From: Bacillota bacterium
GTDB lineage: Bacteria > Bacillota > Negativicutes > JBAXTZ01
Reading direction: 5' to 3'
Length of the DNA stretch: 64,000 nt
Assembly: GCA_037129925.1 (NCBI GenBank)
Contig: JBAXTZ010000001.1
Span: forward strand, 25,155 to 89,154
Shown here: piece by piece, positions 1 through 64,000 of the stretch
Position numbering within the stretch: position 1 is the stretch's first letter
Layout of the letters: each line of letters opens with the position of its first letter
The notes under the pieces: generated by a model
Seen by the model: only the letters and a program-made list of their open reading frames with translations
Databases searched by the model: none
What the model was told of the DNA's origin: nothing
Made by a program: the position numbers and the translations under genes

Positions 1-657
1 TACGGGGGAATTTGGTTTTGAGACTTCAATTAGCGCTGGTTTATCTAATAATTCAGCTGCAAGCGCCTTAATCTCCGTGGAAAAAGTAGCCGAAAATAAC
101 AAATTCTGACGTTTTTTAGGTAATAATGCCATAATTCGCTTAATATCACGAATAAAACCCATATCTAACATCCGGTCCCCTTCGTCGAGAACTAGCGTTT
201 GCACTTTACTCAAATCAATGGTTTTTTGTCCGACGTGATCTAACAATCTACCCGGGGTTGAAACCAGAATGTCGACTCGCGCACGTAAGCGATTAATTTG
301 CGGATTAATGCTAACCCCGCCAATTATTACCATTGATTTTAGTTTGAGATATTTACCATAATCAACGATACACTCTTCAACCTGCGCCGCCAACTCACGG
401 GTTGGGACCAAAATCAATGCACGAATCGGCGGACGTCCTTCGCTTGGTCCTTTGGTCAATTTATCTGCTAATCTCTGCATAATTGGCAAGACAAATGCCG
501 CAGTTTTTCCGCTACCAGTTTCAGCGGCTGCCAATAGGTCACCACCATTTAAAATTGCCGGAATAGCCTGTTGTTGAATGGGAGTTGGTTCAGTATAACC
601 AAGCTCATGTACTGCTTGAAGCAATTCTTTTGCTAAGCCTAAATTTTCAAATAACAT
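1..657 (-). CDS. DEAD-box ATP-dependent RNA helicase (partial; C-terminus lies beyond the window edge)
   Basis: Reverse-strand translation from the ATG at 655-657 gives [33 protein letters not shown]...[12 protein letters not shown]...PTRELA...[13 protein letters not shown]. These are the Q motif, Walker A, and a DEGD variant of the DEAD box. An AGGAG RBS lies upstream. Not in the ORF track because it runs off the window. Confidence 0.8.
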
Positions 658-960
658 AATCTCCTTAAAACTATTGGATTTAATTTCCATCCCTGTATTG
701 TATCATAACACAGCAACTGTGCCAACTTGTCGAAACCTGCAATTGCGATATATGTTGATAAGAATAGACAATGTGCCATTATTATATTGATACAAGTTTG
801 AGAAATACGATATTTATGAAGATAAGAATCTATAGCAAGTTGTTTGATTTACTGGACACCTGTGGTTGAAGTCGGCACACCAGAGCGAACAAACAAAAAA
901 CCGGCGCAGCCCCAAATATCATTTTGGAGGTTGCTCCAGCTTTTTATGAACTACATTGCG

Positions 961-2410
961 TTATTTCTTGTTCGCTTTCCAGGCATCGACCTGGTGCTGC
1001 ATTTCAGCGAGATATTTTTCCAGTCCGCCAGCTTTAAGTTTGGCGACGAATTCCGGTACCGCGATTTCGGGATCGACGCTGCCGCGCTTGATAGTTTTCA
1101 CGTATTGTTCGACAATATTTTTTATATTGGACACTTCGTTAGTTACCGGACCGAGGTCGGGAATAAAGCCAAAGTCAGTCGCGACAATCGCGGATTTGTC
1201 TGCCGCCATGATCTTCTGCCACTTGTCTTCCGGCACGCCTTCCATTACCGGTAGCAGACACTTGAAGCCAAACAACCAATCCGGTAGCGTGTAGTCACCG
1301 CCCATCGGCTTAATTGTATTCGAGCTGATTTTAGTATAATGAACACCTTCAATGCCGTCACACAGTAAGGTCATCAAATATTTATCGGTATACAACAGAT
1401 TGATGAATTTCATTGCCGCTTCTGGATGTTCGCTTTGCGCGTTGATTGCCATCATTTCGCCCAAAGCAACCTCCGTTGATTTGGCGACCGGTTTCGGGAA
1501 TACCGGTACGGATACAAATTGCATTTTACCAGCAGCGCTCCAGTCCTGATTACTGAATATTCCCAGAGTATCCACTGTACAGAAAACCTTGCCATTGCGC
1601 ACCAAATCACCGCCTGGACGGTCAGTTTCGCCTTTGAAGGTATAACCCTTTTGATACAACATCCTGAACTTTTTCAACGTATTCATGTAAGCCGGGTCTT
1701 CATACTGGTTGATAACCTTGCAGTTTTTGTCATCCACGCGGATTACGCCCGGGAAATCCGAGTCGACGATGAAATCGTATTTGTCGCGATCGTCCATCCA
1801 CCAATAGTTATCAATGGAAACCATTTGCGGATAATCTATTTTAACCTTGTCAAATAGCGGGAACAAATCTTCGACCCGCTTGACGCCGCTCAAGTCAAAA
1901 CCGTATTTATCAATCTTGGCTTTATCGAAATAATACCCTTGCCAATATCCGGCGCCGTTATAGACCGGAACTGCAAAAATTTCGTTACCGATTTTGGTCG
2001 CCTCAATATATTGCGGCATATTGTCGAGACATTTGCTGACACCCGCGCCTTCTTTGGGCAACAAGTCATTTAGCGGATAAAAAAAACCTTTGCGGGCATA
2101 ACGCGGATAATTCAGCATCCAAAAGCTGGTAAAACAAATATCCCATTTCTCGCCAGCCATTGTCGCGCTCTCGATTTTGGTCTGATACGAGTCCCACGGC
2201 AACAGTTTCAACTCCACCGTACAGTTGATTTTTTCTTTGGTGTACTCATTAACTTTAGCCATAACCTTGTCGAAATCCTTCGGCTTGTCACCCATCAGAT
2301 ACCAGACCAATTTCACCGGTTCACCGTTATCGGCGTTGTTGCTGCCGCAGCCAGATAACAGCGCTGTCAGAAAACAGACTAACAGCAGTAACGTAACTAT
2401 TTTTCGCATT
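961..2410 (-). CDS. ABC transporter extracellular solute-binding protein (family 1), lipoprotein
   Basis: The 514 aa ORF has an internal Met, MRKIVTLLLLVCFLTALLSGCGS, with a lipobox signal peptide and a GGAGGGAGAA RBS immediately upstream, so the likely start is 2410. The overall composition is typical of sugar-binding SBPs. No permease partner lies adjacent. Confidence 0.7.
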
Positions 2411-2666
2411 TTCTCCCTCCTCGCGATTTCACTACAGTTATTATAGCGGCAACCAAGACAATATTCAATATTTAACGACCCGCCTTCGTTTTCGTGTTCA
2501 CTCATTTTGCAACTTAGGGGCGAGAGACTTCTTACTCGAGCAGGTTAATGCGTTATTTTAGCACATACATTATCGGCTATCAGCTGCGTGTAACATCCTC
2601 ACGCCATCGCGCTATTTCGAAGCTGCATTACTAAATATACAACATTCTAAATCAATACCGCACGCA

Positions 2667-3131
2667 CTACTCTTCGAACTCAAGCTTATTATCCTCACAC
2701 CAGTTGCGCGCGATGTTCACATAGCTCTGTTGCTTATGCGTATACCATTGCTCTTCAATGTCATAACCGCTGATTGCCTCCTTGAATCTACGAAAAGCGC
2801 CTGAACCGCGTATCAACGAACACAACCGGTCACTGATGCGTTCGTTCGGATATTCCTGACAAAATTCTTCCATAATATTGTATTCGTTGATGTCGTATTT
2901 CGATGGTAACCGCAGAAAACAGTCGCCGTTTTCGAAGACACGCAGCGCATTTTTTAAGCTATCCCTCTGCCATTCTGCAAGTTGCAATTCGTCGCCTTCT
3001 TCATACTCTTCAGCGATGCGGTGAATATCTGACTCGACGCGAACTATTTCATTAGTCGTCTTGTCGAGAAACACCAGCTCTTCGTCAAATATCATTTCAA
3101 TTGCATCAACGATTTGCTCCAACTTTAACAT
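2667..3131 (-). CDS. small acidic hypothetical protein (possibly UPF0158-like)
   Basis: 154 aa ORF, highly acidic, no recognisable catalytic motif. It is divergent from the DUF4143 ATPase at 3335. Confidence 0.4.
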   Translation of the reverse strand: MLKLEQIVDAIEMIFDEELVFLDKTTNEIVRVESDIHRIAEEYEEGDELQLAEWQRDSLKNALRVFENGDCFLRLPSKYDINEYNIMEEFCQEYPNERISDRLCSLIRGSGAFRRFKEAISGYDIEEQWYTHKQQSYVNIARNWCEDNKLEFEE

Positions 3132-3334
3132 TTCTCCATCTCTCCTTATTGATATTCAGTCGATATCGTATTTTCCCACACAGGCACACTTGTTTGCAAT
3201 AGCCTACAATTAACCGCGTACAACCAGATGGCGGTTCAACAAAACCGGCACTAAAAACATTGTTTCCCGGCAAGTGGTTCGGTTTCGTTACCACTTCCGC
3301 CATAAATCAGTTATAATTATTACCACACAGAACA

Positions 3335-4648
3335 ATGTTGGAGGTTTTTATGTTTGAAATAATAACACGCTTAATACTTGATTTTCAACAGCAACCGATT
3401 GATAGCAGTTATCCGCGCGCGCTAAAAATCGATGTGCTTGCGAAAAAAGCTACCGTTTGCATCGGTGTCCGCCGCTCTGGCAAATCAACTTATTTATTCC
3501 AGATAATCAACAAACTCTTGGCAAGCGGGATTCCCAAAGAAAGAATTTTGTATCTGAATTTTTTCGATGACCGTCTGCATTCGCTATATCACAACAGTCT
3601 TGAAGTCATAACCGACGCGTATTATTCCCTATACCCAAACAATAAGAATGAAAAAGTTTATTATTTTTTTGACGAGATCCAAATGTTGAGCAACTGGGAA
3701 CCATTTGTCAACAGGCTTATGCAATCAGAGCACTGCGAAGTTTATATCACTGGTTCATCTGCGCGAATGTTGTCCAAAGAAATTGCAACCCAGATGCGCG
3801 GGCGGTCGCTGTCCTGGGAACTATTCCCGTTTTCTTTTCAAGAATATCTGCAAACTAAAGAAATTTCAGCGCCGGCAGGTTCATCAAAATATAAACACGC
3901 CGCAACAAACGCCTTTGAAGAATATCTGCAGTGCGGCGGATTTCCCGAAGTGCTAAGCCTGCAAGCACGCACCCGAGCCAAAGTCCATCAGGAATATTTC
4001 AACGCAATATTGTTTCGCGATATCGTCGAGCGTCACAACATTCCCCATCCCAGACTTCTGACCGATCTTGCCTATCGGCTTATAGATAATACAAGCTCTC
4101 TGTACACAATCAATAGTTTGTACGGTTATCTAAAATCACTGGACCACAAAGCTGCTAAAAGTGTTGTCTCAGAATATCTGGGCTGGCTGGAAGACGCGTA
4201 TTGCCTGTTTACCGTCAGGTTGTTCGATGCATCATTGGCACGCGCCCAGGCTAATCCCAAGAAAATTTACTGTATTGACCACTCTTTCGTCCGCTCAATA
4301 TCCTCTAACATTTTGATAAACAGCGGCCACTTGCTGGAGAATCTTGTTTTCATCGAACTCCGACGGTCGAACGAGGAAATATATTACTACAAGACGAAAA
4401 ACACCCGCGAAGTGGATTTTATCTATCGCGATGAAAATAAACAATTGCAACTAATCCAGGTTTGCGAGCAACTACGGGACGAAGCAACCAAAACCCGCGA
4501 ACTAACCGCGCTGAACGAAGCGATGGCTGAAGTAAATTTGTCTGTCGGCATCATCATAACCATGCATGACGAACAAGAAGTAAAGGTAGCCAGCGGCACA
4601 GTTAAAATCATTCCGGCATGGCGGTGGCTGACGGACAGCAGAACTTAG
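3335..4648 (+). CDS. AAA family ATPase with DUF4143-type C-terminal domain
   Basis: Walker A GVRRSGKST, a Walker B-like YYFFDEIQ, and a C-terminal region typical of DUF4143 ATPases. It is a paralog of the gene at 9242-10591 but lacks that gene's conserved flanks. The start may instead be MFEII at 3350. Confidence 0.75.
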   Translation: MLEVFMFEIITRLILDFQQQPIDSSYPRALKIDVLAKKATVCIGVRRSGKSTYLFQIINKLLASGIPKERILYLNFFDDRLHSLYHNSLEVITDAYYSLYPNNKNEKVYYFFDEIQMLSNWEPFVNRLMQSEHCEVYITGSSARMLSKEIATQMRGRSLSWELFPFSFQEYLQTKEISAPAGSSKYKHAATNAFEEYLQCGGFPEVLSLQARTRAKVHQEYFNAILFRDIVERHNIPHPRLLTDLAYRLIDNTSSLYTINSLYGYLKSLDHKAAKSVVSEYLGWLEDAYCLFTVRLFDASLARAQANPKKIYCIDHSFVRSISSNILINSGHLLENLVFIELRRSNEEIYYYKTKNTREVDFIYRDENKQLQLIQVCEQLRDEATKTRELTALNEAMAEVNLSVGIIITMHDEQEVKVASGTVKIIPAWRWLTDSRT

Positions 4649-4752
4649 AATTAATTCTTTGCTGTCATAGCTTTTGCGACTATTTCAACTTGCCTGGACC
4701 AGACTAAATACAACTTTTTTCCACTTTAGCTTCTGCTGTCTAAGCTTCCATA

Positions 4753-5679
4753 TCACACCGGCGCCTTCGTAAATTCTGCAAAGCTGGCGCAATTTACCTT
4801 GGTCTGAATATCGAGACAATCGCGCCATTTTAGCAAATAATCTTCTGCACCGAATATATTCTTTATCTGAACTGGATCTTCGCCAAACCAATCCATAGAA
4901 TAGCGCACGTTATTGCGCCAGTAATTAATAACATCAAAGTTTCCGGGTAATAGATAAGTGCGTTGTCTTTCGTAGTTATAATCAAAAATCGAACCTGACC
5001 ACTCACTATAAAAACCTGAATTTTTTGCCATGTAGCGAAAATACTCTTTTTTGCGAGTTTCCAATGCAACACTATCTTCGTTATGATAAGCGGTATTCGG
5101 ACTGCAATTAACAATTGCTCGCGTACTCAGCAAATGTCTGAAATCCCAAGGAGCGATAACTTCACAATTTTCATTCATAATATACGCGTTGAAGCTAGGA
5201 TCGAGCATTATCCATTGCGCACGCTCCGGGATATAGGCAATTGAAATCACATGCATATCAAAATCATACGGATTGCACGAATGGCAGCCAATAGTGCGGG
5301 CGGCAATACCGGTTGCTTGCAGACAGTCAGTTAACGCCGTTGCCAGACTGGCACAGTTCAGCCCGCCATCGCGTCCGGCACCAAAGGTTGTGGCAAAAAC
5401 ATTGAGTGCATTGCACTCTTGATCCATCAGTTTTGCATTCTTGTGGTAATTATTTTCATAAACCCATTTTAGCAGATTGATGGCACGCGTTTGCGTATCT
5501 CCGCTACCGGCAATTTCTACGACAGAATATTTTTTTCGCAGCTTATCAAAATATTCTTGCGAACGCTCTCGATATACCAGGCGGGCACCATTCGACGCTA
5601 CGCCCAGTTCTCCATTCATCGCCAATATTCCCTGGTACAGGCAAAGCAATTGCCAATCTCGATATTCTGATTCATTCAT
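4753..5679 (-). CDS. transglutaminase-like (papain-fold) domain protein
   Basis: Cys-His-Asp arrangement: GGLNCASLATALTDCLQATGIAARTIGC carries the nucleophile Cys followed by the GIPAR-like motif, then DMHVISIAY and MLDP. Confidence 0.55.
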   Translation of the reverse strand: MNESEYRDWQLLCLYQGILAMNGELGVASNGARLVYRERSQEYFDKLRKKYSVVEIAGSGDTQTRAINLLKWVYENNYHKNAKLMDQECNALNVFATTFGAGRDGGLNCASLATALTDCLQATGIAARTIGCHSCNPYDFDMHVISIAYIPERAQWIMLDPSFNAYIMNENCEVIAPWDFRHLLSTRAIVNCSPNTAYHNEDSVALETRKKEYFRYMAKNSGFYSEWSGSIFDYNYERQRTYLLPGNFDVINYWRNNVRYSMDWFGEDPVQIKNIFGAEDYLLKWRDCLDIQTKVNCASFAEFTKAPV

Positions 5680-5995
5680 AAATAAACCTCGTTTTCTTCC
5701 TGATTATAATAATGCTAACCCTTTGCCATCATCTGACGCAGTGTTGCCAACCCTTTTTCCAACACCGAATCGTGATGACTGTCGTGATACTAAATCGACA
5801 ACTCTGCATATACGCAGAGGCTGTGCACTTCTTCCCGGTCTGTGAACGGAACGCTAACTTAGTTGTGAAATAAGGTAGCGCTACTGTATTTTGCCGACGG
5901 CGCTCACGCTTTATGTATTTTGATGCTCCCCATATTCGTCTCGGCTTTCAACCAAACTCCGTCGACATATTGCTGCTCAAAAACATTGGCACCCA

Positions 5996-6247
5996 TCATG
6001 CTCTTGCTTTTTGGCGCGAGTTCCGGCCAGTCGGATTTGATTGAACCCATGTTAGTTTTGATTCGGCCAGCGAGCCAATCACCGCAGCCTCCGTAACAAC
6101 AACGAATTTCCACGGCTGCAAATTGTTGCCGGACGGCGCCCAACGCGCGGCTTCAAGAATTTGTTCAATCACATTGCGCTCAACTTTATCGCTCTTGTAT
6201 GAGCGAACGCTGCGGCGATCCATTATTGCTGATAGCACTTCATTCAT
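5996..6247 (-). pseudogene. nitroreductase family, N-terminal fragment only (truncated)
   Basis: MNEVLSAIMDRRSVRSYKSDKVERNVIEQILEAARWAPSGNNLQPWKFVVVTE is a classic nitroreductase N-terminus. After about 50 aa the sequence loses family similarity, and an overlapping out-of-frame ORF (5904-6143) is also not nitroreductase-like. The fragment abuts the ATPase-cassette relic at 6325. Confidence 0.5.
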
Positions 6248-6324
6248 AACACTTTTTCCTATCCTGTATCTTTAATTAATTTCAATTCAGCATCTTTTAA
6301 ACATGCGAAATCAAACGTCTGTAA

Positions 6325-6700
6325 ACATGCTCATTTTTTCAAATTGCTCAGCGATGCGTAATTTGCGCAAATTTCGGAAGTGCCAACAACAGTCACACCA
6401 GCTTAGCTTAAATAATTTTTCAACAAATTTGGCAAACAACCAATCAATCCCAGCGGAATATTCAACACGCCGCCATTTAGGACAAGATTTCTTTGCGATG
6501 TCCGTAGCGCTACTATCGGTGAATACTTATCCCGATATACCTGTAGTCTTTTAGAACGAACTAATTCTGCCGCTTTCACTTCCAGCGGCAGAATTAGTTC
6601 CTTGTATTGAAAGACAAAATCAACCTCAGCTTTATTGCCAGATTACGATTTGTGCAACGAATCACGTTTTTGATATGAATTATGTGTTTGCAAATCACGT
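6325..6700 (-). repeat. relic copy of the DUF4143-ATPase cassette
   Basis: Bases 6325-6412 match 21727-21812. Bases 6405-6640 match 9255-9480, the C-terminal coding end of the intact ATPase gene. Bases 6645-6700 match the leader repeats at 10605-10660. The central ~1.1 kb of the gene is missing. Confidence 0.7.
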
Positions 6701-6805
6701 TTATGGCACGTAATAGTGGCGTATCATTATCAACTAACAATTTTCCATGTCAGATAGCGTATGCCATGTTTTTGAGTTATAATGGAAGTGTAAAGAGGTG
6801 CGATA

Positions 6806-6994
6806 ATGAAAGACAAATATAGATTCACAGACGACAATGAACCGAATGAAATACAGCTCACGGCTCTAATGAAAGAAGTCGGAGCGGGCTTTGTTGCCAG
6901 TTCCGCCAATGCACGGGCGATAATCGATGCTCAAATCAGATCAGAAGTTGAGGCCGTGCGCAAAAGGTTAAGTGTCGATGTTAAGCAAAACTAA
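6806..6994 (+). CDS. small hypothetical protein, candidate antitoxin partner of the downstream kinase
   Basis: 62 aa ORF whose 3' end overlaps the start of the next gene by 23 nt, suggesting translational coupling. Confidence 0.35.
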   Translation: MKDKYRFTDDNEPNEIQLTALMKEVGAGFVASSANARAIIDAQIRSEVEAVRKRLSVDVKQN

Positions 6995-7586
6995 ACCCAA
7001 ATTAGTAATAATTGCGGGTCCAAACGGATCCGGAAAAACGTCAGTGACGCGCAAAATATTGGAACACGAATGGATTGAAGGTTGTACCCAAGTTAACCCT
7101 GATGATATTGCGCGTGATGTTTTTGGCGATTGGAACTCAGACGAAGCGGTGCTTAAGGCAGCGAAGTATTCAACTCAAATCCGCGAACGCTGTCTGGCAT
7201 CACAATCAAGTCTGTTTTTCGAAACAGTTTTGTCCACGTATGAAAAACTTGATTTCATACGAAGAGCCCAAACATTAGGATATTTTATCCGTCTTTTCTT
7301 TGTCGGTACGGACAGTCCTGAGATTAATGCATCAAGAGTAGCCCGACGCGTTATTGAAGGAGGTCATACTGTTCCCATTCAAAAAATCATAAGCCGATAC
7401 AGTAAGTCGATCGCCAACTGTAGTGCGGCTGTATCGATGGTTGACAGACTGTATATTTATGACAACTCAATAGAAAACTCTGATCCGACGTTACTTTTCC
7501 GAGCCAGTTCCGGCACTTTGACCAAAAGATATGGCTCGATTAACACTTGGGCACAAACCATATTTGAAAGTCTTTCTTCAACTTAA
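6972..7586 (+). CDS. zeta-toxin-like / AAA_33 P-loop kinase
   Basis: GPNGSGKTSV Walker A about 20 aa from the N-terminus, a downstream PDDIARDVF segment, and conserved Arg residues. Size is about 200 aa. Resembles the zeta/PezT kinase superfamily. Confidence 0.5.
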   Translation: MSMLSKTKPKLVIIAGPNGSGKTSVTRKILEHEWIEGCTQVNPDDIARDVFGDWNSDEAVLKAAKYSTQIRERCLASQSSLFFETVLSTYEKLDFIRRAQTLGYFIRLFFVGTDSPEINASRVARRVIEGGHTVPIQKIISRYSKSIANCSAAVSMVDRLYIYDNSIENSDPTLLFRASSGTLTKRYGSINTWAQTIFESLSST

Positions 7587-7852
7587 GCTTTCAGGCGCTG
7601 CACATGCGGCGCTTTTTTTCGCGCTTACCCCGACCACCAAAGGAACTCATCAAGGAAGGCTCTTATTCATTTTACGCTACTCCGAAAAAAACCAATAACT
7701 CTGCTGGTCAGCACCTTTCATTACTTCATGTCCCTCGCTACGCCGTCTTTCAACTCGTAGATTCTCGTCGCTCCGGACAGAAACGCCAGCTGCTGCTACG
7801 AGGCGCGACTTCTTCGCATCCGACAGGAAAACCGCGCGCTGCTCGGTCAATT

Positions 7853-8629
7853 TCACTTTTTACACGAACATTTTATTTTCAGGTGGTTTATGTATAGCGG
7901 GCATAATTCCGGTTTGTGTTTATTGCAAAAAGCTCTTTTAAAATATATCAGCACCAAATGCGCCCACCAGGTTAATGGCCGGCCGGGTGGCACAGTAAGT
8001 AAATCGCTGTACCCGTTTTTATTAATCAGCGGCCTCAAATCCAGCGCTTTCACAATTTCCTCAAGGTCTCTTCGCGCCGCTTCGTGACCTATACTTCCCC
8101 GCTTTATACAAAATCCGATACAAGGAAGCAGCAAATCCTTCATGCCGCTGTCAACAGGCATTATTCCGCAATAATAGCCTTTCATATACAGAACACAGCA
8201 CTGAGCGACTTTATACGATGCTCCCTTAACTTTTCTACTTATTAGCTCTATCAGTTCATCGCTTGCACAATTCTGTATCTCAACCGGGTATGTATCAATA
8301 AAATCAATCATTGAACGGATATAGGAAATTCTGGCGGTTGCCAGACCCAGCACTGATATAATTTTTAGCAGATCGTCATCAGCCATTTTTCTAATTTCGT
8401 CATATTTGTACGAACTGAAGCTATCTACAACGCTGATGTATTTTTGAATCATATTGTAGGAAACTCGCGTAGATAATCCGGCAACGAGTAACCTGATTTT
8501 GTAGTCATCAATGGTGTTAGGCCACCACAAATTATTGTCATGATTTTTCAGCACGTGTTCACGTACAACTTTTTCCGCGCTCATGATGTCGAGTGCATTG
8601 TACAAATCGATATCGATAATATTGCTCAC
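7853..8629 (-). CDS. HhH-GPD superfamily DNA glycosylase-like protein (putative)
   Basis: Helix-hairpin-helix plus Gly/Pro-rich loop pattern ...VKGASYKVAQCCVLYMKGYYCGIMPVDSGMKDLL, ending in a conserved Asp. Cys-rich C-terminus. Confidence 0.4.
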   Translation of the reverse strand: MSNIIDIDLYNALDIMSAEKVVREHVLKNHDNNLWWPNTIDDYKIRLLVAGLSTRVSYNMIQKYISVVDSFSSYKYDEIRKMADDDLLKIISVLGLATARISYIRSMIDFIDTYPVEIQNCASDELIELISRKVKGASYKVAQCCVLYMKGYYCGIMPVDSGMKDLLLPCIGFCIKRGSIGHEAARRDLEEIVKALDLRPLINKNGYSDLLTVPPGRPLTWWAHLVLIYFKRAFCNKHKPELCPLYINHLKIKCSCKK

Positions 8630-8731
8630 TTGTTATTCCCTTTACGTACTCCCGCGAACAGCCCGCAACCCTTAATAATACTCGTTGAAATTATCAAACA
8701 TAATGTCATTTATATTGCTCGCTCACTTGAA

Positions 8732-9194
8732 TTACTTCAGTGTCGGCTTCCGGTGAAAATACTCTTCTTTGGTTATCGCCAACCGGATTTCCCACTCAGC
8801 CTTAACGCTGTCAGACAAGACTCGTTCTACCTCGGCGAAACCGGCTTTTTGAAACGCTCTTCCGCTGCGGGGATTATAATCAAAGTACCCGCCAAAAATC
8901 ATATCACAGTCCTTGCAGGTGAAACCGTACTGCACCAGTAACGCGATCGCCGCGCTACCGATTCCCTTGCTCCAGCAGTCTTTCTCCCCGATTACCAGAT
9001 CAATCCGGAAAATGTTCTTGTCCGGATAACGGTCAACAATTTCCTTAATATTCATCTGTTGCAGCCAGCATTCACCGACCGCTTGTCCAGCATATTCAAT
9101 AATGAAGTTCCAAAAAAAATCTCTTCACAGCGAATAAATTCCCGTCCAGGCGTAGCGACAGCCAACTGTTTCGGCGATTGCAGTAATTTGACAT
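8732..9194 (-). pseudogene. GNAT family N-acetyltransferase, frameshifted at an A8 homopolymer
   Basis: ATG at 9194 gives MSNYCNRRNSWLSLRLDGNLFAVKRFF, then the frame is lost at the A8 run (9112-9119). With one fewer A the reading continues WNFIIEYAGQAVGECWLQQMNIKEIV...WSKGIGSAAIALLVQYGF, an intact ~150 aa GNAT. Confidence 0.6.
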
Positions 9195-9241
9195 CGGTTT
9201 AACAAATTACCGGTAGTTAACGCAATCAGTTTTGTTTTATC

Positions 9242-10591
9242 TCAATTCAGATATTTTTTCAACAAATTCGGCAAACAGCCAATCAATCCCAGCGGAATGT
9301 TCAAAACGCCGCCATTTAGGACAAGATTTCTTTGCGATGTCCGTAGCGCTACTATCGGTGAATACTTATCCCGATATACCTGCAAACTTTTGGAACGGAC
9401 ATTTTCTGCCGCTTTCACTTCCAAAGGCAAAATCAGTTCCTGATATTGAAAGATAAAATCAACCTCAGCCGTATTACCAGATGTCCAGTAGTACGGAACG
9501 ATATCCTGCGCGATTAACTGTTGTAGCACGAAATTTTCGGTCAGCGGACCGGTAAATAGCGAAAACATCGGCGAACCTTCTAACAACATTCTGGCAGTAA
9601 CTCCGGTTTTTCTGCGTAACAAACCAACATCCGGAAGATGCAGTTTAAAAAATCTACTGTTAGCATAGGCGTTCAAAGGGAATTGCGGAAGGTCGATCCG
9701 CTCGACTTTGTGCGCCAAGCCAGCACTGACAATCCATTCCAGAGCCGTTTCATATTCACGGGCTCTGGCGCCTTCTTTAACCATGCCGAATACAAATTTG
9801 CCGTTTTCTTTCGCCAATTGTTCGGGAATGGAATTCCAAACTCGCTGAATTCGCGGCACGATTTCGGCAGGCGCATGTTTGGAAAAATCACGCTCATACG
9901 CAAGCAAAATTGCCGCCAACACTTTTTCGGTCTCTTCAACATCCTTACTCACCAGCCAACAGCCAACCGCCTCCGGCATTCCGCCGCACAATAGATAATT
10001 TTGTCGCAGGTCAGTAATTTTTTCAAAAATCGCCAAGGGAATTTCTTCGGCGGCGATGATTTGGTCAAGATATTCACCCAACATGCTTTCACCGGCTGAC
10101 TCAATATATTCTCTGAAACTTAGTGGATGCATCGTGAGAAAGTCCACCTTGCCAACCGGAAACGAACCGGGTTGTGACAGCGTCACGCCCAGCAACGAAC
10201 CGGCACAGACAATATGATATTCCGGCGCTTTCTCACAAAAATATTTTAGCGAATTTAGCGCATCGTTACATTCCTGGATTTCATCAAAAATCACCAGCGT
10301 GTTTTCCGGCACAATTTTCTTGCCATGCAACACGCTCAACGCATGCAGTAATCGCTCCGGATTCTTATCGCGCGCGAAGAGCGCCTGTAAACTCTTGTTC
10401 TCGTCAAAATTAAAGTAGGCGCAATCCGCGTACTCGCTCTCGCCGAATTCCTTTAAAGAATATGTTTTTCCGACCTGCCTGATACCCTGCAGTATTAAAG
10501 GTTTTCTGCGCGGCGACTGTTTCCAGTTTTTCAGTTGGCGATTTATTTTTCTAATTAACACAAGCTTCACCTCATCAACATCCGTCGCCAT
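9242..10591 (-). CDS. AAA family ATPase with DUF4143-type C-terminal domain (intact cassette copy)
   Basis: 467 aa ORF with Walker A GIRQVGKTYS and Walker B VIFDEIQE. The likely start is MATDVD at 10591, since a GTG/Met further upstream lacks an RBS. The 3' end and 5' leader are repeated at 6325-6700 and 21727-21972. Confidence 0.75.
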   Translation of the reverse strand: MATDVDEVKLVLIRKINRQLKNWKQSPRRKPLILQGIRQVGKTYSLKEFGESEYADCAYFNFDENKSLQALFARDKNPERLLHALSVLHGKKIVPENTLVIFDEIQECNDALNSLKYFCEKAPEYHIVCAGSLLGVTLSQPGSFPVGKVDFLTMHPLSFREYIESAGESMLGEYLDQIIAAEEIPLAIFEKITDLRQNYLLCGGMPEAVGCWLVSKDVEETEKVLAAILLAYERDFSKHAPAEIVPRIQRVWNSIPEQLAKENGKFVFGMVKEGARAREYETALEWIVSAGLAHKVERIDLPQFPLNAYANSRFFKLHLPDVGLLRRKTGVTARMLLEGSPMFSLFTGPLTENFVLQQLIAQDIVPYYWTSGNTAEVDFIFQYQELILPLEVKAAENVRSKSLQVYRDKYSPIVALRTSQRNLVLNGGVLNIPLGLIGCLPNLLKKYLN

Positions 10592-10705
10592 AATTTTACC
10601 ATACTTTTTGCAACGATTCACATTTTTGATATGAATTATGTGCAACGCTCACACATTTTTGATACGTAAAAGGTGTATTTAATCATTATTGAATGTTTTT
10701 CATCG
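10592..10705 (-). promoter_or_regulatory. conserved 5' leader of the ATPase cassette with a tandem 32-nt direct repeat
   Basis: 10609-10640 (tgcaacgattcacatttttgatatgaattatg) and 10641-10672 (tgcaacgctcacacatttttgatacgtaaaag) are tandem direct repeats. On the coding strand they carry cataat and ttgcaa hexamers upstream of the ATG. The same leader is present at 6645-6700 and 21870-21972. Confidence 0.45.
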
Positions 10706-10737
10706 CGCTAAGCAAACAATACAGCTTGCTGATTTTG

Positions 10738-11586
10738 TCAAAAACGTTCTGCAATCAATCTCTCCATCGCAAATATTTCCCGCAATGCTCTCGAAACTCC
10801 GGCGTCATCGTTGCTGGCAGTAACCAGCGCGCATACAGATTTCACACCGTCGCTGGCGTTCCCCATCGCAACCGGCAAGCCGACTGCTTGCAGCATCGAC
10901 AAATCATTCTCGCTATCACCGATGGCAACTAACTCGCTCCGGTCAATACCTAGCGAAAATGCGTAGTCCAGGAGCGCGACACCTTTGGAAATACCTCCTG
11001 CAACAATGTCCAGACTGAGCTTCGACGCACGAAACACTTCAACACCGTCAATAAGCCGGAGTTGCTGTTGTAGCGGTTCGAGCAGCGTTTGGTCACTCAC
11101 CGGATACATGAGCTTAATAATTTTCTCGCCACTCGCTAGCAATTCATCAATGCCTGCAATCACTTTAAACTCCATATGCCGTGATAACTGTTTGCTGAAG
11201 TGCGCGAACGGATTGCGCTGTTCGTCAAACTCATGTGGATTAAACGAATACACTTTATCCAGCCCGTAATAGCGCGGATAAAGACCGGCAGTTTGAAAGT
11301 AATTGTACAACTCAGTTAACGGTTGGAGCGGAATACTTTTGCAATAGTAGGTTTCGCCACTCACGACATCGCGCATCGTTGCGCCGTTGCAGCCCAAAAT
11401 CGGCGCGCTAATCCCCAAAGTGTTAACATACTCACGCGCCATAATGTCCGGTCGCCCGGTGACAACGACAAACCGCACACCGCGTTGGCGTAGTTCCCGA
11501 ATTGTTTGCACATTTTCAGCAGGAATTTCGTTTCGACTGTTCAACAACGTCCCGTCAATATCAATGGCTACAAGTTTGTATTGCAT
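10738..11586 (-). CDS. Cof-type HAD-IIB family hydrolase
   Basis: N-terminal DIDGTLL motif, GDSENDLSM near the C-terminus, length 282 aa. Confidence 0.85.
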   Translation of the reverse strand: MQYKLVAIDIDGTLLNSRNEIPAENVQTIRELRQRGVRFVVVTGRPDIMAREYVNTLGISAPILGCNGATMRDVVSGETYYCKSIPLQPLTELYNYFQTAGLYPRYYGLDKVYSFNPHEFDEQRNPFAHFSKQLSRHMEFKVIAGIDELLASGEKIIKLMYPVSDQTLLEPLQQQLRLIDGVEVFRASKLSLDIVAGGISKGVALLDYAFSLGIDRSELVAIGDSENDLSMLQAVGLPVAMGNASDGVKSVCALVTASNDDAGVSRALREIFAMERLIAERF

Positions 11587-11856
11587 ATCAGGCTAATCTC
11601 CAATTTCCACATAACATTATTATCCATATTTAGCGTACTTCTATATGTAATCACAGCTTTGTACCACTCGCTAACAAGAACTCACCTGAATCAATCATTC
11701 CAGGCTGGCAATAAGCCTGCTCTTCAAGACGGAGTATCGTCCGCCACGCGTTTTCACTTTCATTCAGCGTTTCCGCAGCTTTGTGAAAGCCGCAGGTAAA
11801 GCAAGGACTTCCACCCATAGTCAGGTTGCCAAATCCGGCTTTTTCGAGTAATGATT

Positions 11857-12573
11857 TCATTTCCGCAGAGTCAAAAATATGTCGCGGCGGATGCGCTTAA
11901 ATACACCCCATTTATTGCAAACACTGAGCAAAATAGTGCCGCCGACTTTCGTTACCCGCGCCAATTCGCTGATCGCTTTTTCATAATTGTTAACGACGTA
12001 ATTTAGTGGCGCGCCATAGCAAACCACCGTGTCGAACGAATTATCTTCAAAAACTGAGAGGTCGAGTAAATCAACGCCTATTCTGCAATTATTCAGCAGC
12101 AGATTACCCACATGAAAATCACCGTGTTGAAAAGTCTGTTTCCTGTCTTCCAGTCCGCTTAAATTGTGATTAATAAACTCCAGAAACTTTGTATCGTTAT
12201 TACACTTTATCGGACACGCTTCATATTTCAAGCGTTTAATTCTAATCTTCTCCGTGTACTTTTTCGCCCAGCCAACTCCACCTTCCGGCGCGTTGACAGA
12301 GTGTATCTTTCGCAGCATTTGACCGCTTAACAGTCCATATTTATATTGCTCGCTTTCAGAACAATTAGTCAAAGCGGCTTCGGCATCGTCACCTTCTACC
12401 CAAGAGAGCAATTGATACACTTCTGCTCCATCAGAGCAAATTCCAAAATCAACCGGCTCGGAAGCAGTAATACCAAGCCTGGAAACTGACTTAAGATACT
12501 CATTTTCAAATTGCCCGCAGAACTGCCGCGGATTCAGTCTTGTTTTCATAAATATGCCGGATAATATTATCAA
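11857..12573 (-). pseudogene. mosaic remnant: APH/choline-kinase-family kinase core fused to a class I SAM methyltransferase C-terminal fragment
   Basis: Hinge-like YQLLSWVEGDD and Brenner motif HGDFHVGNLLL are present, but there is no N-lobe. Methyltransferase motifs follow directly: FEDNSFDTVV (motif II) and RVTKVGGTILL (motif III), with no GxGxG motif I. The 5' end overlaps the ABC ATPase gene. Confidence 0.4.
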
Positions 12574-13513
12574 TCTCGGTTTCCTGTAACGCGAAGTCGT
12601 TGATCTTGTACTGTGCCGACAGTTTGGTTATCAGGTCGATGGCGGATATTTTATCTCGGTTGAACAGTATAAGTCGACGTAATCCCTCGGTTTTCATCGT
12701 AGTATGCAAATCACAATCTTGAATTGTCGCCGGTTCGTCGAAATCCACCACCAGCATCCGGTCTTTGCCGAACCGGTCTTTGATTTCGTCGATGTTGCCG
12801 TCATAAATTATTTTACCCAGATCGATAATTACAATCCGTTTGCAAAGTTTTTCGATATCACTCATATCATGTGTTGTAAGAATCACTGTCACGCCGGTTT
12901 CACGGTTGATCTTGGCGATAAACTCACGGATGCGCTCTTTCGCGACAACGTCCAACCCGATGGTCGGCTCGTCGAGGAACACTACCTTGGGATTATGCAG
13001 CAGGCTGGCGGCGATTTCACAGCGCATCCGCTGGCCGAGACTCAATTGCCGTACCGGCATGTGCAGAAATTCGTCGATACCGAGAACTTCCGTGAACAAT
13101 TCGATATTTTTTTGGTATGCCGGACGCGGAATGCGATAGATCGTGCGCAACAGATCGAACGACTCGTCAACCGGGAGATTCCACCATAACTGGGTGCGCT
13201 GTCCAAATACCACGCCAATATTTTTGGTATAGGCTTTCCGCTGTTTGTAAGGGACTATACCGCCGACTTCCACCGTTCCGGCAGTCGGCACCAGTATTCC
13301 CGTAAGCATCTTGATCGTTGTGGACTTTCCCGCGCCGTTTGGCCCGATGAATCCGACAATTTCACCGGCGGCAATTTGCATATCGATACTATCCACCGCT
13401 TTTTTCAGCAGCCGCTCCGGCTTGAACATACTCTTGATCACGCCGCCGATTCCTGACTGCCGCTTATTGATCACAAAATGTTTGGACAGATTTTCAATTC
13501 TTATCAAATTCAT
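12506..13513 (-). CDS. ABC transporter ATP-binding protein (ABC-2 exporter type)
   Basis: Walker A GPNGAGKST, signature LSLGQRMR, Walker B VVFLDEPT, H-loop TTHDM. Confidence 0.85.
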   Translation of the reverse strand: MNLIRIENLSKHFVINKRQSGIGGVIKSMFKPERLLKKAVDSIDMQIAAGEIVGFIGPNGAGKSTTIKMLTGILVPTAGTVEVGGIVPYKQRKAYTKNIGVVFGQRTQLWWNLPVDESFDLLRTIYRIPRPAYQKNIELFTEVLGIDEFLHMPVRQLSLGQRMRCEIAASLLHNPKVVFLDEPTIGLDVVAKERIREFIAKINRETGVTVILTTHDMSDIEKLCKRIVIIDLGKIIYDGNIDEIKDRFGKDRMLVVDFDEPATIQDCDLHTTMKTEGLRRLILFNRDKISAIDLITKLSAQYKINDFALQETEIDNIIRHIYENKTESAAVLRAI

Positions 13514-13515
13514 TA

Positions 13516-14316
13516 TCAGCTCCCGGTACTCGAATAGTGGCGCAGCCCGATTTTCCAGAACCGGCTGGCGAGTGTTATCAACACCACGCTATATAACAAT
13601 GATACTTTCCACACCCAATGTGGCAACGCCGCATATTCCGGATTATCCAGAAATATTCCCGCCGGAACGTAGCTTACAAATGCCATCGGCAAAATTGCAA
13701 ACAGGATGAATTTGATAATGCCGTTAAACAATGTCACCGGATAAAAGGCAAATTCCCGAAACGAGTTGTAAAGGTTATTCAGTCCGCCGGTATCGGTTAT
13801 ATAAAACGCGCAGGCACCGATTGCCAGCCGGATTGCACCCTGAATCAGAATTGCGGAAAATATCGTCAAGACAAAGAAAACAATCTTCTCCGCCGTCCAG
13901 TCAATATGAAACTCCTTGTGAAAAACCAAAAATATCGCGATCGCTGCAAAAAAATGGCCAAAGCCGCCCATTTCAAACCGGACACCGATAATACTGGCGA
14001 CCGGATTTATTGGCCGTAGCAGCATTACATCCAGCTCACCGCGTTTGACCAGATTGCCTACTTCTGACAAATTGATGAAGATCATGCCGCCGATTCCGTA
14101 TGTCCCCAGGCACAGCATGTAGATAAAAACAATTTGACCCAGTGTCCAGGCGCCGATGCTGCCAAATCGTTGCATGATTATCCAGATACCAAAAAAGCTG
14201 GAAAGATATGTCAGGCCCAAACCGAAAATATAGAATACCAGGCTGAACCGGTTGATCAGCGATGAACGGAAACTGGCACCTGCCAACCGGTAATAACAAT
14301 ACAAATCATGCAGCAT
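13516..14316 (-). CDS. ABC-2 family transporter permease
   Basis: 266 aa polytopic membrane protein immediately downstream of the ATPase, with adjacent stop and start. Confidence 0.7.
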   Translation of the reverse strand: MLHDLYCYYRLAGASFRSSLINRFSLVFYIFGLGLTYLSSFFGIWIIMQRFGSIGAWTLGQIVFIYMLCLGTYGIGGMIFINLSEVGNLVKRGELDVMLLRPINPVASIIGVRFEMGGFGHFFAAIAIFLVFHKEFHIDWTAEKIVFFVLTIFSAILIQGAIRLAIGACAFYITDTGGLNNLYNSFREFAFYPVTLFNGIIKFILFAILPMAFVSYVPAGIFLDNPEYAALPHWVWKVSLLYSVVLITLASRFWKIGLRHYSSTGS

Positions 14317-14317
14317 C

Positions 14318-15118
14318 TCAGCCTCCCTGTGCCACTACTTTTTTTACCCCGGCTGTCCACATAAAGTAAGCGCCTGCAAACAAGATGACCAGCCACAACA
14401 ATGTAACACCATAAACGCTCAACAGCGATATGTCCGCGCGTTCGCCAAGAAATCCGGCTATCGGCGTAAAAATTATATCTTTGAACGGCAGAACATTCAC
14501 GATATTTAGCAGCCATCGCGGATAAAACCACAGCGGCACAAACGACCCACAGAACACTACCATAATCGCTTCTTTTATATAGTGACAGTACATCGTACCC
14601 AGATACCAGAAGCTGATCATGTCGATAATAAAATTAACCAGAAACATCAGAATAAACCCGAGCAACATTCCGATGCAGAGGTTTATTATTGCCAGCGGCG
14701 CCGGGTTCCAGCTGATCCCGTATATCAGCGATAGAGCTATCAAAATCGGCGCCATGTTGGTAATAAATACCGAGATAGCATTACCGACCGCCTGAGCAAA
14801 CAACACCGACGGCAGCGATACCGGGTACAACAGATCACGGGCAATCGTCCCTTCATTCAGCCGCGAAGCTATCTCATAACCGGATATCGAGAACACGACA
14901 CTACCGATTGCCGCGGAAAGTATCGAAAACTTTATAGTCTTGAGCGCCAGCTCCGGCGAAAGACTATTGGCGTTCAGAGTGACGACCGCATACCAAATCG
15001 CAACCGTCGCGTAAGAATAAAGAAAATTCGTGAACAACCGGATCAAAAAGCTGACCCGAAAATTCATTGTGTCCTGTAGCTTAATCTGCGCAGACTTGAT
15101 ATATGGCGCTAAAAACAT
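14318..15118 (-). CDS. ABC-2 family transporter permease
   Basis: Polytopic membrane protein. The likely start is MFLAPY at 15118, preceded by GGGAGA. The track ORF extends further upstream without an RBS. Confidence 0.65.
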   Translation of the reverse strand: MFLAPYIKSAQIKLQDTMNFRVSFLIRLFTNFLYSYATVAIWYAVVTLNANSLSPELALKTIKFSILSAAIGSVVFSISGYEIASRLNEGTIARDLLYPVSLPSVLFAQAVGNAISVFITNMAPILIALSLIYGISWNPAPLAIINLCIGMLLGFILMFLVNFIIDMISFWYLGTMYCHYIKEAIMVVFCGSFVPLWFYPRWLLNIVNVLPFKDIIFTPIAGFLGERADISLLSVYGVTLLWLVILFAGAYFMWTAGVKKVVAQGG

Positions 15119-15258
15119 GGTGAGTCTCCCATTTACTTCGTTATCATTAATGTTGCCCGGCCGATTTTTTTTACACCCAGCACAAAACGCTTTCGCTAAT
15201 CGATTTGCGTCTGGATTTAGAAATTTTTCTGTTTTTAAAATACACCAGACACAAAACC

Positions 15259-16119
15259 CTACCCGCGCCAAATTTCCGAACAATCTACACACAGATATTT
15301 CCCGAGTTGAATCTTCGGCTTGTTCTTGCCGTGAAAGTCGCTGCCTGCGGTCATCAACAAATTATTTTGCCGCGCTTTCCCGGCAAAATATTCCTGTTGT
15401 TCCGGCGTATGATAATTATTGAAAATCTCAACGCCTTCGATTCCGGCGGCGATGATTTTGTCAATAAATTCCGGGTTGTCTTTCAGGTTCGCACCGGGAT
15501 GTGCGATTACCGGAATACCGCCGGTAGCCTTGACCAGTTTGACCGCATCGGTCAGCTTCATAAATTCTACCGGTACATATGCCGGTTTGCCTTGAGAAAA
15601 ATAATCCCAGTAGAAATTTATGTAGGGCATATCGCTACGTTCGCCACCGGAAAGATACGGACGCAGTATTTCGCAATCCGCAGCCTCGGATTTGTGCAAT
15701 ACTACTTCGGCAATATGTTCAGCGCAAGGAATCTGCCCGTTGGCGGCTGCCAAAACTTCGCCAATTCCGACATTCACGCCAAGCGCACGCATATTAGCAA
15801 TCATCGGTTCCAGCGTCGCCGCGCCCTTGGCGAATAGTTTGCGTTCCAACTCCGCAAATTCCGGTGCATTCCAGTCGATATTATAACCAAGCAGATGCAA
15901 ATTGACCCCTTCATGCGCACAGTCAATCTCAATTCCCGGAATCACGCGGATTCCCGCAGTACTGCCTAACTTAATTGCCCCGGCAACGCCTTTGACACTG
16001 TTATGATCAGTAATCGCCAGCGTTTTTATCCCAAGCGCGCGCGCCTGCGTCATTATCTCAGCAACCGAAAATTCGGCATCCGAGCTGTTATTGGAGTGAA
16101 TATGCAAATCAACCAGCAT
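15259..16119 (-). CDS. PHP domain phosphoesterase
   Basis: MLVDLHIHSNNSSD...ITDHN: the histidine-rich PHP (polymerase and histidinol phosphatase) motifs. Confidence 0.75.
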   Translation of the reverse strand: MLVDLHIHSNNSSDAEFSVAEIMTQARALGIKTLAITDHNSVKGVAGAIKLGSTAGIRVIPGIEIDCAHEGVNLHLLGYNIDWNAPEFAELERKLFAKGAATLEPMIANMRALGVNVGIGEVLAAANGQIPCAEHIAEVVLHKSEAADCEILRPYLSGGERSDMPYINFYWDYFSQGKPAYVPVEFMKLTDAVKLVKATGGIPVIAHPGANLKDNPEFIDKIIAAGIEGVEIFNNYHTPEQQEYFAGKARQNNLLMTAGSDFHGKNKPKIQLGKYLCVDCSEIWRG

Positions 16120-16244
16120 AAGTTTTTCCGCCTTTCTCAAACTTTACTCCGCCAGATTATGGTAATCATCTTCATGATTGACAAATAAAAAATCAATAAC
16201 GGTTCTGTATGAATATACACTAACTAACGATTGCAGTACTGGTT

Positions 16245-16739
16245 TCACAATATCTGCTCTCCCTCCCATCCGTATTCGCTGTAGAAAACATTATGCTGAA
16301 TACCCTCAACCGCTTGTCTGATATAAGGAATAACAGTCTCAGGCAGATTTTCCAAATCAAACCAGGATAAATCATCGCATTTATGCGGCTCTTTGTTGAT
16401 TATCTCTCCGCACCAACTGTCAGCCACAAAAAATACATCAACCCGCTCGAACTGCTCGCCGTGATTAGCATTTCTGTGCATTACATGCGCGACTTTCAGA
16501 TTTTTCGGTTCGAGAAGAATTCCCGCTTCTTCTTCAGCTTCACGGATAATGCATTCAGTAAAAGTTTCACTCGCGTCAACGTGCCCAGCGATCATTGAAT
16601 AGTTGCCGTCTTCATAGCCAGTATTATAGCGCCGGAGCAGCAGAATCTTGTTATCCTTTATCAAGACCAAATAAGCCGCCGGAATATTACAATGCCTGAT
16701 TTTCATAGTATCCTCTTCAATCTTTCTATAAAAAGTCAT
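16245..16739 (-). CDS. NUDIX hydrolase
   Basis: Nudix box GHVDASETFTECIIREAEEEAGI. Confidence 0.8.
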   Translation of the reverse strand: MTFYRKIEEDTMKIRHCNIPAAYLVLIKDNKILLLRRYNTGYEDGNYSMIAGHVDASETFTECIIREAEEEAGILLEPKNLKVAHVMHRNANHGEQFERVDVFFVADSWCGEIINKEPHKCDDLSWFDLENLPETVIPYIRQAVEGIQHNVFYSEYGWEGEQIL

Positions 16740-16740
16740 C

Positions 16741-17550
16741 TCACTTGTTCGATATGCCTTTTAGCCATTCGACAGCAAAATCCACCGCCACCCGCTGCCT
16801 GAACAACCGGCAGTTCGCTGAACCGACTGTGCCATGTTTCACCGGACACCGCTGTTCAAAATCACGACCAACGTCTGGAAACGAATCCGTGTCGTAATCA
16901 AAATCTTCAAATTCTTGCCAAATCGTTTCACCATTCACAAGCAGCGGCGCGCCGTTCGTCTTGTGGACAATCCCCGGCGTTCGCGCCTCCGCCAGATGGA
17001 ACGAGGTGTTGGTGTGATATTCGGTGCCCAGCATCAGAACACAACCATCTAATTCATACAGTCTGGCTAGTGGCGAACCCTCACCCAAAGAATATTCCAG
17101 TTTATGATTTCCCGTCAAATATCGTGCATAATTGCCTAACGCCGCAAAGGAAACCGCGGGATGACTGCTACGAAAGACCCGCGGTAATTTTCGAAACGTC
17201 TCGGGAATTTTCCCGACATTGCGCGTCGGCGTGATGTCCGGCTGAAAAGCAGGCATCGCAGCTTTGATTATCGGAATCCAGTCCGGCGGCACCGGCGGAT
17301 TACACCAATCTGCCGGATCAGAATAATCACCGGAAAAGGCTGGAACCATTACCGTTCCGATATGCGTTATCACGTCCAGCAGCGCCTGAATCACGGTAAC
17401 CGCCCCGCCGCACACCCAACCGAGCGAGCCGAGTGACGAATGTACCAGCACATTCATACCCGGCGCCAATCCCAGTTTGCGCAAATCGCAAGCCAGGCTT
17501 TCCCGCGTGCGCGGTTGATCAGCTTTTTGAATACTGGTTAGTTCAGACAT
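16741..17550 (-). CDS. aminoglycoside N(3)-acetyltransferase family protein (AAC(3)/YokD-like)
   Basis: VLVHSSLGSLGWVCGGA...PAFSGDYSDP...GTEYHTNTSFHLAE pattern of the AAC(3) family. Stop-start adjacent to the NUDIX gene. Confidence 0.75.
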   Translation of the reverse strand: MSELTSIQKADQPRTRESLACDLRKLGLAPGMNVLVHSSLGSLGWVCGGAVTVIQALLDVITHIGTVMVPAFSGDYSDPADWCNPPVPPDWIPIIKAAMPAFQPDITPTRNVGKIPETFRKLPRVFRSSHPAVSFAALGNYARYLTGNHKLEYSLGEGSPLARLYELDGCVLMLGTEYHTNTSFHLAEARTPGIVHKTNGAPLLVNGETIWQEFEDFDYDTDSFPDVGRDFEQRCPVKHGTVGSANCRLFRQRVAVDFAVEWLKGISNK

Positions 17551-17582
17551 AAATATTTTCCTTTATATATGGCGCGTTAACT

Positions 17583-18242
17583 TCATTTCTTCTTTCGCGA
17601 TGCACGAAATAGCAGCCTCGCCTGTTTTTGTTTGTTTTTATAGTATCGCTCACGCAGATTTGAAATTATGATCAATATCATCCCCGTACTAAAATACCAT
17701 GGACCAAAAATGAATAGTGAAGTAAGATAAAATTTCGCTGGGTTTTCGAATTCAATCAGCACTCTGCCAGTGATAATGCTTCCCGGTTCACCGAAATCGG
17801 AATTCATAACGCAGTCTGCAAAAAAAACTGCGACTACAATTACACTAAGCGTCAGCCAAAATTTTCCGTTCTTTCTGTTGCTTCTTTTTCGAAACTCTTT
17901 ATATACCAGGTTCAGTTGCTGCATTTCCAAAAAAAAGGTCGCTGTACACGATAGAATAGCAACTAATTGCAATATTGCTACAACAAGAGGTGTAGTGTAA
18001 TATCGCGAGTAAAGCTCCACGCCTTTTATCATCGGTACAAATATCGACATTGCCGCAATAAATATTTTCCCGAATTCACTTGCGTAAATACCGGATAAGT
18101 CACAATTAACCAATATAAATGCGGCAAATAAGTGAATCACAAGAAATATTGCAACTAAATTTCCGTCGCCACCGGTTATTTTCCGAAGGATAGCAATACG
18201 TTTGTTTTTGATGTCTACCTCATTCATTGTCTCTCCATTCAA
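17583..18242 (-). CDS. hypothetical membrane protein
   Basis: 219 aa with several hydrophobic helices and basic termini. No motif recognised. Confidence 0.5.
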   Translation of the reverse strand: MNGETMNEVDIKNKRIAILRKITGGDGNLVAIFLVIHLFAAFILVNCDLSGIYASEFGKIFIAAMSIFVPMIKGVELYSRYYTTPLVVAILQLVAILSCTATFFLEMQQLNLVYKEFRKRSNRKNGKFWLTLSVIVVAVFFADCVMNSDFGEPGSIITGRVLIEFENPAKFYLTSLFIFGPWYFSTGMILIIISNLRERYYKNKQKQARLLFRASRKKK

Positions 18243-18640
18243 GGCACCAAACCAATTTCGGCAATCGCCGGAGCGCCGGACGCGCGGCTATTATTACCGT
18301 AGTCATATCAATCTTGCTCCCATCACAATCTAGCTATTCGACAAGCTCTCCAACATAGTCAACCGCTACCGGCTAAAGTGGCAAACAGTTCTTAGCTGTT
18401 CATCGTGTAGCAGAAGCCGGTTGATACTGATAATTTCATCTTTCCTCAGCCATTTTTAGATTACAACAATTTTTCGGACTCATTGCCTGCAACTACCCGT
18501 AATTCACAACACCAGTACGCTGGTGAATCGGCAGCGTGCAACATTGCTGCACACTAATTTTCATATTGCAATCCTCGCTTACTGAACATGATTTTCAAAT
18601 GCTCCAGCGCTGGCACATTTGGCGACAGCCGAATCCAGTT

Positions 18641-19330
18641 TCACTTACTTCCGATAAACCGCTTAATATCTTTGGCGTTGGCCGCTGGATTCAAGACAAG
18701 TATCTGAGCTGTAATTTTATCGACAGCATCACGTTTGCTGATCGCGCATGATTGCTCAAGCACTTCAGCGCCAAAAAACTTTTCCACTGTGCAGAAAGTC
18801 GTAACCGGCCAGCCGTATTCCTTGCCGTCTTGCGATAATTTGAATTTCTGGCCGCTGATGGTTACAAGCATTTTCATTTGTTGTTGTGTCAGCGCTTTTT
18901 CAAACTGCGTATTCTGATTTTTGCCGATGCCTGCCAGCTCTTTTAAATCGTGCAGTGACATATGCGCATTGTCGCGGACAAGATCATAAATTTTATATTC
19001 AAGTTCATTGATCAAACCGTCGCTCTGCATAACTTCGAAAGTTTTGTGTTCACGGCGCACTGCCAGAAAATATGGATACCATTCCCGGGTAATCCAGCCG
19101 CCTTTGTTGAGAAACAACTTGCTGTACGCCATATCATCGCACTCGGTGACGCCGCGAATCCGCCAGGACCAAGGATCTATTTCAATATCGCCGCTATGCT
19201 CTTCAAGATTGTCCGAGAAATAATTGCACAGAGAAAATATCCCCTCATTATTATGCGATCCCAGCGAAAATCCCGCCGCCCGCAACGCCTCACAAAACGC
19301 CGTGAACGAATCAATTGGTTGTAGTAGCAT
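18641..19330 (-). CDS. hypothetical protein, co-transcribed with oligoendopeptidase F
   Basis: 229 aa ORF starting 1 nt after the pepF-like stop. No confident family assignment. Confidence 0.5.
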   Translation of the reverse strand: MLLQPIDSFTAFCEALRAAGFSLGSHNNEGIFSLCNYFSDNLEEHSGDIEIDPWSWRIRGVTECDDMAYSKLFLNKGGWITREWYPYFLAVRREHKTFEVMQSDGLINELEYKIYDLVRDNAHMSLHDLKELAGIGKNQNTQFEKALTQQQMKMLVTISGQKFKLSQDGKEYGWPVTTFCTVEKFFGAEVLEQSCAISKRDAVDKITAQILVLNPAANAKDIKRFIGSK

Positions 19331-21016
19331 TTATACCTCCGCCTGTTCCAGCCATTGCGCAATATCGCCGGTTATTGATTGTACGCAGCCGTCCGCAAAC
19401 GGCGAACGCAGGTTGACGGTTTTGAGCAGTGCGGTGAACGGCTGGCTGCCGCCGCTTTTACACAATTGCAGATAAGCTGCCCAAGCGGCCTTGTAATCGC
19501 GTTCGGACCGTTGCCAGAATTGCAGCGCGCAAATCTGCGCCAGCGTGTAGTCGATATAGTAAAACGGAATTACATATATATGCATCTGCTGTTGCCAGTA
19601 GCCGCCCTGTTCCAGATAATCATTACCCTCGTAGTTCAGATGCGGCAGATATTTTTTCTCAACCGCCCGCCATGCTGATTTACGTTCGGACGGTGTTGCT
19701 TCGGGATGGGCATACACAAAATGCTGGTACTCATCGACCGCGACACCATAGGGAATGAACATCAGGTTTTCCGTCATGTGTTCAAATTTATATTTTCCCG
19801 CATCAGCATTGAAAAACCTCTCCATCCACGGCCAGGCGAAATACTCCATACTCATGGAGTGGATTTCGGCGGTTTCGGCAGTAGCGCCGACATATTCCGG
19901 TACCTCAAAATGAAAACTGCAATACACCTGAAAAGCGTGTCCGGCTTCATGTGTCAAAACATTGATGTCGCCGATCGTCCCGTTGAAATTTGAAAAAATA
20001 AACGGCGCACAGTATTTGTGAATGTAGCTGCAATAGCCGCCCGGCGCTTTCCCCGGCTTGCTGTCGAGATCAAGCAACTCATTGGTTTGCATAAAATCAA
20101 AAAACTCTGCTGTTTCCGGAGCTAACTCCGTATACATTTCCCGTCCGCGCGCAACAATCCAGTTCAGATCACCCTGCGGCTTGACGCCGCCGTCCGCAAA
20201 CAATAGTTTGTCATCATAATAGCGCAGTTCGTCAACTCCCAGCCGCTTACGCTGCTGTTCTTTCATTGCCGTCACCAGCGGTACGATATGCTCCGCAACC
20301 TGATCGCGGAACTTGGCAACCTGGGCACTATCGTAGTCGGTGCGCTGCATCCGCGCGTAGCCAAGCTCAACAAAATTATCATAACCAAGTTTTTTGGCAA
20401 TATTATGCCGCAGCTTGACAAGTTTGTCATAAATCTCGTCGAACTGCTGCTCGTGTTCACTGAAAAAGCGGTATTTCGCCTCGTGCGCGGCTTTGCGCAC
20501 GCTGAGGTCCGGCGATTTCAGATAGGGCACCATTTGCGGCAGTGTCAACGTTTTTCCATCAAATGTGATCTGCGCCGATGCTGTTAATTTTTGGTACTCG
20601 CTATTCAGCTTATTCTCGGCTTGCAGCTGTTCGACTACTTCCGGCGAAAAAACTTTCAGCTTGCATTCGGCAAGCGCGAATAACTGCGCACCAAATTGTT
20701 CTTCAAGTTCCGCGCGGAACTTTGAAAATAATAGTGCCCGGTAATATTTGTCAATCAAACCGGCAAACAGCGGCTCGGTTTCATCAAAAAAGTTTTGCTC
20801 CGCTTCATAATATGCATCACGGGTGTCGATAGTATGCCGGATAAAGCACAGCGCACTCATTGAGTCAAATTCTTTGCGGATGGCGTTTATTTCATCAATA
20901 GCCTGCTGTTGAATACTGACCGTTTCGGCTGCCGCAAACTGCGATAACAGTTGCAGGAACTCAGTTTCGATTTTGTCGAAATCCGGACGGATATAAACAT
21001 ACTCGGTAAATTTCAT
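19331..21016 (-). CDS. pepF: M3 family oligoendopeptidase (oligoendopeptidase F-like)
   Basis: 561 aa with the zinc motif HEAGHAF and a downstream conserved Glu. Length and overall pattern match M3B PepF. Confidence 0.85.
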   Translation of the reverse strand: MKFTEYVYIRPDFDKIETEFLQLLSQFAAAETVSIQQQAIDEINAIRKEFDSMSALCFIRHTIDTRDAYYEAEQNFFDETEPLFAGLIDKYYRALLFSKFRAELEEQFGAQLFALAECKLKVFSPEVVEQLQAENKLNSEYQKLTASAQITFDGKTLTLPQMVPYLKSPDLSVRKAAHEAKYRFFSEHEQQFDEIYDKLVKLRHNIAKKLGYDNFVELGYARMQRTDYDSAQVAKFRDQVAEHIVPLVTAMKEQQRKRLGVDELRYYDDKLLFADGGVKPQGDLNWIVARGREMYTELAPETAEFFDFMQTNELLDLDSKPGKAPGGYCSYIHKYCAPFIFSNFNGTIGDINVLTHEAGHAFQVYCSFHFEVPEYVGATAETAEIHSMSMEYFAWPWMERFFNADAGKYKFEHMTENLMFIPYGVAVDEYQHFVYAHPEATPSERKSAWRAVEKKYLPHLNYEGNDYLEQGGYWQQQMHIYVIPFYYIDYTLAQICALQFWQRSERDYKAAWAAYLQLCKSGGSQPFTALLKTVNLRSPFADGCVQSITGDIAQWLEQAEV

Positions 21017-21036
21017 TTATTCCTCCAACTTTTTTA

Positions 21037-21429
21037 TCAATTCTCGCCGTCCCACCTGAACGGCAGCAACTGGCGGATCGTGACAATTTTGGTCTCGCTG
21101 ACCATAACCTCTGTATCAATGTTGCGGTTGTCTATCTGATAGATAAACTCGCGGCAGCGGCCGCAGGGCGGAATAACGGTGTTGGTACCGCAGACCACGG
21201 CGACGATTTTCATTATCCGAGTCTCGCCATTGGTCACCATCTGGGCAATCGCCGAGTGTTCGGCACAAAATCCCATACTGCTGGATACATCAATGCACAC
21301 GCCGGAATAAACGTTACCCTTATCGGTAACCAGCGATGCCGCCACCCCGCCATATTCGCAGTATTTACTTGACCGCTGCGGGTTGAGATGGTTTAGTGCG
21401 ATTGATTTAAGCTCTTCGAATTTCATCAT
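21037..21429 (-). CDS. cdd: cytidine deaminase
   Basis: CAEHSAI and PCGRCREF zinc-binding motifs, 130 aa. Confidence 0.8.
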   Translation of the reverse strand: MMKFEELKSIALNHLNPQRSSKYCEYGGVAASLVTDKGNVYSGVCIDVSSSMGFCAEHSAIAQMVTNGETRIMKIVAVVCGTNTVIPPCGRCREFIYQIDNRNIDTEVMVSETKIVTIRQLLPFRWDGEN

Positions 21430-21726
21430 CTGCTCCTGACATGTCTTTATTACGATACCTTAATTAAGATTCGTTCCCGAAAGCAACTATTCCTGCATGT
21501 TTTATATTATTTATCCGACATTTATTTGACACGCGAAAAAGAACACCGCCAGAAACAACTCTGGCGGCGTTGGACAACTGTGATCAACTGGCAGCAATAG
21601 TACAACACTTCTTAAGCTTAGCGCTTTTGCTTAATACTCCTCGGAATTATTTGCCACAATCCCAGTTCAATTCCTAATAACAAAGTGTCTGAAAGAAATG
21701 GCAAGGTCGACATAACGTTACAATCC

Positions 21727-21972
21727 AGTTTTTCAAATTACTCAGCGATGCGTAATTTGCGCAAATTTCGGGAGTGCCAACAACAGTCACACCAGCTTAG
21801 CTTAAACAATTTTTCAACAAATTTGGCAAACAGCCTCAGCCGCATGACCTTATGCCCATTACCATACTTTTTGCAACGAATCACGTTTTTGATATTAATT
21901 ATGTACAACGTTCACACATTTTTGATACGTAAAAGGTGAAGTTGATCTTCGTTGAATGTTTTTCGCTAGCCG
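21727..21972 (-). repeat. deletion relic of the DUF4143-ATPase cassette (both ends retained, gene body lost)
   Basis: 21727-21840 match 6325-6430 (cassette distal end). 21857-21972 match 10590-10705 (leader with tandem direct repeats). The two ends are joined directly, with no ATPase coding sequence between them. Confidence 0.65.
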
Positions 21973-22101
21973 AAATCAGCGCGGTGAATAACAATTAACT
22001 GCCAATAGCCAACAACATTTCAATCAACAGCTGCTTGTATCATGTACCACTGCAAAACCACTCGTTTTCCAGCATTTCACTTTTACAAAAATAGCACATT
22101 T

Positions 22102-22728
22102 TCATCCAACAAGCACTGCCTTTTCCGCCTTGCCAATTATCCGTTCCGTAATTCCCGGCAGTAGTGCGTAAATTGATTTCCCAATTCGCGCTTCAAAACC
22201 AGCTTTTATTGCAAACATCGCCCGCCACTTTTCCAATGCATATTCATTTAAGCCATAGCGCAACGCCACATCAACGATGCGTTGTTCGATTATGCAGAAC
22301 CCGTCCGGCAACGCTAAGGCATCGCAGAGCTGTATCAGCTTGTCATAGTCGTCATATTGCACATTGCACAGATATTGCTCAAGAAACAGTTTTTCTTCAG
22401 CGCTAATATCATGCGTACCGACAAAACTATTCAGTTTTTTTATAAAAAACGAATGGGTCAGCGTATAACGCGCGCAGCCGTCAAAACCGTGGGCTTGCAA
22501 ATAGCGGTAGCCGCTTACAACATGATGCAAGTTGGTCACCCCTTCGTAACGACCAATATCGTGCAACAAACCGGATACGTAGGCCTTGTCAGCGTCTAAG
22601 CCCAGCGCGCTGCCGATAAGTTCGGCGGCTGTCCCGGCATACAGTGAGTGACCATACCACGGACCGGGATTGGCCAGGTGGGCTTGTTCCAGTAATTCAT
22701 GCGCTTGAGCCCTCGTTGGAAAGGACAT
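22102..22728 (-). CDS. HD domain phosphohydrolase
   Basis: LLHDIGRYEG HD motif, 208 aa. Confidence 0.7.
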   Translation of the reverse strand: MSFPTRAQAHELLEQAHLANPGPWYGHSLYAGTAAELIGSALGLDADKAYVSGLLHDIGRYEGVTNLHHVVSGYRYLQAHGFDGCARYTLTHSFFIKKLNSFVGTHDISAEEKLFLEQYLCNVQYDDYDKLIQLCDALALPDGFCIIEQRIVDVALRYGLNEYALEKWRAMFAIKAGFEARIGKSIYALLPGITERIIGKAEKAVLVG

Positions 22729-22950
22729 AGCAATTACCTCCAGTGCCTATTTCACAAAAGCGCAACTCGTCGCTGCAATGATTGAATTATACACCTGCTC
22801 CACCTTGACTCCAATAAAATAAACTGACTCTAGAGTAGTATATCTAAAGTCAGTTTAATTTCAATGTTCTCGCTGCTATACAACCCGTTCTTTATCAAAC
22901 AATCACTATCCGTATCAAGACGAGGCAGCAGCTTCTCTTGCCGCTGGTAG

Positions 22951-23415
22951 TTACGCCGCGCGGCTTTTGCCGCTACTATGTTCGATTTTTAGTTTAAAAA
23001 CCACCGTCTTCGCAGCGGCATTTTTGATATATTCCCGACCGCGTTCCAGATGGTCAGCGGAATACTTTCTAATCAACAGCTCCAACGCCTGATTTTTTTC
23101 ATCACCGCACAATTCTTCTGCCACGCCAAAGACTATTGCGCTTTTATAAACCATGCTGAAACTCTCCGGTAACGGCTCTGCCTCGCTAACCACGCAAAAC
23201 GATACTTTTGGCGATTTTCGCAACAGTTCCAGCTTCAACCCTTCCAGAGCCATGTGCAGATAGATGTTGTCGCCGTCCGCTGCGTAATTCAGCGGCACTC
23301 CGTAGGGATAATCTCCGCCACTAATTGATAATACACCGTATTTACCGTCTCGCAACACTGCTTCTTTTCCGGTGCTGTCCAAACCGCGCTCGGCTCTACG
23401 CATCGTTCTAAACAT
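22951..23415 (-). CDS. pyridoxamine 5'-phosphate oxidase-like FMN-binding protein
   Basis: 154 aa split-barrel pattern (GVLSISGGDYPYGVPLNY...). Confidence 0.65.
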   Translation of the reverse strand: MFRTMRRAERGLDSTGKEAVLRDGKYGVLSISGGDYPYGVPLNYAADGDNIYLHMALEGLKLELLRKSPKVSFCVVSEAEPLPESFSMVYKSAIVFGVAEELCGDEKNQALELLIRKYSADHLERGREYIKNAAAKTVVFKLKIEHSSGKSRAA

Positions 23416-23488
23416 AACTTTACCTCAAAATCTATTTCACAATCCATTCGTTTTAGTCGATTTTTTTTGCCTTATCGATCTCAAAAAA

Positions 23489-24157
23489 TCAGCCGTTAAT
23501 TTCACAATACTCCCCGCCCTGAAATTTCAGCATGTGTCCGACAAATTCAACCGCTTCATTGTTTACAACTATGCCGCTGCCATCCGGGCAGGCGTAAATC
23601 GTGCGCCATGGGTTGTCACTAGAAAACTTCCCGATCGCATCCGTGACAAATTCGCTGTAATCATAATGCGGGTAGAAATCAAAATTATTCAATCCCAACG
23701 AATCGAACTGGCTGACTTCTGCTAACTCATATTCATACGGATAGACACTGCAAATATTAATATCATCGCTCATCAATATCGAACCGGCACTAACCCCGGT
23801 CAGCACTCCGCCCATTTTTACATAATATCTGAGTACTTCAATAAATCCCCGGCTGCGAAGAATATTTAGAAATTTACCAGTATTGCCGCCAGACAAGTAT
23901 ATGGCATCACGCGTGAATAATTCGGCAACTTTCATCGTGTCATATTCTCGATACAAGTCGAAATACAACACGTCGTTGATGCCATATAGCGCAAAATTAG
24001 CTGTGAATTCCTGATAATACTTTCTGTCAAAATCGCTTTCCGACGGAATAAAAGCAATTCTTGCGGCGCTTTTACCGGTCAACTTTAGCAGCTCCATATC
24101 CAAAACATTGTTCTTTTCCAGCGCCTGACCGCCACTATACAACACCAATTTTTTCAT
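23489..24157 (-). CDS. peptidase S51 / peptidase E-like protein
   Basis: LYSGGQA start, nucleophile elbow GVSAGS, and a His near the C-terminus. Confidence 0.7.
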   Translation of the reverse strand: MKKLVLYSGGQALEKNNVLDMELLKLTGKSAARIAFIPSESDFDRKYYQEFTANFALYGINDVLYFDLYREYDTMKVAELFTRDAIYLSGGNTGKFLNILRSRGFIEVLRYYVKMGGVLTGVSAGSILMSDDINICSVYPYEYELAEVSQFDSLGLNNFDFYPHYDYSEFVTDAIGKFSSDNPWRTIYACPDGSGIVVNNEAVEFVGHMLKFQGGEYCEING

Positions 24158-24274
24158 CAGTACCTGCTTTCGATTTTCCCGATTTTATTATACAAACTAT
24201 TCAGAATAATCAATCTAACAAATCAAAACTGCTTGAAATTCAGCGCATGGTTTTGAACATGCTTGCTTTGCAAA

Positions 24275-25306
24275 TTATTCCCGCTTTATATACTCTATGA
24301 TCAGTTTCAGCGTATTTTCCAATCCGTCAACATGGGTGCGTTCATAACCATGCGATGCAGCGACACCTGGGCCGATCAACCCATGACGAATGTCGTGTCC
24401 GGCCGCCAGCGCCGCGGCGGCATCCGAACCATAAAAGGGATAAATATCCACCGCATACTCTAGTTTATGTGTTTTGGCAGTCGCTATCAACTTGTTGGTA
24501 ACATCATAATCATAAGGGCTGCGCGAATCTTTGGCACAGATCGAAACGACGTGTTCACTCGCGCCCAAATCATCACCAACAGCGCCCATATCGACTACAA
24601 GCATTTCTCTCACATCAGCCGGAAAACCGCAGGCGCCGCCATGTCCGACTTCTTCATACACAGTGAAGAATAAATAGACTTTGCGTCCCAAAGTCATTTT
24701 GTGACTGGCAAAATATTTCGCGACACCCAGCAGCAAACCGCTGCCGGCTTTATCATCAAGGTGGCGACTCTTGATAAACCCGCTAGTGGTCAGCACCGTC
24801 CGCGGATCGAGCGACACAAAATCTCCGGCACTGATGCCCAGTTTCTTTACATCCTCCACGGTTGCGACTTTTTCGTCGATGACCACTTCCATATTAGCAA
24901 AATTGCGTTTAGTGTCAGCAATCTCACGATTGACGTGTACCGCCGGATTTTTCAGCAAAATACAACCGCTGTATTGCTTGCCGCAGCGGGTATGAATAAC
25001 GCAGTTTTCCGACTCAACGTAGTTTTCCGGATAACCGCCAATCATCGTCAACTGCAACCGGCCTTGAGCGTTTATCGAGCGTACCATCGCTCCGAGTGTG
25101 TCGACATGCGCTGAAATCACCAGTGGCTCGCCTGTTCCGCCAAGCTCAACCAAAACCGCGCCTTTATTGGAAACGGAAGGCGAATAGCCCAGCGCTATCA
25201 GTTCGCTAATCAAATATTCAGATGCTTTTTTCGTATAGCCAGACGGACTGGGAATCGCGCACAGCGCCAAAATCTGCTCGACCGAGTAATCCAAATATTT
25301 TCTCAC
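24275..25306 (-). CDS. M42 family metallopeptidase (glutamyl aminopeptidase-like)
   Basis: HVDTLG, DDKAG and EEVG metal-binding motifs, 343 aa. Confidence 0.8.
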   Translation of the reverse strand: MRKYLDYSVEQILALCAIPSPSGYTKKASEYLISELIALGYSPSVSNKGAVLVELGGTGEPLVISAHVDTLGAMVRSINAQGRLQLTMIGGYPENYVESENCVIHTRCGKQYSGCILLKNPAVHVNREIADTKRNFANMEVVIDEKVATVEDVKKLGISAGDFVSLDPRTVLTTSGFIKSRHLDDKAGSGLLLGVAKYFASHKMTLGRKVYLFFTVYEEVGHGGACGFPADVREMLVVDMGAVGDDLGASEHVVSICAKDSRSPYDYDVTNKLIATAKTHKLEYAVDIYPFYGSDAAAALAAGHDIRHGLIGPGVAASHGYERTHVDGLENTLKLIIEYIKRE

Positions 25307-25325
25307 TATCGCCTCGCCTTATACA

Positions 25326-27779
25326 TTATTTCTTTTTGATGTGCCATATTTTCTCACAGTAGTCTAAAATCGCCCGGTCGGAACTGAATTTTCCCGTCCG
25401 CGCAACATTGAGGATAGATTTTCGTACCCAGTTTTCCCGTTCGAGATACTCGCGCTCGACTTGTCGCTGACACCGCAAATAATCGGCAAAATCGGCGCAG
25501 ACCAAATACTGGTCTCGTTCCCGGAGCTGTTTGACTATCGGCATGAACAATTCACGATCGCCGCAGGAATACATACCCCACTCAATTTGCTCAAGCGCTT
25601 CTTTGAGTTCCGGGCAAGCGGCAATGAAGTCCGACGACCGATAATAATTACGCTGCATTTCTTCCACTTGCTCGACGGTATTACCAAACAGGTAGAAATT
25701 TTCCGCGCCCACTTCCTCACGGATTTCCACGTTGGCACCGTCTAACGTACCGATTGTCAAGGCGCCATTCATCGCCATCTTCATATTGCCGGTTCCCGAC
25801 GCTTCCAAGCCAGCAGTTGAAATTTGCTCCGAGAGGTCAGCCGCTGGGAAAATCAAACTGCCGTTTTTGACGTTATAATTTGGAAAAAAAACGACTTTCA
25901 GCAACTTGTTGGTGTCAGGGTCATTGTTTACAACCGCAGCGACTGCATTAATCAAGCGGATTATTAACTTCGCCGAGTAATAACCCGGCGCTGCCTTGCC
26001 GCCAAAAATCACGGTGCGGGGCGGAACATCGCTCTGTTCACCGCGTTTCAGACGGTTATACAACGCTATTACATGCAAAATATTCATTTGTTGGCGCTTA
26101 TATTCATGAATTCGCTTGACTTGAACATCAAATAGCGAATCCGGATCGACCTCAACGCCGGTACGTTCGGCAATAACAACCGCCAGCCGCTGTTTGTTGG
26201 CGAGTTTGGCTTGGTACCAACTTTTACGAAACGCGCTATCCTCAGCATAAGGTTCGAGCAATCGCAATTGCTCCAAATCGTTCAACCAGGCGCCGCCGAT
26301 TTTTTCCTCAATCAACTCGGTCATGCCCGGATTAATCAGCGCGATAAACCGCCGCGGAGTTACTCCATTCGTGACATTATGGAACCTGGCCGGCCACAGC
26401 GTGAAAAAATCTTTCAGCACCGTGGTTTTCAAGAGTTCTGAATGCATATAGGCAACGCCGTTGATGGCGTGACTGCCGATACACGCCAGGTGCGCCATCC
26501 GCACATACCGTTCGCCCTGTTCATCGATAATCGACAGTCGGGCTGCCAGTTGCTCGTCATTGAGAAATTTCTCGCGCACAACAATGAGAAACCGGCGGTT
26601 TATTTCGAGAATTATCTCCAAGTGCCGTGGCAACAGCTCTTGGAACAATTGCACCGGCCACTTCTCCAATGCTTCGGGTAGCAAAGTATGATTAGTGTAG
26701 GCAAAGGTTCGGACAACATTATCCCAGGCTTTGTCCCATGGGACCCGGTAGTCATCTAACAGCAACCGCATCAACTCAGCGATGGCAATTGCCGGATGGG
26801 TATCATTCAACTGCACGACAAAATGATTGGCAAAATTTTCTGCCGGTTCATTGCCTTGATAGGCATCAGCAATGATGCTGAGCATTTCCTGCAACGCGCA
26901 GGATACAAAGAAATATTGTTGTTTTAGCCGCAACTGCTTGCCTTCGCTACGCTCGTCATTCGGGTAGAGCACTTTGGAAATATTCTCCGACAGCACTTTA
27001 GCGTTCACCGCCCGATAATAGTCCCCGGTATTAAACGCGTCAAAATCCAGATCTTTGGTCGCTGCCGCCTTAAATAACCGTAAAATACTAATCGCCTTGG
27101 AGCCATACGCTGGAACGACCAGCTCGCAAGGGATCCCGGTAACGGTAGTCGCCGGTTCCCAATTGCGGTGATTGCGACCGTTTTTGTCAGTATAATCGCG
27201 AATACTGCCGCCAAAGCCAATTAGATAGGCTGAGCGCGGCCGTTGAATTTCCCAAGGAAAACCATTGGTCAGCCACATATCGGCATTTTCAACCTGACAA
27301 CCGTCCTTGATTCCCTGTTCAAACAAGCCAAACTCGTAGCGGATACCGTAACCAATCGCCGCGGTCTTCGTCGTGGCAAATGAATCCATATAGCAGGCCG
27401 CCAGCCGCCCCAGACCGCCGTTGCCTAACCCCGGTTCCGGTTCACAGTCCAATAACAAATCAAAATTCAAGCCCAGCTCGGAAACTGCCTGCCGCGCGGT
27501 TTCGGTAATCCCTAACGCCAACAAATTGTTGCCCAGCTGCGGCCCCATCAGGTACTCAGCGGAAAAATAGCAGACCACGCGACTTTCATTATTCAGCAAC
27601 ATGTGCGGCAAACAATAACTAAAATTGATCATCAGCTGATCACGCACAGTGTAGGCCAACGCTTGATAATAATCTTCGTGAGTGGCAAATTCAGGAATAA
27701 TTCCCACGCTGGTGGACAGATGCCGTTCCAGAGAGTCTTTGAATGCTCTTACAGTAACTTGCGCCTGATTTTTCATCAC
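25326..27779 (-). CDS. glgP: glycogen/alpha-glucan phosphorylase
   Basis: 817 aa with the PLP-site signature EASGTGNMKMAMNGALTIGTLDGANVEI. Confidence 0.9.
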   Translation of the reverse strand: MMKNQAQVTVRAFKDSLERHLSTSVGIIPEFATHEDYYQALAYTVRDQLMINFSYCLPHMLLNNESRVVCYFSAEYLMGPQLGNNLLALGITETARQAVSELGLNFDLLLDCEPEPGLGNGGLGRLAACYMDSFATTKTAAIGYGIRYEFGLFEQGIKDGCQVENADMWLTNGFPWEIQRPRSAYLIGFGGSIRDYTDKNGRNHRNWEPATTVTGIPCELVVPAYGSKAISILRLFKAAATKDLDFDAFNTGDYYRAVNAKVLSENISKVLYPNDERSEGKQLRLKQQYFFVSCALQEMLSIIADAYQGNEPAENFANHFVVQLNDTHPAIAIAELMRLLLDDYRVPWDKAWDNVVRTFAYTNHTLLPEALEKWPVQLFQELLPRHLEIILEINRRFLIVVREKFLNDEQLAARLSIIDEQGERYVRMAHLACIGSHAINGVAYMHSELLKTTVLKDFFTLWPARFHNVTNGVTPRRFIALINPGMTELIEEKIGGAWLNDLEQLRLLEPYAEDSAFRKSWYQAKLANKQRLAVVIAERTGVEVDPDSLFDVQVKRIHEYKRQQMNILHVIALYNRLKRGEQSDVPPRTVIFGGKAAPGYYSAKLIIRLINAVAAVVNNDPDTNKLLKVVFFPNYNVKNGSLIFPAADLSEQISTAGLEASGTGNMKMAMNGALTIGTLDGANVEIREEVGAENFYLFGNTVEQVEEMQRNYYRSSDFIAACPELKEALEQIEWGMYSCGDRELFMPIVKQLRERDQYLVCADFADYLRCQRQVEREYLERENWVRKSILNVARTGKFSSDRAILDYCEKIWHIKKK

Positions 27780-27806
27780 CTTGCTCCTTTAATAGAGATT
27801 TGGATA

Positions 27807-29903
27807 TTACAACCCGAAATAGGCTCCCGCTTGATAGACAACAAAACAGACCAGCCACGCTAACACAAAATTATATGCCGCGCTGAAACTTAACCACTTC
27901 CAGCCAATTTCCGCGCGGATCGCGGCAAGCGCTGCAAAGCAAGGTACGTTTATCAAGGTAAACAACATCAAAATGTAGGCGATTAACGGTGAGAAATTTT
28001 TATCTTTTTTTAGTGCATCGCCCAAGCTCTGACCAGCGTTGGCGCTCGCGTCGTTGGCTTCAACTTTGTATAGCACGCCTAAAGTTGAAACAACCACCTC
28101 TTTTGCTGCAAATCCGGTAATGACGGCAATCCCGACTTTCCAATCAAAGCCGATTGGTCGCAATACCGGTTCAATCACTTTACCGATTTGCCCGGCATAG
28201 CTGTTTTCCATTTGTAACGTCGCCAGGTTTTCCGACGCGTGTTTAGCGGGATCGGCAACGGTACGCGGGAATGTCGTTAACGCCCAAATCAGAACCGATG
28301 CCAACAAAATAATCGTTCCGGCTTTGCGAAAATAGTGACAGGTTTTATCCCAAACGTGCCAGAGAATTCCCCGCACAGTCGGCACCCGATAAGTGGGGAG
28401 TTCCATGACAAACGGCGTGGATTTGCCTTTATATAGTGTTCGTTTAAATACCATCGCCGACACCAGCCCTAATGCAATCCCGATAAGATAAATCGACAAC
28501 ACGACGTTTCCGGCGTGCTGCGGAAAGAATGCCGCCGCCAACAATACATATACCGGCAATTTTGCGCCGCAACTCATCAACGGCACCACCATTATGGTCA
28601 AAATCCGGTCGCGGGCGCTCCGCATGGTGCGCGTCGCCATTATCGCCGGCACCGAACAACCAAACCCCAGCATCATCGGCAAGAATGACTGTCCGTGCAA
28701 ACCAAAGACATGCAGAAATTTATCCATAATAAATGCTGCCCGCGACATATAGCCGCTGTCTTCCAGTACTGAAATCAATAGAAATAAAATAATTATCAAT
28801 GGCACAAACGACAACACTGAACCGACACCGCCAATAACGCCGTCGACCACCAGTGACCGGACTAACCCTTCCGGCATCAATCCGTACAACGCGACACTCA
28901 GCCAGGCAAACCCGGATTGGATCCAATCCTTGGGAAATTCACCAATAATAAAAGTAAACTGGAAAATTGCCCACAAGAAAAACAGAAATATTGGCAATCC
29001 CAAAAATCTGTTTAGCAACACCGCGTCGATTTTTTCAGAAAGCGAACTGTTAGTGCGTTCTTCACTATACACCGCTTCAGCAACCGCCCCGTTTACATAG
29101 GCATAGCGTTGTTCAGAAACGATAATTTCCGAATCGCGACCAAAATGTTTTTCCAAATGCAAGATATGCCGCTTGCTTTCTTTATCAATCAGTTCATAAT
29201 CTTTATGTTTCCGCAATTTCTTATAGGCATCTTTATCTTTTTCGATTAGTTTGATTGCCATCCAGCGTGCCGGATAGACCGCGCTGAACTTTACGTCGGT
29301 TATAAGTAACGCCTCAATTCGTTCAATCTCACGCTCTAATTCATCGCCGTAATAAACGCGTATTTGCGAATGATTTTCATCGGCGATTGCATTGGCGGCG
29401 GTATCTGCTGCCAATATGACTGCGTCGAGCAATTCGTCTAACCCTTGTTTTTTGGCGCCGATCGTTTTGACCAGCGGCATTTGCAACAATTCACTCAGCA
29501 GCTGTTCATCAATATCCAAACCCATGCTCTCGGCTTGGTCGATAATATTCAACGCGCCGACAACCGGAACGCCCAGCTCCTGCAATTGCAGACAAAAATA
29601 AAGATTGCGTTCGATATTGGTCGAATCAATTACATCAATGATAACATCCGGCTTTTCTTCGAGAATAAAATCCCGCGCCACAACCTCATCCGCAGAATAG
29701 GCGGTCAGGCTGTACGTTCCCGGCAGATCGAAAATAATCAGTTCCCGCCCCTTAAAAACCCGGTGTCCCTCTTTTTTCTCCACCGTTACCCCGGCATAGT
29801 TGCCGACTTTTTGGTGCGAACCGGTAACGGCATTAAACAGGGTTGTTTTCCCGGCATTGGGGTTGCCAGCAAGGCCAATGCGGATTGCTTTTTTGTTATG
29901 CAT
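27807..29903 (-). CDS. feoB: ferrous iron transport protein B
   Basis: N-terminal G-domain GNPNAGKTTLFNAVTG and a large polytopic C-terminal domain, 698 aa. Confidence 0.9.
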   Translation of the reverse strand: MHNKKAIRIGLAGNPNAGKTTLFNAVTGSHQKVGNYAGVTVEKKEGHRVFKGRELIIFDLPGTYSLTAYSADEVVARDFILEEKPDVIIDVIDSTNIERNLYFCLQLQELGVPVVGALNIIDQAESMGLDIDEQLLSELLQMPLVKTIGAKKQGLDELLDAVILAADTAANAIADENHSQIRVYYGDELEREIERIEALLITDVKFSAVYPARWMAIKLIEKDKDAYKKLRKHKDYELIDKESKRHILHLEKHFGRDSEIIVSEQRYAYVNGAVAEAVYSEERTNSSLSEKIDAVLLNRFLGLPIFLFFLWAIFQFTFIIGEFPKDWIQSGFAWLSVALYGLMPEGLVRSLVVDGVIGGVGSVLSFVPLIIILFLLISVLEDSGYMSRAAFIMDKFLHVFGLHGQSFLPMMLGFGCSVPAIMATRTMRSARDRILTIMVVPLMSCGAKLPVYVLLAAAFFPQHAGNVVLSIYLIGIALGLVSAMVFKRTLYKGKSTPFVMELPTYRVPTVRGILWHVWDKTCHYFRKAGTIILLASVLIWALTTFPRTVADPAKHASENLATLQMENSYAGQIGKVIEPVLRPIGFDWKVGIAVITGFAAKEVVVSTLGVLYKVEANDASANAGQSLGDALKKDKNFSPLIAYILMLFTLINVPCFAALAAIRAEIGWKWLSFSAAYNFVLAWLVCFVVYQAGAYFGL

Positions 29904-29904
29904 A

Positions 29905-30198
29905 TTATCTGATTTCCCCTCTTTCGGTCAAACGCCGACCGTGCATTGGCCGACGGCGGGCACCGGACAACCCGGGAATTTTCTCGACTTCGATGCCAAT
30001 AGCCTCGGATTTGCGTAACGAAACGTTATAGCGCAATATGCAAATTTCAATCGGATCGCCTAACAGCGCCCGGCGGACAACTTTGCCCTCGGTACCTTGG
30101 GTAAAACCCATTTCCGAGATGCGTTTGCCGATTTCGCCCGTCAACGATACTTTTATTACTTTAAAATAATCGCCGTTACTTAATTCTGTCATTTGCAT
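29905..30198 (-). CDS. feoA: FeoA family protein
   Basis: Small SH3-like protein directly upstream of feoB, with stop and start adjacent. Confidence 0.7.
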   Translation of the reverse strand: MQMTELSNGDYFKVIKVSLTGEIGKRISEMGFTQGTEGKVVRRALLGDPIEICILRYNVSLRKSEAIGIEVEKIPGLSGARRRPMHGRRLTERGEIR

Positions 30199-30318
30199 TA
30201 TCCGTATCCTCCGCTTTCCAACTCCCCTTTACAATCCCATTAGTAAAATTATAGCGCCTCCTGCCTAACTATTCTATAGTTATTACGCCGATAACCTAAT
30301 ATCAGTTAATTTTCCAAC

Positions 30319-30366
30319 AAAAAATCCTGTAAGACGACGTAATCCATCGCCCTACAGGATATTTTT
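30319..30366 (-). terminator. rho-independent terminator downstream of degV (palindromic, could act bidirectionally)
   Basis: An 8-bp stem (atcctgta / tacaggat) with a 21-nt loop, flanked by an A-run on the plus strand, which is a T-run on the minus strand. Confidence 0.5.
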
Positions 30367-30369
30367 CGA

Positions 30370-31215
30370 CTAGTTTTTTGGCTTGCGTTGCACCATCACG
30401 ACAACGGTTCCCGGACCAAAATGTACTGCCAGCGACGCGCCTAACTGCGCCACTTCAATGTTCTTCACTCCGGTTTTGTCCCGAACCAATTCAACCACTT
30501 CGGCAAGTAACTCCGGAATTTCAGTGTGGGTTATGCCAATCCATTCAATTTCCTCAGCCGGCGGCAACTCCTCGACAATCCGCAACAAGGCTTTCCCACG
30601 GGTGCGTACCTTATCTAATACTGCAACTTTGCCTGCTTCAATTGTTAGTATCGGCTTGATCTGCAACAGACTGCCAAACAGCGCTGCTGCGCCACCAATC
30701 CGCCCGCCGCGATGCAGATACTCCAGTGTGCCCGGGAGAATATAGATACCGTTTCGCTCCACTGCGGCGGTCAGCGCTCGGGCTATTTCCGTTGCACTGC
30801 TGCCGCTTTCTGCCAGCGCCAATCCCTGTCGCACCAGATTTAGTAATCCGACTCCGGCCGAGCGTGAATCAACGACCAACACCCGGTCTTTGGCATACTG
30901 TTTGGAAACGCTGCCAGCGCATTGCCAGGTTCCACTTACCCCTGCCGAAACCGTGACAACTACAGCTGTATCACCATTCTTGATTATTTTGTCGAGAACG
31001 ACCGCGAATTCACCTGGCGCCGGCTGGCTGGTAGTCGGATCCGGACCCTTTGCATCGACGTATTCAAAAATTTCATCGGCGGTCATCTCCGGCTCATCGA
31101 TCACATGCTCACCAAGAATAACTTTTATCGGCACAACATGCAAATTATCGTTGTTGGCTAAAAATTCCCTAGGAACATTAGCCGTGCTATCGACTACGAT
31201 ATGTACTTTATTCAT
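30370..31215 (-). CDS. DegV family fatty-acid-binding protein
   Basis: MNKVHIVVDSTANVP N-terminus typical of DegV. GAGGT RBS before the ATG at 31215. Confidence 0.8.
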   Translation of the reverse strand: MNKVHIVVDSTANVPREFLANNDNLHVVPIKVILGEHVIDEPEMTADEIFEYVDAKGPDPTTSQPAPGEFAVVLDKIIKNGDTAVVVTVSAGVSGTWQCAGSVSKQYAKDRVLVVDSRSAGVGLLNLVRQGLALAESGSSATEIARALTAAVERNGIYILPGTLEYLHRGGRIGGAAALFGSLLQIKPILTIEAGKVAVLDKVRTRGKALLRIVEELPPAEEIEWIGITHTEIPELLAEVVELVRDKTGVKNIEVAQLGASLAVHFGPGTVVVMVQRKPKN

Positions 31216-31299
31216 TTTTACCTCGTTTTTTCGGTTCAACAGGCGCTGTTTTTTTTGAACAACTATTCCGTTTACCCCTCAGTTTATTGCAAAATCGTT

Positions 31300-31332
31300 T
31301 TGCCTGCGCCGTATTATAATACTTTACAGCAA
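31300..31332 (-). promoter_or_regulatory. candidate sigma70-type promoter for degV
   Basis: On the minus strand reads ttgcaa, then 17 nt, then tataat, about 80 nt upstream of the degV start. Confidence 0.35.
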
Positions 31333-31490
31333 TTATTGCAACTTCTGCATATTTAGCGACAGTGCGGGTTCATGAATTCAACCGTCGTTCCGTCGGGGCA
31401 GGGTGCTCCAGCCCGCGCTTCAATTGGTTCTAAAAAAAATAGGCGACCGAAGCTACCTATTGGCGCATTTGGAACATTGGACACGTAATA

Positions 31491-33077
31491 TCACATCCCA
31501 TATACTGTAATGACTTTTCCGTTAACCGTTTCCTCGCGGATAAATACTTTCTCATCCCAAGTTTTCCCGGGGGTGCGATCGAATATCAGCAGGTTGCCGT
31601 GGCTGACGCCTGATTTGTCCATGTAATCCGCGGTTTGCGGCAGGGCTTCTGCCAACGTCCGGGTCATGTTGCCGCGCAATATTTTGAGCTCGATAACTTC
31701 TTTTTGGATTGTTGCATCCGGTAATTTCCACTTTACCAGCAAGTCTAACCGCCGCGACCCCAAGGCGTACTCGCGGTTTATTTCGCCACCGCCGTTGACC
31801 ACTCGCTGCAAAAATGCCTGCAAAATTATCTGCGGCGCATACTCAGTATATTCAGTCTTTTTTAACCATATTTCGGAGTTCTCCCGAAAAAAATCTTGAA
31901 AGGCGATTAGCATTTTCTCCATTAACAACGCGCCGCGCTCGTCAATATACCAGACCGCTTGTTGCAATATCGTCGGTTGAATTATCCAGGCCAGCTCGCG
32001 AGGGATTACTTCACGATAGATTTGGTTAGGAATAATCAATTCGCCGCCGATTTTCTGTTCAATCAATCCCATTGCTGCAACATACTCAATATCGTCCGGC
32101 AAGAAATTAGCCGTTTCCACTTCGCCCGCCAATATTGGCTCAATTACCCTCTGCACGCGGGGTTCTTTGAGTTTGTCGATGAGTTGATCAATGTGGGTGC
32201 GCCGCGAATAGATCAACCGCTCCTTGGCATCGGCGAACATTTGCGTTGTGATAAGCGTGGAACGATTTCTGCCGACCTCTTCCCGAAAACATATATCATA
32301 AGCCAATGCGTTTACTAACCACGGTTGACCGCCGGTGTATTCCATAACCTGCGCGTATATCGCGTCTTCAAACTGCTGTCCGGTAGTAATAGTGTGTTGC
32401 TGGTAGAGAAACCGCACCTCGGCTTCAGAAAAGTTGCTCATCGTCAGCGATTCAGCTTTGATATTAAAGGCGCTGCCGCCGGTGATGATTTCCTTGGTGC
32501 CGTGAATACGGTAATCCTTGATGTCGCGCACACCGCACAGCAGTACGCTCTGGGGGAAGTTTTGCGGCCGCAGATCATAGCCGGCGCGCAACTGCCTAAG
32601 CAGCGAAATCAAAGCATCGCCGATAAGCGCATCAGCTTCGTCGATTAACAACACCAATGGTTTGTCCGAACCCGCCGCCCATTTGGATAGCAGTTCTTCC
32701 AGCGCTGAAGCCGGGGAATCAAGATTAACCGCGCCACTAGTTAACAGTCGCGCCGGCAGATCGTCGCCAAGCATCGATTGCGCCCGACTAGCCATTCGCT
32801 CACAAATGGCTTTCATCGCATAACCGATATCTTCGCGGGCGCTTTGCGCGCCCTCAATATTAACATACAGGCATTTGTATTTACCCTGCGCGTTCAAGTA
32901 GCGCATATACGCCAGCAAGCAACTTGTCTTGCCGGTCTGCCGCGCTGCGTGCATCAGGAAATATTTGCGTTGCTCAATGAGCGCAGTTATTTGATGTGAA
33001 TGGAACCGCTCCAACATTGGAACATAGTAATGAATATCCGGCTGAATCGGCCCCTCGGCATTAAAAAATCTTTCCAT
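31491..33077 (-). CDS. AAA-ATPase-like domain protein with C-terminal PD-(D/E)XK nuclease-like domain
   Basis: N-terminal P-loop ARQTGKTS and Walker B LLIDEAD. The C-terminal RRLDLLVKW...EVIELKI resembles the PDDEXK_9 fold. 528 aa. Confidence 0.6.
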   Translation of the reverse strand: MERFFNAEGPIQPDIHYYVPMLERFHSHQITALIEQRKYFLMHAARQTGKTSCLLAYMRYLNAQGKYKCLYVNIEGAQSAREDIGYAMKAICERMASRAQSMLGDDLPARLLTSGAVNLDSPASALEELLSKWAAGSDKPLVLLIDEADALIGDALISLLRQLRAGYDLRPQNFPQSVLLCGVRDIKDYRIHGTKEIITGGSAFNIKAESLTMSNFSEAEVRFLYQQHTITTGQQFEDAIYAQVMEYTGGQPWLVNALAYDICFREEVGRNRSTLITTQMFADAKERLIYSRRTHIDQLIDKLKEPRVQRVIEPILAGEVETANFLPDDIEYVAAMGLIEQKIGGELIIPNQIYREVIPRELAWIIQPTILQQAVWYIDERGALLMEKMLIAFQDFFRENSEIWLKKTEYTEYAPQIILQAFLQRVVNGGGEINREYALGSRRLDLLVKWKLPDATIQKEVIELKILRGNMTRTLAEALPQTADYMDKSGVSHGNLLIFDRTPGKTWDEKVFIREETVNGKVITVYGM

Positions 33078-33116
33078 AGTATCCTCGCTTCATCTGAATT
33101 GATAGATATTAATCAT

Positions 33117-34091
33117 TTACTTCCAACCGGACTGGATTGCGTTTCCGTTTAAAAACCGCCGTACATCCGCCAAAAAGTCTTCGCGCCGCTCGGCATGGTG
33201 CATGTGCGAGGCATTTTTGTAGACGAAGAAGCGCGCATCCGGCAGCAGCGATTGATAATATGCTGTCGCTGCCGGTGTTGCTTCATCATATTCGCCGCAG
33301 GTCAGCAACACTGGAATTTTGATTTGGGCGAGTTTTGCTGTTACATCAAAGTTTCGTAAAGTACCGGTTGCCGTAAATTCGCTTGGTCCCCACATGTATT
33401 GATACTCGGCTACGCCCAGTTTATTCAATGCCCGGATAGCGTAGTCCGGCCAGGGAATACGGCAAACGTGTAACGAATAGAACAGCTGCAACGCTTGCTG
33501 ATACTGCGAGCTTTCATAATCGCCGCGCAATTCGCAATCGTTGATAATTGCTTGAGTGGCCGGCGGCAACGTCGCAACCAACGCCTTAGTGTCGGCAATA
33601 AAGCGCGGCGCCGATAGCGCCGGCCCGGCAAAAATTACTGCCTCAACGCCGGTTGGTGCAGCATCCTGGGTCAAATACGCCGCTGCCAACATACTACCCC
33701 AGGATTGTCCGAGCAAATAGCAACGTACAATTCCCAGTTGTTGTCGCAACGTGTCCAATTCAACAATAAACCGCTCGACCCGCCATAAATTAGTGTCGCT
33801 AGGAATATCCGAATTGCCGCAGCCCAGCTGATCATAAAAAATAACCGGCCGCTCATCAGCCAGCTCCTCTAGCGGTTGCAGATAGTCATGCGGCATCCCC
33901 GGTCCGCCGTGGATACAAATCAACGGAATGCCCTTGGCGTCCGGATTGACAATTTTGTACCAGATATTGCCACCCGGCACAGCAATTTTCCCTTCGCGTT
34001 CGGGAAGTTTTTCGACACCGGCCGCCGCCGCATTACGTGTCGACAGCAGGAAAACCACCGCGCAAATTATCAACAATCCCAATCTCAACAT
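33117..34091 (-). CDS. secreted alpha/beta hydrolase of the prolyl aminopeptidase (S33) family
   Basis: Signal peptide, HGGPGMPHDY oxyanion region, GQSWGS nucleophile elbow. Confidence 0.75.
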   Translation of the reverse strand: MLRLGLLIICAVVFLLSTRNAAAAGVEKLPEREGKIAVPGGNIWYKIVNPDAKGIPLICIHGGPGMPHDYLQPLEELADERPVIFYDQLGCGNSDIPSDTNLWRVERFIVELDTLRQQLGIVRCYLLGQSWGSMLAAAYLTQDAAPTGVEAVIFAGPALSAPRFIADTKALVATLPPATQAIINDCELRGDYESSQYQQALQLFYSLHVCRIPWPDYAIRALNKLGVAEYQYMWGPSEFTATGTLRNFDVTAKLAQIKIPVLLTCGEYDEATPAATAYYQSLLPDARFFVYKNASHMHHAERREDFLADVRRFLNGNAIQSGWK

Positions 34092-34122
34092 CGCAAACCT
34101 CGCTATTCAACTATTATTACTG

Positions 34123-35361
34123 TTATTGTCGTTGCCGGTAAATCACTCCGGCTTTCATGACAAAGTCCACTGCTTCGGTAACAGAAATCTTCTCAAACGG
34201 ATTACCCGGCATTGCCACCATGTCGGCACACTTGCCAACAGCTATACAGCCGCAATCATTGAGCTGCAACAGCTCCGCCGCAACCGAAGTCGCCGCCCTG
34301 AGCGCCCGCAACGGCGTAAAGCCGTTATTGACCATTTCGGAAAACTCCACCGCCCCGTTAATAGTAAAATCAAAAGTCCCGATATCTGTGCCAAAAGCAA
34401 TCTTTGCGTTGCTAGCCGCGACATTCCGCGCGCATTCGAGAATTCGGTCCCGATAAAAACGCCCCTTGGCCCGCACCACCGGGTTGGGCCAGCGCGCGTC
34501 ATTGTCGATGTCGCGAATTCCGGCCACTATCGGATATTGCGTCGGCACAATATAAATACCTTTGACCGCGAGCAACTCCAATGTTTCTTTGGATGCAAGA
34601 TTGGCATGTTCTACCGACCGGACTCCGGCAACCGCCGCCCGGCGCACCGCCTCGTCGCCATAGGCATGAACAAATACTGCCTTACCCATATCCCGGGCTG
34701 CCGCGACAATAGCGTTCATCTCGATCTGTGAATAGCCAATGTCTTCCGGCCCGTCACTCGGCGAGCCAAAACCGCCGCTACCGGCGAATTTTATCCAGTC
34801 AGCTCCGCGCAACACTTCCTGATGCACCAGCCGCCGCACGTTATCCACTCCCTCGGCAACATTAATTTGTTTTAAATCTGCATGACTGTTTACCATCGCG
34901 CCAAAATCCATATGCCCGCCAACTGCCGAGAGCATATGCCCGCCGCAAACTATCCGCGGACCGGCAATTGAACCGTCGGCAACCGCTCGTTTCAAATCCG
35001 GAACAACCCAGGAATTATAGCTGAAATCAGCGGCATCGCGCACCGTAGTAAAGCCATTAGCCAACAACTTCTTACAGGCATCCACACCGGCGAGCGTGAA
35101 TGCCGCAGCGGAAGCGCCGATAATATTGGCAATAATCCTGCTGTTGCTAGTCAAATGCACATGGCAATCAATAAATCCCGGCATTACGAATTCATTAGTC
35201 AGATCGATTATTTTTGCGGTATCCGGTCGCTCGACCGTTTTACCGATTTGCACAATTTTACCGTCACAAATAACGATTTCCGCATAGCCAAGCGGTTTTT
35301 CTGCCAAACCGTCCCAGTAATTACCGGCCAAAACAATCAAATGGTCGCTCATATTTTTCAA
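34123..35361 (-). CDS. amidohydrolase family protein
   Basis: PGFIDCHVHL metal-binding motif, 412 aa. Confidence 0.75.
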   Translation of the reverse strand: MKNMSDHLIVLAGNYWDGLAEKPLGYAEIVICDGKIVQIGKTVERPDTAKIIDLTNEFVMPGFIDCHVHLTSNSRIIANIIGASAAAFTLAGVDACKKLLANGFTTVRDAADFSYNSWVVPDLKRAVADGSIAGPRIVCGGHMLSAVGGHMDFGAMVNSHADLKQINVAEGVDNVRRLVHQEVLRGADWIKFAGSGGFGSPSDGPEDIGYSQIEMNAIVAAARDMGKAVFVHAYGDEAVRRAAVAGVRSVEHANLASKETLELLAVKGIYIVPTQYPIVAGIRDIDNDARWPNPVVRAKGRFYRDRILECARNVAASNAKIAFGTDIGTFDFTINGAVEFSEMVNNGFTPLRALRAATSVAAELLQLNDCGCIAVGKCADMVAMPGNPFEKISVTEAVDFVMKAGVIYRQRQ

Positions 35362-35381
35362 CTTCCTCTAATCCATTAATA

Positions 35382-36764
35382 CTATCCTTCAAAGCCGTTA
35401 TTATCGTGCACGGTCTTGAACCAATAGCCGCTGTCTTTGATAATGCGCTTTAGATTGTCGGCGCGGTCGACCCGGATTAAGCCGTAGACGTTGCGGTAAC
35501 CGTTTCGCCAGCTAAAACAGTCCAGCCCGGTCCACATCTGATAACCAAAAACATTCATACCCTCGCTGATCGCTTTGTGCGCGGCAATCAAATGATCACG
35601 GACATATTCGATGCGCACGGCATCATGGACGCGGTCGCCATCGACAAATTCCTGTTCTTTTTCAACGCGAATCCCCATACCGTTTTCAGAAATGATGCAG
35701 GGAATATTCCCATACATTTTTTTCAGCGCCGAAAGCAGGTCATAGATACCTTCGGGATATATTTCCCAGCCGCGGTCGCTGCGCGGCACATCCGGCAACT
35801 CGACTACCGTGTACCAATCCCGAAAACTGCTCTTAACCAACGGCCCGGCAGCAATTCGCCTAGGCGCGTAATAATTGACACCCAGAAAATCCACCCGTGA
35901 TGCCTCGTCGGCAATCAGTTCCAAATCACCTGGCCGAATAATCGGCAGCAGTCCTTCGCTGGTAATAAATTCTATCAACTCCGGCTGAAAGTAGCCGCGC
36001 AATAGCGGGTGCAAATAGCTGTAAGTATGCAACATATCCGCCAATTGAGCGGCTTCGCGGTCAGCATCGCTATCGCTCGCCGGGTAGGACGGCGCCATGA
36101 CCATAATCACGCCGATTTGCCCCGGACATTTCAGCCGATGAAATTCATTGATCGTTTCAACATTGGACATCAGCGCGTTATGCGCCGCCTGCACAGTGCG
36201 CTTGGCATCCTCAGCCTGAGGATAGTTTATACCAAATAAATAACTTACTTCGACTTGACCGAGCGGCTCATTCTGGGTAAACCAATATTTCACTTTGCTG
36301 CCAAATTCCTGAAAACACACTTTGGCATATTCGACAAAGTAATCGGCGACCAACCGATTTTCCCAGCCGCCAATTTTCAGCAACTCATAAGGAATATCGA
36401 AATGATAGAGATTTACGAACGGCTCAATGCCGTTGGCGAGCAATTCATCGATTAATTTGTGATAGAATTCTACACCTTTGGCATTAACTGCGCCTCGACC
36501 GGTCGGCATAATGCGCGGCCAGCTGATAGAAATCCGATAAGAGTTATGTCCGGTCTGTTTTAATAGCTGAATGTCTTCGCGAAAGCGATGGTAAAAATCA
36601 CAGGCGATTTCCGGCGTTGCCTGTTGCCAGAATTTATCCGGATCAGTTTCCGACCACCAGTCCCACAGCGATTTACCCTTGCCATCTTCAGCCGCTGCCC
36701 CTTCGGTTTGCGGACCCGAAGCTGCCGTTCCCCAGAAAAAACCTTTAGGAAATTCGTATTTCAT
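35382..36764 (-). CDS. glycoside hydrolase family 1 (beta-glucosidase / 6-phospho-beta-glucosidase)
   Basis: FPKGFFWGTAASGPQTEG N-terminus, NEP acid/base motif, ISENG nucleophile motif. Confidence 0.85.
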   Translation of the reverse strand: MKYEFPKGFFWGTAASGPQTEGAAAEDGKGKSLWDWWSETDPDKFWQQATPEIACDFYHRFREDIQLLKQTGHNSYRISISWPRIMPTGRGAVNAKGVEFYHKLIDELLANGIEPFVNLYHFDIPYELLKIGGWENRLVADYFVEYAKVCFQEFGSKVKYWFTQNEPLGQVEVSYLFGINYPQAEDAKRTVQAAHNALMSNVETINEFHRLKCPGQIGVIMVMAPSYPASDSDADREAAQLADMLHTYSYLHPLLRGYFQPELIEFITSEGLLPIIRPGDLELIADEASRVDFLGVNYYAPRRIAAGPLVKSSFRDWYTVVELPDVPRSDRGWEIYPEGIYDLLSALKKMYGNIPCIISENGMGIRVEKEQEFVDGDRVHDAVRIEYVRDHLIAAHKAISEGMNVFGYQMWTGLDCFSWRNGYRNVYGLIRVDRADNLKRIIKDSGYWFKTVHDNNGFEG

Positions 36765-36830
36765 ACTGCCCCCCTACTATCCGCCGGTTTGTGAAGTTGA
36801 TAGTTACAATAATAGCACGACCGGGGTACT

Positions 36831-36879
36831 TTAACAATAAACCGTGCATCGACCAATGGCCGATACACGGTTTATTGTT
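36831..36879 (-). terminator. hairpin terminator downstream of dapD
   Basis: Perfect 14-bp stem (aacaataaaccgtg / cacggtttattgtt) with a 21-nt loop, 7 nt beyond the dapD stop. Confidence 0.5.
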
Positions 36880-36885
36880 TGCTCA

Positions 36886-37620
36886 TTATCTTAAAACATC
36901 TTCCAGCACCAACGCGGCGTTAGTTTTGGCATCGCGGTATTTGACAATTATCGCGCAATTTAAGCTTAAACCCTCGGTTTCCGCCCAGATACTGCTGGTA
37001 ATTTTCCGGGTACCGGGTACAACCACGGCGTATTCCGGTATTTCACCCTTGATAATCGTTTCGTTGATGACATCATATATTGGCACCGCAGCCGATAGCG
37101 TTACTCCGGGGGCAATGACCGCCCCTTGACGCACCAAAATCCCTTCCATCAATATCGCGCCGGCGCCAACGAAACAGTCGTCTTCAACAATGACCGGACG
37201 GTTGCCAACCGGCTCAAGAACGCCACCAATCTGCACCCCCGCTGCCAGATGTATCCGTTTGCCTATCTGAGCGCAGGAACCAATCAAAACGTGGCTATCA
37301 ATCATCGAACCTTCATCGACAAACGCGCCGATATTGACATAGGACGGTGGCATAATAACCACATTTTTGCCGATATGCGCGCCACTTCGTACCGCGCTAC
37401 CGCCCGGCACCATCCGCACCGCATCGACTTCGGTAAACGTGCGTGGTGCAAGCGGTTGTTTGTCGCGAAATCCACCGGGCATATCGACAACCGGCGTATT
37501 CCGAAAAACTTCCAATATCCGCTGCTTTACTTCGGCGTTAACCTGCCAGTCATTTCCAACTTTAGTGGCAACACGCGCTGCTCCGCTCTCTAACTCTGCG
37601 AGAAAAGTTCTATAGCTCAC
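36886..37620 (-). CDS. dapD: 2,3,4,5-tetrahydropyridine-2,6-dicarboxylate N-succinyltransferase
   Basis: Near-collinear with E. coli DapD, including PSYVNIGAFVDEGSMIDSHVLIGSCAQIGK and the hexapeptide repeats. A GTG start at 37620 is preceded by GGGAGG. The track ORF begins at a TTG further upstream. Confidence 0.85.
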   Translation of the reverse strand: MSYRTFLAELESGAARVATKVGNDWQVNAEVKQRILEVFRNTPVVDMPGGFRDKQPLAPRTFTEVDAVRMVPGGSAVRSGAHIGKNVVIMPPSYVNIGAFVDEGSMIDSHVLIGSCAQIGKRIHLAAGVQIGGVLEPVGNRPVIVEDDCFVGAGAILMEGILVRQGAVIAPGVTLSAAVPIYDVINETIIKGEIPEYAVVVPGTRKITSSIWAETEGLSLNCAIIVKYRDAKTNAALVLEDVLR

Positions 37621-38491
37621 CCGCTGCCTCCCAGTTTTCAATGCGATCGCGATATTCCATCAACGGCAACCGCGACGGCAAATCTTCCATGCTCAGCGGC
37701 AACCGGACGGTGTCCGAAGTAATTATGCCCATATCTTGCATAAGCGCTTTTACCGGAATCGGGTTACTGGCAGTAAACATCGCCTTGCAAGCGTGCCACC
37801 AAATTCGGGACGGAATTTTACCGCCCTTCAAGCAATGTTTGACATAACGTCTGGTTGCTTCGGGCCAGGCATTGGCGATTACCGAAATCAAGCCACAGCT
37901 ACCCTCGGCGGCCGTAGCCGACATCATATAATCATCACCGCAATATACCGCAATTTCCGGCGCAACAGTTTTATATTCCACGATACTATCCACAACACCG
38001 CTGGAATCTTTGATTGCCTCAAAACGCTCATGTCCGCGTAGATTACGGACGGCTTCCGGGTGCAGCCGCACGGCGGCACGCCCGGGTATATTATAAAGTA
38101 TTGCCGGATGCGCGGCTTTGTCAAGCATCGCTTCATACCAATGCGTCTGCCCCATCACTCCCGGTTTTGTATAAATCGGCGTTGTTAATAAATAGCCCTG
38201 TATCGGCAAACTATTGCAAAAATCCAACCATTCCAGCGCCGAGTAAAAATTGTGACTGGGTACGCCGATAACTAGTTGGGTCTGCAAATTCAACCCGCAA
38301 GCAAATTCAGCGATTTCGCGCCGCTCTTTGTTGGTGAATGATAGCCCCTCGCCGGTGCTTCCCATCAAAACTATGCCATTGCCGCTTTTTTCCTGGCGTC
38401 TTAAACAGTTCTCCAGGCTCGGGTAGTCAACGGCGCTGCCGTCGGCGGTAAAAGGTGTAACTGTAGCTGTCCATAAAATCTGTTCTAACAT
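37610..38491 (-). CDS. dapA: 4-hydroxy-tetrahydrodipicolinate synthase
   Basis: DapA/NAL family pattern (VTPF..., GSTGEG). The ATG at 38491 is preceded by AGGAGG. Overlaps dapD by 11 nt. Confidence 0.8.
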   Translation of the reverse strand: MLEQILWTATVTPFTADGSAVDYPSLENCLRRQEKSGNGIVLMGSTGEGLSFTNKERREIAEFACGLNLQTQLVIGVPSHNFYSALEWLDFCNSLPIQGYLLTTPIYTKPGVMGQTHWYEAMLDKAAHPAILYNIPGRAAVRLHPEAVRNLRGHERFEAIKDSSGVVDSIVEYKTVAPEIAVYCGDDYMMSATAAEGSCGLISVIANAWPEATRRYVKHCLKGGKIPSRIWWHACKAMFTASNPIPVKALMQDMGIITSDTVRLPLSMEDLPSRLPLMEYRDRIENWEAAGEL

Positions 38492-38501
38492 CAAAGTCCT
38501 C

Positions 38502-39377
38502 CTATAGATTATCAATACATTTCATGAATTGGCCGCGAATACGGTTAGTAAGCTCGCCTGGCTTAAACCGCCAAGTCTTACCAAAGCCGTCCACGCTGCC
38601 AACCGGCAATATTTCAATTGCTGTTCCGGTTAAAAACGCTTCTTGCATAGTTCCTAAATCCTCCCATTTTATTTTCGTTTCGCAGACTTCGATGCCCAAA
38701 CTTCTTGCGATTTCGATGCATGTCAGTCTCGTGATACCATTAAGAAAACAATCTGGTCGCGGCGTATATAATTTGCCATTGCCGACAAAAAAGATATTGG
38801 AACTAGAGGCTTCGGCGATATTATCTTCACAATCCAGCATTAACGCGTCATCATATCCGGCAAGCTCTGAAGCCCGTTTGCTAATCGCCGAAATCCCATA
38901 CAAACAAGCCGCCTTGCTATGCACCGGCGCGGTACGCGGATCGGGTCGCCGCCAGTCGGCAACTGTCAATCTCATTCCCTCGGTGAAATAGCGCTCCACA
39001 TGAATCGGTGGACGCTCCCAAATGCCAATTGCGGTATGCACATCGGTTCCGTCGTGCGATACCGTCATTTTTTGACTGCCAATCCAGACCAATGCCCGCA
39101 CATAACCCTGCTTGTAGCCACCTAATTCAACTATTTGCTCAGTGGCGTGAACTAACTCGGTCGCTGTATAGGGAATTTTGTAACCCATATAACCTGCCGA
39201 GGTGTGTAAGCGTTGATAATGCTCAAGCGATTTGAAAACTTTGCCGTCATAGGTACGCAGCCCTTCGAAAATACTGCTGGCATAGTGCAACGAATGGGTC
39301 ATGATATGGACGCGGGCCTCAACCCACGGAACAATCCGGCCATCTATCCAAATATGACCGGGCATATTGTCAAACAT
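38502..39377 (-). CDS. class IV (fold type IV) aminotransferase, BCAT/DAAT-like
   Basis: 291 aa with the pattern typical of branched-chain and D-amino-acid aminotransferases (SSIFEGLRTY...). Sits between dapB and dapA. Confidence 0.7.
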   Translation of the reverse strand: MFDNMPGHIWIDGRIVPWVEARVHIMTHSLHYASSIFEGLRTYDGKVFKSLEHYQRLHTSAGYMGYKIPYTATELVHATEQIVELGGYKQGYVRALVWIGSQKMTVSHDGTDVHTAIGIWERPPIHVERYFTEGMRLTVADWRRPDPRTAPVHSKAACLYGISAISKRASELAGYDDALMLDCEDNIAEASSSNIFFVGNGKLYTPRPDCFLNGITRLTCIEIARSLGIEVCETKIKWEDLGTMQEAFLTGTAIEILPVGSVDGFGKTWRFKPGELTNRIRGQFMKCIDNL

Positions 39378-39466
39378 TTTTACCTCGCTCTATCTAGTTG
39401 ATCTTTAATAACTGGTTAAGTATTATCCCTTCATGATAAATTACAGAAAGGCACTCGTCAAGAATT

Positions 39467-40219
39467 TTATTGCAAATCCAGCACATCCGCCATGCCATAG
39501 CTGCCCGGAACAGGTTCATTTTCGTTTAGCCAGCGGACAATCCGCACTGCTCCTTTAGCAAAAAGTTTTCGGTCAAAAGCTATATGCTGAACAGTTATCA
39601 TCTCTTCTAAACTGGTGAAACTGACCGCGTGGTCACCCGGTAAATTTCCACTGCGCACAACTTCCATGCCCACATAGTTATCCGGGCGCGGACCTTCATT
39701 AAGTGTATGGGTGTTGTAGTCAGCGGCAAAAACCGCGTGTTTGACCCGTTTGATTTCATTAAACATGGTCATTGCGGTGCCGGACGGGCAATCCACCTTG
39801 TTACGGTGGTGTTTTTCAATAATATCAATATCGTAATCAGCGCCAAGCACGCCGGCTAGTTTGCGCACCAGATAGCGTTGCAAAAAAGCGCCGACACTGG
39901 TATTGGTCGCAATAACTACCGGAACTATAGCGCTCAAGCGGTCTAGCTGCTCCTGATAGTTCGCCATCGCCCAACCGGTGGTGCAGATAATCAGCGGCTT
40001 GGGATTGTCCAATGCCGCCTGGAGTAGGTCACCAATCAAGCTGGCATTAGAGAAATCGATAACGAAATCGTTTTTTTCAAAAACCGTTGCCAACTCCACG
40101 TGTGGCTCTTGACCCAAACCAAAGCCTGGTCCGACCGCGTATTCGCTGTGATTTATTACATCCGCCAGCACCCCGCCCATACGGCCGGTACTGCCGACTA
40201 TCCCGATAGTTTTTTTCAT
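39467..40219 (-). CDS. dapB: 4-hydroxy-tetrahydrodipicolinate reductase
   Basis: MKKTIGIVGSTGRMG NAD(P)-binding N-terminus, 250 aa. Confidence 0.85.
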   Translation of the reverse strand: MKKTIGIVGSTGRMGGVLADVINHSEYAVGPGFGLGQEPHVELATVFEKNDFVIDFSNASLIGDLLQAALDNPKPLIICTTGWAMANYQEQLDRLSAIVPVVIATNTSVGAFLQRYLVRKLAGVLGADYDIDIIEKHHRNKVDCPSGTAMTMFNEIKRVKHAVFAADYNTHTLNEGPRPDNYVGMEVVRSGNLPGDHAVSFTSLEEMITVQHIAFDRKLFAKGAVRIVRWLNENEPVPGSYGMADVLDLQ

Positions 40220-40363
40220 AATTATCTCCTAAATCGTCTTTTAGTAGCCTTAACCTATATTAAACTATTTAGCCATTATTGTAAATAGCGTGAAATAGCA
40301 GCAATAAAGATTGCCGGACAGCGGCGTATATAATAAAATGGTTACAAAAACTAGGAGAACCAT

Positions 40364-41296
40364 ATGAAAAAAACAACCTTCGGTATTGTCGCGCTTTTTG
40401 TTATGCTATTTGCCGCAATCGCCGTTTCGGCAGTCGAGCCAACAAACCCGGCTGAACAACCTTCGATGATTACCATCGCCGCGGCCGAACTGCCGGGCGC
40501 CAAGCTTCCGACTGATGACCAAATGACCGCCATCTCCAAACGCATCGAAAATCCGGTCAACAAAATTTCCACCCTGCCCTTTACCTATCAAGTATTTACC
40601 GGTAACGGGTTGAACAGCGACGGCTCTGAGGGCAATCAACTGCAAAATCAACTGTACCTCAAACCAGTATTGCCGTTTTTAATTAACAAGGATTGGATGT
40701 TTATATCCCGAACGGTAATTCCAATTAGTATTAGCACACCCAATTATACCAATCAGGGAGTTGGGGCCAGCTCAGGTTACACATCCGGTATCGGCAACAT
40801 TACATTGTCCGGATTTCTTACGCCGCGCGATCAAGACAGCAAATTGCTCTGGGGAATCGGTCCGGTAGTTTCCACGCCGACCGCAACTAATCTTAGCACC
40901 GGCAATTTTGACTGGGGACTGGGGCCAACCGTAATGGCGGTCTATCGTAGCGGTCCCTGGGTGGTAGGCTCAATTATCAACAACGTCTGGTCGGTCGGTT
41001 CAACCAATAGTACGGAAAACAAACTGGACTGGCAATTTTTTGCTCACTATAATCTTTCAAACGGCTGGGCAATCTCCACCGCTCCGGAAATATTCGCCAA
41101 TTGGACAGCCACGACCAGCGACAATCGTTATACCCTGCCGCTCGGTTTGGGTGTTAGCAAAACATTTAAAATCGGCGAGCAAATCTGCAACGCCGGCATC
41201 CAGCAATATTATTACGCGCTCCATCCCGACAACGGACCGCAATACATGACCCAAGTTTCCTTTTCACTGGTGTTTCCGGATTACTCCAGTAAATAG
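40364..41296 (+). CDS. secreted / outer-membrane-like hypothetical protein
   Basis: Cleavable signal peptide (MKKTTFGIVALFVMLFAAIAVSA) and a Gly/Ser/Thr/Asn-rich beta-strand-like composition, 310 aa. Confidence 0.45.
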   Translation: MKKTTFGIVALFVMLFAAIAVSAVEPTNPAEQPSMITIAAAELPGAKLPTDDQMTAISKRIENPVNKISTLPFTYQVFTGNGLNSDGSEGNQLQNQLYLKPVLPFLINKDWMFISRTVIPISISTPNYTNQGVGASSGYTSGIGNITLSGFLTPRDQDSKLLWGIGPVVSTPTATNLSTGNFDWGLGPTVMAVYRSGPWVVGSIINNVWSVGSTNSTENKLDWQFFAHYNLSNGWAISTAPEIFANWTATTSDNRYTLPLGLGVSKTFKIGEQICNAGIQQYYYALHPDNGPQYMTQVSFSLVFPDYSSK

Positions 41297-41514
41297 GCTT
41301 TCATAAGTCGAGCTGTTTATTCGTGAGCGTTCTGTTGCTTCAAAGCCGCAGTGCTTTTGAGTACATTATCCGTAGTCATCGACTACGTCGGCATCCGCCT
41401 CGCCAACATCAGCGCCACCCACCTGATCGCCGCTCTCGGCGGCAGGTATATTGATTCCGCGCTCAACTCGCCAAAAGGCGAGCCGCCGGGTGCCAAATAG
41501 CCATATCAGCAAAA

Positions 41515-41560
41515 AACGCCGTCTGAACGATTCATTTCGTCCGGACGGCGTTTTATCATT
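41515..41560. terminator. bidirectional hairpin terminator
   Basis: gccgtc...gacggc stem flanked by an A-run upstream and a T-run downstream. Lies between convergent genes. Confidence 0.4.
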
Positions 41561-41760
41561 CGGCTTTTGCTCATCAGATCACAATAGAAATCTTCGATGT
41601 CAAACTTCATTTTTGCCGCCAGACCTGAGGTTACTGCCTCTCCTTTGAGCGCAATGTCCACGTCCGAGGCTCCTTTGTATGTACCGAGCGCCCGCGAGCC
41701 AAACAGTACTGCTTCATTTACCTCAGTGTAGCTTTTAATAAACGTAATTATTTCCGCTAA
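41525..41760 (-). pseudogene. nucleotidyltransferase (MNT/KNTase-type) fragment lacking a start codon
   Basis: Minus-strand frame reads ...LAEIITFIKSYTEVNEAVLFGSRALGTYKGASDVDIALKGE..., the GS-X9-13-DxD nucleotidyltransferase motif. There is no in-frame ATG/GTG/TTG after the preceding stop, and the 3' end runs into the terminator hairpin. Confidence 0.5.
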
Positions 41761-41781
41761 TTGCCCTCACTTAAACTATAT

Positions 41782-42189
41782 TTATAGCTTGCTCTGCAAA
41801 TCCGCATGAAGTTTATGCATCAGCGGCGCAAAGACGTTGTGGATATAGTCCACCGTTTCTTCCAACACTGCTTGCTCATAAGCGTGACTGGCAATATTTC
41901 GCTTCTGAATCATCTCCATCCACAGTTCAGCATCGGTAATCAATTCTGCCTGAAATGCCACCCGGATGGTTTGCTTGCTGTTTCTGACCTCATCGTAACC
42001 TTCGTTCTCCAAATAATCTTTCATGGCATTCCAAGCTAGTTCATAAGTAAATTAAAATGCCTGTACCAAAGCAATTTGCGTGATCTCATCATTCGTGTCC
42101 TCTTCATAGCGTGCGATAATCCGGCAAAATGTCGCATAAGCCTTGTCAAAATTTTGGAACCGCTGTTTCCAACGCAAGTTGTTATTCAT
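41782..42189 (-). pseudogene. HI0074-like nucleotidyltransferase-substrate-binding (HEPN/HepT-type) protein, interrupted by a premature TAA
   Basis: ATG at 42189 gives MNNNLRWKQRFQNFDKAYATFCRIIARYEEDTNDEITQIALVQAF, then TAA (42052-42054), then in the same frame FTYELAWNAMKDYLENEGY... to 41782 (the 80-aa track ORF). A GAA-to-TAA change would restore a ~135 aa protein. Confidence 0.55.
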
Positions 42190-42402
42190 ATCGTTTTGAC
42201 CTCTCGCGAATTATTTTCTCTCTAGGGGCAAGGGGGTCTTCCTGCCCTTCCATGCCCGCCAATTCTGGGCCTTGAAACGCATCTATCTTCCCGAAAGTAA
42301 TAGATCCAGTATCCAAGTATTTAATTGTGTCATGCGGAAATGCGGTAGTCATGCTTGCTATATTGGATTTTTTTTACGTCACCGAGTTTGCGCCCTCTCC
42401 AC

Positions 42403-43467
42403 TCACTCATCACACCCACCCTCGCGTCGTAGCTCCAGTCGGGTCTTAGCCTCGACCATCGCCTTATGCAGTTTGGCTTGCAGTATCTCTTTGGGCGGTA
42501 GCTTCAACCAGTACTCACCGATATGAATATTGTCTGGTTCCAGATCCATCAGCTCAACAACTTCGGCATCTTTACCGCCACAAAGGATTATGGCGATGGG
42601 GGATAGTTCGCCAGATTGTTGTTCATGTTTAGCAAGCCATTTAAGATACAACTCCACTTGACCTTTGTAATCAGGTTTGAAGTCGCCAAGTTTAAGTTCT
42701 ATGAGCACTAGTCGTTTAAGCTTGCGATGATAAAAGAGCAGGTCAAGGTAATAGTCGTTGACCCCAATTTGGATGCGCTTCTGACGCCCCATGAAGGCAA
42801 AATCGCTACCCAGCTCAAGAATGAACCGCTCTAATTCTAGTAGAATTGCGTTCTCGAGATCTTTTTCGGTGAAGTTATCTTTGAGATCGAGAAAGTCTAG
42901 TAGATAGGGGTCTTTCAGAAACAGTGTAGGGCTAGCGTCGACTGGCTGCCGCTGTAGTAGCTTTAACTCTTGGAGTATAAGCGCATCTGGCTGTTTGGAG
43001 ATAGCTGTTCTTTCAAATAGCATACTGTCCATACGCTCACGCAGAGTGCGCACAGACCAGCGGCCATCTGTTGCCATCCGGATATAAAACTCGCGTTTGA
43101 TGGCATCATCAGTCTTGATAATTTCCACAAAATGCGACCAACTCAATTGTGCCGACACTGTCGTCACAATTTCAACGTCGGGAAACAGTTGATAGAATTT
43201 TGCCATCCTAAAAAGGTTGCGTTTGCCAAATCCATATCCGTATTCCGCTACTAGCTTCTCGGCTAATATATCCATTGCAGCAGCACCATATTCCGCACGG
43301 CCACCGCCGAGCACTTCTGCCGTAATGGTCTTACCAATGTGCCAATAAGTCAGAGCTAGTGTCTGATTCACTTGAGTAACTACATGCATCCTAGCGGATT
43401 CAATCAACTGTCGGATGTCATGATAGAGCCTGTCAGTCACAGCACCGTGTTCTTTGTTTTGGATCAT
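42403..43467 (-). CDS. DUF1016/YhcG-family PD-(D/E)XK nuclease domain protein
   Basis: 354 aa with an N-terminal DUF1016-like region and C-terminal [24 protein letters not shown] core. Confidence 0.7.
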
Positions 43468-43880
43468 ATCTTCACCTTCGTCAGACTCTCAGCAATCAAG
43501 ACATTCAGCCGCGCTTCTTCCACCAGCTGCTCTTCGAACTCCGCTTTCAGCGCCGCAAACCGTTCCTTAAAATCAAAATCATCTTCCTCGTCCGGCAATC
43601 CGACAACGCTGCGTGGCGTGTAGAACGGTCCGCCATTTTTCCCTTCTGCAAGTGCAAACTCGCCGAGAAAATACTCAAATACATGTCCGAGCACATCAGC
43701 GCTGCGGGCTTTGGCATCACCCAACGCGATATTGCCAACCAGATCAATCAGTCCGCCCAGACTTGCCGGATCCAAATTACTGCAGGCAAATACTTTTGGC
43801 AAAACATCTTTCAGCGACGGATTGTCTTTTTCAATCGGTTCTGTTTTTGCTACACCGTCACTCTTTTTTGCCATTAGCAT
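43464..43880 (-). pseudogene. type I restriction-modification methyltransferase (hsdM) remnant with a large internal deletion
   Basis: 138 aa ORF carrying the HsdM N-terminal motifs [31 protein letters not shown], followed directly by an HsdM-like acidic C-terminal tail ([20 protein letters not shown]...). The whole catalytic core (NPPF region) is absent. Confidence 0.55.
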
Positions 43881-44044
43881 CTCCGTTCATTATTTTGCTT
43901 ACTATTCAATGGGCTAATTAATTAAAACCCAAAAACCAAAAAGTATGGTTAATATATTCGCCACGCAATAATAATCCTGCACGCCCGGTAAACAAAAAAA
44001 CAGCAACAAAAATTTACCCGCCGCAAAATATGCGTCAACCTAAA

Positions 44045-45343
44045 TTAGTGAATATCATGCTCTTGCTGACGGATACTGGCATAGTTGAACAAGACATTTA
44101 GCACTATCGCCGTCAGTGAGCCGACGACTACGCCGCTGCCGGTTAGCACGCCGCACCATTCCGGCAGTTTTTCAAATGCTTGTGGCGTAACCGAAACACC
44201 GATACCGATAACTATCGCACTACCGGCGATAATCATATTATTCACGTCCTCTAACCCGGCTTTGGCGATCTGTTTGACCCCGGCCATTGCCACCATGCCA
44301 AACATCAACAACATTGCGCCACCGAGCACTGCCGCCGGCACCGCCAGCACTAACGCGGCGATTTTTGGCAAAAAGCTCATAATAATCATGATTATTCCGG
44401 CATAGACTACCACTGCCACCCGGGTGACTTTGGTCAATTGAATCAGCCCGACGTTTTGGTTGAAAGTCGTCTTGGAAAACGAATTGAACAACGCCGCAAA
44501 GATGATTGCCAGCCCCTCGGCGCGAAAACCACGCGCCAACGCCGGTTTAGTCGCCTTTTTGCCGCACATTTCACTCAATATCATAAACACGCTGACTGAT
44601 TCCACCTGGACAATCAACGCGATTACGCACATCGTGATTATCGGCATCAACACAAATTTGGGCATTCCAAAGGCCAGCGGCGCGACTGCGCTAAACCAAC
44701 CGGCGTTCGTTACCGGACTAAAATCCACATAACCGGCAATCGCCGCAACTATCGTCCCGACGATTAAACCAATCAAGATGGAAATAGCTTGCAAAAATCC
44801 TTTTAGATAACGATTACACAACACGACGACGACAAACGTCAGCAATCCTAGCACAATGTTGTGCGTCAGACCATAACCGGGCGAACCCAAGCCCCCGGCG
44901 ATATTATTTAGCGCGACCGGCGCGAGTGAAGTGCCGATTATTGTCAGCACCGACCCGATAACCACCGGCGGAAACAACGGCGACAACCGGCTGAAAAACG
45001 GCGCGTTCAAGAATACAAATAGCCCGGAAACGATCATCGCGCCGATTGCGGCCTGAAAATCGTATTGCAAGCCGATGGCGATTAGCGGCGAAACGACCGG
45101 AAAGGCACTGCCCAAAACAACCGGCAACCGGATACCAATGCCTTTGAACTTGAGCGTCTGGAGAATCGTCGCCACTCCTGATGCCAGCAAATCCGCTGCA
45201 ATCAGCAGCGCCATTTGCGACGGATTAAACTTGAGCGCCGCGCCGATAATCAGCGGCACGACTACCGAGCCGGCATACATTGCCAGCAGGTGTTGCAGTC
45301 CGAGACTGAAATCACGGACGGAATTCGACTTTTGCATATACAC
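44045..45343 (-). CDS. NCS2 family nucleobase:cation symporter (uracil/xanthine permease-like)
   Basis: 432 aa polytopic protein with the LGLQHLLAMYAGSVVVPLIIG motif typical of UraA/PbuX. Confidence 0.8.
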   Translation of the reverse strand: MYMQKSNSVRDFSLGLQHLLAMYAGSVVVPLIIGAALKFNPSQMALLIAADLLASGVATILQTLKFKGIGIRLPVVLGSAFPVVSPLIAIGLQYDFQAAIGAMIVSGLFVFLNAPFFSRLSPLFPPVVIGSVLTIIGTSLAPVALNNIAGGLGSPGYGLTHNIVLGLLTFVVVVLCNRYLKGFLQAISILIGLIVGTIVAAIAGYVDFSPVTNAGWFSAVAPLAFGMPKFVLMPIITMCVIALIVQVESVSVFMILSEMCGKKATKPALARGFRAEGLAIIFAALFNSFSKTTFNQNVGLIQLTKVTRVAVVVYAGIIMIIMSFLPKIAALVLAVPAAVLGGAMLLMFGMVAMAGVKQIAKAGLEDVNNMIIAGSAIVIGIGVSVTPQAFEKLPEWCGVLTGSGVVVGSLTAIVLNVLFNYASIRQQEHDIH

Positions 45344-45360
45344 CCCTGTTTTTCGACAGT

Positions 45361-48300
45361 TTATTTAGTCAACTTAATAGTAAATATTTCAAACGGCTGC
45401 AAGTCAATCGTAAGCTCACCGTTGGCGATTGTTAGAATTCTAAGGTCATTCCACTCCATTAAATCGGTTTCGCAAGCTTCGGCGAAACTTGGCGCTGCCA
45501 ACTTCACTATTGTCTTCTTGCCATACGGTTCGTAAATACGCACGATAATAGCCTTTGATTTTTCGGCTTTTTTAACGACTTCAACAATCGCTTCGCCGCT
45601 CATTAGCCGAACTGCGGAATCAAACTCAACCTTACCCGGTAACACCCGGGCTTTTTGGTTGAGTTGCGCTGCTTCGGCAATTACTGACGAGTCGTCCAGA
45701 TTTTCATTATGCGGCAATAACGCGTAATGGAACTGATGCTGGCCAATATCGGCTTCCGGGTCGGGATTGTTTGGCGCCCGCAACAAGCTCAGTTCAATTT
45801 TGTTCTCGTGGATACGATGGCCGTACTTGCAGTCATTTATCAAGGCGACACCGTAATCTTTGTTTGCCAAATCGACCCAGCGATGACCGCATACTTCAAA
45901 CTGGGCGTATTCCCAGGAGGTATTATCATGCGTCGCCCGCTGGACATTGCCATATTGAATTTCGAAAGTAGCTTGTTCAGTTTCAACCGCCACTTCAAAT
46001 TCCACTTTGAGCAATTTGTGTTTTTCCTGCCAGTCGGCGAGCGTACAGAATTCCAAGCGTTTGGAGTTGCCTTGCAACATCACATATTGCGTTAAAGTAG
46101 AATTTCCTACCACAAAATCCAACTGGGCGACTTTGGCGATATAGCTATCGGAAAGTATAGTTATTGCCTGGCAATGAGCGGTGTCGCGCTGCTGGCGCTC
46201 ATAATACCTGTCAATATCCCAGGCATCCCAGTCCGCCGGAAAATCTACATAGAGATTGAGGACATTGCCGCGCATTCCCTGCGGGATAAAGGCGTAGTCG
46301 GCTTGCTTATCATAACCATATACTACTTGACCATCTGCCTCGATGTCGTAACGCACGAGGGCGTTTTCGAATACTAGCGGAGTTCTGGCGGTTGGCGGTT
46401 GGCTGTTAGCGGCTGGCGGGCTACCAGCGGCTAGCGGGCTACCAGCGGCTAGCGGGCTACCAGCGGCTAGCGGCTGGCGGCTTGCAGCTGCCGCGCCTTT
46501 ATACAACGTAATAGCGCTCAACCCGGGGATAGTTGGCATTACATAAACGAATTGCGAACATTCGGCTGATTCTAGCTGCGTTCCGTCAGCAGTCAGGACG
46601 GCGTGCCCTTTCCAGCTGCCCGGCAAGGTGACTTCACGCGTGTAGGCGCTCGATAGTGTGTTAATAACGGTTACACAATCTTCATTATTATCCGAAGCAA
46701 GCTTTATGAACCGCTCGATTAGCTCCTGGCATTTTTCCAGCATCCGCGCGTAATCACGGCGACTGTCGACATAGACCCGGTTAACGCTGGAGCCGGGAAT
46801 AATATCATGGAATTGGTTCATCAGCACTTCTTTCCAAAGCGCATCCAGTTCGGCTTGCGGATAGTTATCAACCGGCAACGCCGAATACAGCGCCTCTAAC
46901 TCGCGCAAGTTCAATTCCATAGTGCGGTTCATCTTCTTGTTAAACGCCTGTGTGGTCAAAGTACCGCGATGCAGTTCCAAATATAACTCACCGCGCCAGT
47001 AATCCAGCTCAGCGGCGCTTTCGTCGAGCCGGTCGAGCATTTTCTGGGCGCTGTCAAAACGAACCTTCGGCGTGCCTTCGAGATTCCGCATCCTCAAGCC
47101 CCGTTCGATGAACTCCTCGCGCGGTCCACCGCCACCGTCACCGATGCCAAACAGCGTCAAGAAGTTATCGACCACCGCTTTTTCCTGGAAATTTTCCTCG
47201 GCGTACATCAACCGGTCGGCTTTTAGAGCGCTGTTATAGGTATCTTCGGGCGGGAAATGAGTGAGGACGCTTGAGCCATCGATGCCCTGCCAGAAAAAGG
47301 TATGATGAGGAAATTTGTTAAACTGGTTCCAACTGATTTTTTGGGTGACGAAATAATCGACACCGGCTTTTTTCAAAATCTGCGGTAACGCCGCGCTATA
47401 GCCAAATACGTCCGGCAACCACAGATTGCGGACATTTACGCCAAATTCATCCATGAAATAGTTTTTGCCATGCAGAACTTGCCGCACCAGCGATTCGCCG
47501 CCAGACAGGTTGCAGTCGGCTTCGACCCACATCGCGCCCTGAACTTCCCATTTGCGGTCGCGAATTTTGTCTTTGATGCGACTATATAATTTCGGATAGT
47601 TTTCCTTGGTCATCGCGTAGTGCTGGGCTTGGGAAGCGCCAAAGATATATTCCGGATACTTATCGTTTAGCATAACTTGCGCCGAAAAAGTCCGCGCGCA
47701 TTTACGGATAGTCTCTTCATACGGCCACAGCCAAGCAGTATCGATGTGCGCGTGACCAACACACCAGGCCGTTAAAGCACTGTCGTTGGCGCGTTTTTCC
47801 AGTTCCGGACGGAGCAAATCGCGGCATTTACGGATGGTTTCCGGGTCGAATTCCAGAATATCAATCGCGTTATTTAGCGCGTGCAGAATCCGGTCGCGAC
47901 GGACTGATTTCGCCGGTAACGCCTGTGACAGCGCGAACAACGTTTCAATGTCGAGATGCAGCGACCAAATATCCTTCCGCCAAATCGCCAAGCTTAACTT
48001 ATCGACTGTGGCTTTATGGTGTCCAAGTTTAGTCGGAATATCGCCGCTGACATACGGGTCAACATTAATCCCATACATCAACGAAACTGATGCTTCAAGC
48101 CAAAGCTCGACCGCTTCGCCGCCAGCAGAACGCTCAAACAATTCTACCCGCTCGCGTTTGATACTCTGATCCCATTCCGAATAAGCGGTAATACAAGTGA
48201 ACGGCATTCCCTCAGTATCAAAAACCGTGCCTTCAGCGCAAATGTGTAGCAGCGCCACCACGTGTTGATTTTTCCATGCTGCCGGAACAACTCCTTGTAA

Positions 48301-48528
48301 ATGAAACCAGGCATGATCCCAGGATTTGCCAAAATTTTCGCCCCAGGTGTCACCAGCAGCAACCGGACTATAGTCGCCGGTTAATCGGTTGTCGAACGCA
48401 ACAATTCCATCGCCAAAATTACAGACCTCTGCCTGTAACGGTCGGGCATCCTCGTAAAAATGGCGCTCCAAATAGCCCAAAATCTTTGTCACTCGTTTTT
48501 CATGCAGTTCACGTGACCTTCTAATCAT
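45361..48528 (-). CDS. glycoside hydrolase family 38 alpha-mannosidase
   Basis: 1055 aa with the GH38 N-terminal catalytic-domain pattern (HAHIDTAWLW...) and a central and C-terminal beta-sandwich. Carries an in-frame low-complexity insert, (PLAAGS)n. Confidence 0.85.
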   Translation of the reverse strand: MIRRSRELHEKRVTKILGYLERHFYEDARPLQAEVCNFGDGIVAFDNRLTGDYSPVAAGDTWGENFGKSWDHAWFHLQGVVPAAWKNQHVVALLHICAEGTVFDTEGMPFTCITAYSEWDQSIKRERVELFERSAGGEAVELWLEASVSLMYGINVDPYVSGDIPTKLGHHKATVDKLSLAIWRKDIWSLHLDIETLFALSQALPAKSVRRDRILHALNNAIDILEFDPETIRKCRDLLRPELEKRANDSALTAWCVGHAHIDTAWLWPYEETIRKCARTFSAQVMLNDKYPEYIFGASQAQHYAMTKENYPKLYSRIKDKIRDRKWEVQGAMWVEADCNLSGGESLVRQVLHGKNYFMDEFGVNVRNLWLPDVFGYSAALPQILKKAGVDYFVTQKISWNQFNKFPHHTFFWQGIDGSSVLTHFPPEDTYNSALKADRLMYAEENFQEKAVVDNFLTLFGIGDGGGGPREEFIERGLRMRNLEGTPKVRFDSAQKMLDRLDESAAELDYWRGELYLELHRGTLTTQAFNKKMNRTMELNLRELEALYSALPVDNYPQAELDALWKEVLMNQFHDIIPGSSVNRVYVDSRRDYARMLEKCQELIERFIKLASDNNEDCVTVINTLSSAYTREVTLPGSWKGHAVLTADGTQLESAECSQFVYVMPTIPGLSAITLYKGAAAASRQPLAAGSPLAAGSPLAAGSPPAANSQPPTARTPLVFENALVRYDIEADGQVVYGYDKQADYAFIPQGMRGNVLNLYVDFPADWDAWDIDRYYERQQRDTAHCQAITILSDSYIAKVAQLDFVVGNSTLTQYVMLQGNSKRLEFCTLADWQEKHKLLKVEFEVAVETEQATFEIQYGNVQRATHDNTSWEYAQFEVCGHRWVDLANKDYGVALINDCKYGHRIHENKIELSLLRAPNNPDPEADIGQHQFHYALLPHNENLDDSSVIAEAAQLNQKARVLPGKVEFDSAVRLMSGEAIVEVVKKAEKSKAIIVRIYEPYGKKTIVKLAAPSFAEACETDLMEWNDLRILTIANGELTIDLQPFEIFTIKLTK
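46385..46494. repeat. 7-nt-period CTGGCGG-type repeat plus 3 x 18-nt tandem repeat, in-frame inside the GH38 gene
   Basis: Heptads CTGGCGG, TTGGCGG, TTGGCTG, TTAGCGG, CTGGCGG. Then three perfect copies of gctaccagcggctagcgg. Then CTGGCGG, CTTGCAG, CTGCCGC. The related heptad array is at 57772-57841. Confidence 0.65.
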
Positions 48529-48696
48529 TTTCGCTCCTATTTATTGTTTTATTCGAAATTCGCGGACAAAATAATTGTGAATATTATACACTATTTTTAG
48601 CGGGATAGGCATAGCCATTATCAAATTATGGCACTTGCTTTGCTTCTTCTATTAGTGAATGGTTTCCACATCAAAATAGTGGACCAACTGAAATTG

Positions 48697-48724
48697 AAAA
48701 ACGGCGCCAATTAAGGCACCGTTT
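48697..48724 (-). terminator. rho-independent terminator of the PTS EIIC gene
   Basis: Minus strand reads AACGGUGCC, a 6-nt loop, GGCGCCGUU, then a U-run. The stem is 9 bp with one G-U pair. Confidence 0.55.
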
Positions 48725-48780
48725 GATTAACTTTTACTCCACCGACCATACAATAATAGTCGTCACCGTTTCAAAATCAA

Positions 48781-50061
48781 CTAGTCTTTTTGTCGATTAA
48801 TCGCCGCGACAAACGGCAAATAAATAACTATCGAAATTGCCAGATTGACGATTGCCAACACGGCGCCAGAGATATGGCCGCCAGTTGCCAGATAACCGCC
48901 GAACCCGACCGGCGTTACCCATGGCACCGTTGCCACTATCGGGAATACCAATCCGGATTGAATCGCTAAATACGAAACCGTTGCCGTTATCAGCGGCGTT
49001 ATGATAAACGGTAGCACCAGCATCGGGTTTAGCACTATCGGCGTGCCAAAAATAACCGGTTCGTTAATTTGAAACACACCCGGTGCAATTGCCAATTCGG
49101 CAATCTCGCGTTGTTTTTTTGAAGCTAGAAATATCGCAATCAAGAATCCCAGCGTACAACCAGCGCCACCCATGTACACAAATACATCGAGGAAACTGCC
49201 GGCAAAGACGTGGTACTTGGACAAATCGGTAACACCGGCGGCATACAGGTTAGTGTTTTCCACACCCAGCAACGTGGTTATCGGCGTGATAATCCCGCCG
49301 AAAATATTCGAACCGTGCAAACCAAAAAACCAGAACAGATGCACAAAAAATACAATCGTCAATACTGCCGGCAGGCTGTCCGCCATACCGCTAAACGGTT
49401 TTACCAGTACTTCGTTAATCCACTCGTTAAAATAAATCCCGTTGGTACCAAGATTAGAGCGGAAAATCATCCCTGCTAGCGCAAAAATAAAGATGGTCAT
49501 CATTCCCGGTAGCAACTTGGCAAACGCCCGCGCTACCGCCGGCGGCACGCCGTCTGGCATTTTTATCGTTAACTTCTTTATTTTGGACAAGCGGATAAAA
49601 ATTTCTGTGGCTACCAAGCCGACAAACATCGCCGTAAATAGCGCAGTTGCGCTAAACGAGCCCCAGCTGACCAATCCCCAGCCCTCTTTTGTGCCTTGCG
49701 GAATCAACACAAAAAAACAAGCCGCGGCGATAACCATCGCCTCGCGTCCGTCATCGCCATAAGACTTCGCCAAGTTGAAGGCAATGCCAAACAGCGCAAA
49801 AACTGCCATAAACGCAAATGTTCCCCACCAAATATCCAAGCCGAGCGTTTTCCAAGCCTCACCAAATAATGTTTTGGCTAAGGCATCGTAACCCGGAATT
49901 ACCGGTCCAAGATTGCAGAGCAATACCGCGAACGAACCAATCATCGTGACCGCGATCATGCTAATCAGCGCATCCCGCACCGCTATCAGATGACGCTGAC
50001 CGCCCACTTTAGCAGCGATTGGCAATAAGTGCAGTTCGATTAAATCCATGAATTTTTGCAT
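48781..50061 (-). CDS. PTS system EIIC component, lactose/cellobiose family
   Basis: MQKFMDLIELHLLPIAAKVGGQRHLIAVRDAL... N-terminus characteristic of CelB-type EIIC, with about 10 TM helices. No EIIA or EIIB gene is adjacent. Confidence 0.8.
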   Translation of the reverse strand: MQKFMDLIELHLLPIAAKVGGQRHLIAVRDALISMIAVTMIGSFAVLLCNLGPVIPGYDALAKTLFGEAWKTLGLDIWWGTFAFMAVFALFGIAFNLAKSYGDDGREAMVIAAACFFVLIPQGTKEGWGLVSWGSFSATALFTAMFVGLVATEIFIRLSKIKKLTIKMPDGVPPAVARAFAKLLPGMMTIFIFALAGMIFRSNLGTNGIYFNEWINEVLVKPFSGMADSLPAVLTIVFFVHLFWFFGLHGSNIFGGIITPITTLLGVENTNLYAAGVTDLSKYHVFAGSFLDVFVYMGGAGCTLGFLIAIFLASKKQREIAELAIAPGVFQINEPVIFGTPIVLNPMLVLPFIITPLITATVSYLAIQSGLVFPIVATVPWVTPVGFGGYLATGGHISGAVLAIVNLAISIVIYLPFVAAINRQKD

Positions 50062-50099
50062 TACTATTCTCACTTTCAATGATGTTTAATGGGAGAAAA

Positions 50100-50200
50100 G
50101 TGAAAAGTGAAAGGTGAAGTAGTTATCCCCCACCAACCTTTCACCTTGTACCTTTAACCTTTAGCTTTTATCATTTATCTTTTAACCATTAACTTTGAAC
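50100..50200 (-). terminator. hairpin with tandem GTGAAAA repeats downstream of the purine permease gene
   Basis: An 8-bp stem (gtgaaagg / cctttcac) with a 22-nt loop, followed on the minus strand by the T-rich ttttcacttttc. Also carries gtgaaaa direct repeats upstream of the EIIC gene. Confidence 0.35.
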
Positions 50201-50203
50201 CTT

Positions 50204-51499
50204 TTACTGATAAATAAACTGAATTACAAACAGCACCGCGAAGAAATACAGTATCGGACTGACGGTTTTGCCTTTACCGGTTGCCAAGCGTAGCACCACG
50301 TATGTGATGATACCCATACCAACGCCGTTGGCAACGCTATAACTAAGCGGAATGCCAACCAATGTCACAAAAGCGGCAATTGATTCTTCCATTGACTTGC
50401 CCCAGTTGATTTCGGCGATACTTAGGGTCATGAAGTAGGCTACCAACAACAAGGCTGGAGCCGTTATTGCTGGAACCGATGCTACTGCCATCGCCAATGG
50501 CTGAAAGAACAAGCAGGCTAGGAAGAAAATCGCCGCGAAGATTGATGTCAATCCAGTACGACCACCAGCAGCAATACCGGCGCCGGATTCGACATATACC
50601 GCCGACGGGCTAGTACCAAGTATTCCGGCAAATATTGACATAACTGAGTCCGACAAAAATGCCGGCTTGGCGCGTTCAATCTTGCCGTCTTTTAACAATT
50701 TTGCTTGGGTACATAATCCAAGCAACGTTCCGGTCGTATCAAACAACAGGATTAGCAGCAATACCAATACGCTGAAAATTACCTGTAAATTGGCAAAAGC
50801 CGAAAAGTCCAGTTGCATGAAGGTCGTGGCAAAACCACGCGGTATGTCAATAATGCTTGCCGGCAACACCAGCACGCCCACACCCCATGACATTGCGGCA
50901 GTTGCGATCATACCAATGAATATCGCACCGGGAATGTTGCGCACCAACAGTATTGCGGTAATAAGAAAGCCGAACATCGTCAAATATACAGTCGGTGAGT
51001 GCAGGTTGCCAAGACCGACAATCGTACCGGCATCGCCGACGATAACCTTGGCAGCTGACAAGCCGATGATACCGATAAATAAGCCCAATCCGGCAACAAT
51101 CGCGTGTTTAAGATTGTCCGGAATGGCATCAATAAGCTTAGTTCGAATTTGCGACATCGAAATCAAGGTAAACAGGATGCCGGTTACAAAAATAACCGCC
51201 ATACCGGCTTGCCAGGTGATTTTTTGTTTCAAGACAATCGAGAACACGAAGAAGGCTAACGTACCCATACCCGGTGCAATCGCCATCGGATAGTTACTAG
51301 ACATACCGATGAGCGCTGTGCCAAATGCGGCAATCAAAATCGTTGCCAAATAACTGCCTTCAATCGGCATCCCCGTCATATGCAACAAATTTGGTACCAC
51401 AACCAGAACATAGCACATTGAAACGAAAGTGGTCAGACCGGCGACTAATTCGCGACCAGTTGTCGTTCCATGGGCTTTTAATTTAAAAAATTTGTCCAT
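50204..51499 (-). CDS. NCS2/AzgA family purine (adenine/guanine/hypoxanthine) permease
   Basis: MDKFFKLKAHGTTTGRELVAGLTTF N-terminus diagnostic of the AzgA/PbuG/GhxP group, 431 aa. Confidence 0.8.
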   Translation of the reverse strand: MDKFFKLKAHGTTTGRELVAGLTTFVSMCYVLVVVPNLLHMTGMPIEGSYLATILIAAFGTALIGMSSNYPMAIAPGMGTLAFFVFSIVLKQKITWQAGMAVIFVTGILFTLISMSQIRTKLIDAIPDNLKHAIVAGLGLFIGIIGLSAAKVIVGDAGTIVGLGNLHSPTVYLTMFGFLITAILLVRNIPGAIFIGMIATAAMSWGVGVLVLPASIIDIPRGFATTFMQLDFSAFANLQVIFSVLVLLLILLFDTTGTLLGLCTQAKLLKDGKIERAKPAFLSDSVMSIFAGILGTSPSAVYVESGAGIAAGGRTGLTSIFAAIFFLACLFFQPLAMAVASVPAITAPALLLVAYFMTLSIAEINWGKSMEESIAAFVTLVGIPLSYSVANGVGMGIITYVVLRLATGKGKTVSPILYFFAVLFVIQFIYQ

Positions 51500-51710
51500 G
51501 TTTTACTCCTATCAATAAATTTACTAGCGTATTATACATAAACACTCCACTATCCGCAAGTAAAAATCCTTAATATAGTTTTAATACAAAATAGAAAAAG
51601 TTTGGCATCCAGTTTGTTGACGAATCGTATCTGCCATAGCAGGAATTTTCGCTCGTTTGGCGAATAACTACTATATAATTGCCAACCTAATAAATTTTTC
51701 GGGAGGTTCC

Positions 51711-53471
51711 ATGAAGACTATCCGCTTAATCGCTCTGTCCTTGATATTCGCGTTACTCTTTTCACTGCCATTGTACGCCGCCGGTGATTTGCAAAATAGC
51801 GTTGTCGCCAGTGTAGTTACAAACAATATTCAGTCTGACGCTACAGTTACCGTTCTCACCACAACCGATGTTCACGGTTTTGTTTATCCTTACGACTACA
51901 ACACCAATCAGGCCATCGACAACAGCTTGGCGGAAGCCTACACTATTATCCAAAGCGAACAAACTACTTACAAGAACAACCTGTTACTGGACGCCGGCGA
52001 TACGTTACAAGGCACGCCGCTAGCCTCGTTTTATAATTCTATCGACACGTCCTGGCAAACGCACCCGCTGTTTGCCGTCTATGATTTGATGCATTACGAT
52101 GCTGTGTGTATCGGCAATCACGATTTTAATTTTGGCAAGAAGTTGCTCGAGAAAGCCCGTAGCGGTCTGCGCACCCCGTTGCTTGGCGCGAACATTATCG
52201 ATAGCAAAACCAAGACCACTTGGAATCAAGTAGCGCCATATATTATTAAACGCTTCGAAACTCCAAAAGGCGTTATCACTGTTGCCGTAATCGGCACGGT
52301 AACTCCGGCAATTCCCAACTGGGAAAACCCCGGCAATTATGCCGGATTAACCTTTGTCGATCAAGTCCCGGCGGCACGCGCAGTTATCGACAAACTAAAG
52401 GGCAAGGTTGATGCGTTTATCCTGCTTAGCCATTCCGGCGTTGAAATCAATGGCGCTGAAACCATCGCCACTGAAAACGAAATTGTCCGCTTGACCGCCG
52501 CTTGCCCGGAGGCAGCGTTGATAATCGGCGGACACAAACATCAAATTTGGGATGAATCCAAAACCATTACCGATTTGAACAAGCAACCACTCTATATTAA
52601 TTCCATTGTTAACGGCGTTCCTTATCTGTCGCCGGGGATGTTTGGAAAATTTGTCGGCGAAGCCCGGCTGGGGTTCGACAAAACCGCTAGCGGCTGGAAA
52701 GTGGTCAGCGTCAACACCAAAAACATTCCCGTTAGCGGCGTCGCACCGGACAAAAAAATAGTAGCATTCATTCAACCCTATCACGATAAGGTCATGAAAT
52801 ATCTAAACGCCTCAATCGGCGATGCCGCAACGACTTTTCCGCCTTGTGACTTTACTGCCGACAATCCGCTGGTGCGGTTAATTAACCAATCAATGATGTA
52901 TTATGGCAAAGCCGACCTGTCATCGTCGGCAAATTTTAACAAGGCTGCCACTATCCCCAAAGGGGCAATAACCCGTAACAGTATGTACTCGCTATATGTT
53001 TATGAAAATTACCTCTACACCATCAAAATTACTGGCGCCCAGCTAAAAAAATTCCTCGAGTATTCTGCGCGCTATATCAATGCCGCACCGGTCGGTGCAA
53101 CAAGCTTCACAGTCGGTGGTCCGGCAAATTCGATTCCCAGCTATAACTACGACATTGTTGAAGGTGTGACTTACACTATTAACGCCGCCCGCCCGGTCGG
53201 TCAAAGAATCGAGCAACTAACGTTCAAAAACCGTCCGGTTCAAGCAACCGACACTTTCAGCTTCGCGATGAACAACTATCGCTATAACGGCGGCGGCGGC
53301 TTTATGAATGCCATGGGCTTTGATAACGATCATCCCGCCGAAGTGCTCTATGATTCCCAAAAACAACTCGGCGATGAAGGTCAGATTCGCAACTTGATAA
53401 TGAACTACATAATATTAAAAAAAGTTATCACTCCGCAATATGAAGCCAATCCGCAAATAGCGGCACGTTAA
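51711..53471 (+). CDS. secreted bifunctional metallophosphatase/5'-nucleotidase (UshA-like)
   Basis: Signal peptide, DVHG and GNHDFN metallophosphatase motifs, and a C-terminal 5'-nucleotidase domain. GGGAGG RBS before the ATG at 51711. Confidence 0.8.
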   Translation: MKTIRLIALSLIFALLFSLPLYAAGDLQNSVVASVVTNNIQSDATVTVLTTTDVHGFVYPYDYNTNQAIDNSLAEAYTIIQSEQTTYKNNLLLDAGDTLQGTPLASFYNSIDTSWQTHPLFAVYDLMHYDAVCIGNHDFNFGKKLLEKARSGLRTPLLGANIIDSKTKTTWNQVAPYIIKRFETPKGVITVAVIGTVTPAIPNWENPGNYAGLTFVDQVPAARAVIDKLKGKVDAFILLSHSGVEINGAETIATENEIVRLTAACPEAALIIGGHKHQIWDESKTITDLNKQPLYINSIVNGVPYLSPGMFGKFVGEARLGFDKTASGWKVVSVNTKNIPVSGVAPDKKIVAFIQPYHDKVMKYLNASIGDAATTFPPCDFTADNPLVRLINQSMMYYGKADLSSSANFNKAATIPKGAITRNSMYSLYVYENYLYTIKITGAQLKKFLEYSARYINAAPVGATSFTVGGPANSIPSYNYDIVEGVTYTINAARPVGQRIEQLTFKNRPVQATDTFSFAMNNYRYNGGGGFMNAMGFDNDHPAEVLYDSQKQLGDEGQIRNLIMNYIILKKVITPQYEANPQIAAR

Positions 53472-53547
53472 ATAGTTCAATTACGTCTGATTTTCGTCCT
53501 TTTTCGGTTGAGCTGTAAAATATATGCTGTGTTTGTTTAGTAATTAT

Positions 53548-53560
53548 GATATAATTAGCA
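53548..53560 (+). promoter_or_regulatory. candidate extended -10 promoter for the NMO-like gene
   Basis: tatgatataatt (TGnTATAAT-like), about 55 nt upstream of an AAGGAG RBS and the ATG at 53612. Confidence 0.35.
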
Positions 53561-53611
53561 ATATTTTTTCAGAGACATACGATATTTTATAGAAAACTTT
53601 AAGGAGCCACA

Positions 53612-54703
53612 ATGACCACCAACATCTTCAAGGAATTGAAAATCGGAAATTTAACAGCCAGAATGCCAATAATTCAAGGCGGAATGGGCATCGGCGTGTC
53701 GTTGTCCGGACTGGCCGCTGCTGTTGCTAACGAGGGCGGCATCGGCATTATCGCCGCCGCCGGTATCGGCACTCCGGAAAGCGACTATTCGACAAATTGG
53801 TTTGAAGCCAATAGCCGGGCGTTGAAACGCGAGATTGCCAAGGCTCGCGAATTATCCAAAGGTATCATCGGTGTAAACATTATGGTGGCGCTGACTGATT
53901 ATGCCGGTCTTGTCAGAACCGCCATTGCCGAGAAAATTGACATTATTTTTTCCGGCGCCGGTATGCCGTTGGATTTACCATCATATTTGCATGAAGGCGA
54001 CCAAACCAAACTGGTGCCGATCGTTTCTTCAGCGCGTGCCGCCGGGATTATTTGCAAAAAATGGCTAGACAAATTCAATTACCTGCCAGATGCGATTGTT
54101 GTCGAAGGCCCAATGGCCGGCGGGCATCTGGGGTTCAAAGAAGAGCAACTGACCGACCCGAACTTTTCGTTGGAGAAGTTAGTTACTGAGGTAATCAACA
54201 CTGTTAAACCATATATCGATAAGTATCTCAAACCAATTCCGGTCATCGCCGCCGGTGGCATCTATACCGGCGCTGACATACGCCGCTTTTTGCAATTAGG
54301 CGCGGCTGGTGTGCAGATGGCAACCCGCTTTGTCACCACTCTCGAGTGCGACGCGTCGATCAAGTTTAAGCAAGCCTATATCGACGCCAAAAAAGAAGAC
54401 ATTGTCATCATAAAAAGTCCGGTCGGAATGCCCGGTCGCGCTATCCGCAGCCCGTTCACTGAATCCGTCAGTGATGGCAAGAAAATTCCTTATCACTGTT
54501 CCAGCCATTGCCTAAAAACCTGTGACAATGTCAACAGTCCGTATTGCATAACCTGGGCGCTAGTCAGCGCAAAAAAAGGCAACTTCAACCACGGTTTCGC
54601 CTTCGCCGGCGAAAATGCCTATCGCGCGACTGAGATTGTAACAGTCAAACAAGTGATGGACGACCTCAAAACCGAGTACTCGACAGCGTCTGCAGTTAAC
54701 TAA
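53612..54703 (+). CDS. nitronate monooxygenase family protein (FabK-like enoyl-ACP reductase II fold)
   Basis: MPIIQGGMGIGVS FMN-binding N-terminus and a TIM-barrel NMO pattern, 363 aa. Confidence 0.75.
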   Translation: MTTNIFKELKIGNLTARMPIIQGGMGIGVSLSGLAAAVANEGGIGIIAAAGIGTPESDYSTNWFEANSRALKREIAKARELSKGIIGVNIMVALTDYAGLVRTAIAEKIDIIFSGAGMPLDLPSYLHEGDQTKLVPIVSSARAAGIICKKWLDKFNYLPDAIVVEGPMAGGHLGFKEEQLTDPNFSLEKLVTEVINTVKPYIDKYLKPIPVIAAGGIYTGADIRRFLQLGAAGVQMATRFVTTLECDASIKFKQAYIDAKKEDIVIIKSPVGMPGRAIRSPFTESVSDGKKIPYHCSSHCLKTCDNVNSPYCITWALVSAKKGNFNHGFAFAGENAYRATEIVTVKQVMDDLKTEYSTASAVN

Positions 54704-54718
54704 ATAATTCCACAAAAA

Positions 54719-54751
54719 TAACGCCCTGTGTAAACAGGACGTTTTTTTGTG
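54719..54751. terminator. bidirectional hairpin terminator between convergent genes
   Basis: aacgccctgt / acaggacgtt stem with one mismatch and a 4-nt loop, followed by a T7 run. An A-run precedes it. Confidence 0.5.
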
Positions 54752-54756
54752 CGCTA

Positions 54757-56061
54757 CTATTTTTTATGAGTCATAATATCCAGGATTACCTCATCAGTCA
54801 CTTGCATTCCCAGCTGCGAAAGTTCACCGATGTTGCGGATTGTCGCTTCGACATCACAACCGACAATGCCGTCACCGTCGTGCAGGGCGTGGCGATTCTG
54901 CGCGAGCATCGCCCCGTCAAAAGCTGAGTAAACACCGGTGGCAATCTTCATAGCGCACGAGGCTTTAGCGCCGTCACAAATCATTCCGGCGATGTTTCCC
55001 AGAGTATTCACAACCGCGTTGGACACCGTCGCCAAATCTTCCCCGTCCAATAATGCAATAGCACCGCTCACTGCCGCCGAAGCACAAACAACGCCGCAAT
55101 GTGCCGATAGCCGTCCAACGTTCGTCTTGATGTGTACCGTCGCCAGATGCGAAAAAAACAATGCTCGAATGAGGTGCTCGCGATCAATGTTTTTCTCATG
55201 ACAGTATTTTATCAACGGCAACGATGCCGCCATTCCTTGATTGCCGCTACCGCTAGTCGTCATTACCGGTAGCGGACAGCCGCTCATACGGGCATCGCTA
55301 CCGGCAGCAGCAAAACTCGCGCAAACATTTTTACGATCGTAGCCATATACACCATCTTTGATACTCTTAATGATGCAACTGCCCAAGTTTACGCCCCAAA
55401 TTTCCCTTAGCCCCTCTTCGGCAATTGCGCTGTTGAGCGTGATAACTTTTTCAAACAACGGACGAATGAGTTCAAAATCAATGTTTTTTGCCAGATTATA
55501 GATAAGCTCGATACTAAGGAATTTGCGGTCGGTGAGCGCTGAATTGAAATCAGCATCGGTGCAGATCCGGTTGATAAGCACTTTATCATCCTTGCAGATT
55601 TTGGTAATATTGGTGTGCAGATGTTTTACTTCAACGCTGGCGCTATGACCGCCACCGCTCAGCTCCACGCGAATATAGAGTTTGATATCCGTTGGCTCAA
55701 GATGAACTTCAACGGTTCCGGTTTCCAAAAACTTCACAACATTGGCAAGCGCTTCCGGGGTAACATCCTGAATAACCATCAACTGTTTTTCAGGTTTACC
55801 TGCAATCGCGCCCATTGCCGCCGAAACTTCGATTCCCACCCTGCCGCCGCTTTTCGGCACAACCACACTTTTGACATTTTTGACAATGTTTCCGGATACA
55901 TATATTTTCATCACTTCCGGCACACAACCGAGAACCTCGCGGGCTTTTGCGGCTACATAGGCCAGGGCTATCGGCTCGGTGCAGCCTTCAGCCGGAACTA
56001 TTTCTTCGTCAAGTATCGCCAATATCTTCGCGATAACGTCTTTAGCAAATTCCATAATCAC
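54757..56061 (-). CDS. UPF0597/serine-dehydratase-like family protein (L-cysteine desulfidase-like)
   Basis: 434 aa with the CTEPIA motif near the N-terminus and a size matching YhaM/CdsB. Confidence 0.6.
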   Translation of the reverse strand: MIMEFAKDVIAKILAILDEEIVPAEGCTEPIALAYVAAKAREVLGCVPEVMKIYVSGNIVKNVKSVVVPKSGGRVGIEVSAAMGAIAGKPEKQLMVIQDVTPEALANVVKFLETGTVEVHLEPTDIKLYIRVELSGGGHSASVEVKHLHTNITKICKDDKVLINRICTDADFNSALTDRKFLSIELIYNLAKNIDFELIRPLFEKVITLNSAIAEEGLREIWGVNLGSCIIKSIKDGVYGYDRKNVCASFAAAGSDARMSGCPLPVMTTSGSGNQGMAASLPLIKYCHEKNIDREHLIRALFFSHLATVHIKTNVGRLSAHCGVVCASAAVSGAIALLDGEDLATVSNAVVNTLGNIAGMICDGAKASCAMKIATGVYSAFDGAMLAQNRHALHDGDGIVGCDVEATIRNIGELSQLGMQVTDEVILDIMTHKK

Positions 56062-56066
56062 TTCTC

Positions 56067-57059
56067 CTAATTAAATAGCATCAAAATAACTTTATGAATG
56101 ATACCGCCAATTACCGCCGTGAGCGGTATCGTGAGAAACCAGGCTTGCACCATCGTTTGACCGATGCCCCAGTTTACTGCCTTGATGCGCTGCGTTGAAC
56201 CCACGCCCATAATCGAACCTGCCACCACATGGGTAGTACTGACCGGCAAATGCAAGAGTGTGGCGCTCATAATCGTTATGGAAGAATTCAAATCTGCGGC
56301 AAAACCGCTTAACGGTGTTAACTTGTAGATTTTGCCACCCATCGTTTTTATGATGCGCCAGCCGCCGGTTGCCGTGCCAAAAGCCATCGCCGCGGCGCAG
56401 CATATTTTTACCCATAATGGAACATCCAGAGTTTCTAATTGTCCGGCACTCAGAAGCGCCAGAGTAATGATTCCCATGGCTTTTTGAGCATCATTGGCGC
56501 CATGTGAAAATGACATAATAGCTGCTGCGCAAACTTGCAATGGCTTAAACGTCGAGTTTATTTTCCCAGGCGACATTTTCCCGAAAAACAGCCGTAGCAA
56601 CTTCATTATGATTACACCCAATATTCCGCCGATAATCGGCGAAGCGATGAGCGCGACAAAGATAGTAAGCACCCCGACAATTTTCAAACCAGAAAAACCG
56701 TGTGAAACCAACACCGCGCCAATCAATCCGCCAATTATGGCATGCGATGAACTGCTCGGAATACCATAATACCAGGTAACCAAATTCCAGACAATCGCGG
56801 CAACGAGCGCGGCAATAATCGTCTGGGAGTCCACCATTTTTACCGAGCTCACAATATCGCCGCCAATAGTTTTGGCAACACCGGTAAAGCTCAGCGCCCC
56901 GATAAAATTAAACGCCGCCGACATCCAGACTGCCCGCCGCGGTGACAATGCCCGCGTCGAAACCGAAGTGGCAATAGCGTTTGCAGTATCGTGAAAACCA
57001 TTAATATAATCAAACGCCAACGCTAGAAAAACCAATACAATCAACAGCGCATCATGCAT
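56067..57059 (-). CDS. inorganic phosphate transporter, PiT family
   Basis: GFHDTANAIATSV and GANDAQKAMG signature repeats. Confidence 0.85.
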   Translation of the reverse strand: MHDALLIVLVFLALAFDYINGFHDTANAIATSVSTRALSPRRAVWMSAAFNFIGALSFTGVAKTIGGDIVSSVKMVDSQTIIAALVAAIVWNLVTWYYGIPSSSSHAIIGGLIGAVLVSHGFSGLKIVGVLTIFVALIASPIIGGILGVIIMKLLRLFFGKMSPGKINSTFKPLQVCAAAIMSFSHGANDAQKAMGIITLALLSAGQLETLDVPLWVKICCAAAMAFGTATGGWRIIKTMGGKIYKLTPLSGFAADLNSSITIMSATLLHLPVSTTHVVAGSIMGVGSTQRIKAVNWGIGQTMVQAWFLTIPLTAVIGGIIHKVILMLFN

Positions 57060-57702
57060 ATTTCATCACAACGCCACGAAATAGTTCAGCGATTTTCTCG
57101 CAATGATTTAACATTGATTCCAACTTCACCAACACGTCACGGAATTTGATCAATTCCACGCTGCTCATAGTATTCTTGTCATTATCTGCCAAGTCGAACA
57201 ACTTGGCGATTTCCCGATAATACAACTTGTCGCTCATGTCCTCTAATGCCACGATTTTTACAGCATGATCCAACAACTGTTGCTTGTTGGAACGCACCGA
57301 CTTGAGCCACTCCATCGATTTAACTATTTCATAGGTACATTGCTCAAGAAATCCGGCCATTTGCTGGATGCCCTCGGAGACTTTGACAAATTTATAACAG
57401 ACCATCAATTCAATCAAGTTTTCGTGCATATCAACCAATTCTTCAACCATATTAGTCAATGAATAGATGTCTTCACGGTCAATGGGCGTAATGAAAGTTT
57501 GATTTAAATGATCGATGATTTCTTTGTAAACCTCATCAGTCGACTCCTCGATATGAAACATCCGTTTTTCATTATCCAACGAAACTGTACCCTCGTTCAT
57601 AATCACATTCAGCAAAACCGATGCCTCGTTTGCTTTCATGCTGACTTTAAGCAACATGCCGAAAAACGGATCTTCCTTTTTTTTAAAAAAACCAAACATC
57701 AA
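57052..57702 (-). CDS. DUF47 (PhoU-like) family protein paired with PiT
   Basis: 216 aa helical protein overlapping the pit start by 8 nt, the typical DUF47-PiT arrangement. Confidence 0.75.
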   Translation of the reverse strand: MMFGFFKKKEDPFFGMLLKVSMKANEASVLLNVIMNEGTVSLDNEKRMFHIEESTDEVYKEIIDHLNQTFITPIDREDIYSLTNMVEELVDMHENLIELMVCYKFVKVSEGIQQMAGFLEQCTYEIVKSMEWLKSVRSNKQQLLDHAVKIVALEDMSDKLYYREIAKLFDLADNDKNTMSSVELIKFRDVLVKLESMLNHCEKIAELFRGVVMKYA

Positions 57703-57771
57703 TTAACCTCATCGCAAATATTTGAACCCAAAATCATTTTAGCACGCGGATGACTAATTATCAAATAGAAA

Positions 57772-57841
57772 CTGGCGGTCGGCGGCTGGTAGCTGGTGGC
57801 TAGTGGCTGGTAGCTGGCTACTATCAGCTAGCGGCTAATAA
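57772..57841. repeat. array of ten 7-nt-period repeats (CTGGCGG/CTGGTAG type) in a divergent promoter region
   Basis: CTGGCGG, TCGGCGG, CTGGTAG, CTGGTGG, CTAGTGG, CTGGTAG, CTGGCTA, CTATCAG, CTAGCGG, CTAATAA. Lies between the DUF47-pit operon on the minus strand and the ABC ATPase gene on the plus strand. Confidence 0.65.
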
Positions 57842-57880
57842 TGTTATAATTGCACAATATTTGTGTAAGGAACTTGATTT

Positions 57881-58684
57881 ATGAGCGGTAATATTATTGA
57901 AGTTACAAATCTCCACAAGCATTACGGGGCAGTACAAGCGGTAAACGGCATTTCGTTCAATATCGGTCGCGGCGAATCGTTTGCTTTTCTCGGACCAAAC
58001 GGCGCCGGCAAAAGTACTACCATCAAAATGCTAGTCACTCTGCTCCAACCAAGCAGCGGTGACGCGCTCATCAACAATCTTAGCCTGACCAGGCACTCTT
58101 CGGCAATCCGGCGGCTGATTGGCTATGTGCCGCAACTCATTTCCGTCGACGGCACGCTTACCGCCTATGAAAACCTGTTGCTAATGGCAAAATTATATGA
58201 CATTCCCCGCCGCGAGCGGGCGGACCGCGCCAGCGAGGTGCTGGAATTCCTCAATCTCAGCGACCAGAAAAACTCGTTGGTCAAAACTTTTTCCGGCGGC
58301 ATGATTCGCCGCTTGGAAATCGGTCAGGCGATAATTCACCAGCCACAGATAATTTATCTTGACGAACCAACATCCGGACTAGACCCGGTCGCCCGGCAAA
58401 ATGTATGGGAACACATCATGGATTTACGCGACCGCATGAACACTACGATTTTCTTTTCCACCCATCAAATGGAGGAAGCGGAAAATTACAGCGACCGGTT
58501 GGCAATCATCCATAAAGGCAAAATCGAAGCAATCGGCAGCTCCGAACAAATCCGGATTGCCACCAACAAACACAATGCCACGCTCGATGACGCGTTTATT
58601 CATTTTACCGGCAGTGAGCTAAATCAGGTCGGGCGTTTCCGTGACATTCGTCAGGCCAGACAAAATGAAAGGCGGTTGGGTTAA
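57881..58684 (+). CDS. ABC transporter ATP-binding protein (ABC-2 exporter type)
   Basis: GPNGAGKSTTIKML Walker A, FSGGMIRRLEIG signature, IYLDEPTSGLD Walker B. Confidence 0.85.
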   Translation: MSGNIIEVTNLHKHYGAVQAVNGISFNIGRGESFAFLGPNGAGKSTTIKMLVTLLQPSSGDALINNLSLTRHSSAIRRLIGYVPQLISVDGTLTAYENLLLMAKLYDIPRRERADRASEVLEFLNLSDQKNSLVKTFSGGMIRRLEIGQAIIHQPQIIYLDEPTSGLDPVARQNVWEHIMDLRDRMNTTIFFSTHQMEEAENYSDRLAIIHKGKIEAIGSSEQIRIATNKHNATLDDAFIHFTGSELNQVGRFRDIRQARQNERRLG

Positions 58685-59454
58685 TGAATTATATCTGGCA
58701 ATCGCTAACTAAGGCCTTGGTAATGGCGAATATGGAAAACAAGAAACTACTCCGTGACCCGATGGTGCTGGTCTCACGCTCGATACAGCCGGCGCTGTGG
58801 CTGGGGATTTTCGGTCAGGCAATGAGCCGAACCCGCGCCATTCCCACCGACGGCTGCACTTACCTGCAATTTATCACGCCGGGCATTCTCACCCAATCGG
58901 TAGTTTTTATCGCCATTTTTTACGGTTTGTCGGTCATCTGGGAAAAAGATTTAGGAATATTACAGAAATTCCTGATCACACCCACGCCGCGGCTGGCGCT
59001 GGTCTGGGGTAAAATGCTGGCTTCCGGCACCCGCGGACTGTGTCAGGTGGCAATAGTATTTATCTTTGCGCTACTATTGGGCATCGAGCTGCGCATGGAC
59101 TTGTTCGTGTTTTTCTGCACAATCATTATCGTCCTGCTAGGCTCGGCTTTTTTTACCGGCTTGTCGATGGTCATGGCGAGCATCGTCAAAACCCGTGAAC
59201 GGTTTATGGGTATCGGTCAGGCGATAACCTTGCCGCTGTTCTTCGCCTCCAACGCCATCTATCCAATCAGCATTATGCCGTCATGGTTGCAAATCGTCGC
59301 CAAGGTTAATCCGCTCAGTTATATGGTCGACGGTCTGCGGGCATTACTAATCAGCGGCAACTACAGCAGCTTAGCATTAGATATTATGGTGTTACTCAGC
59401 GCTGCGCTGTTGATGTCAGTTTTGAGCGCCAAGATGTACGCCCGGGTGGTTTAG
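58684..59454 (+). CDS. ABC-2 family transporter permease
   Basis: 256 aa with six predicted TM helices. Its start overlaps the ATPase stop. Confidence 0.75.
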   Translation: MNYIWQSLTKALVMANMENKKLLRDPMVLVSRSIQPALWLGIFGQAMSRTRAIPTDGCTYLQFITPGILTQSVVFIAIFYGLSVIWEKDLGILQKFLITPTPRLALVWGKMLASGTRGLCQVAIVFIFALLLGIELRMDLFVFFCTIIIVLLGSAFFTGLSMVMASIVKTRERFMGIGQAITLPLFFASNAIYPISIMPSWLQIVAKVNPLSYMVDGLRALLISGNYSSLALDIMVLLSAALLMSVLSAKMYARVV

Positions 59455-59527
59455 CTAACGGCATTAGCCTTGCGCCAAAATTATCATTACACCGCATACT
59501 TGCTTTTTAAATCAATAGCTAAAACGC

Positions 59528-59567
59528 AAAATGCCGCTCAACGATGTAACTCGTAAGGCGGCATTTT
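59528..59567 (+). terminator. rho-independent terminator after the ABC-2 operon
   Basis: aaaatgccgc / gcggcatttt 10-bp stem with a 20-nt loop, followed by ttttctt. Confidence 0.5.
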
Positions 59568-60185
59568 CTTGGATAAATAATTCGTTTTACTCCACAAAAA
59601 GCAAAAATCCCGCCTCACCACAAATGGTGCGCGGGTTCTTTGTTTTTCCCTCGTAAGTCTTGGCCGTCGGCTCAAGGCCGGCGGTCAAGGCTCGTCGGTT
59701 TGACTACCTGCTATTTCTGCAGGCCCCTTCTCGTTGCTGTCGCGATGCTTTGGTCTCTGCGATGCTACTGTTAGTCAGATGTCGTTGTCTCCGTCCATCC
59801 TATATCGATGAGTATTACCTGCTCTCATCGACAACAGTTGCGAGTCGGGTATTACCAGCTTGTAGCTGGCTCCTCTCCCCGTTGCTGCCGCGTATGCTTT
59901 GGTAACTACGGTACTACTGCTATGTCTGGTTTACCTTTTGGGCTCCATTAAACTGATGAACTTAACCTGCGTTTCACCAGCAGCAGTTGCGGGGCGGATC
60001 CGCTTCAGCAAGTTGTCAACCTTGCCGTACGTCCACTCATCTTCGACCCGGTATTGCCGTTTCGTTTTTGAGTGTAACCAGATTATACTACCGAAATTTG
60101 GTCAAGTCAATGCTTTTTCTGCAATAATGTTTATTAATAAATTAAAATATGCTACTCTCGTAAATTGCACATAAGTTTAGCGGGA

Positions 60186-62165
60186 TTATCTGGTCGCAAA
60201 ATGCGCTCCGGGATGACCGATAAATAACAAATAGCTCCCCGATTCGAGTACCAGCGTCTTATTGTCGGCGAATAAACTGTCGAAACTTACCACTCCGTCG
60301 GCATTATAGGCAATCAACCTTCCGCCACGCGGGATGGCGCAGCTAAACAGAGTTTCACCAGCAACGGCGCGAGCGACATTGTAGCCGTTGTTGCCAATAA
60401 TAATTTTCTCGCCTCGCCGCCAAGCTTGAACTTTGCCGGCATCAGTATATTGAAAGTTATCGACCTGCAATATTTTTACGCCGGCTTCATAACTAATACG
60501 GATATCGACCAAATCGCGGGCGTGCGGCAAAATCATTTTACCGGTAAATTTATCCTGTAACCCGTAGACGCTGAGATTACGCGCCTTGAGAAAAACCCTT
60601 CCCGGTAGCTCGCTTATCGTCCCACTCTTGGCGAGCGTCATAAAATTTGCCGCAAAATCACTCACCTGGTAGTTGCGCGGCATCCAGGTCATACCGGCAA
60701 ATTCACTACAATCTGGCGCAGTGGTTGCTGGATTTACTTTCGTGGCAATTACTTCATTTCGTCCGCTACTATTATTGTGACCAAGCATATAATCAGTACC
60801 GTCTTTGCTGAAGAAAAAAATACCGCCGGTATCATTAAGCTGAAATTTTTCGTCGGTTTTGTACACGAGGGCATCCTGCGGCACAAATTTTCCGTCAACA
60901 AGTGGCTCACGATTCAGAGTGCTCTGCAACTTGTCAAAACTGATTTTGGCTACGCTGTTGCCGGCGGCATAGATTCCGGCATATTGATTTAACGTTTCCG
61001 GCAATGCCGCTATCGGCAACGGTAAACTGACTGGGATAGTGTTTGGTTTTAGTATGCCTTTGGTTTCGAGCGCCATCTGCATAATCTTGTTGCTCATGCC
61101 GATAGCATCGCCGCCACGCACCGCGAGAATAGTTGCCACTGAAAGTTTGGCATCCGGCGCTACTAACAATTCACTGGTGAATTCCAGTGACCCGCCGCCT
61201 TTGCCAAGAACAGTAACTCCCTGTAGCGTAAAATCGCCGCACGCAACGTCATCCCAACCGATTCCGTAAGCGGTTTCCGGCTCCCCGCTCGGAGTGGTTT
61301 CCGGTCCGGTTTGTTGTTTTCTAAACTCTTGTATGGATTGCTGTTTTAGTAATTTATGGCCAGTTAATATTTCGGAAAACCGGCACAAATCTACCGCAGT
61401 TGAGGCAATACCGCCGCCAGCCATAATATTAACGTACTCAACTGGCCGCAAGAAACCGCTATAGTTATCATAAGTGCGGGCAATATTGGCGTTGCCAGTC
61501 CGGTAATAGCAACTGGAATTGGTCATGCCGGCAACCCCGAAAATATTCTTATCCAGGTAAGCAGCATAGCTCAACCCGGATACTCGCTCAATCACCGCTC
61601 CGGCCAGCGTAAAACCGTCATTGCAATAAACGCTTACCGCGCCGGGTTCGCTCTTGAGATAACCGTCCGCCAGACAAGCCAGCGTCTCGGTCACATAATT
61701 GTGATTTTTTTCGTCGCCCAGCGAATTATAAAAATTGGTGCCGGGCATTCCGGAGGTATGGTTGAGCAGCATCCGGACGGTAATTTGCCGATAGCGCTGA
61801 TCGCGCATCGAAAATTCCGGTAAATACTCGGTCACTGCCGAGTCCAGTTTTACTTTACCCTGCTCGCATAGTTGCAATATTGCGGCCGCGGTAAACACCT
61901 TGCTGATCGAGCCGATATTAAACTGGGTATTGGTATCCGCGGGAATTGCCCGTGTCCTGTCGGTCATGCCAAACGCCTCGGCATAAACAATTTCACCATC
62001 TGACATTACCGCAACCGTTACTGCCGATGCTCCGTTGCCGATTGCTTTCCAAGCTTCATTACGCGCAACGGCGGCAACAGCCGAATAGTCGGACGCTGCA
62101 AAAACGTTGTTGCCGCCAGACATCCAGAATATTAATAGCGCGAAATACAGCATTCTCTTAAACAT
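60186..62165 (-). CDS. secreted serine hydrolase of the beta-lactamase/transpeptidase-like family
   Basis: A signal peptide follows the internal Met at 62165 (MFKRMLYFALLIFWMSGGNNVFA). SxxK motif GSISKVF and a long C-terminal extension. Confidence 0.75.
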   Translation of the reverse strand: MFKRMLYFALLIFWMSGGNNVFAASDYSAVAAVARNEAWKAIGNGASAVTVAVMSDGEIVYAEAFGMTDRTRAIPADTNTQFNIGSISKVFTAAAILQLCEQGKVKLDSAVTEYLPEFSMRDQRYRQITVRMLLNHTSGMPGTNFYNSLGDEKNHNYVTETLACLADGYLKSEPGAVSVYCNDGFTLAGAVIERVSGLSYAAYLDKNIFGVAGMTNSSCYYRTGNANIARTYDNYSGFLRPVEYVNIMAGGGIASTAVDLCRFSEILTGHKLLKQQSIQEFRKQQTGPETTPSGEPETAYGIGWDDVACGDFTLQGVTVLGKGGGSLEFTSELLVAPDAKLSVATILAVRGGDAIGMSNKIMQMALETKGILKPNTIPVSLPLPIAALPETLNQYAGIYAAGNSVAKISFDKLQSTLNREPLVDGKFVPQDALVYKTDEKFQLNDTGGIFFFSKDGTDYMLGHNNSSGRNEVIATKVNPATTAPDCSEFAGMTWMPRNYQVSDFAANFMTLAKSGTISELPGRVFLKARNLSVYGLQDKFTGKMILPHARDLVDIRISYEAGVKILQVDNFQYTDAGKVQAWRRGEKIIIGNNGYNVARAVAGETLFSCAIPRGGRLIAYNADGVVSFDSLFADNKTLVLESGSYLLFIGHPGAHFATR

Positions 62166-62229
62166 AATTAGCCTGCTTTCTATTGAAATATTCTTAGCAC
62201 TCTGATTGTTCACGGACAATCTAGCCAAA

Positions 62230-62259
62230 TTGCTACTGCGGTCTCGATGATGGTATAAT
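62230..62259 (+). promoter_or_regulatory. candidate sigma70 promoter with extended -10
   Basis: ttgcta, then 18 nt, then tgGTATAAT (TGn-extended -10), about 30 nt upstream of a GGGAG RBS and the ATG at 62289. Confidence 0.45.
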
Positions 62260-62288
62260 TGAATAAAGCTTTTTTAGGGAGTGAAACG

Positions 62289-63542
62289 ATGAAAAAACTA
62301 CAACTGGTCGACAACCAAATTATCGAATTAGCGGATTTCAACAGCTTCACAGTAATTGGCGATCCGGGTTGTGACGGGTTGGGCGCCGAAATCATGGCCA
62401 CTTTCACCAAAGCGCTTAAACTTGCTAAAGGCGAGTTTATTCTGGTGTTGGGCGATATTGTTCCCTTTGGTTCCAAACTGTTCTATGACAATGTCGCTGA
62501 ACTCATCGAACATCACGCCGACAAAAACGTCTTCATGCTTTGCGGCAACCACGACACCCACTATTATGAAGAATTTTTCGGCAGTCGCGAATATGCCATT
62601 GTTGATAGCCGCACATTGCTGGTCGTGCTGGACAACTCCAAACGCAGTTTTACGGTCGAGTCACGGGAATTATTGACTAGAGCGTTACGCGATTATCCAC
62701 GGCAAAACATTGTTTTGGCCATGCACATCCCGCCACCCAACGCCATCACCGGCAATTCCGTAAGCACCGCAGAGTGGGACAAGATTCTCGCGATCATCGC
62801 CGACCACGGTCTGTCCGGGAAAGTCAAATACATACTAGCGGGCCACTTGCACTCCTATTTTGAGGAACAACAAGGCGCAACCAGAGTAGTCGTATCCGGC
62901 GGCGGCGGCGCCCGTATCGAGGAAGTTACCGGTATTCAAGCGCCTTATCATCATATTGTCAATTTTAATTATGACCCGGACGGAATATTGACGCATAACA
63001 AAGAAGATGTGGTTTTTGTAAATCTGGATTACACCGATCCGATTATCGACAACATGCTCGACAGCGCCTTTAAGAACGAGTGTGTCGCGCATGTCCAATA
63101 TCAGCTGAACGCCGAATCCGCCGCCCAGCGCGGACTGCTGAATCTTGCCCACTTATTTCGCGCCGCTGCTCAGGCCGAATTATTTCACGCCCGTAACCAC
63201 TATTATGTTATGTCCGGACTAAAGGATCCGTTGATGTCCGCGACCGAAAGCCTGGCGCGGGAATCCGGCGAAATCAATATTCTCTGCCAGGAATATAAAG
63301 CCTACGCCAAGAACAACGCGCTCGGGTTACCCGTCTACACCTTTAACGATGCCTGTGAAGCCAAAGTTGCGCTACGTGAACTACTGGAAACGGCCTGCGC
63401 GGAACTAGCCCAAGGCACCGACATTTCCGACACCGGCTATTTTGTTTGCAGCTCCTGCGGCTATATTTTTAGCGGAGAAACCCCGCCCCGGGCTTGCCAC
63501 ATCTGTGGAGCGCCCGGCGACAAAATTACTGTGCTGGTTTAG
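62289..63542 (+). CDS. metallophosphoesterase domain fused to a rubrerythrin-like helical region and a C-terminal Cys4 rubredoxin-like ribbon
   Basis: Calcineurin-like motifs GDPGCDG, GDIV, GNHD, GHLH. After that, an AQAELFH (ExxH) segment and a terminal CSSCGY...CHICGAP. Confidence 0.6.
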   Translation: MKKLQLVDNQIIELADFNSFTVIGDPGCDGLGAEIMATFTKALKLAKGEFILVLGDIVPFGSKLFYDNVAELIEHHADKNVFMLCGNHDTHYYEEFFGSREYAIVDSRTLLVVLDNSKRSFTVESRELLTRALRDYPRQNIVLAMHIPPPNAITGNSVSTAEWDKILAIIADHGLSGKVKYILAGHLHSYFEEQQGATRVVVSGGGGARIEEVTGIQAPYHHIVNFNYDPDGILTHNKEDVVFVNLDYTDPIIDNMLDSAFKNECVAHVQYQLNAESAAQRGLLNLAHLFRAAAQAELFHARNHYYVMSGLKDPLMSATESLARESGEINILCQEYKAYAKNNALGLPVYTFNDACEAKVALRELLETACAELAQGTDISDTGYFVCSSCGYIFSGETPPRACHICGAPGDKITVLV

Positions 63543-63563
63543 CGGTAACTCTTCGTGGTATCA

Positions 63564-64000
63564 TCAGCAATGGCTGGCCTCTATAAGATACGCATCAGCC
63601 CACCAGTAAGGGTATATCAAGCGCTTGGTAACACTGGCGAAACCAGCGTTTTGCAACTGCTCGCACCAATTATCAATCTTTTGTTCATAGTTGGTCCGTG
63701 CCGCGCTACGGTCAAAATAGCCAAAAAACACCGGCAGCAAGAAGCTTTGCGCGACCACGCCGCCATCCCCGGCATATTCCTGCAGCCCGTTGCGATAGCG
63801 GCTGACAATGTGCTGCAACCGCTTCGGCTCATAAAGCGTGGCAAACTCCGGCACATCAAATTCAGCAATAAGCAACCGGTCACAACGAGCGCTAATCCAC
63901 CCTAATAATCTCTGCCGTTCATCCGGCTGGATTGACTGCAGGCTAAAGGTTGCCTGAACAATATCCCAGAGACCGTGTTCATTTGCTGCTACATAGTCCT
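63564..64000 (-). CDS. hypothetical protein (partial; N-terminus beyond the window)
   Basis: The minus-strand ORF continues without a stop to the window edge (...QDYVAANEHGLWDIVQATFSLQSIQPDERQRLLGWISARCDRLLIAEFDVPE...). No family recognised. Confidence 0.45.
   Translation of the reverse strand, partial: DYVAANEHGLWDIVQATFSLQSIQPDERQRLLGWISARCDRLLIAEFDVPEFATLYEPKRLQHIVSRYRNGLQEYAGDGGVVAQSFLLPVFFGYFDRSAARTNYEQKIDNWCEQLQNAGFASVTKRLIYPYWWADAYLIEASHC

Follow-up and report, generated by a model that had tools for sequence, protein, structure and literature searches.

An intact copy and two relics of a candidate defence ATPase-nuclease gene and its dyad-bearing leader in a Bacillota genome

The intact gene, its leader and the two relics

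The window analysed here, a 64-kb stretch of DNA from a Bacillota bacterium, contains three copies of one module, all on the same strand and within 16 kb. One copy retains an intact gene and two are relics, and their flanks are 90-95% identical. By self-BLAST, the intact gene extends over 9242-10561 (-), relic A over approximately 6332-6750, and relic B over approximately 21704-21964. The features are as follows.

3335..4648, + strand: second, distant PDC-S01 paralogue (437 aa), with no common flanks and no dyad leader
6332..6411, - strand: "distal end" of relic A, comprising the end of the A/B-type gene (final codons and stop), some 20 nt of 3' sequence, and 47 nt of host intergenic DNA that originated at a relic-B-like locus
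6412..6643, - strand: gene part of relic A, 232 nt from the end of a once-functional paralogue, 90.1% identical to 9251-9482
6644..6753, - strand: leader of relic A, with the best profile match in the window (E 8e-4)
8732..9249, - strand: GNAT acetyltransferase pseudogene and its ribosome-binding site (target), with an in-frame stop and CTG replacing ATG
9242..10561, - strand: intact gene for a 439-aa AAA_14 + DUF4143 ATPase-nuclease assigned to PDC-S01, a candidate defence family
10562..10703, - strand: leader (putative control region) of the intact copy, with two tandem repeats of 32/33-nt period
10609-10640, - strand: direct repeat R1 of this leader
10641-10672, - strand: direct repeat R2 of this leader
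21704..21805, - strand: host flank of relic B including its "distal end", matching the related genome L096
21806..21858, - strand: gene remnant of relic B in two pieces, 21836-21858 and 21806-21835
21859..21964, - strand: leader of relic B, with both repeats present, 89.6% identical to 10596-10701

Similarities between the copies were obtained by a blastn self-search and a repeat search of the window. The gene part of relic A matches the intact gene with 90.1% identity over 232 nt (6412-6643 and 9251-9482, E 5e-88), and the two relics match each other with 95.5% identity over 110 nt (6332-6441 and 21726-21835, E 3e-46). The leader of relic B is 89.6% identical to that of the intact copy over 106 nt (21859-21964 and 10596-10701, E 2e-35). 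Shorter matches link the leaders of relic A and the intact copy (92.1% over 38 nt, 6649-6686 and 10605-10642) and the gene ends of relic B and the intact copy (96.2% over 26 nt, 21810-21835 and 9255-9280). All the similarities reported in a first-pass annotation were thus reproduced, as was its count of one intact copy and two relics; no fourth copy was found within the 64 kb. Homology ends abruptly at the module edges, and the copies are separated by unrelated genes with nothing in common outside the module. The neighbouring genes are mostly resistance-like genes, housekeeping genes and pseudogenes, and a zeta-toxin gene adjoins relic A.

The intact gene starts with GTG at 10561 and stops with TGA at 9242-9244. 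Its 439-aa product is 100% identical to P0001, and its N-terminus matches those of its homologues in the alignment. The 467-aa gene described previously is merely the longest open reading frame, beginning with TTG at 10645. Because the real start is GTG 10561, the leader is about 140 nt long (10562-10703) rather than about 110 nt; the two tandem 32-nt repeats ascribed to it are real and lie within the false N-terminal extension. The protein contains the Pfam domains AAA_14 and DUF4143, matches the PADLOC PDC-S01 HMM over its full length (E 1.9e-167), and has a recognisable C-terminal PD-(D/E)xK motif (EVDF...LEVK). The best fold matches of the ATPase are archaeal Walker ATPases and STAND/NLR proteins. 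DUF4143 appears among the PD-(D/E)XK families (PMC3424549), and PDC-S01, an ATPase fused to PD-(D/E)xK, is the fourth commonest defence candidate, with validation pending (PMC12988326). The ATPase, formerly regarded as wholly unknown in function, can thus be placed in a candidate family, and the gene encodes a candidate anti-phage ATPase-nuclease. As noted before, the paralogue at 3335-4648 lacks the flanks: it has no nucleotide similarity to the three copies, and a profile search found no dyad element there. Since it has neither common flanks nor a dyad leader, we treat it as context only.

The dyad element in the leader and in homologous loci

In the leader of the intact copy, R1 and R2 contain 24-nt cores of the form CACAT-N14-ATGTG (10619-10642 and 10652-10675), which are 79% identical and recur with a period of 32-33 nt; TRF, run on these repeats, did not score them. 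Positions 10601-10593 may represent an extended -10 box, TGGTAAAAT. The dyads of the window are poor palindromes, and the intact leader folds no better than shuffled sequence (z +0.57). Divergence between leaders is about 10%, compared with a dS of 0.33 between genes, which indicates constraint on the leader.

Both repeats represent one dyad element, ATGYR-N8-YRCAT, which has A/T-rich flanking arms and recurs with 32-nt phasing, equal to three helical turns. It is found upstream of homologues about 50% identical in sequence, at nearly all of 80 homologous loci, in phyla including Bacillota, Bacteroidota, Fusobacteriota, Spirochaetota, Desulfobacterota, and Actinomycetota. The strict dyad, present in 57 of 79 loci, is enriched 15.6-fold at -150..0 (6.1 versus 0.39 per kb). 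Its spacer peaks at N8 (70 cases, against 2-22 for other spacings), its centre lies 30-39 nt upstream of the start codon in 36 cases, and dyads are repeated 32 nt apart in eight cases. The core varies (TGTG, TGCA, or TGCG, the latter two in Firmicutes) and the geometry is constant; on a Fusobacterium plasmid, two TGTGA-N6-TCACA dyads stand 32 nt apart just upstream of TGTTATAAT. Complementarity of the arms within a locus is far above that of permuted controls, at a level that none of 1000 permutations reached, and each position shows several pair types; the arms co-vary out to 16-22 bp. This length exceeds a simple HTH-dimer footprint, and would also fit a hairpin or cruciform.

An HMM profile built only from the upstream elements of homologues matched the intact leader at 10617-10673 and that of relic B at 21879-21936. 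Its ten best matches in the window all fell in the three leaders, and it also matched a relic at locus L008; outside the ATPase leaders, no match in the 64 kb had an E value below 3. In the homologous loci, 101 of 103 matches lay upstream of the gene, these loci being the same set from which the profile was built. Only one other site, a solo leader, appeared in about 430 kb of loci. Each locus was sampled at ±2.5 kb, so the absence of the element elsewhere in the genomes of the homologues is a weaker claim. The element had no match in Rfam and is absent from the searched literature; it is apparently undescribed.

On these comparisons, the leader is the PDC-S01-type gene's own conserved control region and not a transposon end, and the dyad element is most likely an operator controlling the module's own transcription. 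It is possibly bound by the ATPase itself through its winged-helix domain, the most parsimonious binder because the element moves with the gene between phyla and occurs almost nowhere else. If self-repression is true, such tight control would be understandable for a nuclease with toxic potential.

Two other roles for the element were considered. In many Bacteroidota and Firmicutes loci, it follows the -10/-7 box and precedes the start codon, so that it would also be transcribed. It might thus act as RNA, a 5'-UTR hairpin controlling the stability or translation of the ATPase mRNA, with an alternative pairing, in some lineages, to a third GTGAT adjoining the start codon. Many such loci have long near-perfect hairpins in this interval (arms of 19-30 bp in L017, L042, L034, and L041), the arms covary, and G·T mismatches are commoner than A·C mismatches (22 versus 13), a difference that is not significant and comes from non-independent loci. 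None of the three leaders in the window folds better than shuffled versions (z +0.57 to +1.15), the profile matches both strands about equally (56 versus 45), and no Rfam family corresponds. A fixed N8 spacer and 32-nt phasing are features of protein-bound DNA, and some loci, among them L085, L094, L073, and L064, have a good promoter downstream of the element. We regard a role as RNA as a minor possibility. It is less probable still that the dyads are sites of a host global regulator of the CRP/FNR type, and not of the ATPase. The versions in Bacteroidota, Fusobacterium, and Spirochaetes are exactly TGTGA-N6-TCACA, which we take to be the CRP-type consensus. Against this, the element tracks one gene across many phyla with a changing core type and an unchanged geometry, it is nearly confined to ATPase leaders in the window and in the loci, and the distant paralogue in the same genome does without it.

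Boundaries of the copies and their possible origin

The intact copy lies between a HAD hydrolase gene and the GNAT gene, in a spacer of 38 nt. This HAD-GNAT arrangement is empty in two related genomes, L096 and L098 (L096 14846-14916 corresponds to 9249-9170 of the window), so the proposed comparison with related genomes did reveal an empty site. The junction removed the ATPase gene's own stop codon, and the gene now ends in GNAT target sequence, which supplies both its last sense codon and its stop. The "different ~85-nt distal segment" attributed to this copy does differ, but it is the ribosome-binding site and 5' end of the GNAT pseudogene. The chimeric stop codon, rather than an outgroup, suggests an insertion in the window and not a deletion in the relative. 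The 3' boundaries of the three copies are all different.

The frame of relic A is open over 79 codons and has its own stop (6403-6405) and no start codon. Its comparison with the intact gene (dN/dS 0.14, dS 0.33) indicates purifying selection on a paralogue that was once functional. In its leader, R1 (6649-6686) is 92% identical to that of the intact copy and 95% to that of relic B, the R2-like dyad (6665-6716) has diverged, and a promoter-like site, CTGACA-16-GATAAT, is found at 6753-6726. The deletion junction between leader and gene lies at about 6644-6648. The gene end, leader and distal end described for a relic at 6325-6700 were all recovered, but the distal end, part of the 95.5%-identical match to relic B (21726-21835), is largely host intergenic DNA: its host-derived 47 nt are 6335-6381, and 6381-6335 matches L096 16870-16917 at 91.7%. 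It has no stable fold.

In relic B, the leader is identical in five near-identical strains. The first-pass annotation had the two ends joined directly; a 23-nt decayed remnant around codons S-G-N-T-A-E (21836-21858) in fact lies between the leader and the last 26-30 nt of the gene (21806-21835). A short gapped alignment of about 30 nt places its leader/gene junction at the same point as in relic A. The host flank holds two palindromes, GAAATTTGCGCAAATT and AAATTACGCA-N5-TGCGTAATTT; the second is perfect in L096 and degenerate in the window. L096 16870-16943 matches 21775-21704 at 88%, and this homology extends 22 nt past the boundary between relic A and relic B similarity at 21726. In L096, a PDC-S27 ATPase gene is followed by a terminator-like hairpin and, 220 nt after the gene, by this segment, which immediately precedes a PHP gene. 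Comparison with L096 thus shows the 3' distal end common to both relics to be host intergenic DNA, not the end of an element. A relative already carries a decayed relic adjoining an HD gene fragment.

We estimate a probability of about 65% that these copies represent three generations of one self-contained module, with operators acting on its own transcription, and that they arose by ordinary duplication and illegitimate recombination, not transposition. The module would consist of a 1.32-kb AAA+/STAND-like ATPase + PD-(D/E)xK gene and, before it, a control region of about 140 nt; its surroundings are variable and rich in pseudogenes. A functional A/B-type paralogue (dS 0.33 from the intact copy) may have lost about 1.1 kb, from the leader to codon S-G-N. 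Because relics A and B have one deletion junction in common, the dead copy would then have been duplicated at a second site and would have taken along 47 nt or more of adjoining host DNA, the former "distal end". A further loss of about 200 nt would have produced relic B, and the intact copy would have entered the 38-nt HAD-GNAT spacer, with removal of the ATPase stop codon. Recombination-driven gain and loss of an ATPase module, one of two alternatives put forward earlier, fits the abrupt ends of homology, the empty HAD-GNAT site, and the unit seen across species, where nucleotide homology between pairs often covers only about -60/-140 to the stop codon and flanks are unrelated.

The other alternative, a small non-autonomous mobile cassette (MITE- or integron-like), would make the leader and distal end the termini for a recombinase with its gene elsewhere, and the relics mobilised internal deletions. 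The common junction could mean that a deleted derivative propagated, both relics keep both ends, and the dyad-symmetric repeats could be recombination sites. Gene and leader are found together in unrelated surroundings in different species and on 58 plasmids, a solo leader exists in a Bacteroidales MAG, short-read contigs end at the module repeats, and the hexamer TTTTTC marks both ends of relic B, the left end of relic A and the right end of the intact copy. Gene and leader do behave as a discrete unit, but its 5' flank is a control region and the 3' flank common to the relics is host DNA, which in the relative stands upstream of the PHP gene behind a different ATPase and continues 22 nt beyond the A/B boundary. 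The three unlike 3' boundaries, one of which cost the intact gene its stop codon, also argue against a cassette. No inverted terminal repeats were found at the copies in the repeat search, no integrase, transposase or other recombinase gene is present among the 35 ORFs scanned in 1-24 kb, and the search for target-site duplications gave nothing convincing, the low-complexity hexamer being the sole candidate. Leader-pattern scans found no further copies in viral contigs or species-representative genomes, and in JGI metagenomes matched only the same organism and one relative. Presence/absence polymorphism between strains was not seen for relic B (five of five near-identical strains), and a dS of 0.33 between intact and A-type genes under purifying selection is unlike a recent burst of transposition. 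We consider such a cassette quite unlikely. A simple tandem duplication of one local segment, with subsequent decay, would account for three same-strand copies within 16 kb; it is contradicted by the intervening genes with nothing common beyond the module, the dS of 0.33, the empty spacer, and the relic already present in a relative, and is highly improbable.

Comparison with known systems

Duplication and illegitimate recombination would leave a module that resembles MITEs and integron gene cassettes in that an internally deleted derivative with both ends was propagated and a palindromic element stands at one end. Unlike them, it has no terminal inverted repeats, clear target-site duplication, 3' attC, or integrase; its 3' "end" is host DNA, and its palindromic element is at the promoter end and conserved with the gene. 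Elements of relatives have the same core and spacing as CRP-type operators, but the arms co-vary far past a 22-bp site, the Firmicutes core is TGCA or TGCG, and the element is tied to one horizontally transferred gene, not to a regulon.

Some AAA+ DNA-binding proteins are autoregulated through sites beside their own gene, as in the case of DnaA boxes at dnaA, and of Orc1/Cdc6 with ORB repeats at archaeal origins. The analogy concerns only how the putative binder may work, not family membership; the ATPase has a nuclease domain, and a replication function is not indicated.

Compared with PADLOC PDC-S01 (AAA_14 + DUF4143 / COG1373 ATPases), the intact copy itself shows no difference: it has the same two Pfam domains and C-terminal PD-(D/E)xK motif, and the family is likewise widely transferred between hosts and found on plasmids. 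What Rfam and the searched literature do not contain is the family's dyad element and the occurrence of relics and solo leaders. The neighbourhood is not a classical dense defence island, and no integrase marks a hotspot. It is similar to defence-island hotspots in that the HAD-GNAT spacer is filled in the window and empty in the relative, a zeta-toxin gene lies beside relic A, and the same markers enclose a PDC-S27 ATPase-nuclease in L096 and an HD gene with a PDC-S01 relic in the window.

The intact gene, its relics and its family

We compared the window with itself by blastn and by a separate repeat search, and both recovered the three copies noted in the first-pass annotation, namely one intact gene and two relics (A and B) with common flanks, all on the minus strand. 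The aligned pairs were 6412-6643 with 9251-9482 (90.1% identity over 232 nt, E 5e-88), 6332-6441 with 21726-21835 (95.5%, 110 nt), 10596-10701 with 21859-21964 (89.6%, 106 nt), 6649-6686 with 10605-10642 (92.1%, 38 nt), and 21810-21835 with 9255-9280 (96.2%, 26 nt). The annotation had proposed BLASTN for finding extra copies, and none beyond these three was found in the 64-kb window. As it stated, the distant paralogue lacks the flanks; it showed no nucleotide similarity to the copies in the self-search.

Features of the window
3335-4648 (+): paralogue of the ATPase gene
5904-6247 (-): gene debris, nitroreductase, frameshifted or truncated
~6332-6750 (-): relic A, a decayed copy
6650-6716: leader segment matched in the element profile search
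8732-9241 (-): gene debris, GNAT with an in-frame stop and CTG replacing ATG
9242-10561 (-): intact copy, with its leader at 10562-10703
10609-10640 and 10641-10672 (-): leader repeats, period 32-33 nt, 79% identity over a 24-nt core
10617-10673: leader segment matched in the element profile search
11857-12573 (-): gene debris, ORF joining an APH fragment to a methyltransferase fragment
~21704-21964 (-): relic B, a decayed copy
21879-21936: leader segment matched in the element profile search

The intact gene is real, but the 467 aa first ascribed to it are merely the longest ORF. Translation from GTG 10561 gives the true product of 439 aa, which matches the NCBI MAG protein P0001 at every residue and lines up with the homologues at its N-terminus. 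With this start, both repeats fall in a leader of about 140 nt, outside the coding sequence. Exact-protein look-ups with the 449-aa and 439-aa forms of the ATPase and with the zeta toxin matched no record.

Judged by its sequence, the gene is a further member of the known candidate defence family PDC-S01. The protein matched PADLOC PDLC04786 over residues 2-431 of 439 (E 1.9e-167), and the paralogue at 3335 matched PDLC04787, also PDC-S01 (E 4.9e-117). Pfam placed AAA_14 (PF13173, 1.9e-28) before DUF4143 (PF13635, 3e-32) in the intact-copy protein, and both domains occur in both window ATPases, for which no NCBIfam model scored. The architecture is an ATPase core, a helical lid, a winged helix and then a nuclease domain, whose PD-(D/E)xK motif (EVDF...LEVK) is visible at the C-terminus; the ATPase has the three parts (NBD, helical, winged-helix) of the STAND / Orc-Cdc6-like AAA+ fold. 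A PDB sequence search found no solved structure related to it by sequence. In a set of 5.8 billion sequences, no other protein comes closer than 56% identity. At ~50% identity, homologues were found in Bacillota, Bacteroidota, Spirochaetota, Actinomycetota, Desulfobacterota, Elusimicrobiota, Fibrobacterota and Synergistota as well as on 58 plasmids. DUF4143/COG1373 is counted among the PD-(D/E)XK nuclease families (PMC3424549). PDC-S01, an ATPase fused to a PD-(D/E)xK domain, is reported to rank fourth among the most common prokaryotic defence candidates (PMC12988326) and to be the single locus that occurs most often in genomes from the rumen (PMC12988326, PMC13356809). The module, whose function in any system had been called unknown, therefore belongs to a named PADLOC candidate, although the candidate still awaits validation (PMC12988326).

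A phased dyad element upstream of the gene

We inspected 160 nt upstream of the gene at 80 loci of ~50%-identical homologues and found a dyad-symmetric element in nearly all of them. The 5' flank shared by the window copies is thus most probably the control region of the PDC-S01 family itself. The element reads TATAAT...ATATGAAAAATGCA-N8-TGCATTTTTCATAT in Firmicutes and TAnnTTTG...AATTATGTGA-N6-TCACATAATT in Bacteroidota; four Flavobacteriia loci (L054, L063, L066, L082) carry three tandem 32-nt units (CACATnnTTCATAGGAATAACGTG + TAAAAAAT) 70-170 nt upstream, and a Fusobacterium plasmid carries two TGTGA-N6-TCACA dyads spaced 32 nt, directly upstream of TGTTATAAT. The strict dyad was enriched 15.6-fold at -150..0 (6.1 vs 0.39 per kb) and was found in 57 of 79 loci. 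Its spacer peaked sharply at N8 (70 cases vs 2-22 for other spacings), its centre lay 30-39 nt upstream of the start codon in 36 cases, and repeated dyads were spaced 32 nt in 8. Among 39 non-redundant elements anchored on the spacer, arm complementarity within a locus at positions 9-16 was far above permuted controls (0/1000), with several pair types per position.

The two tandem 32-nt direct repeats described earlier are present, but they are really two phased copies of this family-wide element. They are too divergent to be scored by Tandem Repeats Finder and were recovered by a short-seed repeat search. When a profile HMM was trained solely on the elements of the homologues, its ten best matches in the 64-kb window all fell within the three leaders (best E 8e-4), and it also matched a relic in the relative L008. 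At the homologous loci, which are the training sequences of the profile, 101 of 103 matches lay upstream of the ATPase gene. We observed separately that the Flavobacteriia unit CACATAATTCATAT(C/T)AAAAA(T/C)GTG almost matches the window repeat in sequence, although the phyla are distant.

The literature searched on DUF4143, COG1373, AAA_14 and PDC-S01 gave no description of an upstream element, and the main text of the 'guilt-by-embedding' preprint does not name PDC-S01; the phased dyad leader appears not to have been described before. It offers a handle for footprinting, reporter assays and operator-protein coevolution analysis, and it opens the regulation of an uncharacterised but very abundant defence candidate to testing.

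We give a probability of about 0.5 to the reading that the leader is an operator through which the module regulates itself. Since the element tracks one gene across phyla and is almost unseen elsewhere, the simplest factor to recognise it would be the ATPase protein, which has a winged helix. A protein-bound DNA element is supported by the spacer, fixed at N8, and by the phasing of 32 nt, which equals three helical turns; by its placement ahead of good promoters in L085, L094, L073 and L064, and downstream of a -10/-7 box in others; and by profile scores about equal on both strands. A simple sigma-70 scan of the intact leader found no minus-strand promoter. That the leader works instead as an RNA hairpin seems unlikely to us, even though the arms, locus-specific in sequence, reach 26-30 perfect base pairs, the element often lies inside the 5' UTR, and G·T exceeds A·C by 22 to 13, a weak excess. 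Neither the window leaders (z +0.57 to +1.15) nor the distal ends (the 3' flank common to both relics) folded better than shuffled sequence; Rfam 15 gave no match at E up to 1 in window 1-24000, and over 20 homologous loci tRNA was the sole scoring family.

The dyads might also be sites of a host regulator of the CRP type, whose consensus TGTGA-N6-TCACA occurs in the leaders of relatives. We regard this as improbable. The consensus is degenerate in the window copies, and matches of the element profile are essentially confined to these ATPase genes.

The filled HAD-GNAT site and the probable history of the relics

Relatives of the window were found through homologues of the adjoining HAD hydrolase gene (~90% nucleotide identity). 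In two of them, L096 and L098, the GNAT gene follows the HAD gene after 38 nt with nothing between, and in the window the 1.48-kb module sits between the two; the empty site that the first-pass annotation proposed to seek in relatives thus exists. Window 9249-9170 can be aligned to the relative over its ribosome-binding site and the beginning of its GNAT gene, which makes the last sense codon and stop of the ATPase gene (AAT TGA) target sequence; the gene ending found in relics A and B, TTA AGC TAA, appears to have been lost from the intact copy. The GNAT gene of the window is a pseudogene. We dropped the 5' end of the leader (GATGAAAAAC...) as the original GNAT start codon, as the similarity is too short and the same bases occur in relic B.

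Of the 231 nt that relic A retains, 23 are changed relative to the intact copy, 15 at third codon positions. A dN/dS of 0.14 with a dS of 0.33 indicates descent from a functional, long-diverged paralogue; the leaders diverge by only ~10%, which points to constraint. Relic B had been taken for a clean joint of both ends, but it keeps a gene remnant at the junction, which it shares with relic A. In a gapped alignment both relics read ...GTAA followed across the leader/gene junction by T(C)TGG..ATAA..GCTGAGG. This common junction suggests one deletion of ~1.1 kb before the relic was duplicated; a further ~200 nt would have been lost later from relic B.

The distal end is host DNA. L096 16870-16943 matches window 21775-21704 (88% identity) and window 6381-6335 (92%), and its match to relic B extends 22 nt past the A/B boundary. 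In L096, this segment lies directly upstream of a PHP gene, 220 nt and a terminator-like hairpin behind another ATPase, PDC-S27 by PADLOC. Relic A thus contains part of the neighbourhood of relic B, which marks a segmental copy and not an element end.

All five assemblies 99.4-100% identical to the window carry relic B, so the strain-to-strain polymorphism looked for there is absent among them. L008, a relative further removed (~86% identical), carries a relic that decayed independently; it lies beside a fragment of an HD gene, a position like that of relic B. From the nuclease-motif region this relic (1139-1253) still has 30 nt, which agree with the intact copy of the window at 29 of 30 positions but with relic A at only ~24 of 30. 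Either gene conversion between copies or a separate history may explain this.

Two further features adjoin the relics. On the gene strand, 155 nt past relic B, a strong intrinsic-terminator-like hairpin (21542-21571, minus strand; 13 pairs, then a T-run) would halt transcripts from the relic leader. Divergent from relic A is a zeta-toxin-like gene (6806-7586, plus strand; Pfam 2.1e-11) with an overlapping 62-aa ORF ahead of it, probably a toxin-antitoxin pair.

Probable module exchange and comparison with mobile elements

When the 80 loci were compared with one another by blastn, homology in many pairs from different species (75-95% identity) was confined to the stretch between about -60/-140 and the stop codon (+1296 to +1320), and the flanks were unrelated; a few pairs were syntenic. 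The changed neighbours show that the module moves as promoter, leader and gene. The 5' limit of homology coincides with the promoter boxes, and at such divergence a limit set by selection and one set by a transfer mechanism cannot be told apart. Cassette-like behaviour is general only in part. The Bacteroidales MAG L076 has a solo leader copy at 3949-4122, which shares 87.6% identity with 2261-2436; it follows the gene after 145 nt, and the next 2 kb contain no ORF of at least 80 aa.

A palindrome, AAACTGACTcTAGA-N-TCTAAAGTCAGTTT, was observed at window 22817-22874, ~90 nt upstream of the HD gene. In L096 (15190-15243) and L098 it lies immediately upstream of a PDC-S27 ATPase_2/DUF234 gene; as the window has no such gene, its palindrome appears to be either a solo leader of another type or an operator put to new use. 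The PDC-S27 ATPase of L096 (15256-16647, PADLOC E 2.6e-55) stands between the markers that enclose the HD gene and relic B in the window, and the same markers with different contents indicate that alternative ATPase-nuclease modules use one neighbourhood. The same metagenome scaffold carries a ~7.3-kb block twice in tandem (256-7500 and 7595-14827) with beta-lactamase, NUDIX, HD, ABC, ABC-2, Rce1-like and HAD genes, which could be genuine or could stem from the assembly.

A joint reading, which we hold to be a long shot, is that the phased dyad array is the cognate site of the ATPase-nuclease and that the same palindromes are module breakpoints. The ATPase would sit on its own leader through the winged-helix domain and the nuclease would stay silent until infection; modules would be excised, swapped or left as solo leaders at these palindromes, as possibly at the window relics, the L076 solo leader and the solo PDC-S27-type palindrome at 22817-22874. 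If true, it would give a common logic of self-recognition and module exchange for the two most abundant uncharacterised ATPase-nuclease defence candidates.

Five short-read contigs of the same organism (L001, L002, L003, L004, L089) end at or inside the repeats, at 9353, 9932, ~10265, 10705 and 21777, that of L004 exactly on the leader boundary; these ends are assembly breaks caused by the repeats. The leader pattern had no match in species-representative genomes or in viral contigs and four in JGI metagenomes: the same organism and a relative account for one each, and the other two (L006, L007) are chance matches.

We rejected a transposon-like cassette as a mobile-element discovery. The copy ends read GAAAAACATTCAA... 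and ...AATTTGAAAAA and are not inverted; a repeat search of window 1-30 kb gave no inverted pairs, and none of 35 ORFs in window 1-24 kb encodes a transposase, recombinase or integrase. The 3' boundaries differ (9250/51, 6332 and beyond 21704, the last in host DNA common with L096). As for target-site duplications, the filled and empty sites of the intact copy gave no clean one, and a single candidate emerged, TTTTTC, a hexamer of low complexity present at several ends. This hexamer was seen at the outer edges of homology (6333-6338, 21727-21732, 21959-21964, 10696-10701) and is too simple for a target-site duplication. An integron gene cassette was likewise rejected: the palindromic element is at the 5' end with promoter-like boxes, there is no 3' attC, and no integrase was found among the ORFs of window 1-24 kb. 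Thus the mobile-cassette half of the earlier interpretation falls and the interpretation is partly supported, since its other half, recombination-driven gain and loss of an ATPase module, fits the behaviour of gene and leader as one unit, here and across species, and the empty HAD-GNAT site. The history reads as turnover of a self-contained PDC-S01 module through duplication, illegitimate recombination and deletion, in a region that is variable and rich in pseudogenes, and the window is a worked example of it, with a filled and an empty site, a chimeric stop codon, a re-copied dead copy and solo leaders.

Follow-up and report, generated by a model that had tools for sequence, protein, structure and literature searches.

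Two overlapping forward-strand genes in the window, the whole 64,000-nucleotide stretch of DNA analyzed here, are likely (with a probability of roughly 0.7) to form a type II toxin-antitoxin (TA)-like operon, in which a kinase that probably acts on a substrate other than UDP-GlcNAc (UNAG) would be neutralized by the small protein encoded upstream. The pair most likely represents a known general kind of TA system, with a new antitoxin family. The kinase is already known, as a member of the Pfam family Zeta_toxin (PF06414) with the NCBI name 'zeta toxin family protein', and the partner appears to belong to an undescribed family, with no Pfam model, structure, or informative name.

Layout of the gene pair

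Both open reading frames (ORFs) were confirmed in the window, at 6806-6994 (+) and 6972-7586 (+). The first, the partner gene and putative antitoxin gene, encodes 62 aa between an ATG start and a TAA stop. The second encodes a zeta-toxin-like P-loop kinase, the putative toxin, of 202 aa when read from the ATG at 6978 (6978-7586, +); an alternative GTG start at 6972 on the same strand gives the longest reading, of 204 aa, with the same end at 7586. The ATG at 6978 is favored by public annotations, made on four independent contigs of identical sequence, and by the N-termini of 18 homologues. The two genes therefore overlap by 17 nt and not by 23 nt as proposed in a first, sequence-only reading, which had correctly placed the 62-aa ORF across the kinase start.

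A strong Shine-Dalgarno sequence, AAAGAGGTG, was read from the sequence at 6792-6800 (+), 5 nt 5' of the partner ATG at 6806. A terminator scan detected an intrinsic terminator 3' of the kinase stop (7593-7624, +), composed of a hairpin at 7593-7614, with a 9-bp stem containing six GC pairs, and a following T-run, which ends the two-gene operon. With a Shine-Dalgarno sequence before the small ORF and a terminator after the kinase, the pair looks like a self-contained, translationally coupled operon. A perfect TATAAT was observed at 6778-6783, but the lack of a good −35 element beside it makes a promoter of the partner gene tentative, and a sigma-70 scan found no plus-strand promoter ahead of this gene. 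No operator-like inverted repeat or palindrome was found in 6660-6830.

The pair has the generic layout of type II TA systems, namely adjacent and co-directional small genes, the putative antitoxin gene first, an overlap, paired conservation, and mobility. The gene order, size, overlap, and asymmetry in evolutionary rate are typical for type II TA pairs.

A small partner family found upstream of the kinase

A search with the single 62-aa sequence retrieved only itself and no other homologue, and the partner family emerged only through synteny combined with profile comparison. In 58 genome loci carrying the kinase, nearly all full-length kinases were preceded on the same strand by an ORF of 55-90 aa that ended at or within the kinase start. 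A profile built solely from database proteins found the partner upstream of the kinase in 40 of 45 loci and gave no match on the reverse-strand control; partner and kinase are paired far above chance. The five unpaired loci comprised three divergent kinases (≤41% identity), one truncated kinase, and one locus (L012) where an unrelated 284-aa ORF lies upstream of a kinase of 61% identity. A reciprocal, independent look-up of three partner proteins showed a Zeta_toxin gene directly downstream of each, with an overlap of 4 or 8 nt, and 32 of the 39 partner/kinase junctions of the family overlap.

The motif Y-R-[FL]-T-S-x-E-E-P-[TS]-D-E-x-L-x-x-L-M-K-E-V-A-E-E-A recurs in the upstream ORFs, and in the partner a conserved acidic segment at the N-terminus, YRFTDDNEPNEIQLTALMKEV, precedes a single long helix. 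The window partner (YRFTDDNEPNEIQLTALMKEVG) contains all four nearly invariant residues, E12, P13, L18, and M22, and its AlphaFold model (pLDDT 80.7) predicts a short extended N-terminus and a single helix spanning residues 15-61. The conserved N-terminal half of the partners is strongly acidic (median charge, −5.5); the kinases, with a pI of about 8.6-9.0, are basic. The partner evolves much faster than the kinase (mean column identity of 30% versus 64%) and is under purifying selection, the dN/dS values between close relatives ranging from 0.04 to 0.34 with a median of about 0.11.

Since the single-sequence search found nothing but the query and neither Pfam nor the PDB contains a match, the 62-aa ORF might be thought to have arisen by chance in front of an orphan zeta-like kinase gene. 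This explanation is refuted by several lines of evidence, and we consider it practically untenable. Leave-one-out profiles constructed without the window sequence matched the window ORF with E = 1.7e-13 and 3.4e-8, and, out of 1,214 segments from a six-frame translation of the window, no other one matched significantly. The E, P, L, and M positions are nearly invariant in a family that crosses phyla, the dN/dS ratio is about 0.1, the Shine-Dalgarno sequence is strong, and gene callers predicted the ORF on independent contigs. The earlier description of a translationally coupled upstream ORF is thus borne out by a conserved, overlapping partner under purifying selection.

At 90% identity the partner family falls into 3,969 clusters and at 50% identity into 898, and no cluster carries a Pfam domain or has been given a meaningful name. 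No match to the window partner was obtained in Pfam, including ParD_like and RHH models, in NCBIfam, or in PADLOC, no relative was found in the PDB, and no mention of the family was found in the literature searched. The hhalign comparison with epsilon of pRE25 gave a probability of 0.1%, indicating unrelated proteins. The earlier statement that the upstream protein does not resemble epsilon is thus correct. In one distant relative (P0352, L074:96-608, 170 aa), an Xre-type HTH_3 domain is fused N-terminal to the partner domain, which gives the same domain order as in PezA, a DNA-binding domain followed by a neutralizing one. This gene sits directly 5' of a 197-aa zeta-like kinase gene (L074:612-1205) and adjoins a phage-type tyrosine integrase gene. 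Most partners of the family, including that of the window, contain no DNA-binding domain.

In two other proteins, P0329 and P0330, the partner is fused in frame to the N-terminus of the kinase, in the same order as in E. coli EzeT, where a cis-acting antitoxin is fused N-terminally to a zeta kinase, whereas the window pair is encoded by two separate genes. Both were taken from short contigs of low coverage and seem to be frameshifted or truncated, which makes them weak evidence, and they were rejected as Rosetta-stone fusions.

According to a 2023 review, most homologues of the Zeta_toxin family lack a recognized antitoxin and only a few non-canonical pairs have been tested (PMC10532202). The locus identifies the partner of the kinases in one very large clade, which counts at least 6,800 clusters of kinases and about 4,000 of partners and is prominent in gut Bacteroidales. 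Defining the partner family would allow the annotation of thousands of pairs now called 'hypothetical protein' and 'AAA family ATPase', and a minimal, peptide-like inhibitor of zeta-type kinases would offer a tractable route to the substrates of those short zeta-like kinases that lack the UNAG motif. TA biology in general is seen no differently, and a TA reading, although well supported, comes as no surprise; what makes the locus valuable is how large the unannotated family is and the question of the kinase substrate.

Catalytic residues and characterized relatives of the kinase

The kinase matched PF06414 with 44.1 bits (E = 2.1e-11; gathering threshold, 22.3 bits), its residues 5-166 covering positions 12-188 of the 199 model positions, membership being accepted for a match across most of the model. 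It also scored 30.6 bits against AAA_33 (cutoff, 27), and PF06414 was already precomputed on its homologues. Searches of NCBIfam and PADLOC with the kinase, and sequence searches of the PDB with either protein or either profile, returned P-loop noise only. In a fold comparison, the nearest proteins were zeta, PezT, and AvrRxo1, and not the housekeeping NMP, shikimate, or gluconate kinases. The profile check suggested at the outset came out on the side of zeta/AAA_33. The family contains more than 6,800 clusters of proteins of about 200 aa, named in their sources 'zeta toxin family protein', 'AAA family ATPase', or 'predicted ABC-type ATPase'.

The GPNGSGKT and NPDDIARDVF motifs are both present in the kinase, in agreement with the zeta/PezT-type architecture assigned to it earlier. 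The canonical zeta of pRE25 (L066:15753-16616) was used as the reference, with residue numbers as in PMC6362051. The catalytic core of zeta/PezT-type kinases, defined as a Walker A motif GxxGxGK[ST], an Asp about 20 residues further on (zeta D67), and a Glu ending strand 3 (zeta E116), is complete. K46 of zeta in Walker A corresponds to K20 of the window kinase, D67 (IDNDTF) to D42 (VNPDDI), and E116 (VIEGTGR) to E82 (FFETVLS). The GTxR motif at 117-120 of zeta, which binds UDP-GlcNAc, is replaced by TVLS at 83-86. K20, D42, E82, and TVLS are invariant in an alignment of 19 homologues.

The UNAG-binding GTxR motif was not found in the window kinase; its place was determined by motif and strand register, without structural superposition, because only the first ~100 residues were reliably aligned when the kinase profile was compared with pRE25 zeta by hhalign. 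Without GTxR, the substrate is probably not UDP-GlcNAc. The kinase is thus zeta-like, although it probably does not act on UNAG, and it departs from the canonical UDP-GlcNAc 3'-kinases zeta (G117-R120), PezT, and EzeT. The reading of the locus as a zeta-toxin-type TA system is favored by all computational tests proposed at the outset, but the UNAG motif of canonical zeta and PezT is missing.

Compared with epsilon/zeta (pSM19035, pRE25) and PezA/PezT (Streptococcus pneumoniae), the window kinase has 70-85 fewer residues and an identity of only 14-16%. T118 and R120 of the zeta GTxR contrast with the invariant TVLS of the window kinase family, and the equivalent of zeta Arg171 is a His (H130), with R124 located six residues ahead of it. 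Epsilon is a three-helix bundle, whereas the window partner has an unrelated sequence and is predicted to form one helix. Neither the Epsilon_antitox domain (PF08998) nor the combination of a PezA HTH_3 domain and a three-helix bundle, either of which would mark a canonical epsilon/zeta or PezAT antitoxin, was found, and the module contains no omega-like regulator.

The closest characterized protein to the window kinase is Rv0366c, the toxin of PezAT-Mtb, a 'non-canonical PezAT-like' pair of Mycobacterium tuberculosis in which Rv0367c is the antitoxin (PMC6362051). Rv0366c is bacteriostatic and is rescued by the upstream gene, and its substrate was thought by the authors to resemble that of AvrRxo1 (Tandon et al., PMC6362051). 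It contains GPNGAGKS, D36, E75, R116, and H122 but no GTxR (PMC6362051). Like the window kinase, it is short (~200 aa), has a GPNG(A/S)GK(S/T) P-loop, has lost GTxR, and is preceded by a small gene in its operon. Asp36, Glu75, Arg116, and His122 would correspond, with equal spacing, to D42, E82, R124, and H130 of the window kinase, a correspondence that we infer from the published positions and not from a direct alignment.

Judged by the same published positions, the kinase features agree with those of the PezAT-Mtb subfamily, but the ParD_like/RHH antitoxin that also defines it is lacking. Rv0367c, with 129 aa, is a DNA-binding antitoxin of the ParD_like/RHH type; the window partner, a 62-aa single helix, is not similar to it in sequence and has no DNA-binding domain. 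The Rv0366c pair was reported to occur mostly in Corynebacteriales, apart from a few homologous pairs in Proteobacteria (PMC6362051), whereas most members of the window family are from Bacteroidales and others from Proteobacteria, Chloroflexota, and Bacillota. AvrRxo1-ORF1/AvrRxo1-ORF2 (Arc1) of Xanthomonas is likewise composed of a zeta-like kinase, here an NAD 3'-kinase, and a chaperone/antitoxin, but AvrRxo1, a type III effector, is far larger, and its partner has another fold and is encoded downstream.

Mobility, proposed mode of action, and genomic surroundings

The window kinase is 63-69% identical to homologues from Chloroflexota, Bacteroidales, and Burkholderiaceae, and homologues with 50-67% identity were found in about 45 reference genomes, mostly from Bacteroidales and also from Gamma-, Alpha-, and Deltaproteobacteria. 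Such a high identity across phyla implies horizontal transfer. An identical partner protein (P0237, L068-L071) occurs in at least two unrelated chromosomal neighborhoods, one with a HepT/MNT pair and an HsdM_N fragment alongside and the other with AbiEii, HTH_17, and a ParA-like gene, which indicates recent mobility of the module; Fic was also among the neighbors of these identical-partner loci.

More distant kinase relatives (33-40% identity) were found on 624 plasmids, mostly conjugative or mobilizable. In each of the three that we examined, the kinase gene was preceded by a small gene overlapping it by 4 nt and non-homologous to the window partner, and this is partner swapping as in TA families. 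More divergent short zeta-like kinases, in a Ruminiclostridium MAG and in Paraburkholderia and Yersinia plasmids, are preceded by a second, unrelated type of small partner (L054:3793-3993, L063:2226-2483, and L064:2253-2474). Its C-terminal motif approximates [FY]-P-[DN]-G-[RK]-x-x-x-[IV] (YPDGRREYV, FPDGRRQYV, FPNGKLEKI), and its presence on divergent kinases suggests antitoxin swapping within the kinase superfamily.

These observations bear on the possibility that the two genes encode a two-subunit enzyme, in which a non-toxic accessory or metabolic kinase acting on a nucleotide, a cofactor, or a nucleic-acid 5'-OH would be associated with a regulatory or specificity subunit, with no role in addiction or stress. 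We consider this unlikely. The pair is patchily distributed and moves horizontally (55-69% identity between phyla), partner families have been exchanged between kinase clades, and the pair adjoins other TA or defense genes and integrases. A fusion of HTH_3 to the partner is typical for antitoxins, and no conserved metabolic operon surrounded the pair in the inspected loci.

A role in anti-phage abortive infection, in which the partner would sense infection or be depleted and thereby release the kinase, would be a functional sub-case of the TA reading. Genes for AbiEii, HepT/MNT, Fic, and restriction-modification remnants lie near related loci, and defense is a common role of TA systems, as is generally known and as a review indicates (PMC10532202). 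However, the PADLOC models matched at the level of P-loop noise only, the neighbors in the window are decayed housekeeping-type genes and AAA_14/DUF4143 ATPase genes, and the only close 'phage' record is a bacterial chromosome, so we find this role quite improbable here. Phage carriage of the pair was rejected for the same record, MT836462.

This record (MT836462.1, 'UNVERIFIED: Bacteriophage sp.', L076) contains a complete pair, with the partner at 7401-7655 and the kinase at 7646-8248. Its other genes, encoding a cobyric acid synthase-like protein, a cobalamin adenosyltransferase, an NAPRTase, an Asp-Al_Ex permease, and a fimbrillin, are of the bacterial housekeeping type, and it is probably a mislabeled Bacteroidales chromosomal fragment.

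The pairing of the genes, their conservation and coupling, the kinase fold with its catalytic residues, and the domain fusion are shown by the data above, whereas toxicity, direct binding, the way of inhibition, and the substrate are inferred. For the TA-like operon, the following mode of action can be proposed. The partner would be translated first and the kinase would be coupled to it through the 17-nt overlap, ribosomes finishing at 6992-6994 restarting at 6978 or 6972 and thereby setting the stoichiometry. The partner may bind the kinase through its acidic segment (Y-R-F-T...E-P-x-D/E-x-x-L-x-x-L-M-x-E) and the start of its helix, and may dock on the basic nucleotide/substrate face (K20, R124, and H130), thus blocking it in a manner analogous to epsilon on zeta, where the N-terminal antitoxin helix prevents the binding of ATP, and to PezA on PezT. 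When the partner is lost, the free kinase would phosphorylate an essential small-molecule or nucleotide-type substrate, probably other than UDP-GlcNAc, and growth would be arrested. Structural neighbors suggest, as candidate substrates, NAD-type cofactors, as for AvrRxo1, or nucleic-acid 5'-OH ends, as for polynucleotide kinases. Having no DNA-binding domain, the partner could act as a pure neutralizer, like epsilon, and, with no palindrome upstream, autoregulation may be absent or indirect.

A more specific proposal, to which we give somewhat less than even odds, is that the kinases of this clade hit a non-UNAG target (an NAD/nucleotide cofactor or a nucleic-acid 5'-OH) and are restrained by a new minimal single-helix antitoxin of about 60 aa, whose invariant E-P-x-D-E would occupy the nucleotide/substrate site. 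If true, such a non-UNAG kinase with its minimal antitoxin would constitute a widespread growth-control module of the microbiota, abundant in human-gut Bacteroidales.

The gene decay noted around the pair on first inspection was confirmed. A nitroreductase fragment at 5996-6247 (−) retains only the N-terminal part (73 of 167 model positions), and of a GNAT acetyltransferase at 8732-9055 (−) just the C-terminal part is left (model positions 80-137). At 6412-6686 lies a relic, with an internal deletion, of the AAA_14/DUF4143 ATPase gene at 9242-10645 (−); a third, intact paralogue is located at 3335-4648 (+). The relic shares a 232-nt direct repeat with 90% identity (6412-6643 versus 9251-9482), corresponding to the 3' end of the ATPase gene, and a 38-nt repeat (6649-6686 versus 10605-10642), corresponding to its 5' end; about 1.1 kb in between has been lost. 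An inserted element with the pair inside and the 232-nt repeat at its two ends was also considered and rejected, since this repeat, together with the 38-nt one, better fits an internally deleted ATPase paralogue. No GC anomaly was found at the locus.

Beyond the kinase terminator, and convergent on it, a 258-aa ORF with no Pfam match (7853-8629, −) is followed by a 59-aa ORF (7677-7856, −) overlapping it by 4 nt. Both were called as genes on independent contigs (L001 and L003), and they may constitute another small two-gene unit.

Follow-up and report, generated by a model that had tools for sequence, protein, structure and literature searches.

Degenerate heptanucleotide repeats inside an alpha-mannosidase gene and in two intergenic spacers of an uncultured Bacillota genome

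What kind of sequence is a repeat with a 7-nt period that occurs both within the reading frame of an enzyme and between two divergent promoters? The question is raised by a 64-kb stretch of DNA (the window) from an uncultured Bacillota bacterium, in which the initial annotation had reported CTGGCGG-type repeats at two loci, here called arrays A and B. The repeats are real, as seen in the unit lists (Table 1), in consensus enrichment and in a scan for lag 7. The consensus YTRGYRG, read on the + strand, fits both arrays, and the window has 23 instances of two consecutive such heptads with at most one mismatch, versus 1.9 +/- 1.4 in shuffled sequence; 18 of these 23 lie within A or B. I scanned the 64 kb for self-matches at a threshold of at least 22 of 28 positions, with 30 locally shuffled copies as control. 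Lag 7 is observed at three loci, and lags 14 and 18, which are derivatives of lag 7, at two of those; no other primary lag was found in the 64 kb, and not a single locus in the shuffled copies. TRF likewise assigns period 7 to all three loci. Each consists of several 7-nt units in tandem, head to tail, as a heptanucleotide simple-sequence repeat (SSR) does, and period 7, measured on these 64 kb, is in excess both over chance and over other periods; for arrays A and B, the earlier proposal of a simple-sequence repeat is supported. The longest perfect lag-7 run is 18 nt in A, 13 nt in B and 18 nt in C (the third array), i.e. less than three units, and three perfect heptads in a row are present in none of the three. 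All three arrays are packed in 11.5 kb, with none in the remaining 52 kb of the window.

Table 1. Repeat arrays and associated features, in positions of the window
Feature	Position	Strand	Description
GH38 alpha-mannosidase gene, host of array A	45361..48528	-	1055 aa
Array A, whole	46385-46494		5 heptads, then three perfect 18-nt units, then 4 heptads
Array A, first heptad block	46385..46419	+ (non-coding strand)	CTGGCGG TTGGCGG TTGGCTG TTAGCGG CTGGCGG; encodes ...PPAANSQPPTA
Array A, 18-nt block	46419..46472	+	three perfect GGCTACCAGCGGCTAGCG units (7+7+4 nt), encoding (SPLAAG)x3
Array A, last heptad block	46467..46494	+	CTAGCGG CTGGCGG CTTGCAG CTGCCGC; encodes GAAAASRQP
Array C, whole	50095-50204		heptads of another unit, GAAAAGT/AACCTTT
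Array C, short arm	50095..50118	+	GAAAAGT x3.4; transcribed - strand reads CACTTTT, T-rich tail after the hairpin
Terminator-like hairpin between the arms of array C	50113..50134	-	from scan: 7 pairs, 8-nt loop, tail TTTCACTTTT
Array C, long arm	50135..50204	+	AACCTTT-type heptads x10; roughly inverse of the short arm
Predicted promoter of the DUF47-Pit operon	57736..57764	-	TTGATA, 17 nt, TAAAAT, upstream TG; 10/12 matches in consensus scan
Array B	57772..57841	+	ten degenerate heptads; fills the gap between the divergent promoters
Predicted extended -10 of the ABC exporter operon	57842..57850	+	TGTTATAAT; from conservation, adjoins array B

The open reading frame that hosts array A has Pfam matches to Glyco_hydro_38N, Alpha-mann_mid, Glyco_hydro_38C and Glyco_hydro38C2, and its product is full-length in comparison with 120 homologues, with many invariant columns in an alignment of 11 sequences. 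Exact copies of the 18-mer begin at 46419, 46437 and 46455 (TRF: period 18, 3.7 copies, 97% matches), and the 58-nt tract of 18-mers is the only perfect one; any change in its length would be in-frame. Array A translates as ...GAAAASRQPLAAGSPLAAGSPLAAGSPPAANSQPPTARTP... without a stop and leaves the GH38 frame intact, so that the organisation described initially, with heptads giving way to three perfect 18-nt units and returning to heptads in-frame, agrees with both the unit list and the translation. The number of 18-mers is taken from this assembly alone; a Logan k-mer contig ends inside the 18-nt block, and the gene-distal half of the array, including at least 1.7 18-mers, recurs in contig L132.

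An alignment of GH38 orthologues, which had been suggested as a check, shows the insert to be lineage-specific. In a sister species (L001), whose GH38 is 87% identical, a shorter heptad array with 5 consensus double-heptads occupies the same linker site on the same strand, whereas orthologues of 67-68% identity or less carry a short linker devoid of heptads; across all homologues aligned, the linker varies in length and sequence. Both ends of array A (the outer part of the first block, and the last block) are orthologous to the ends of the sister array, and the window has an additional 57 nt in mid-array, essentially the 18-mers, this block being missing from the sister species. The linker peptide is SHQPSAADCQPPETANCQP in one species versus AAASRQPLAAGSPLAAGS...PPAANSQPPTARTP in the other, while the heptad consensus of the DNA is kept, which bears out the earlier view that the repeat exists at the level of the DNA and not of the protein. 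A linker selected as a peptide repeat was rejected for the same reason, the pattern being the reverse of the one expected, with the 18-mers identical as DNA. In an AF2 model, GH38 residues 682-716 are placed with a pLDDT below 50, lack secondary structure and are flanked by confident strands, and a solved homologue, 7ufr, aligns to residues 51-607 and 719-1054 only. The quality of the whole model is mediocre (mean pLDDT of 67, built on the 11-sequence alignment), so that a low score in the loop says little about disorder; I propose that array A may occupy a disordered loop on the enzyme surface, between two of its beta-sandwich parts. There is an in-frame precedent in a class I tRNA synthetase of Saccharimonadales, where (CCGCCAG)4 encodes PPAASRQPPAA.

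Array B reads CTGGCGG TCGGCGG CTGGTAG CTGGTGG CTAGTGG CTGGTAG CTGGCTA CTATCAG CTAGCGG CTAATAA. The ten consecutive heptads reported initially are present, but six rather than eight match YTRGYRG exactly; eight is reached only if one mismatch is allowed (2/10), the other two units having two mismatches each. Pfam annotation of the neighbours, PhoU_div/DUF47 and PHO4 (Pit) genes on the - strand and an ABC ATPase plus ABC-2 permease on the + strand, agrees with the reported location between a DUF47-pit operon and an ABC exporter. The -35 hexamer of the predicted DUF47-Pit promoter stops 8 nt from the array, and the sequence block of this promoter is kept in relatives. On the opposite side the array covers the -35 position of the predicted ABC promoter, for which a -35 consensus is found neither in the window nor in any relative compared; the window, L126 and L127 do share TGnTATAAT, about equally far from the ATG, a motif that was not picked up by the two-hexamer promoter scan. 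Lying upstream of both predicted promoters, array B would not be transcribed. The array is missing in L126, and L127-L129 have at its site a proto-array of three heptads, CGGCGAT TGGCGGT CGGTCAC.

A third heptad array, array C, with an unrelated unit, was overlooked by the initial annotation. Its long arm lies between the stop of a permease gene and the start of a PTS EIIC gene, and TRF gives period 7, 10 copies and 71% matches for this arm, in agreement with the lag scan. The sister species L001 lacks array C and has a canonical intrinsic terminator at that position instead.

Arrays B and C were compared within the species, the contigs being broken within array A. Both are identical in the same-species contigs recovered, which are 99.3-100% identical to the window (B in L123, L124 and L125; C in L130 and L131), with SNPs nearby and none inside. 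Among these contigs no allele of B or C with a different copy number was found, and slippage itself was therefore not observed; given also the short perfect runs, the initial description of the repeats as slippage-prone or variable in copy number is not supported. The perfect 18-mer tract is the only remaining plausible site of in-frame length change. Between close relatives, array length and sequence do differ at the same site, for A with respect to the sister species and for B and C with respect to the relatives, and in about 77 kb from relatives no lag-7 array was found besides the shared one in GH38.

These observations make it likely that A, B and C are heptanucleotide SSRs that were made by slippage in unconstrained DNA and are now decaying, with selection on the reading frame shaping array A. 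A seed of two or three similar heptads would have expanded in place by slipped-strand mispairing, in a 7-nt register apparently favoured by bacterial replication. Expansion would last only under little constraint, as in a promoter spacer (B), an intercistronic spacer (C) or the codons of a disordered GH38 loop (A), after which point mutations would degrade the units, leaving arrays devoid of three perfect heptads and, for B and C, stable within the species. Within a gene only additions in multiples of three bases would survive, and array A would be interrupted by phase-correcting pieces of 3-4 nt for that reason; its latest growth may be the triplication of an 18-nt unit, which consists of two heptads and 4 nt and spans 6 codons, and which would have lengthened the loop by about 19 residues, rich in P/A/S/G. 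Probably neutral or mild in effect, the arrays would extend a flexible loop in GH38, set the Pit and ABC promoters about 36-39 bp further apart, and, at array C, have put a weaker hairpin, its T-tail built from heptads, in place of a strong terminator. However, the preference of the replisome for 7 nt is a published hypothesis and not a demonstrated mechanism, which weighs against this account, as does the fact that A and B have their unit family and strand in common, which independent origins explain only via similar seeds. The crowding of the arrays, together with their scarcity in the rest of the window and in the relatives, could hint at a local or lineage-specific cause beyond plain slippage.

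Alternatively, the arrays may be functional cis-elements, with B a binding array or structural DNA that tunes the Pit and ABC promoters, C a selected attenuator or terminator, and the GH38 insert a selected flexible linker, which I consider improbable. Array B sits exactly between the predicted -35 and the predicted extended -10, contains an operator-like palindrome (TAGCTG-N8-CAGCTA), and in its 3' part has a fold that beats shuffled sequence (z = -2.9, 3 of 200 shuffles as good), and bent or G-rich DNA can be envisaged; array C has its hairpin and T-tail where the sister species has a terminator. However, the palindromic pieces come from the unit itself, as the junction of ...TAG with CT... 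creates AGCT, the folds of A and C are unremarkable (z = -0.6 and -0.9), there is no Rfam match, and close relatives keep the same genes and promoters without B and C. The invariance of B and C within the species, which would suit selected elements, would equally be expected of neutral decayed repeats across contigs this similar. A still smaller chance has to be given to contingency loci, in which gain or loss of a heptad would switch GH38 off by frameshift and shift the ABC/Pit promoter spacing at high frequency. Gain or loss of one heptad in array A would indeed truncate GH38, 7 not being divisible by 3, and array B lies in a promoter region, like the repeats of Haemophilus influenzae hmw (PMC8262952). 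However, imperfect repeats rarely slip, the sole perfect tract would vary in-frame, and the uniform length of B and C largely refutes the idea for these two; the neighbouring genes (GH38, PTS EIIC, permeases, Pit/DUF47, ABC-2 exporter) are of housekeeping transport and catabolism rather than of surface structures or restriction-modification. The break of the k-mer assembly in array A, a point that might speak for this reading, is accounted for by the 58-nt tract being longer than k = 31.

The unit family and strand common to A and B also recall the initial suggestion of a small repeat element that landed in-frame, i.e. that both are copies of one mobile or recombination-spread element. Near one end of both arrays there is a similar stretch, ...GGCTAC-N-CAG..CTAGCGGCT, identical by eye at 18-19 of 21-23 positions; however, any two arrays obeying YTRGYRG would share roughly 18/23. 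Inspection of the flanks by eye revealed neither inverted termini nor a target duplication nor a common non-repeat flank, the unit of array C is unrelated, and at both sites relatives have seeds or less extended arrays, so that the arrays predate their present forms. With the ends of A orthologous to the sister array, a proto-array of B in relatives, and only a consensus in common between A and B, such an origin is highly improbable. Least credible of all is an origin of the arrays, or of their copy numbers, in assembly errors: short-read assemblies do fragment at array A, and no assembly of the collection searched lists the full-length GH38 protein, but for B and C the independent assemblies from Logan, NCBI and ENA agree exactly, L132 reproduces half of A, and the reading frame across A is unbroken.

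STRR units of filamentous cyanobacteria are CCCCAGT, TTGGTCA and CAACAGT. Membership of this family was rejected for the present arrays, whose units are CTGGCGG-type and AACCTTT/GAAAAGT and whose nearest named host relatives are Bacillota/Negativicutes MAGs. Three tandem heptanucleotides are reported in Calothrix PCC 7601, and both the cyanobacterial STRR and the GGGAATC / GGGGA(T/C)T heptamers of Xanthomonas and Nostoc (PMC4692102) resemble the arrays here in occurring between the same gene pairs of related species with extensive variation in length and sequence. Both groups are intergenic and, as in array C, include inverted pairs that can form hairpins; their unit sequences differ from those here, where G-runs are only GG, so that no three-tetrad G-quadruplex motif is present, and where density is known for 64 kb. 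According to Mrazek, Guo and Shah (2007), as summarised in PMC4692102 and PMC4679880, heptanucleotides are the commonest long SSRs (5-11 nt class) in bacteria, mostly intergenic, sometimes in inverted pairs, and variable between close species. The arrays here agree with these repeats in their tandem imperfect 7-nt units, the dominance of period 7, a mostly intergenic location, several unit types per genome, differences in length and sequence at corresponding intergenic sites of close species, and a proposed origin by polymerase slippage. They depart from them in that array A is in-frame in an enzyme gene, that the excess of period 7 is known here for 64 kb, and that the host is an uncultured Bacillota/Negativicutes-like MAG and not one of the taxa highlighted to date (Burkholderia, Xanthomonas, cyanobacteria, actinobacteria).

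The TAACTGA direct repeats of marine Beggiatoaceae, cyanobacteria and some Bacteroidetes (PMC4679880) are, as here, short intergenic sets of heptamers near gene starts, with shorter repeat-free spacers in close relatives, and at times they lie in open reading frames in a stop-free orientation, encoding 7-residue peptide repeats. However, one well-conserved unit dominates in the TAACTGA family and lies mainly just upstream of start codons, where a translational role was proposed for it, whereas the units here are degenerate and array B is upstream of promoters. In H. influenzae hmw1A/hmw2A (PMC8262952), a 7-bp tandem repeat in the promoter region sets promoter geometry by its copy number, but those tracts are long, perfect and variable between and within strains, unlike the degenerate array B, which is invariant in all same-species contigs. 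Arrays of CTRGYRG x4 number at least 120 across many phyla, and the 837 kb flanking those listed contain 76 more lag-7 arrays, 45 with lag 14, and at most 16 with any other lag. The arrays described here are ordinary, partly decayed instances of an already known class of heptanucleotide SSRs.

Two unit families make up the three arrays in the 64 kb of the window, compared with the shared GH38 array only in about 77 kb from the nearest relatives. This may reflect a rate of heptad-repeat genesis that was recently raised in this uncultured lineage, a suggestion that I regard as conceivable, if unlikely. If true, an STRR-like genome rich in heptads would exist outside the taxa known for such repeats; its repeats would be actively remodelling promoters, a terminator and an enzyme loop, and it would provide a natural system for probing what sets the 7-nt register of slippage.

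The window was compared with itself at lags of 2 to 24 nt, with a threshold of 22 self-matches in 28 positions. Three loci were found at lag 7 and one each at lags 14 and 18, the latter two within the same three loci, and neither any other lag in this range nor 30 locally shuffled copies of the window yielded a single locus. Six exact runs are present at lag 7, vs. none or one at other lags. Two of the loci, arrays A and B, are the CTGGCGG-type repeats described in the initial annotation, and both were borne out on reading the sequence, as were the genes assigned to them (GH38 domains around A, DUF47-Pit and an ABC pair around B). The third, array C, had been overlooked; it consists of GAAAAGT units (3.4 copies) on one side and AACCTTT-type units (ten copies) on the other, roughly inverted, with a terminator-like hairpin in between. 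As no locus lies outside those of lag 7 and the third array has a different unit, what is seen is a general tendency to repeat in tandem every 7 nt, in at least two unit families unrelated to each other, and not one sequence family.

Tandem arrays and the genes that hold or flank them
Feature	Position	Strand	Description
Array A	46385-46494	+	three parts: five heptads, three perfect 18-nt units, four heptads
Array A, first block			five heptads: CTGGCGG TTGGCGG TTGGCTG TTAGCGG CTGGCGG
Array A, 18-nt units	starts 46419, 46437, 46455		GGCTACCAGCGGCTAGCG three times, all perfect
GH38 gene	ORF 45361..48528	-	complete GH38 domain set; hosts array A
Array B	57772-57841	+	ten heptads in a row; to YTRGYRG six exact, two with one mismatch, two with two
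Array B neighbours		- and +	PhoU_div(DUF47)-PHO4(Pit) on -; ABC ATPase and ABC-2 permease on +
Array C	50095-50204		between stop of xanthine/uracil-family permease gene and start of PTS EIIC gene, both genes on -; TRF and lag scan

Pairs of consecutive heptads that fit the consensus YTRGYRG with no more than one mismatch number 23 in the window, vs. 1.9 +/- 1.4 in dinucleotide shuffles; 18 of these 23 lie inside array A or B, on the + strand except for three. The longest perfect lag-7 runs measure 13-18 nt, and in none of the arrays are there three perfect heptads. When translated, array A is free of stops and reads ...GAAAASRQPLAAGSPLAAGSPLAAGSPPAANSQPPTARTP... Elsewhere, CAGCCAA is repeated 2.7 times at 9953-9971, which on the - strand reads TTGGCTG TTGGCTG GGCGG, i.e. 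the unit family of array A; it is located in an AAA_14/DUF4143 ATPase ORF (9242..10645, -), encodes ...EAVGCWLV..., and is either due to chance or possibly a heptad repeat of seed size within ordinary coding DNA. Downstream of the ABC-2 permease gene, a gene-free stretch of 731 nt (59455-60185) contains 2.8 copies of a GGCCGTCGGTCAA-like repeat with a period of 14 nt (59662-59699).

Contigs from the same species, 99.3-100% identical to the window, were found in NCBI GCA_964573965.1, Logan SRR12676973 and two ENA assemblies. The ABC ATPase of the window is 100% identical to a protein labelled 'MAG: Bacillota bacterium', and among named relatives, Negativicutes MAGs come closest. Array B is base-for-base identical in three such contigs (L123, L124 and L125) and array C in two (L130 and L131). 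SNPs are present near the arrays in some contigs (12 in 1660 nt in L125), and inside B and C neither SNPs nor length changes were observed in the same-species contigs covering them. The comparisons covering B and C thus show arrays that are frozen within this species. At array A, the Logan contig L132 begins within the 18-mer tract and L130 ends before reaching it, so that the 18-mer copy number is that of this assembly alone; the contig break within the array occurs because the perfect tract, at 58 nt, is longer than the assembler's k-mer. No exact record of the full-length GH38 protein was found, and the collection's other assemblies of this species lack the full-length gene. Exact look-up of ORF 961..2505 returned no record, and a protein search with a 241-aa fragment around array A gave no matches, probably as low-complexity words filled the candidate list. 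Contig L124 (GCA_964573965.1) is one base short at the equivalent of position 57307, whereby its DUF47 is called in two pieces (81 and 146 aa); this reflects an error of assembly or else a genuine frameshift. The first codons of DUF47 contain a T8A8 homopolymer pair (ccttttttttaaaaaaaacc, 57680-57695), which is unchanged in those same-species contigs that were examined.

Between species a different picture is seen. In a sister species (contig L001, ENA GROS21-1) with a syntenic GH38 gene, 87% identical, a heptad array is present at the same point of the gene and on the same strand as array A (...CTGACAG TTGGCGG TTT CTGGCGG CTGGCAG TCGGCGG CTGACGG CTGGTGG CTGGCGC), with five consensus double-heptads vs. 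0.8 expected in the locus. Both arrays align at either end, and the window has 57 additional bases mid-array, essentially the 18-mer block. The peptides are unlike (SHQPSAADCQPPETANCQP in the sister), and the DNA consensus is retained, which agrees with the initial annotation's view of a simple-sequence repeat at the DNA level; GH38 orthologues at 67-68% identity or less contain no heptads and have short linkers of ordinary sequence, such that the insert is indeed lineage-specific. At site B, one relative with an ABC protein at 85% identity (L127-L129) has only CGGCGAT TGGCGGT CGGTCAC, and another at 90% (L126) lacks heptads; in the sister species, a canonical intrinsic terminator takes the place of array C. 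Apart from the GH38 array, no lag-7-type array was found in about 77 kb of the relatives' DNA. Together, these comparisons show arrays that have grown in place from short seeds and that turn over between species. Two earlier proposals are not supported: that an element landed in GH38, since both ends are orthologous to the sister's array and seeds are at the same sites in relatives, and that the repeats are currently slippage-prone, since the heptads are degenerate and B and C are of constant length in the same-species contigs covering them. In the same syntenic comparison, about 2.7 kb of the window (41297-44044) is missing from L001; it has a YhcG/DUF1016 PDDEXK nuclease gene (42403..43467, -) and an ORF of 138 aa that matches the N6_Mtase profile over positions 1-36 only, apparently what is left of a restriction-modification or mobile module.

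The array segment is the one region of GH38 that varies in length and sequence among all homologues. Alignment with the solved structure of an Ams1-type mannosidase (7ufr) covers residues 51-607 and 719-1054 and leaves out the stretch between, and in the AlphaFold model, of which the overall quality is mediocre (mean pLDDT 67), residues 682-716 have a pLDDT below 50 and no secondary structure, flanked by confident strands. Array B begins 8 nt past the -35 of the predicted DUF47-Pit promoter (TTGATA, 17 nt, TAAAAT, with an upstream TG), and its other end abuts TGTTATAAT. Three lineages have kept this motif about equally far from the ABC start, and all three lack a -35 consensus at the ABC promoter. 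This position would place array B upstream of both predicted transcription start sites, in DNA without evident sequence requirement, where the spacer is some 36-39 bp longer than in L127 because of it. Array C, for its part, is intercistronic. The three arrays are thus all shown to lie in DNA under little constraint; the odd repeat in the promoter region is probably spacer filler, and the GH38 'insert' is most likely a loop derived from a microsatellite, as opposed to a domain, a phase switch or a mobile element.

Heptamer repeats have been described before, and the arrays reported here are a further example of this class. In Xanthomonas and Nostoc they are intergenic, sometimes in inverted pairs, and close species differ in their length and sequence at the same sites (PMC4692102); TAACTGA heptamers in Beggiatoaceae and cyanobacteria are occasionally found in ORFs, in a stop-free orientation (PMC4679880). 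Mrazek et al. (2007), as summarised in these two papers, suggested that 7 nt corresponds to the length of DNA that the polymerase holds. In a scan of the genome collection, at least 120 loci from many phyla contained four copies of CTRGYRG, such that these arrays are widespread; the window's own genome is not among the loci listed. Most of the matches listed are pure arrays of CTAGTGG, CTGGTGG, CTGGCGG or CTGGTAG. The 837 kb flanking them (L003-L122) contains 76 further arrays at lag 7 and 45 at lag 14, with other units, and at most 16 at any other lag; where a genome has one heptad array, several others built of different units therefore tend to lie near it. Judged by stop-free frames, about half of the listed arrays seemed coding, a proportion I do not rely on, as most proved to be upstream of a recognised domain or at the start of a frame. 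The only clear in-domain case among the arrays inspected is a class I tRNA synthetase of Candidatus Saccharimonadales (L111:835-2877, +; PF00133, residues 23-645), where an in-frame (CCGCCAG)4 at 1501-1528 encodes PPAASRQPPAA (residues 222-231), a heptad and a peptide that the window's GH38 loop shares.

The most likely origin of the arrays is replication slippage on short seeds, followed by decay. Seeds would have expanded in a 7-nt register, after which mutation would degrade the expanded units; I infer the slippage step, as no length variant was seen. In GH38, selection on the reading frame would permit only net changes in multiples of three, which would be why the array is punctuated by phase-correcting pieces (TTT in the sister; AGTT, G and CGG in the window). 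The latest growth of array A would have proceeded by the 18-nt unit (7+7+4 nt), at six codons per copy.

Alternatively, the arrays may have a regulatory or structural role, which I consider unlikely. The 3' part of array B folds somewhat better than shuffles (z = -2.9), and array C contains its terminator-like hairpin. However, among single-strand folds of A, B and C, that of B alone beats shuffles, and modestly, for which reason a structural element was discounted; the palindromic pieces arise from the unit sequence itself, close relatives keep the genes and promoters without arrays B and C, and a search of the whole window against Rfam families gave no match. A Chi-like role of AGCGG and GCTGGTGG was also set aside, as short motifs repeated inside a repeat are not independent evidence. 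Phase variation is less probable still, given degenerate units, neighbouring genes of the housekeeping type, and invariance of B and C within the species. That arrays A and B are copies of a mobile element is very improbable: no defined ends were seen when the flanks were read by eye, and the extended similarity of A and B is what their shared consensus would produce. An assembly artefact is hardly conceivable, as independent assemblies rule it out for arrays B and C and for one half of array A.

Slippage and decay at lightly constrained sites is thus the preferred explanation, and beyond annotation its significance is small. Tracts such as array A break short-read assemblies, which calls for caution: among the assemblies of this species in the collection, the others all lack the full-length GH38. 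The GH38 array illustrates how a gene can accommodate a 7-nt repeat that is incompatible with codons, by means of phase-correcting pieces of 3-4 nt and of a secondary unit of 18 nt. It is a possibility that this Bacillota lineage is unusually rich in heptads; should that richness be general, the unexplained excess of bacterial heptamer repeats would gain an example from Bacillota.
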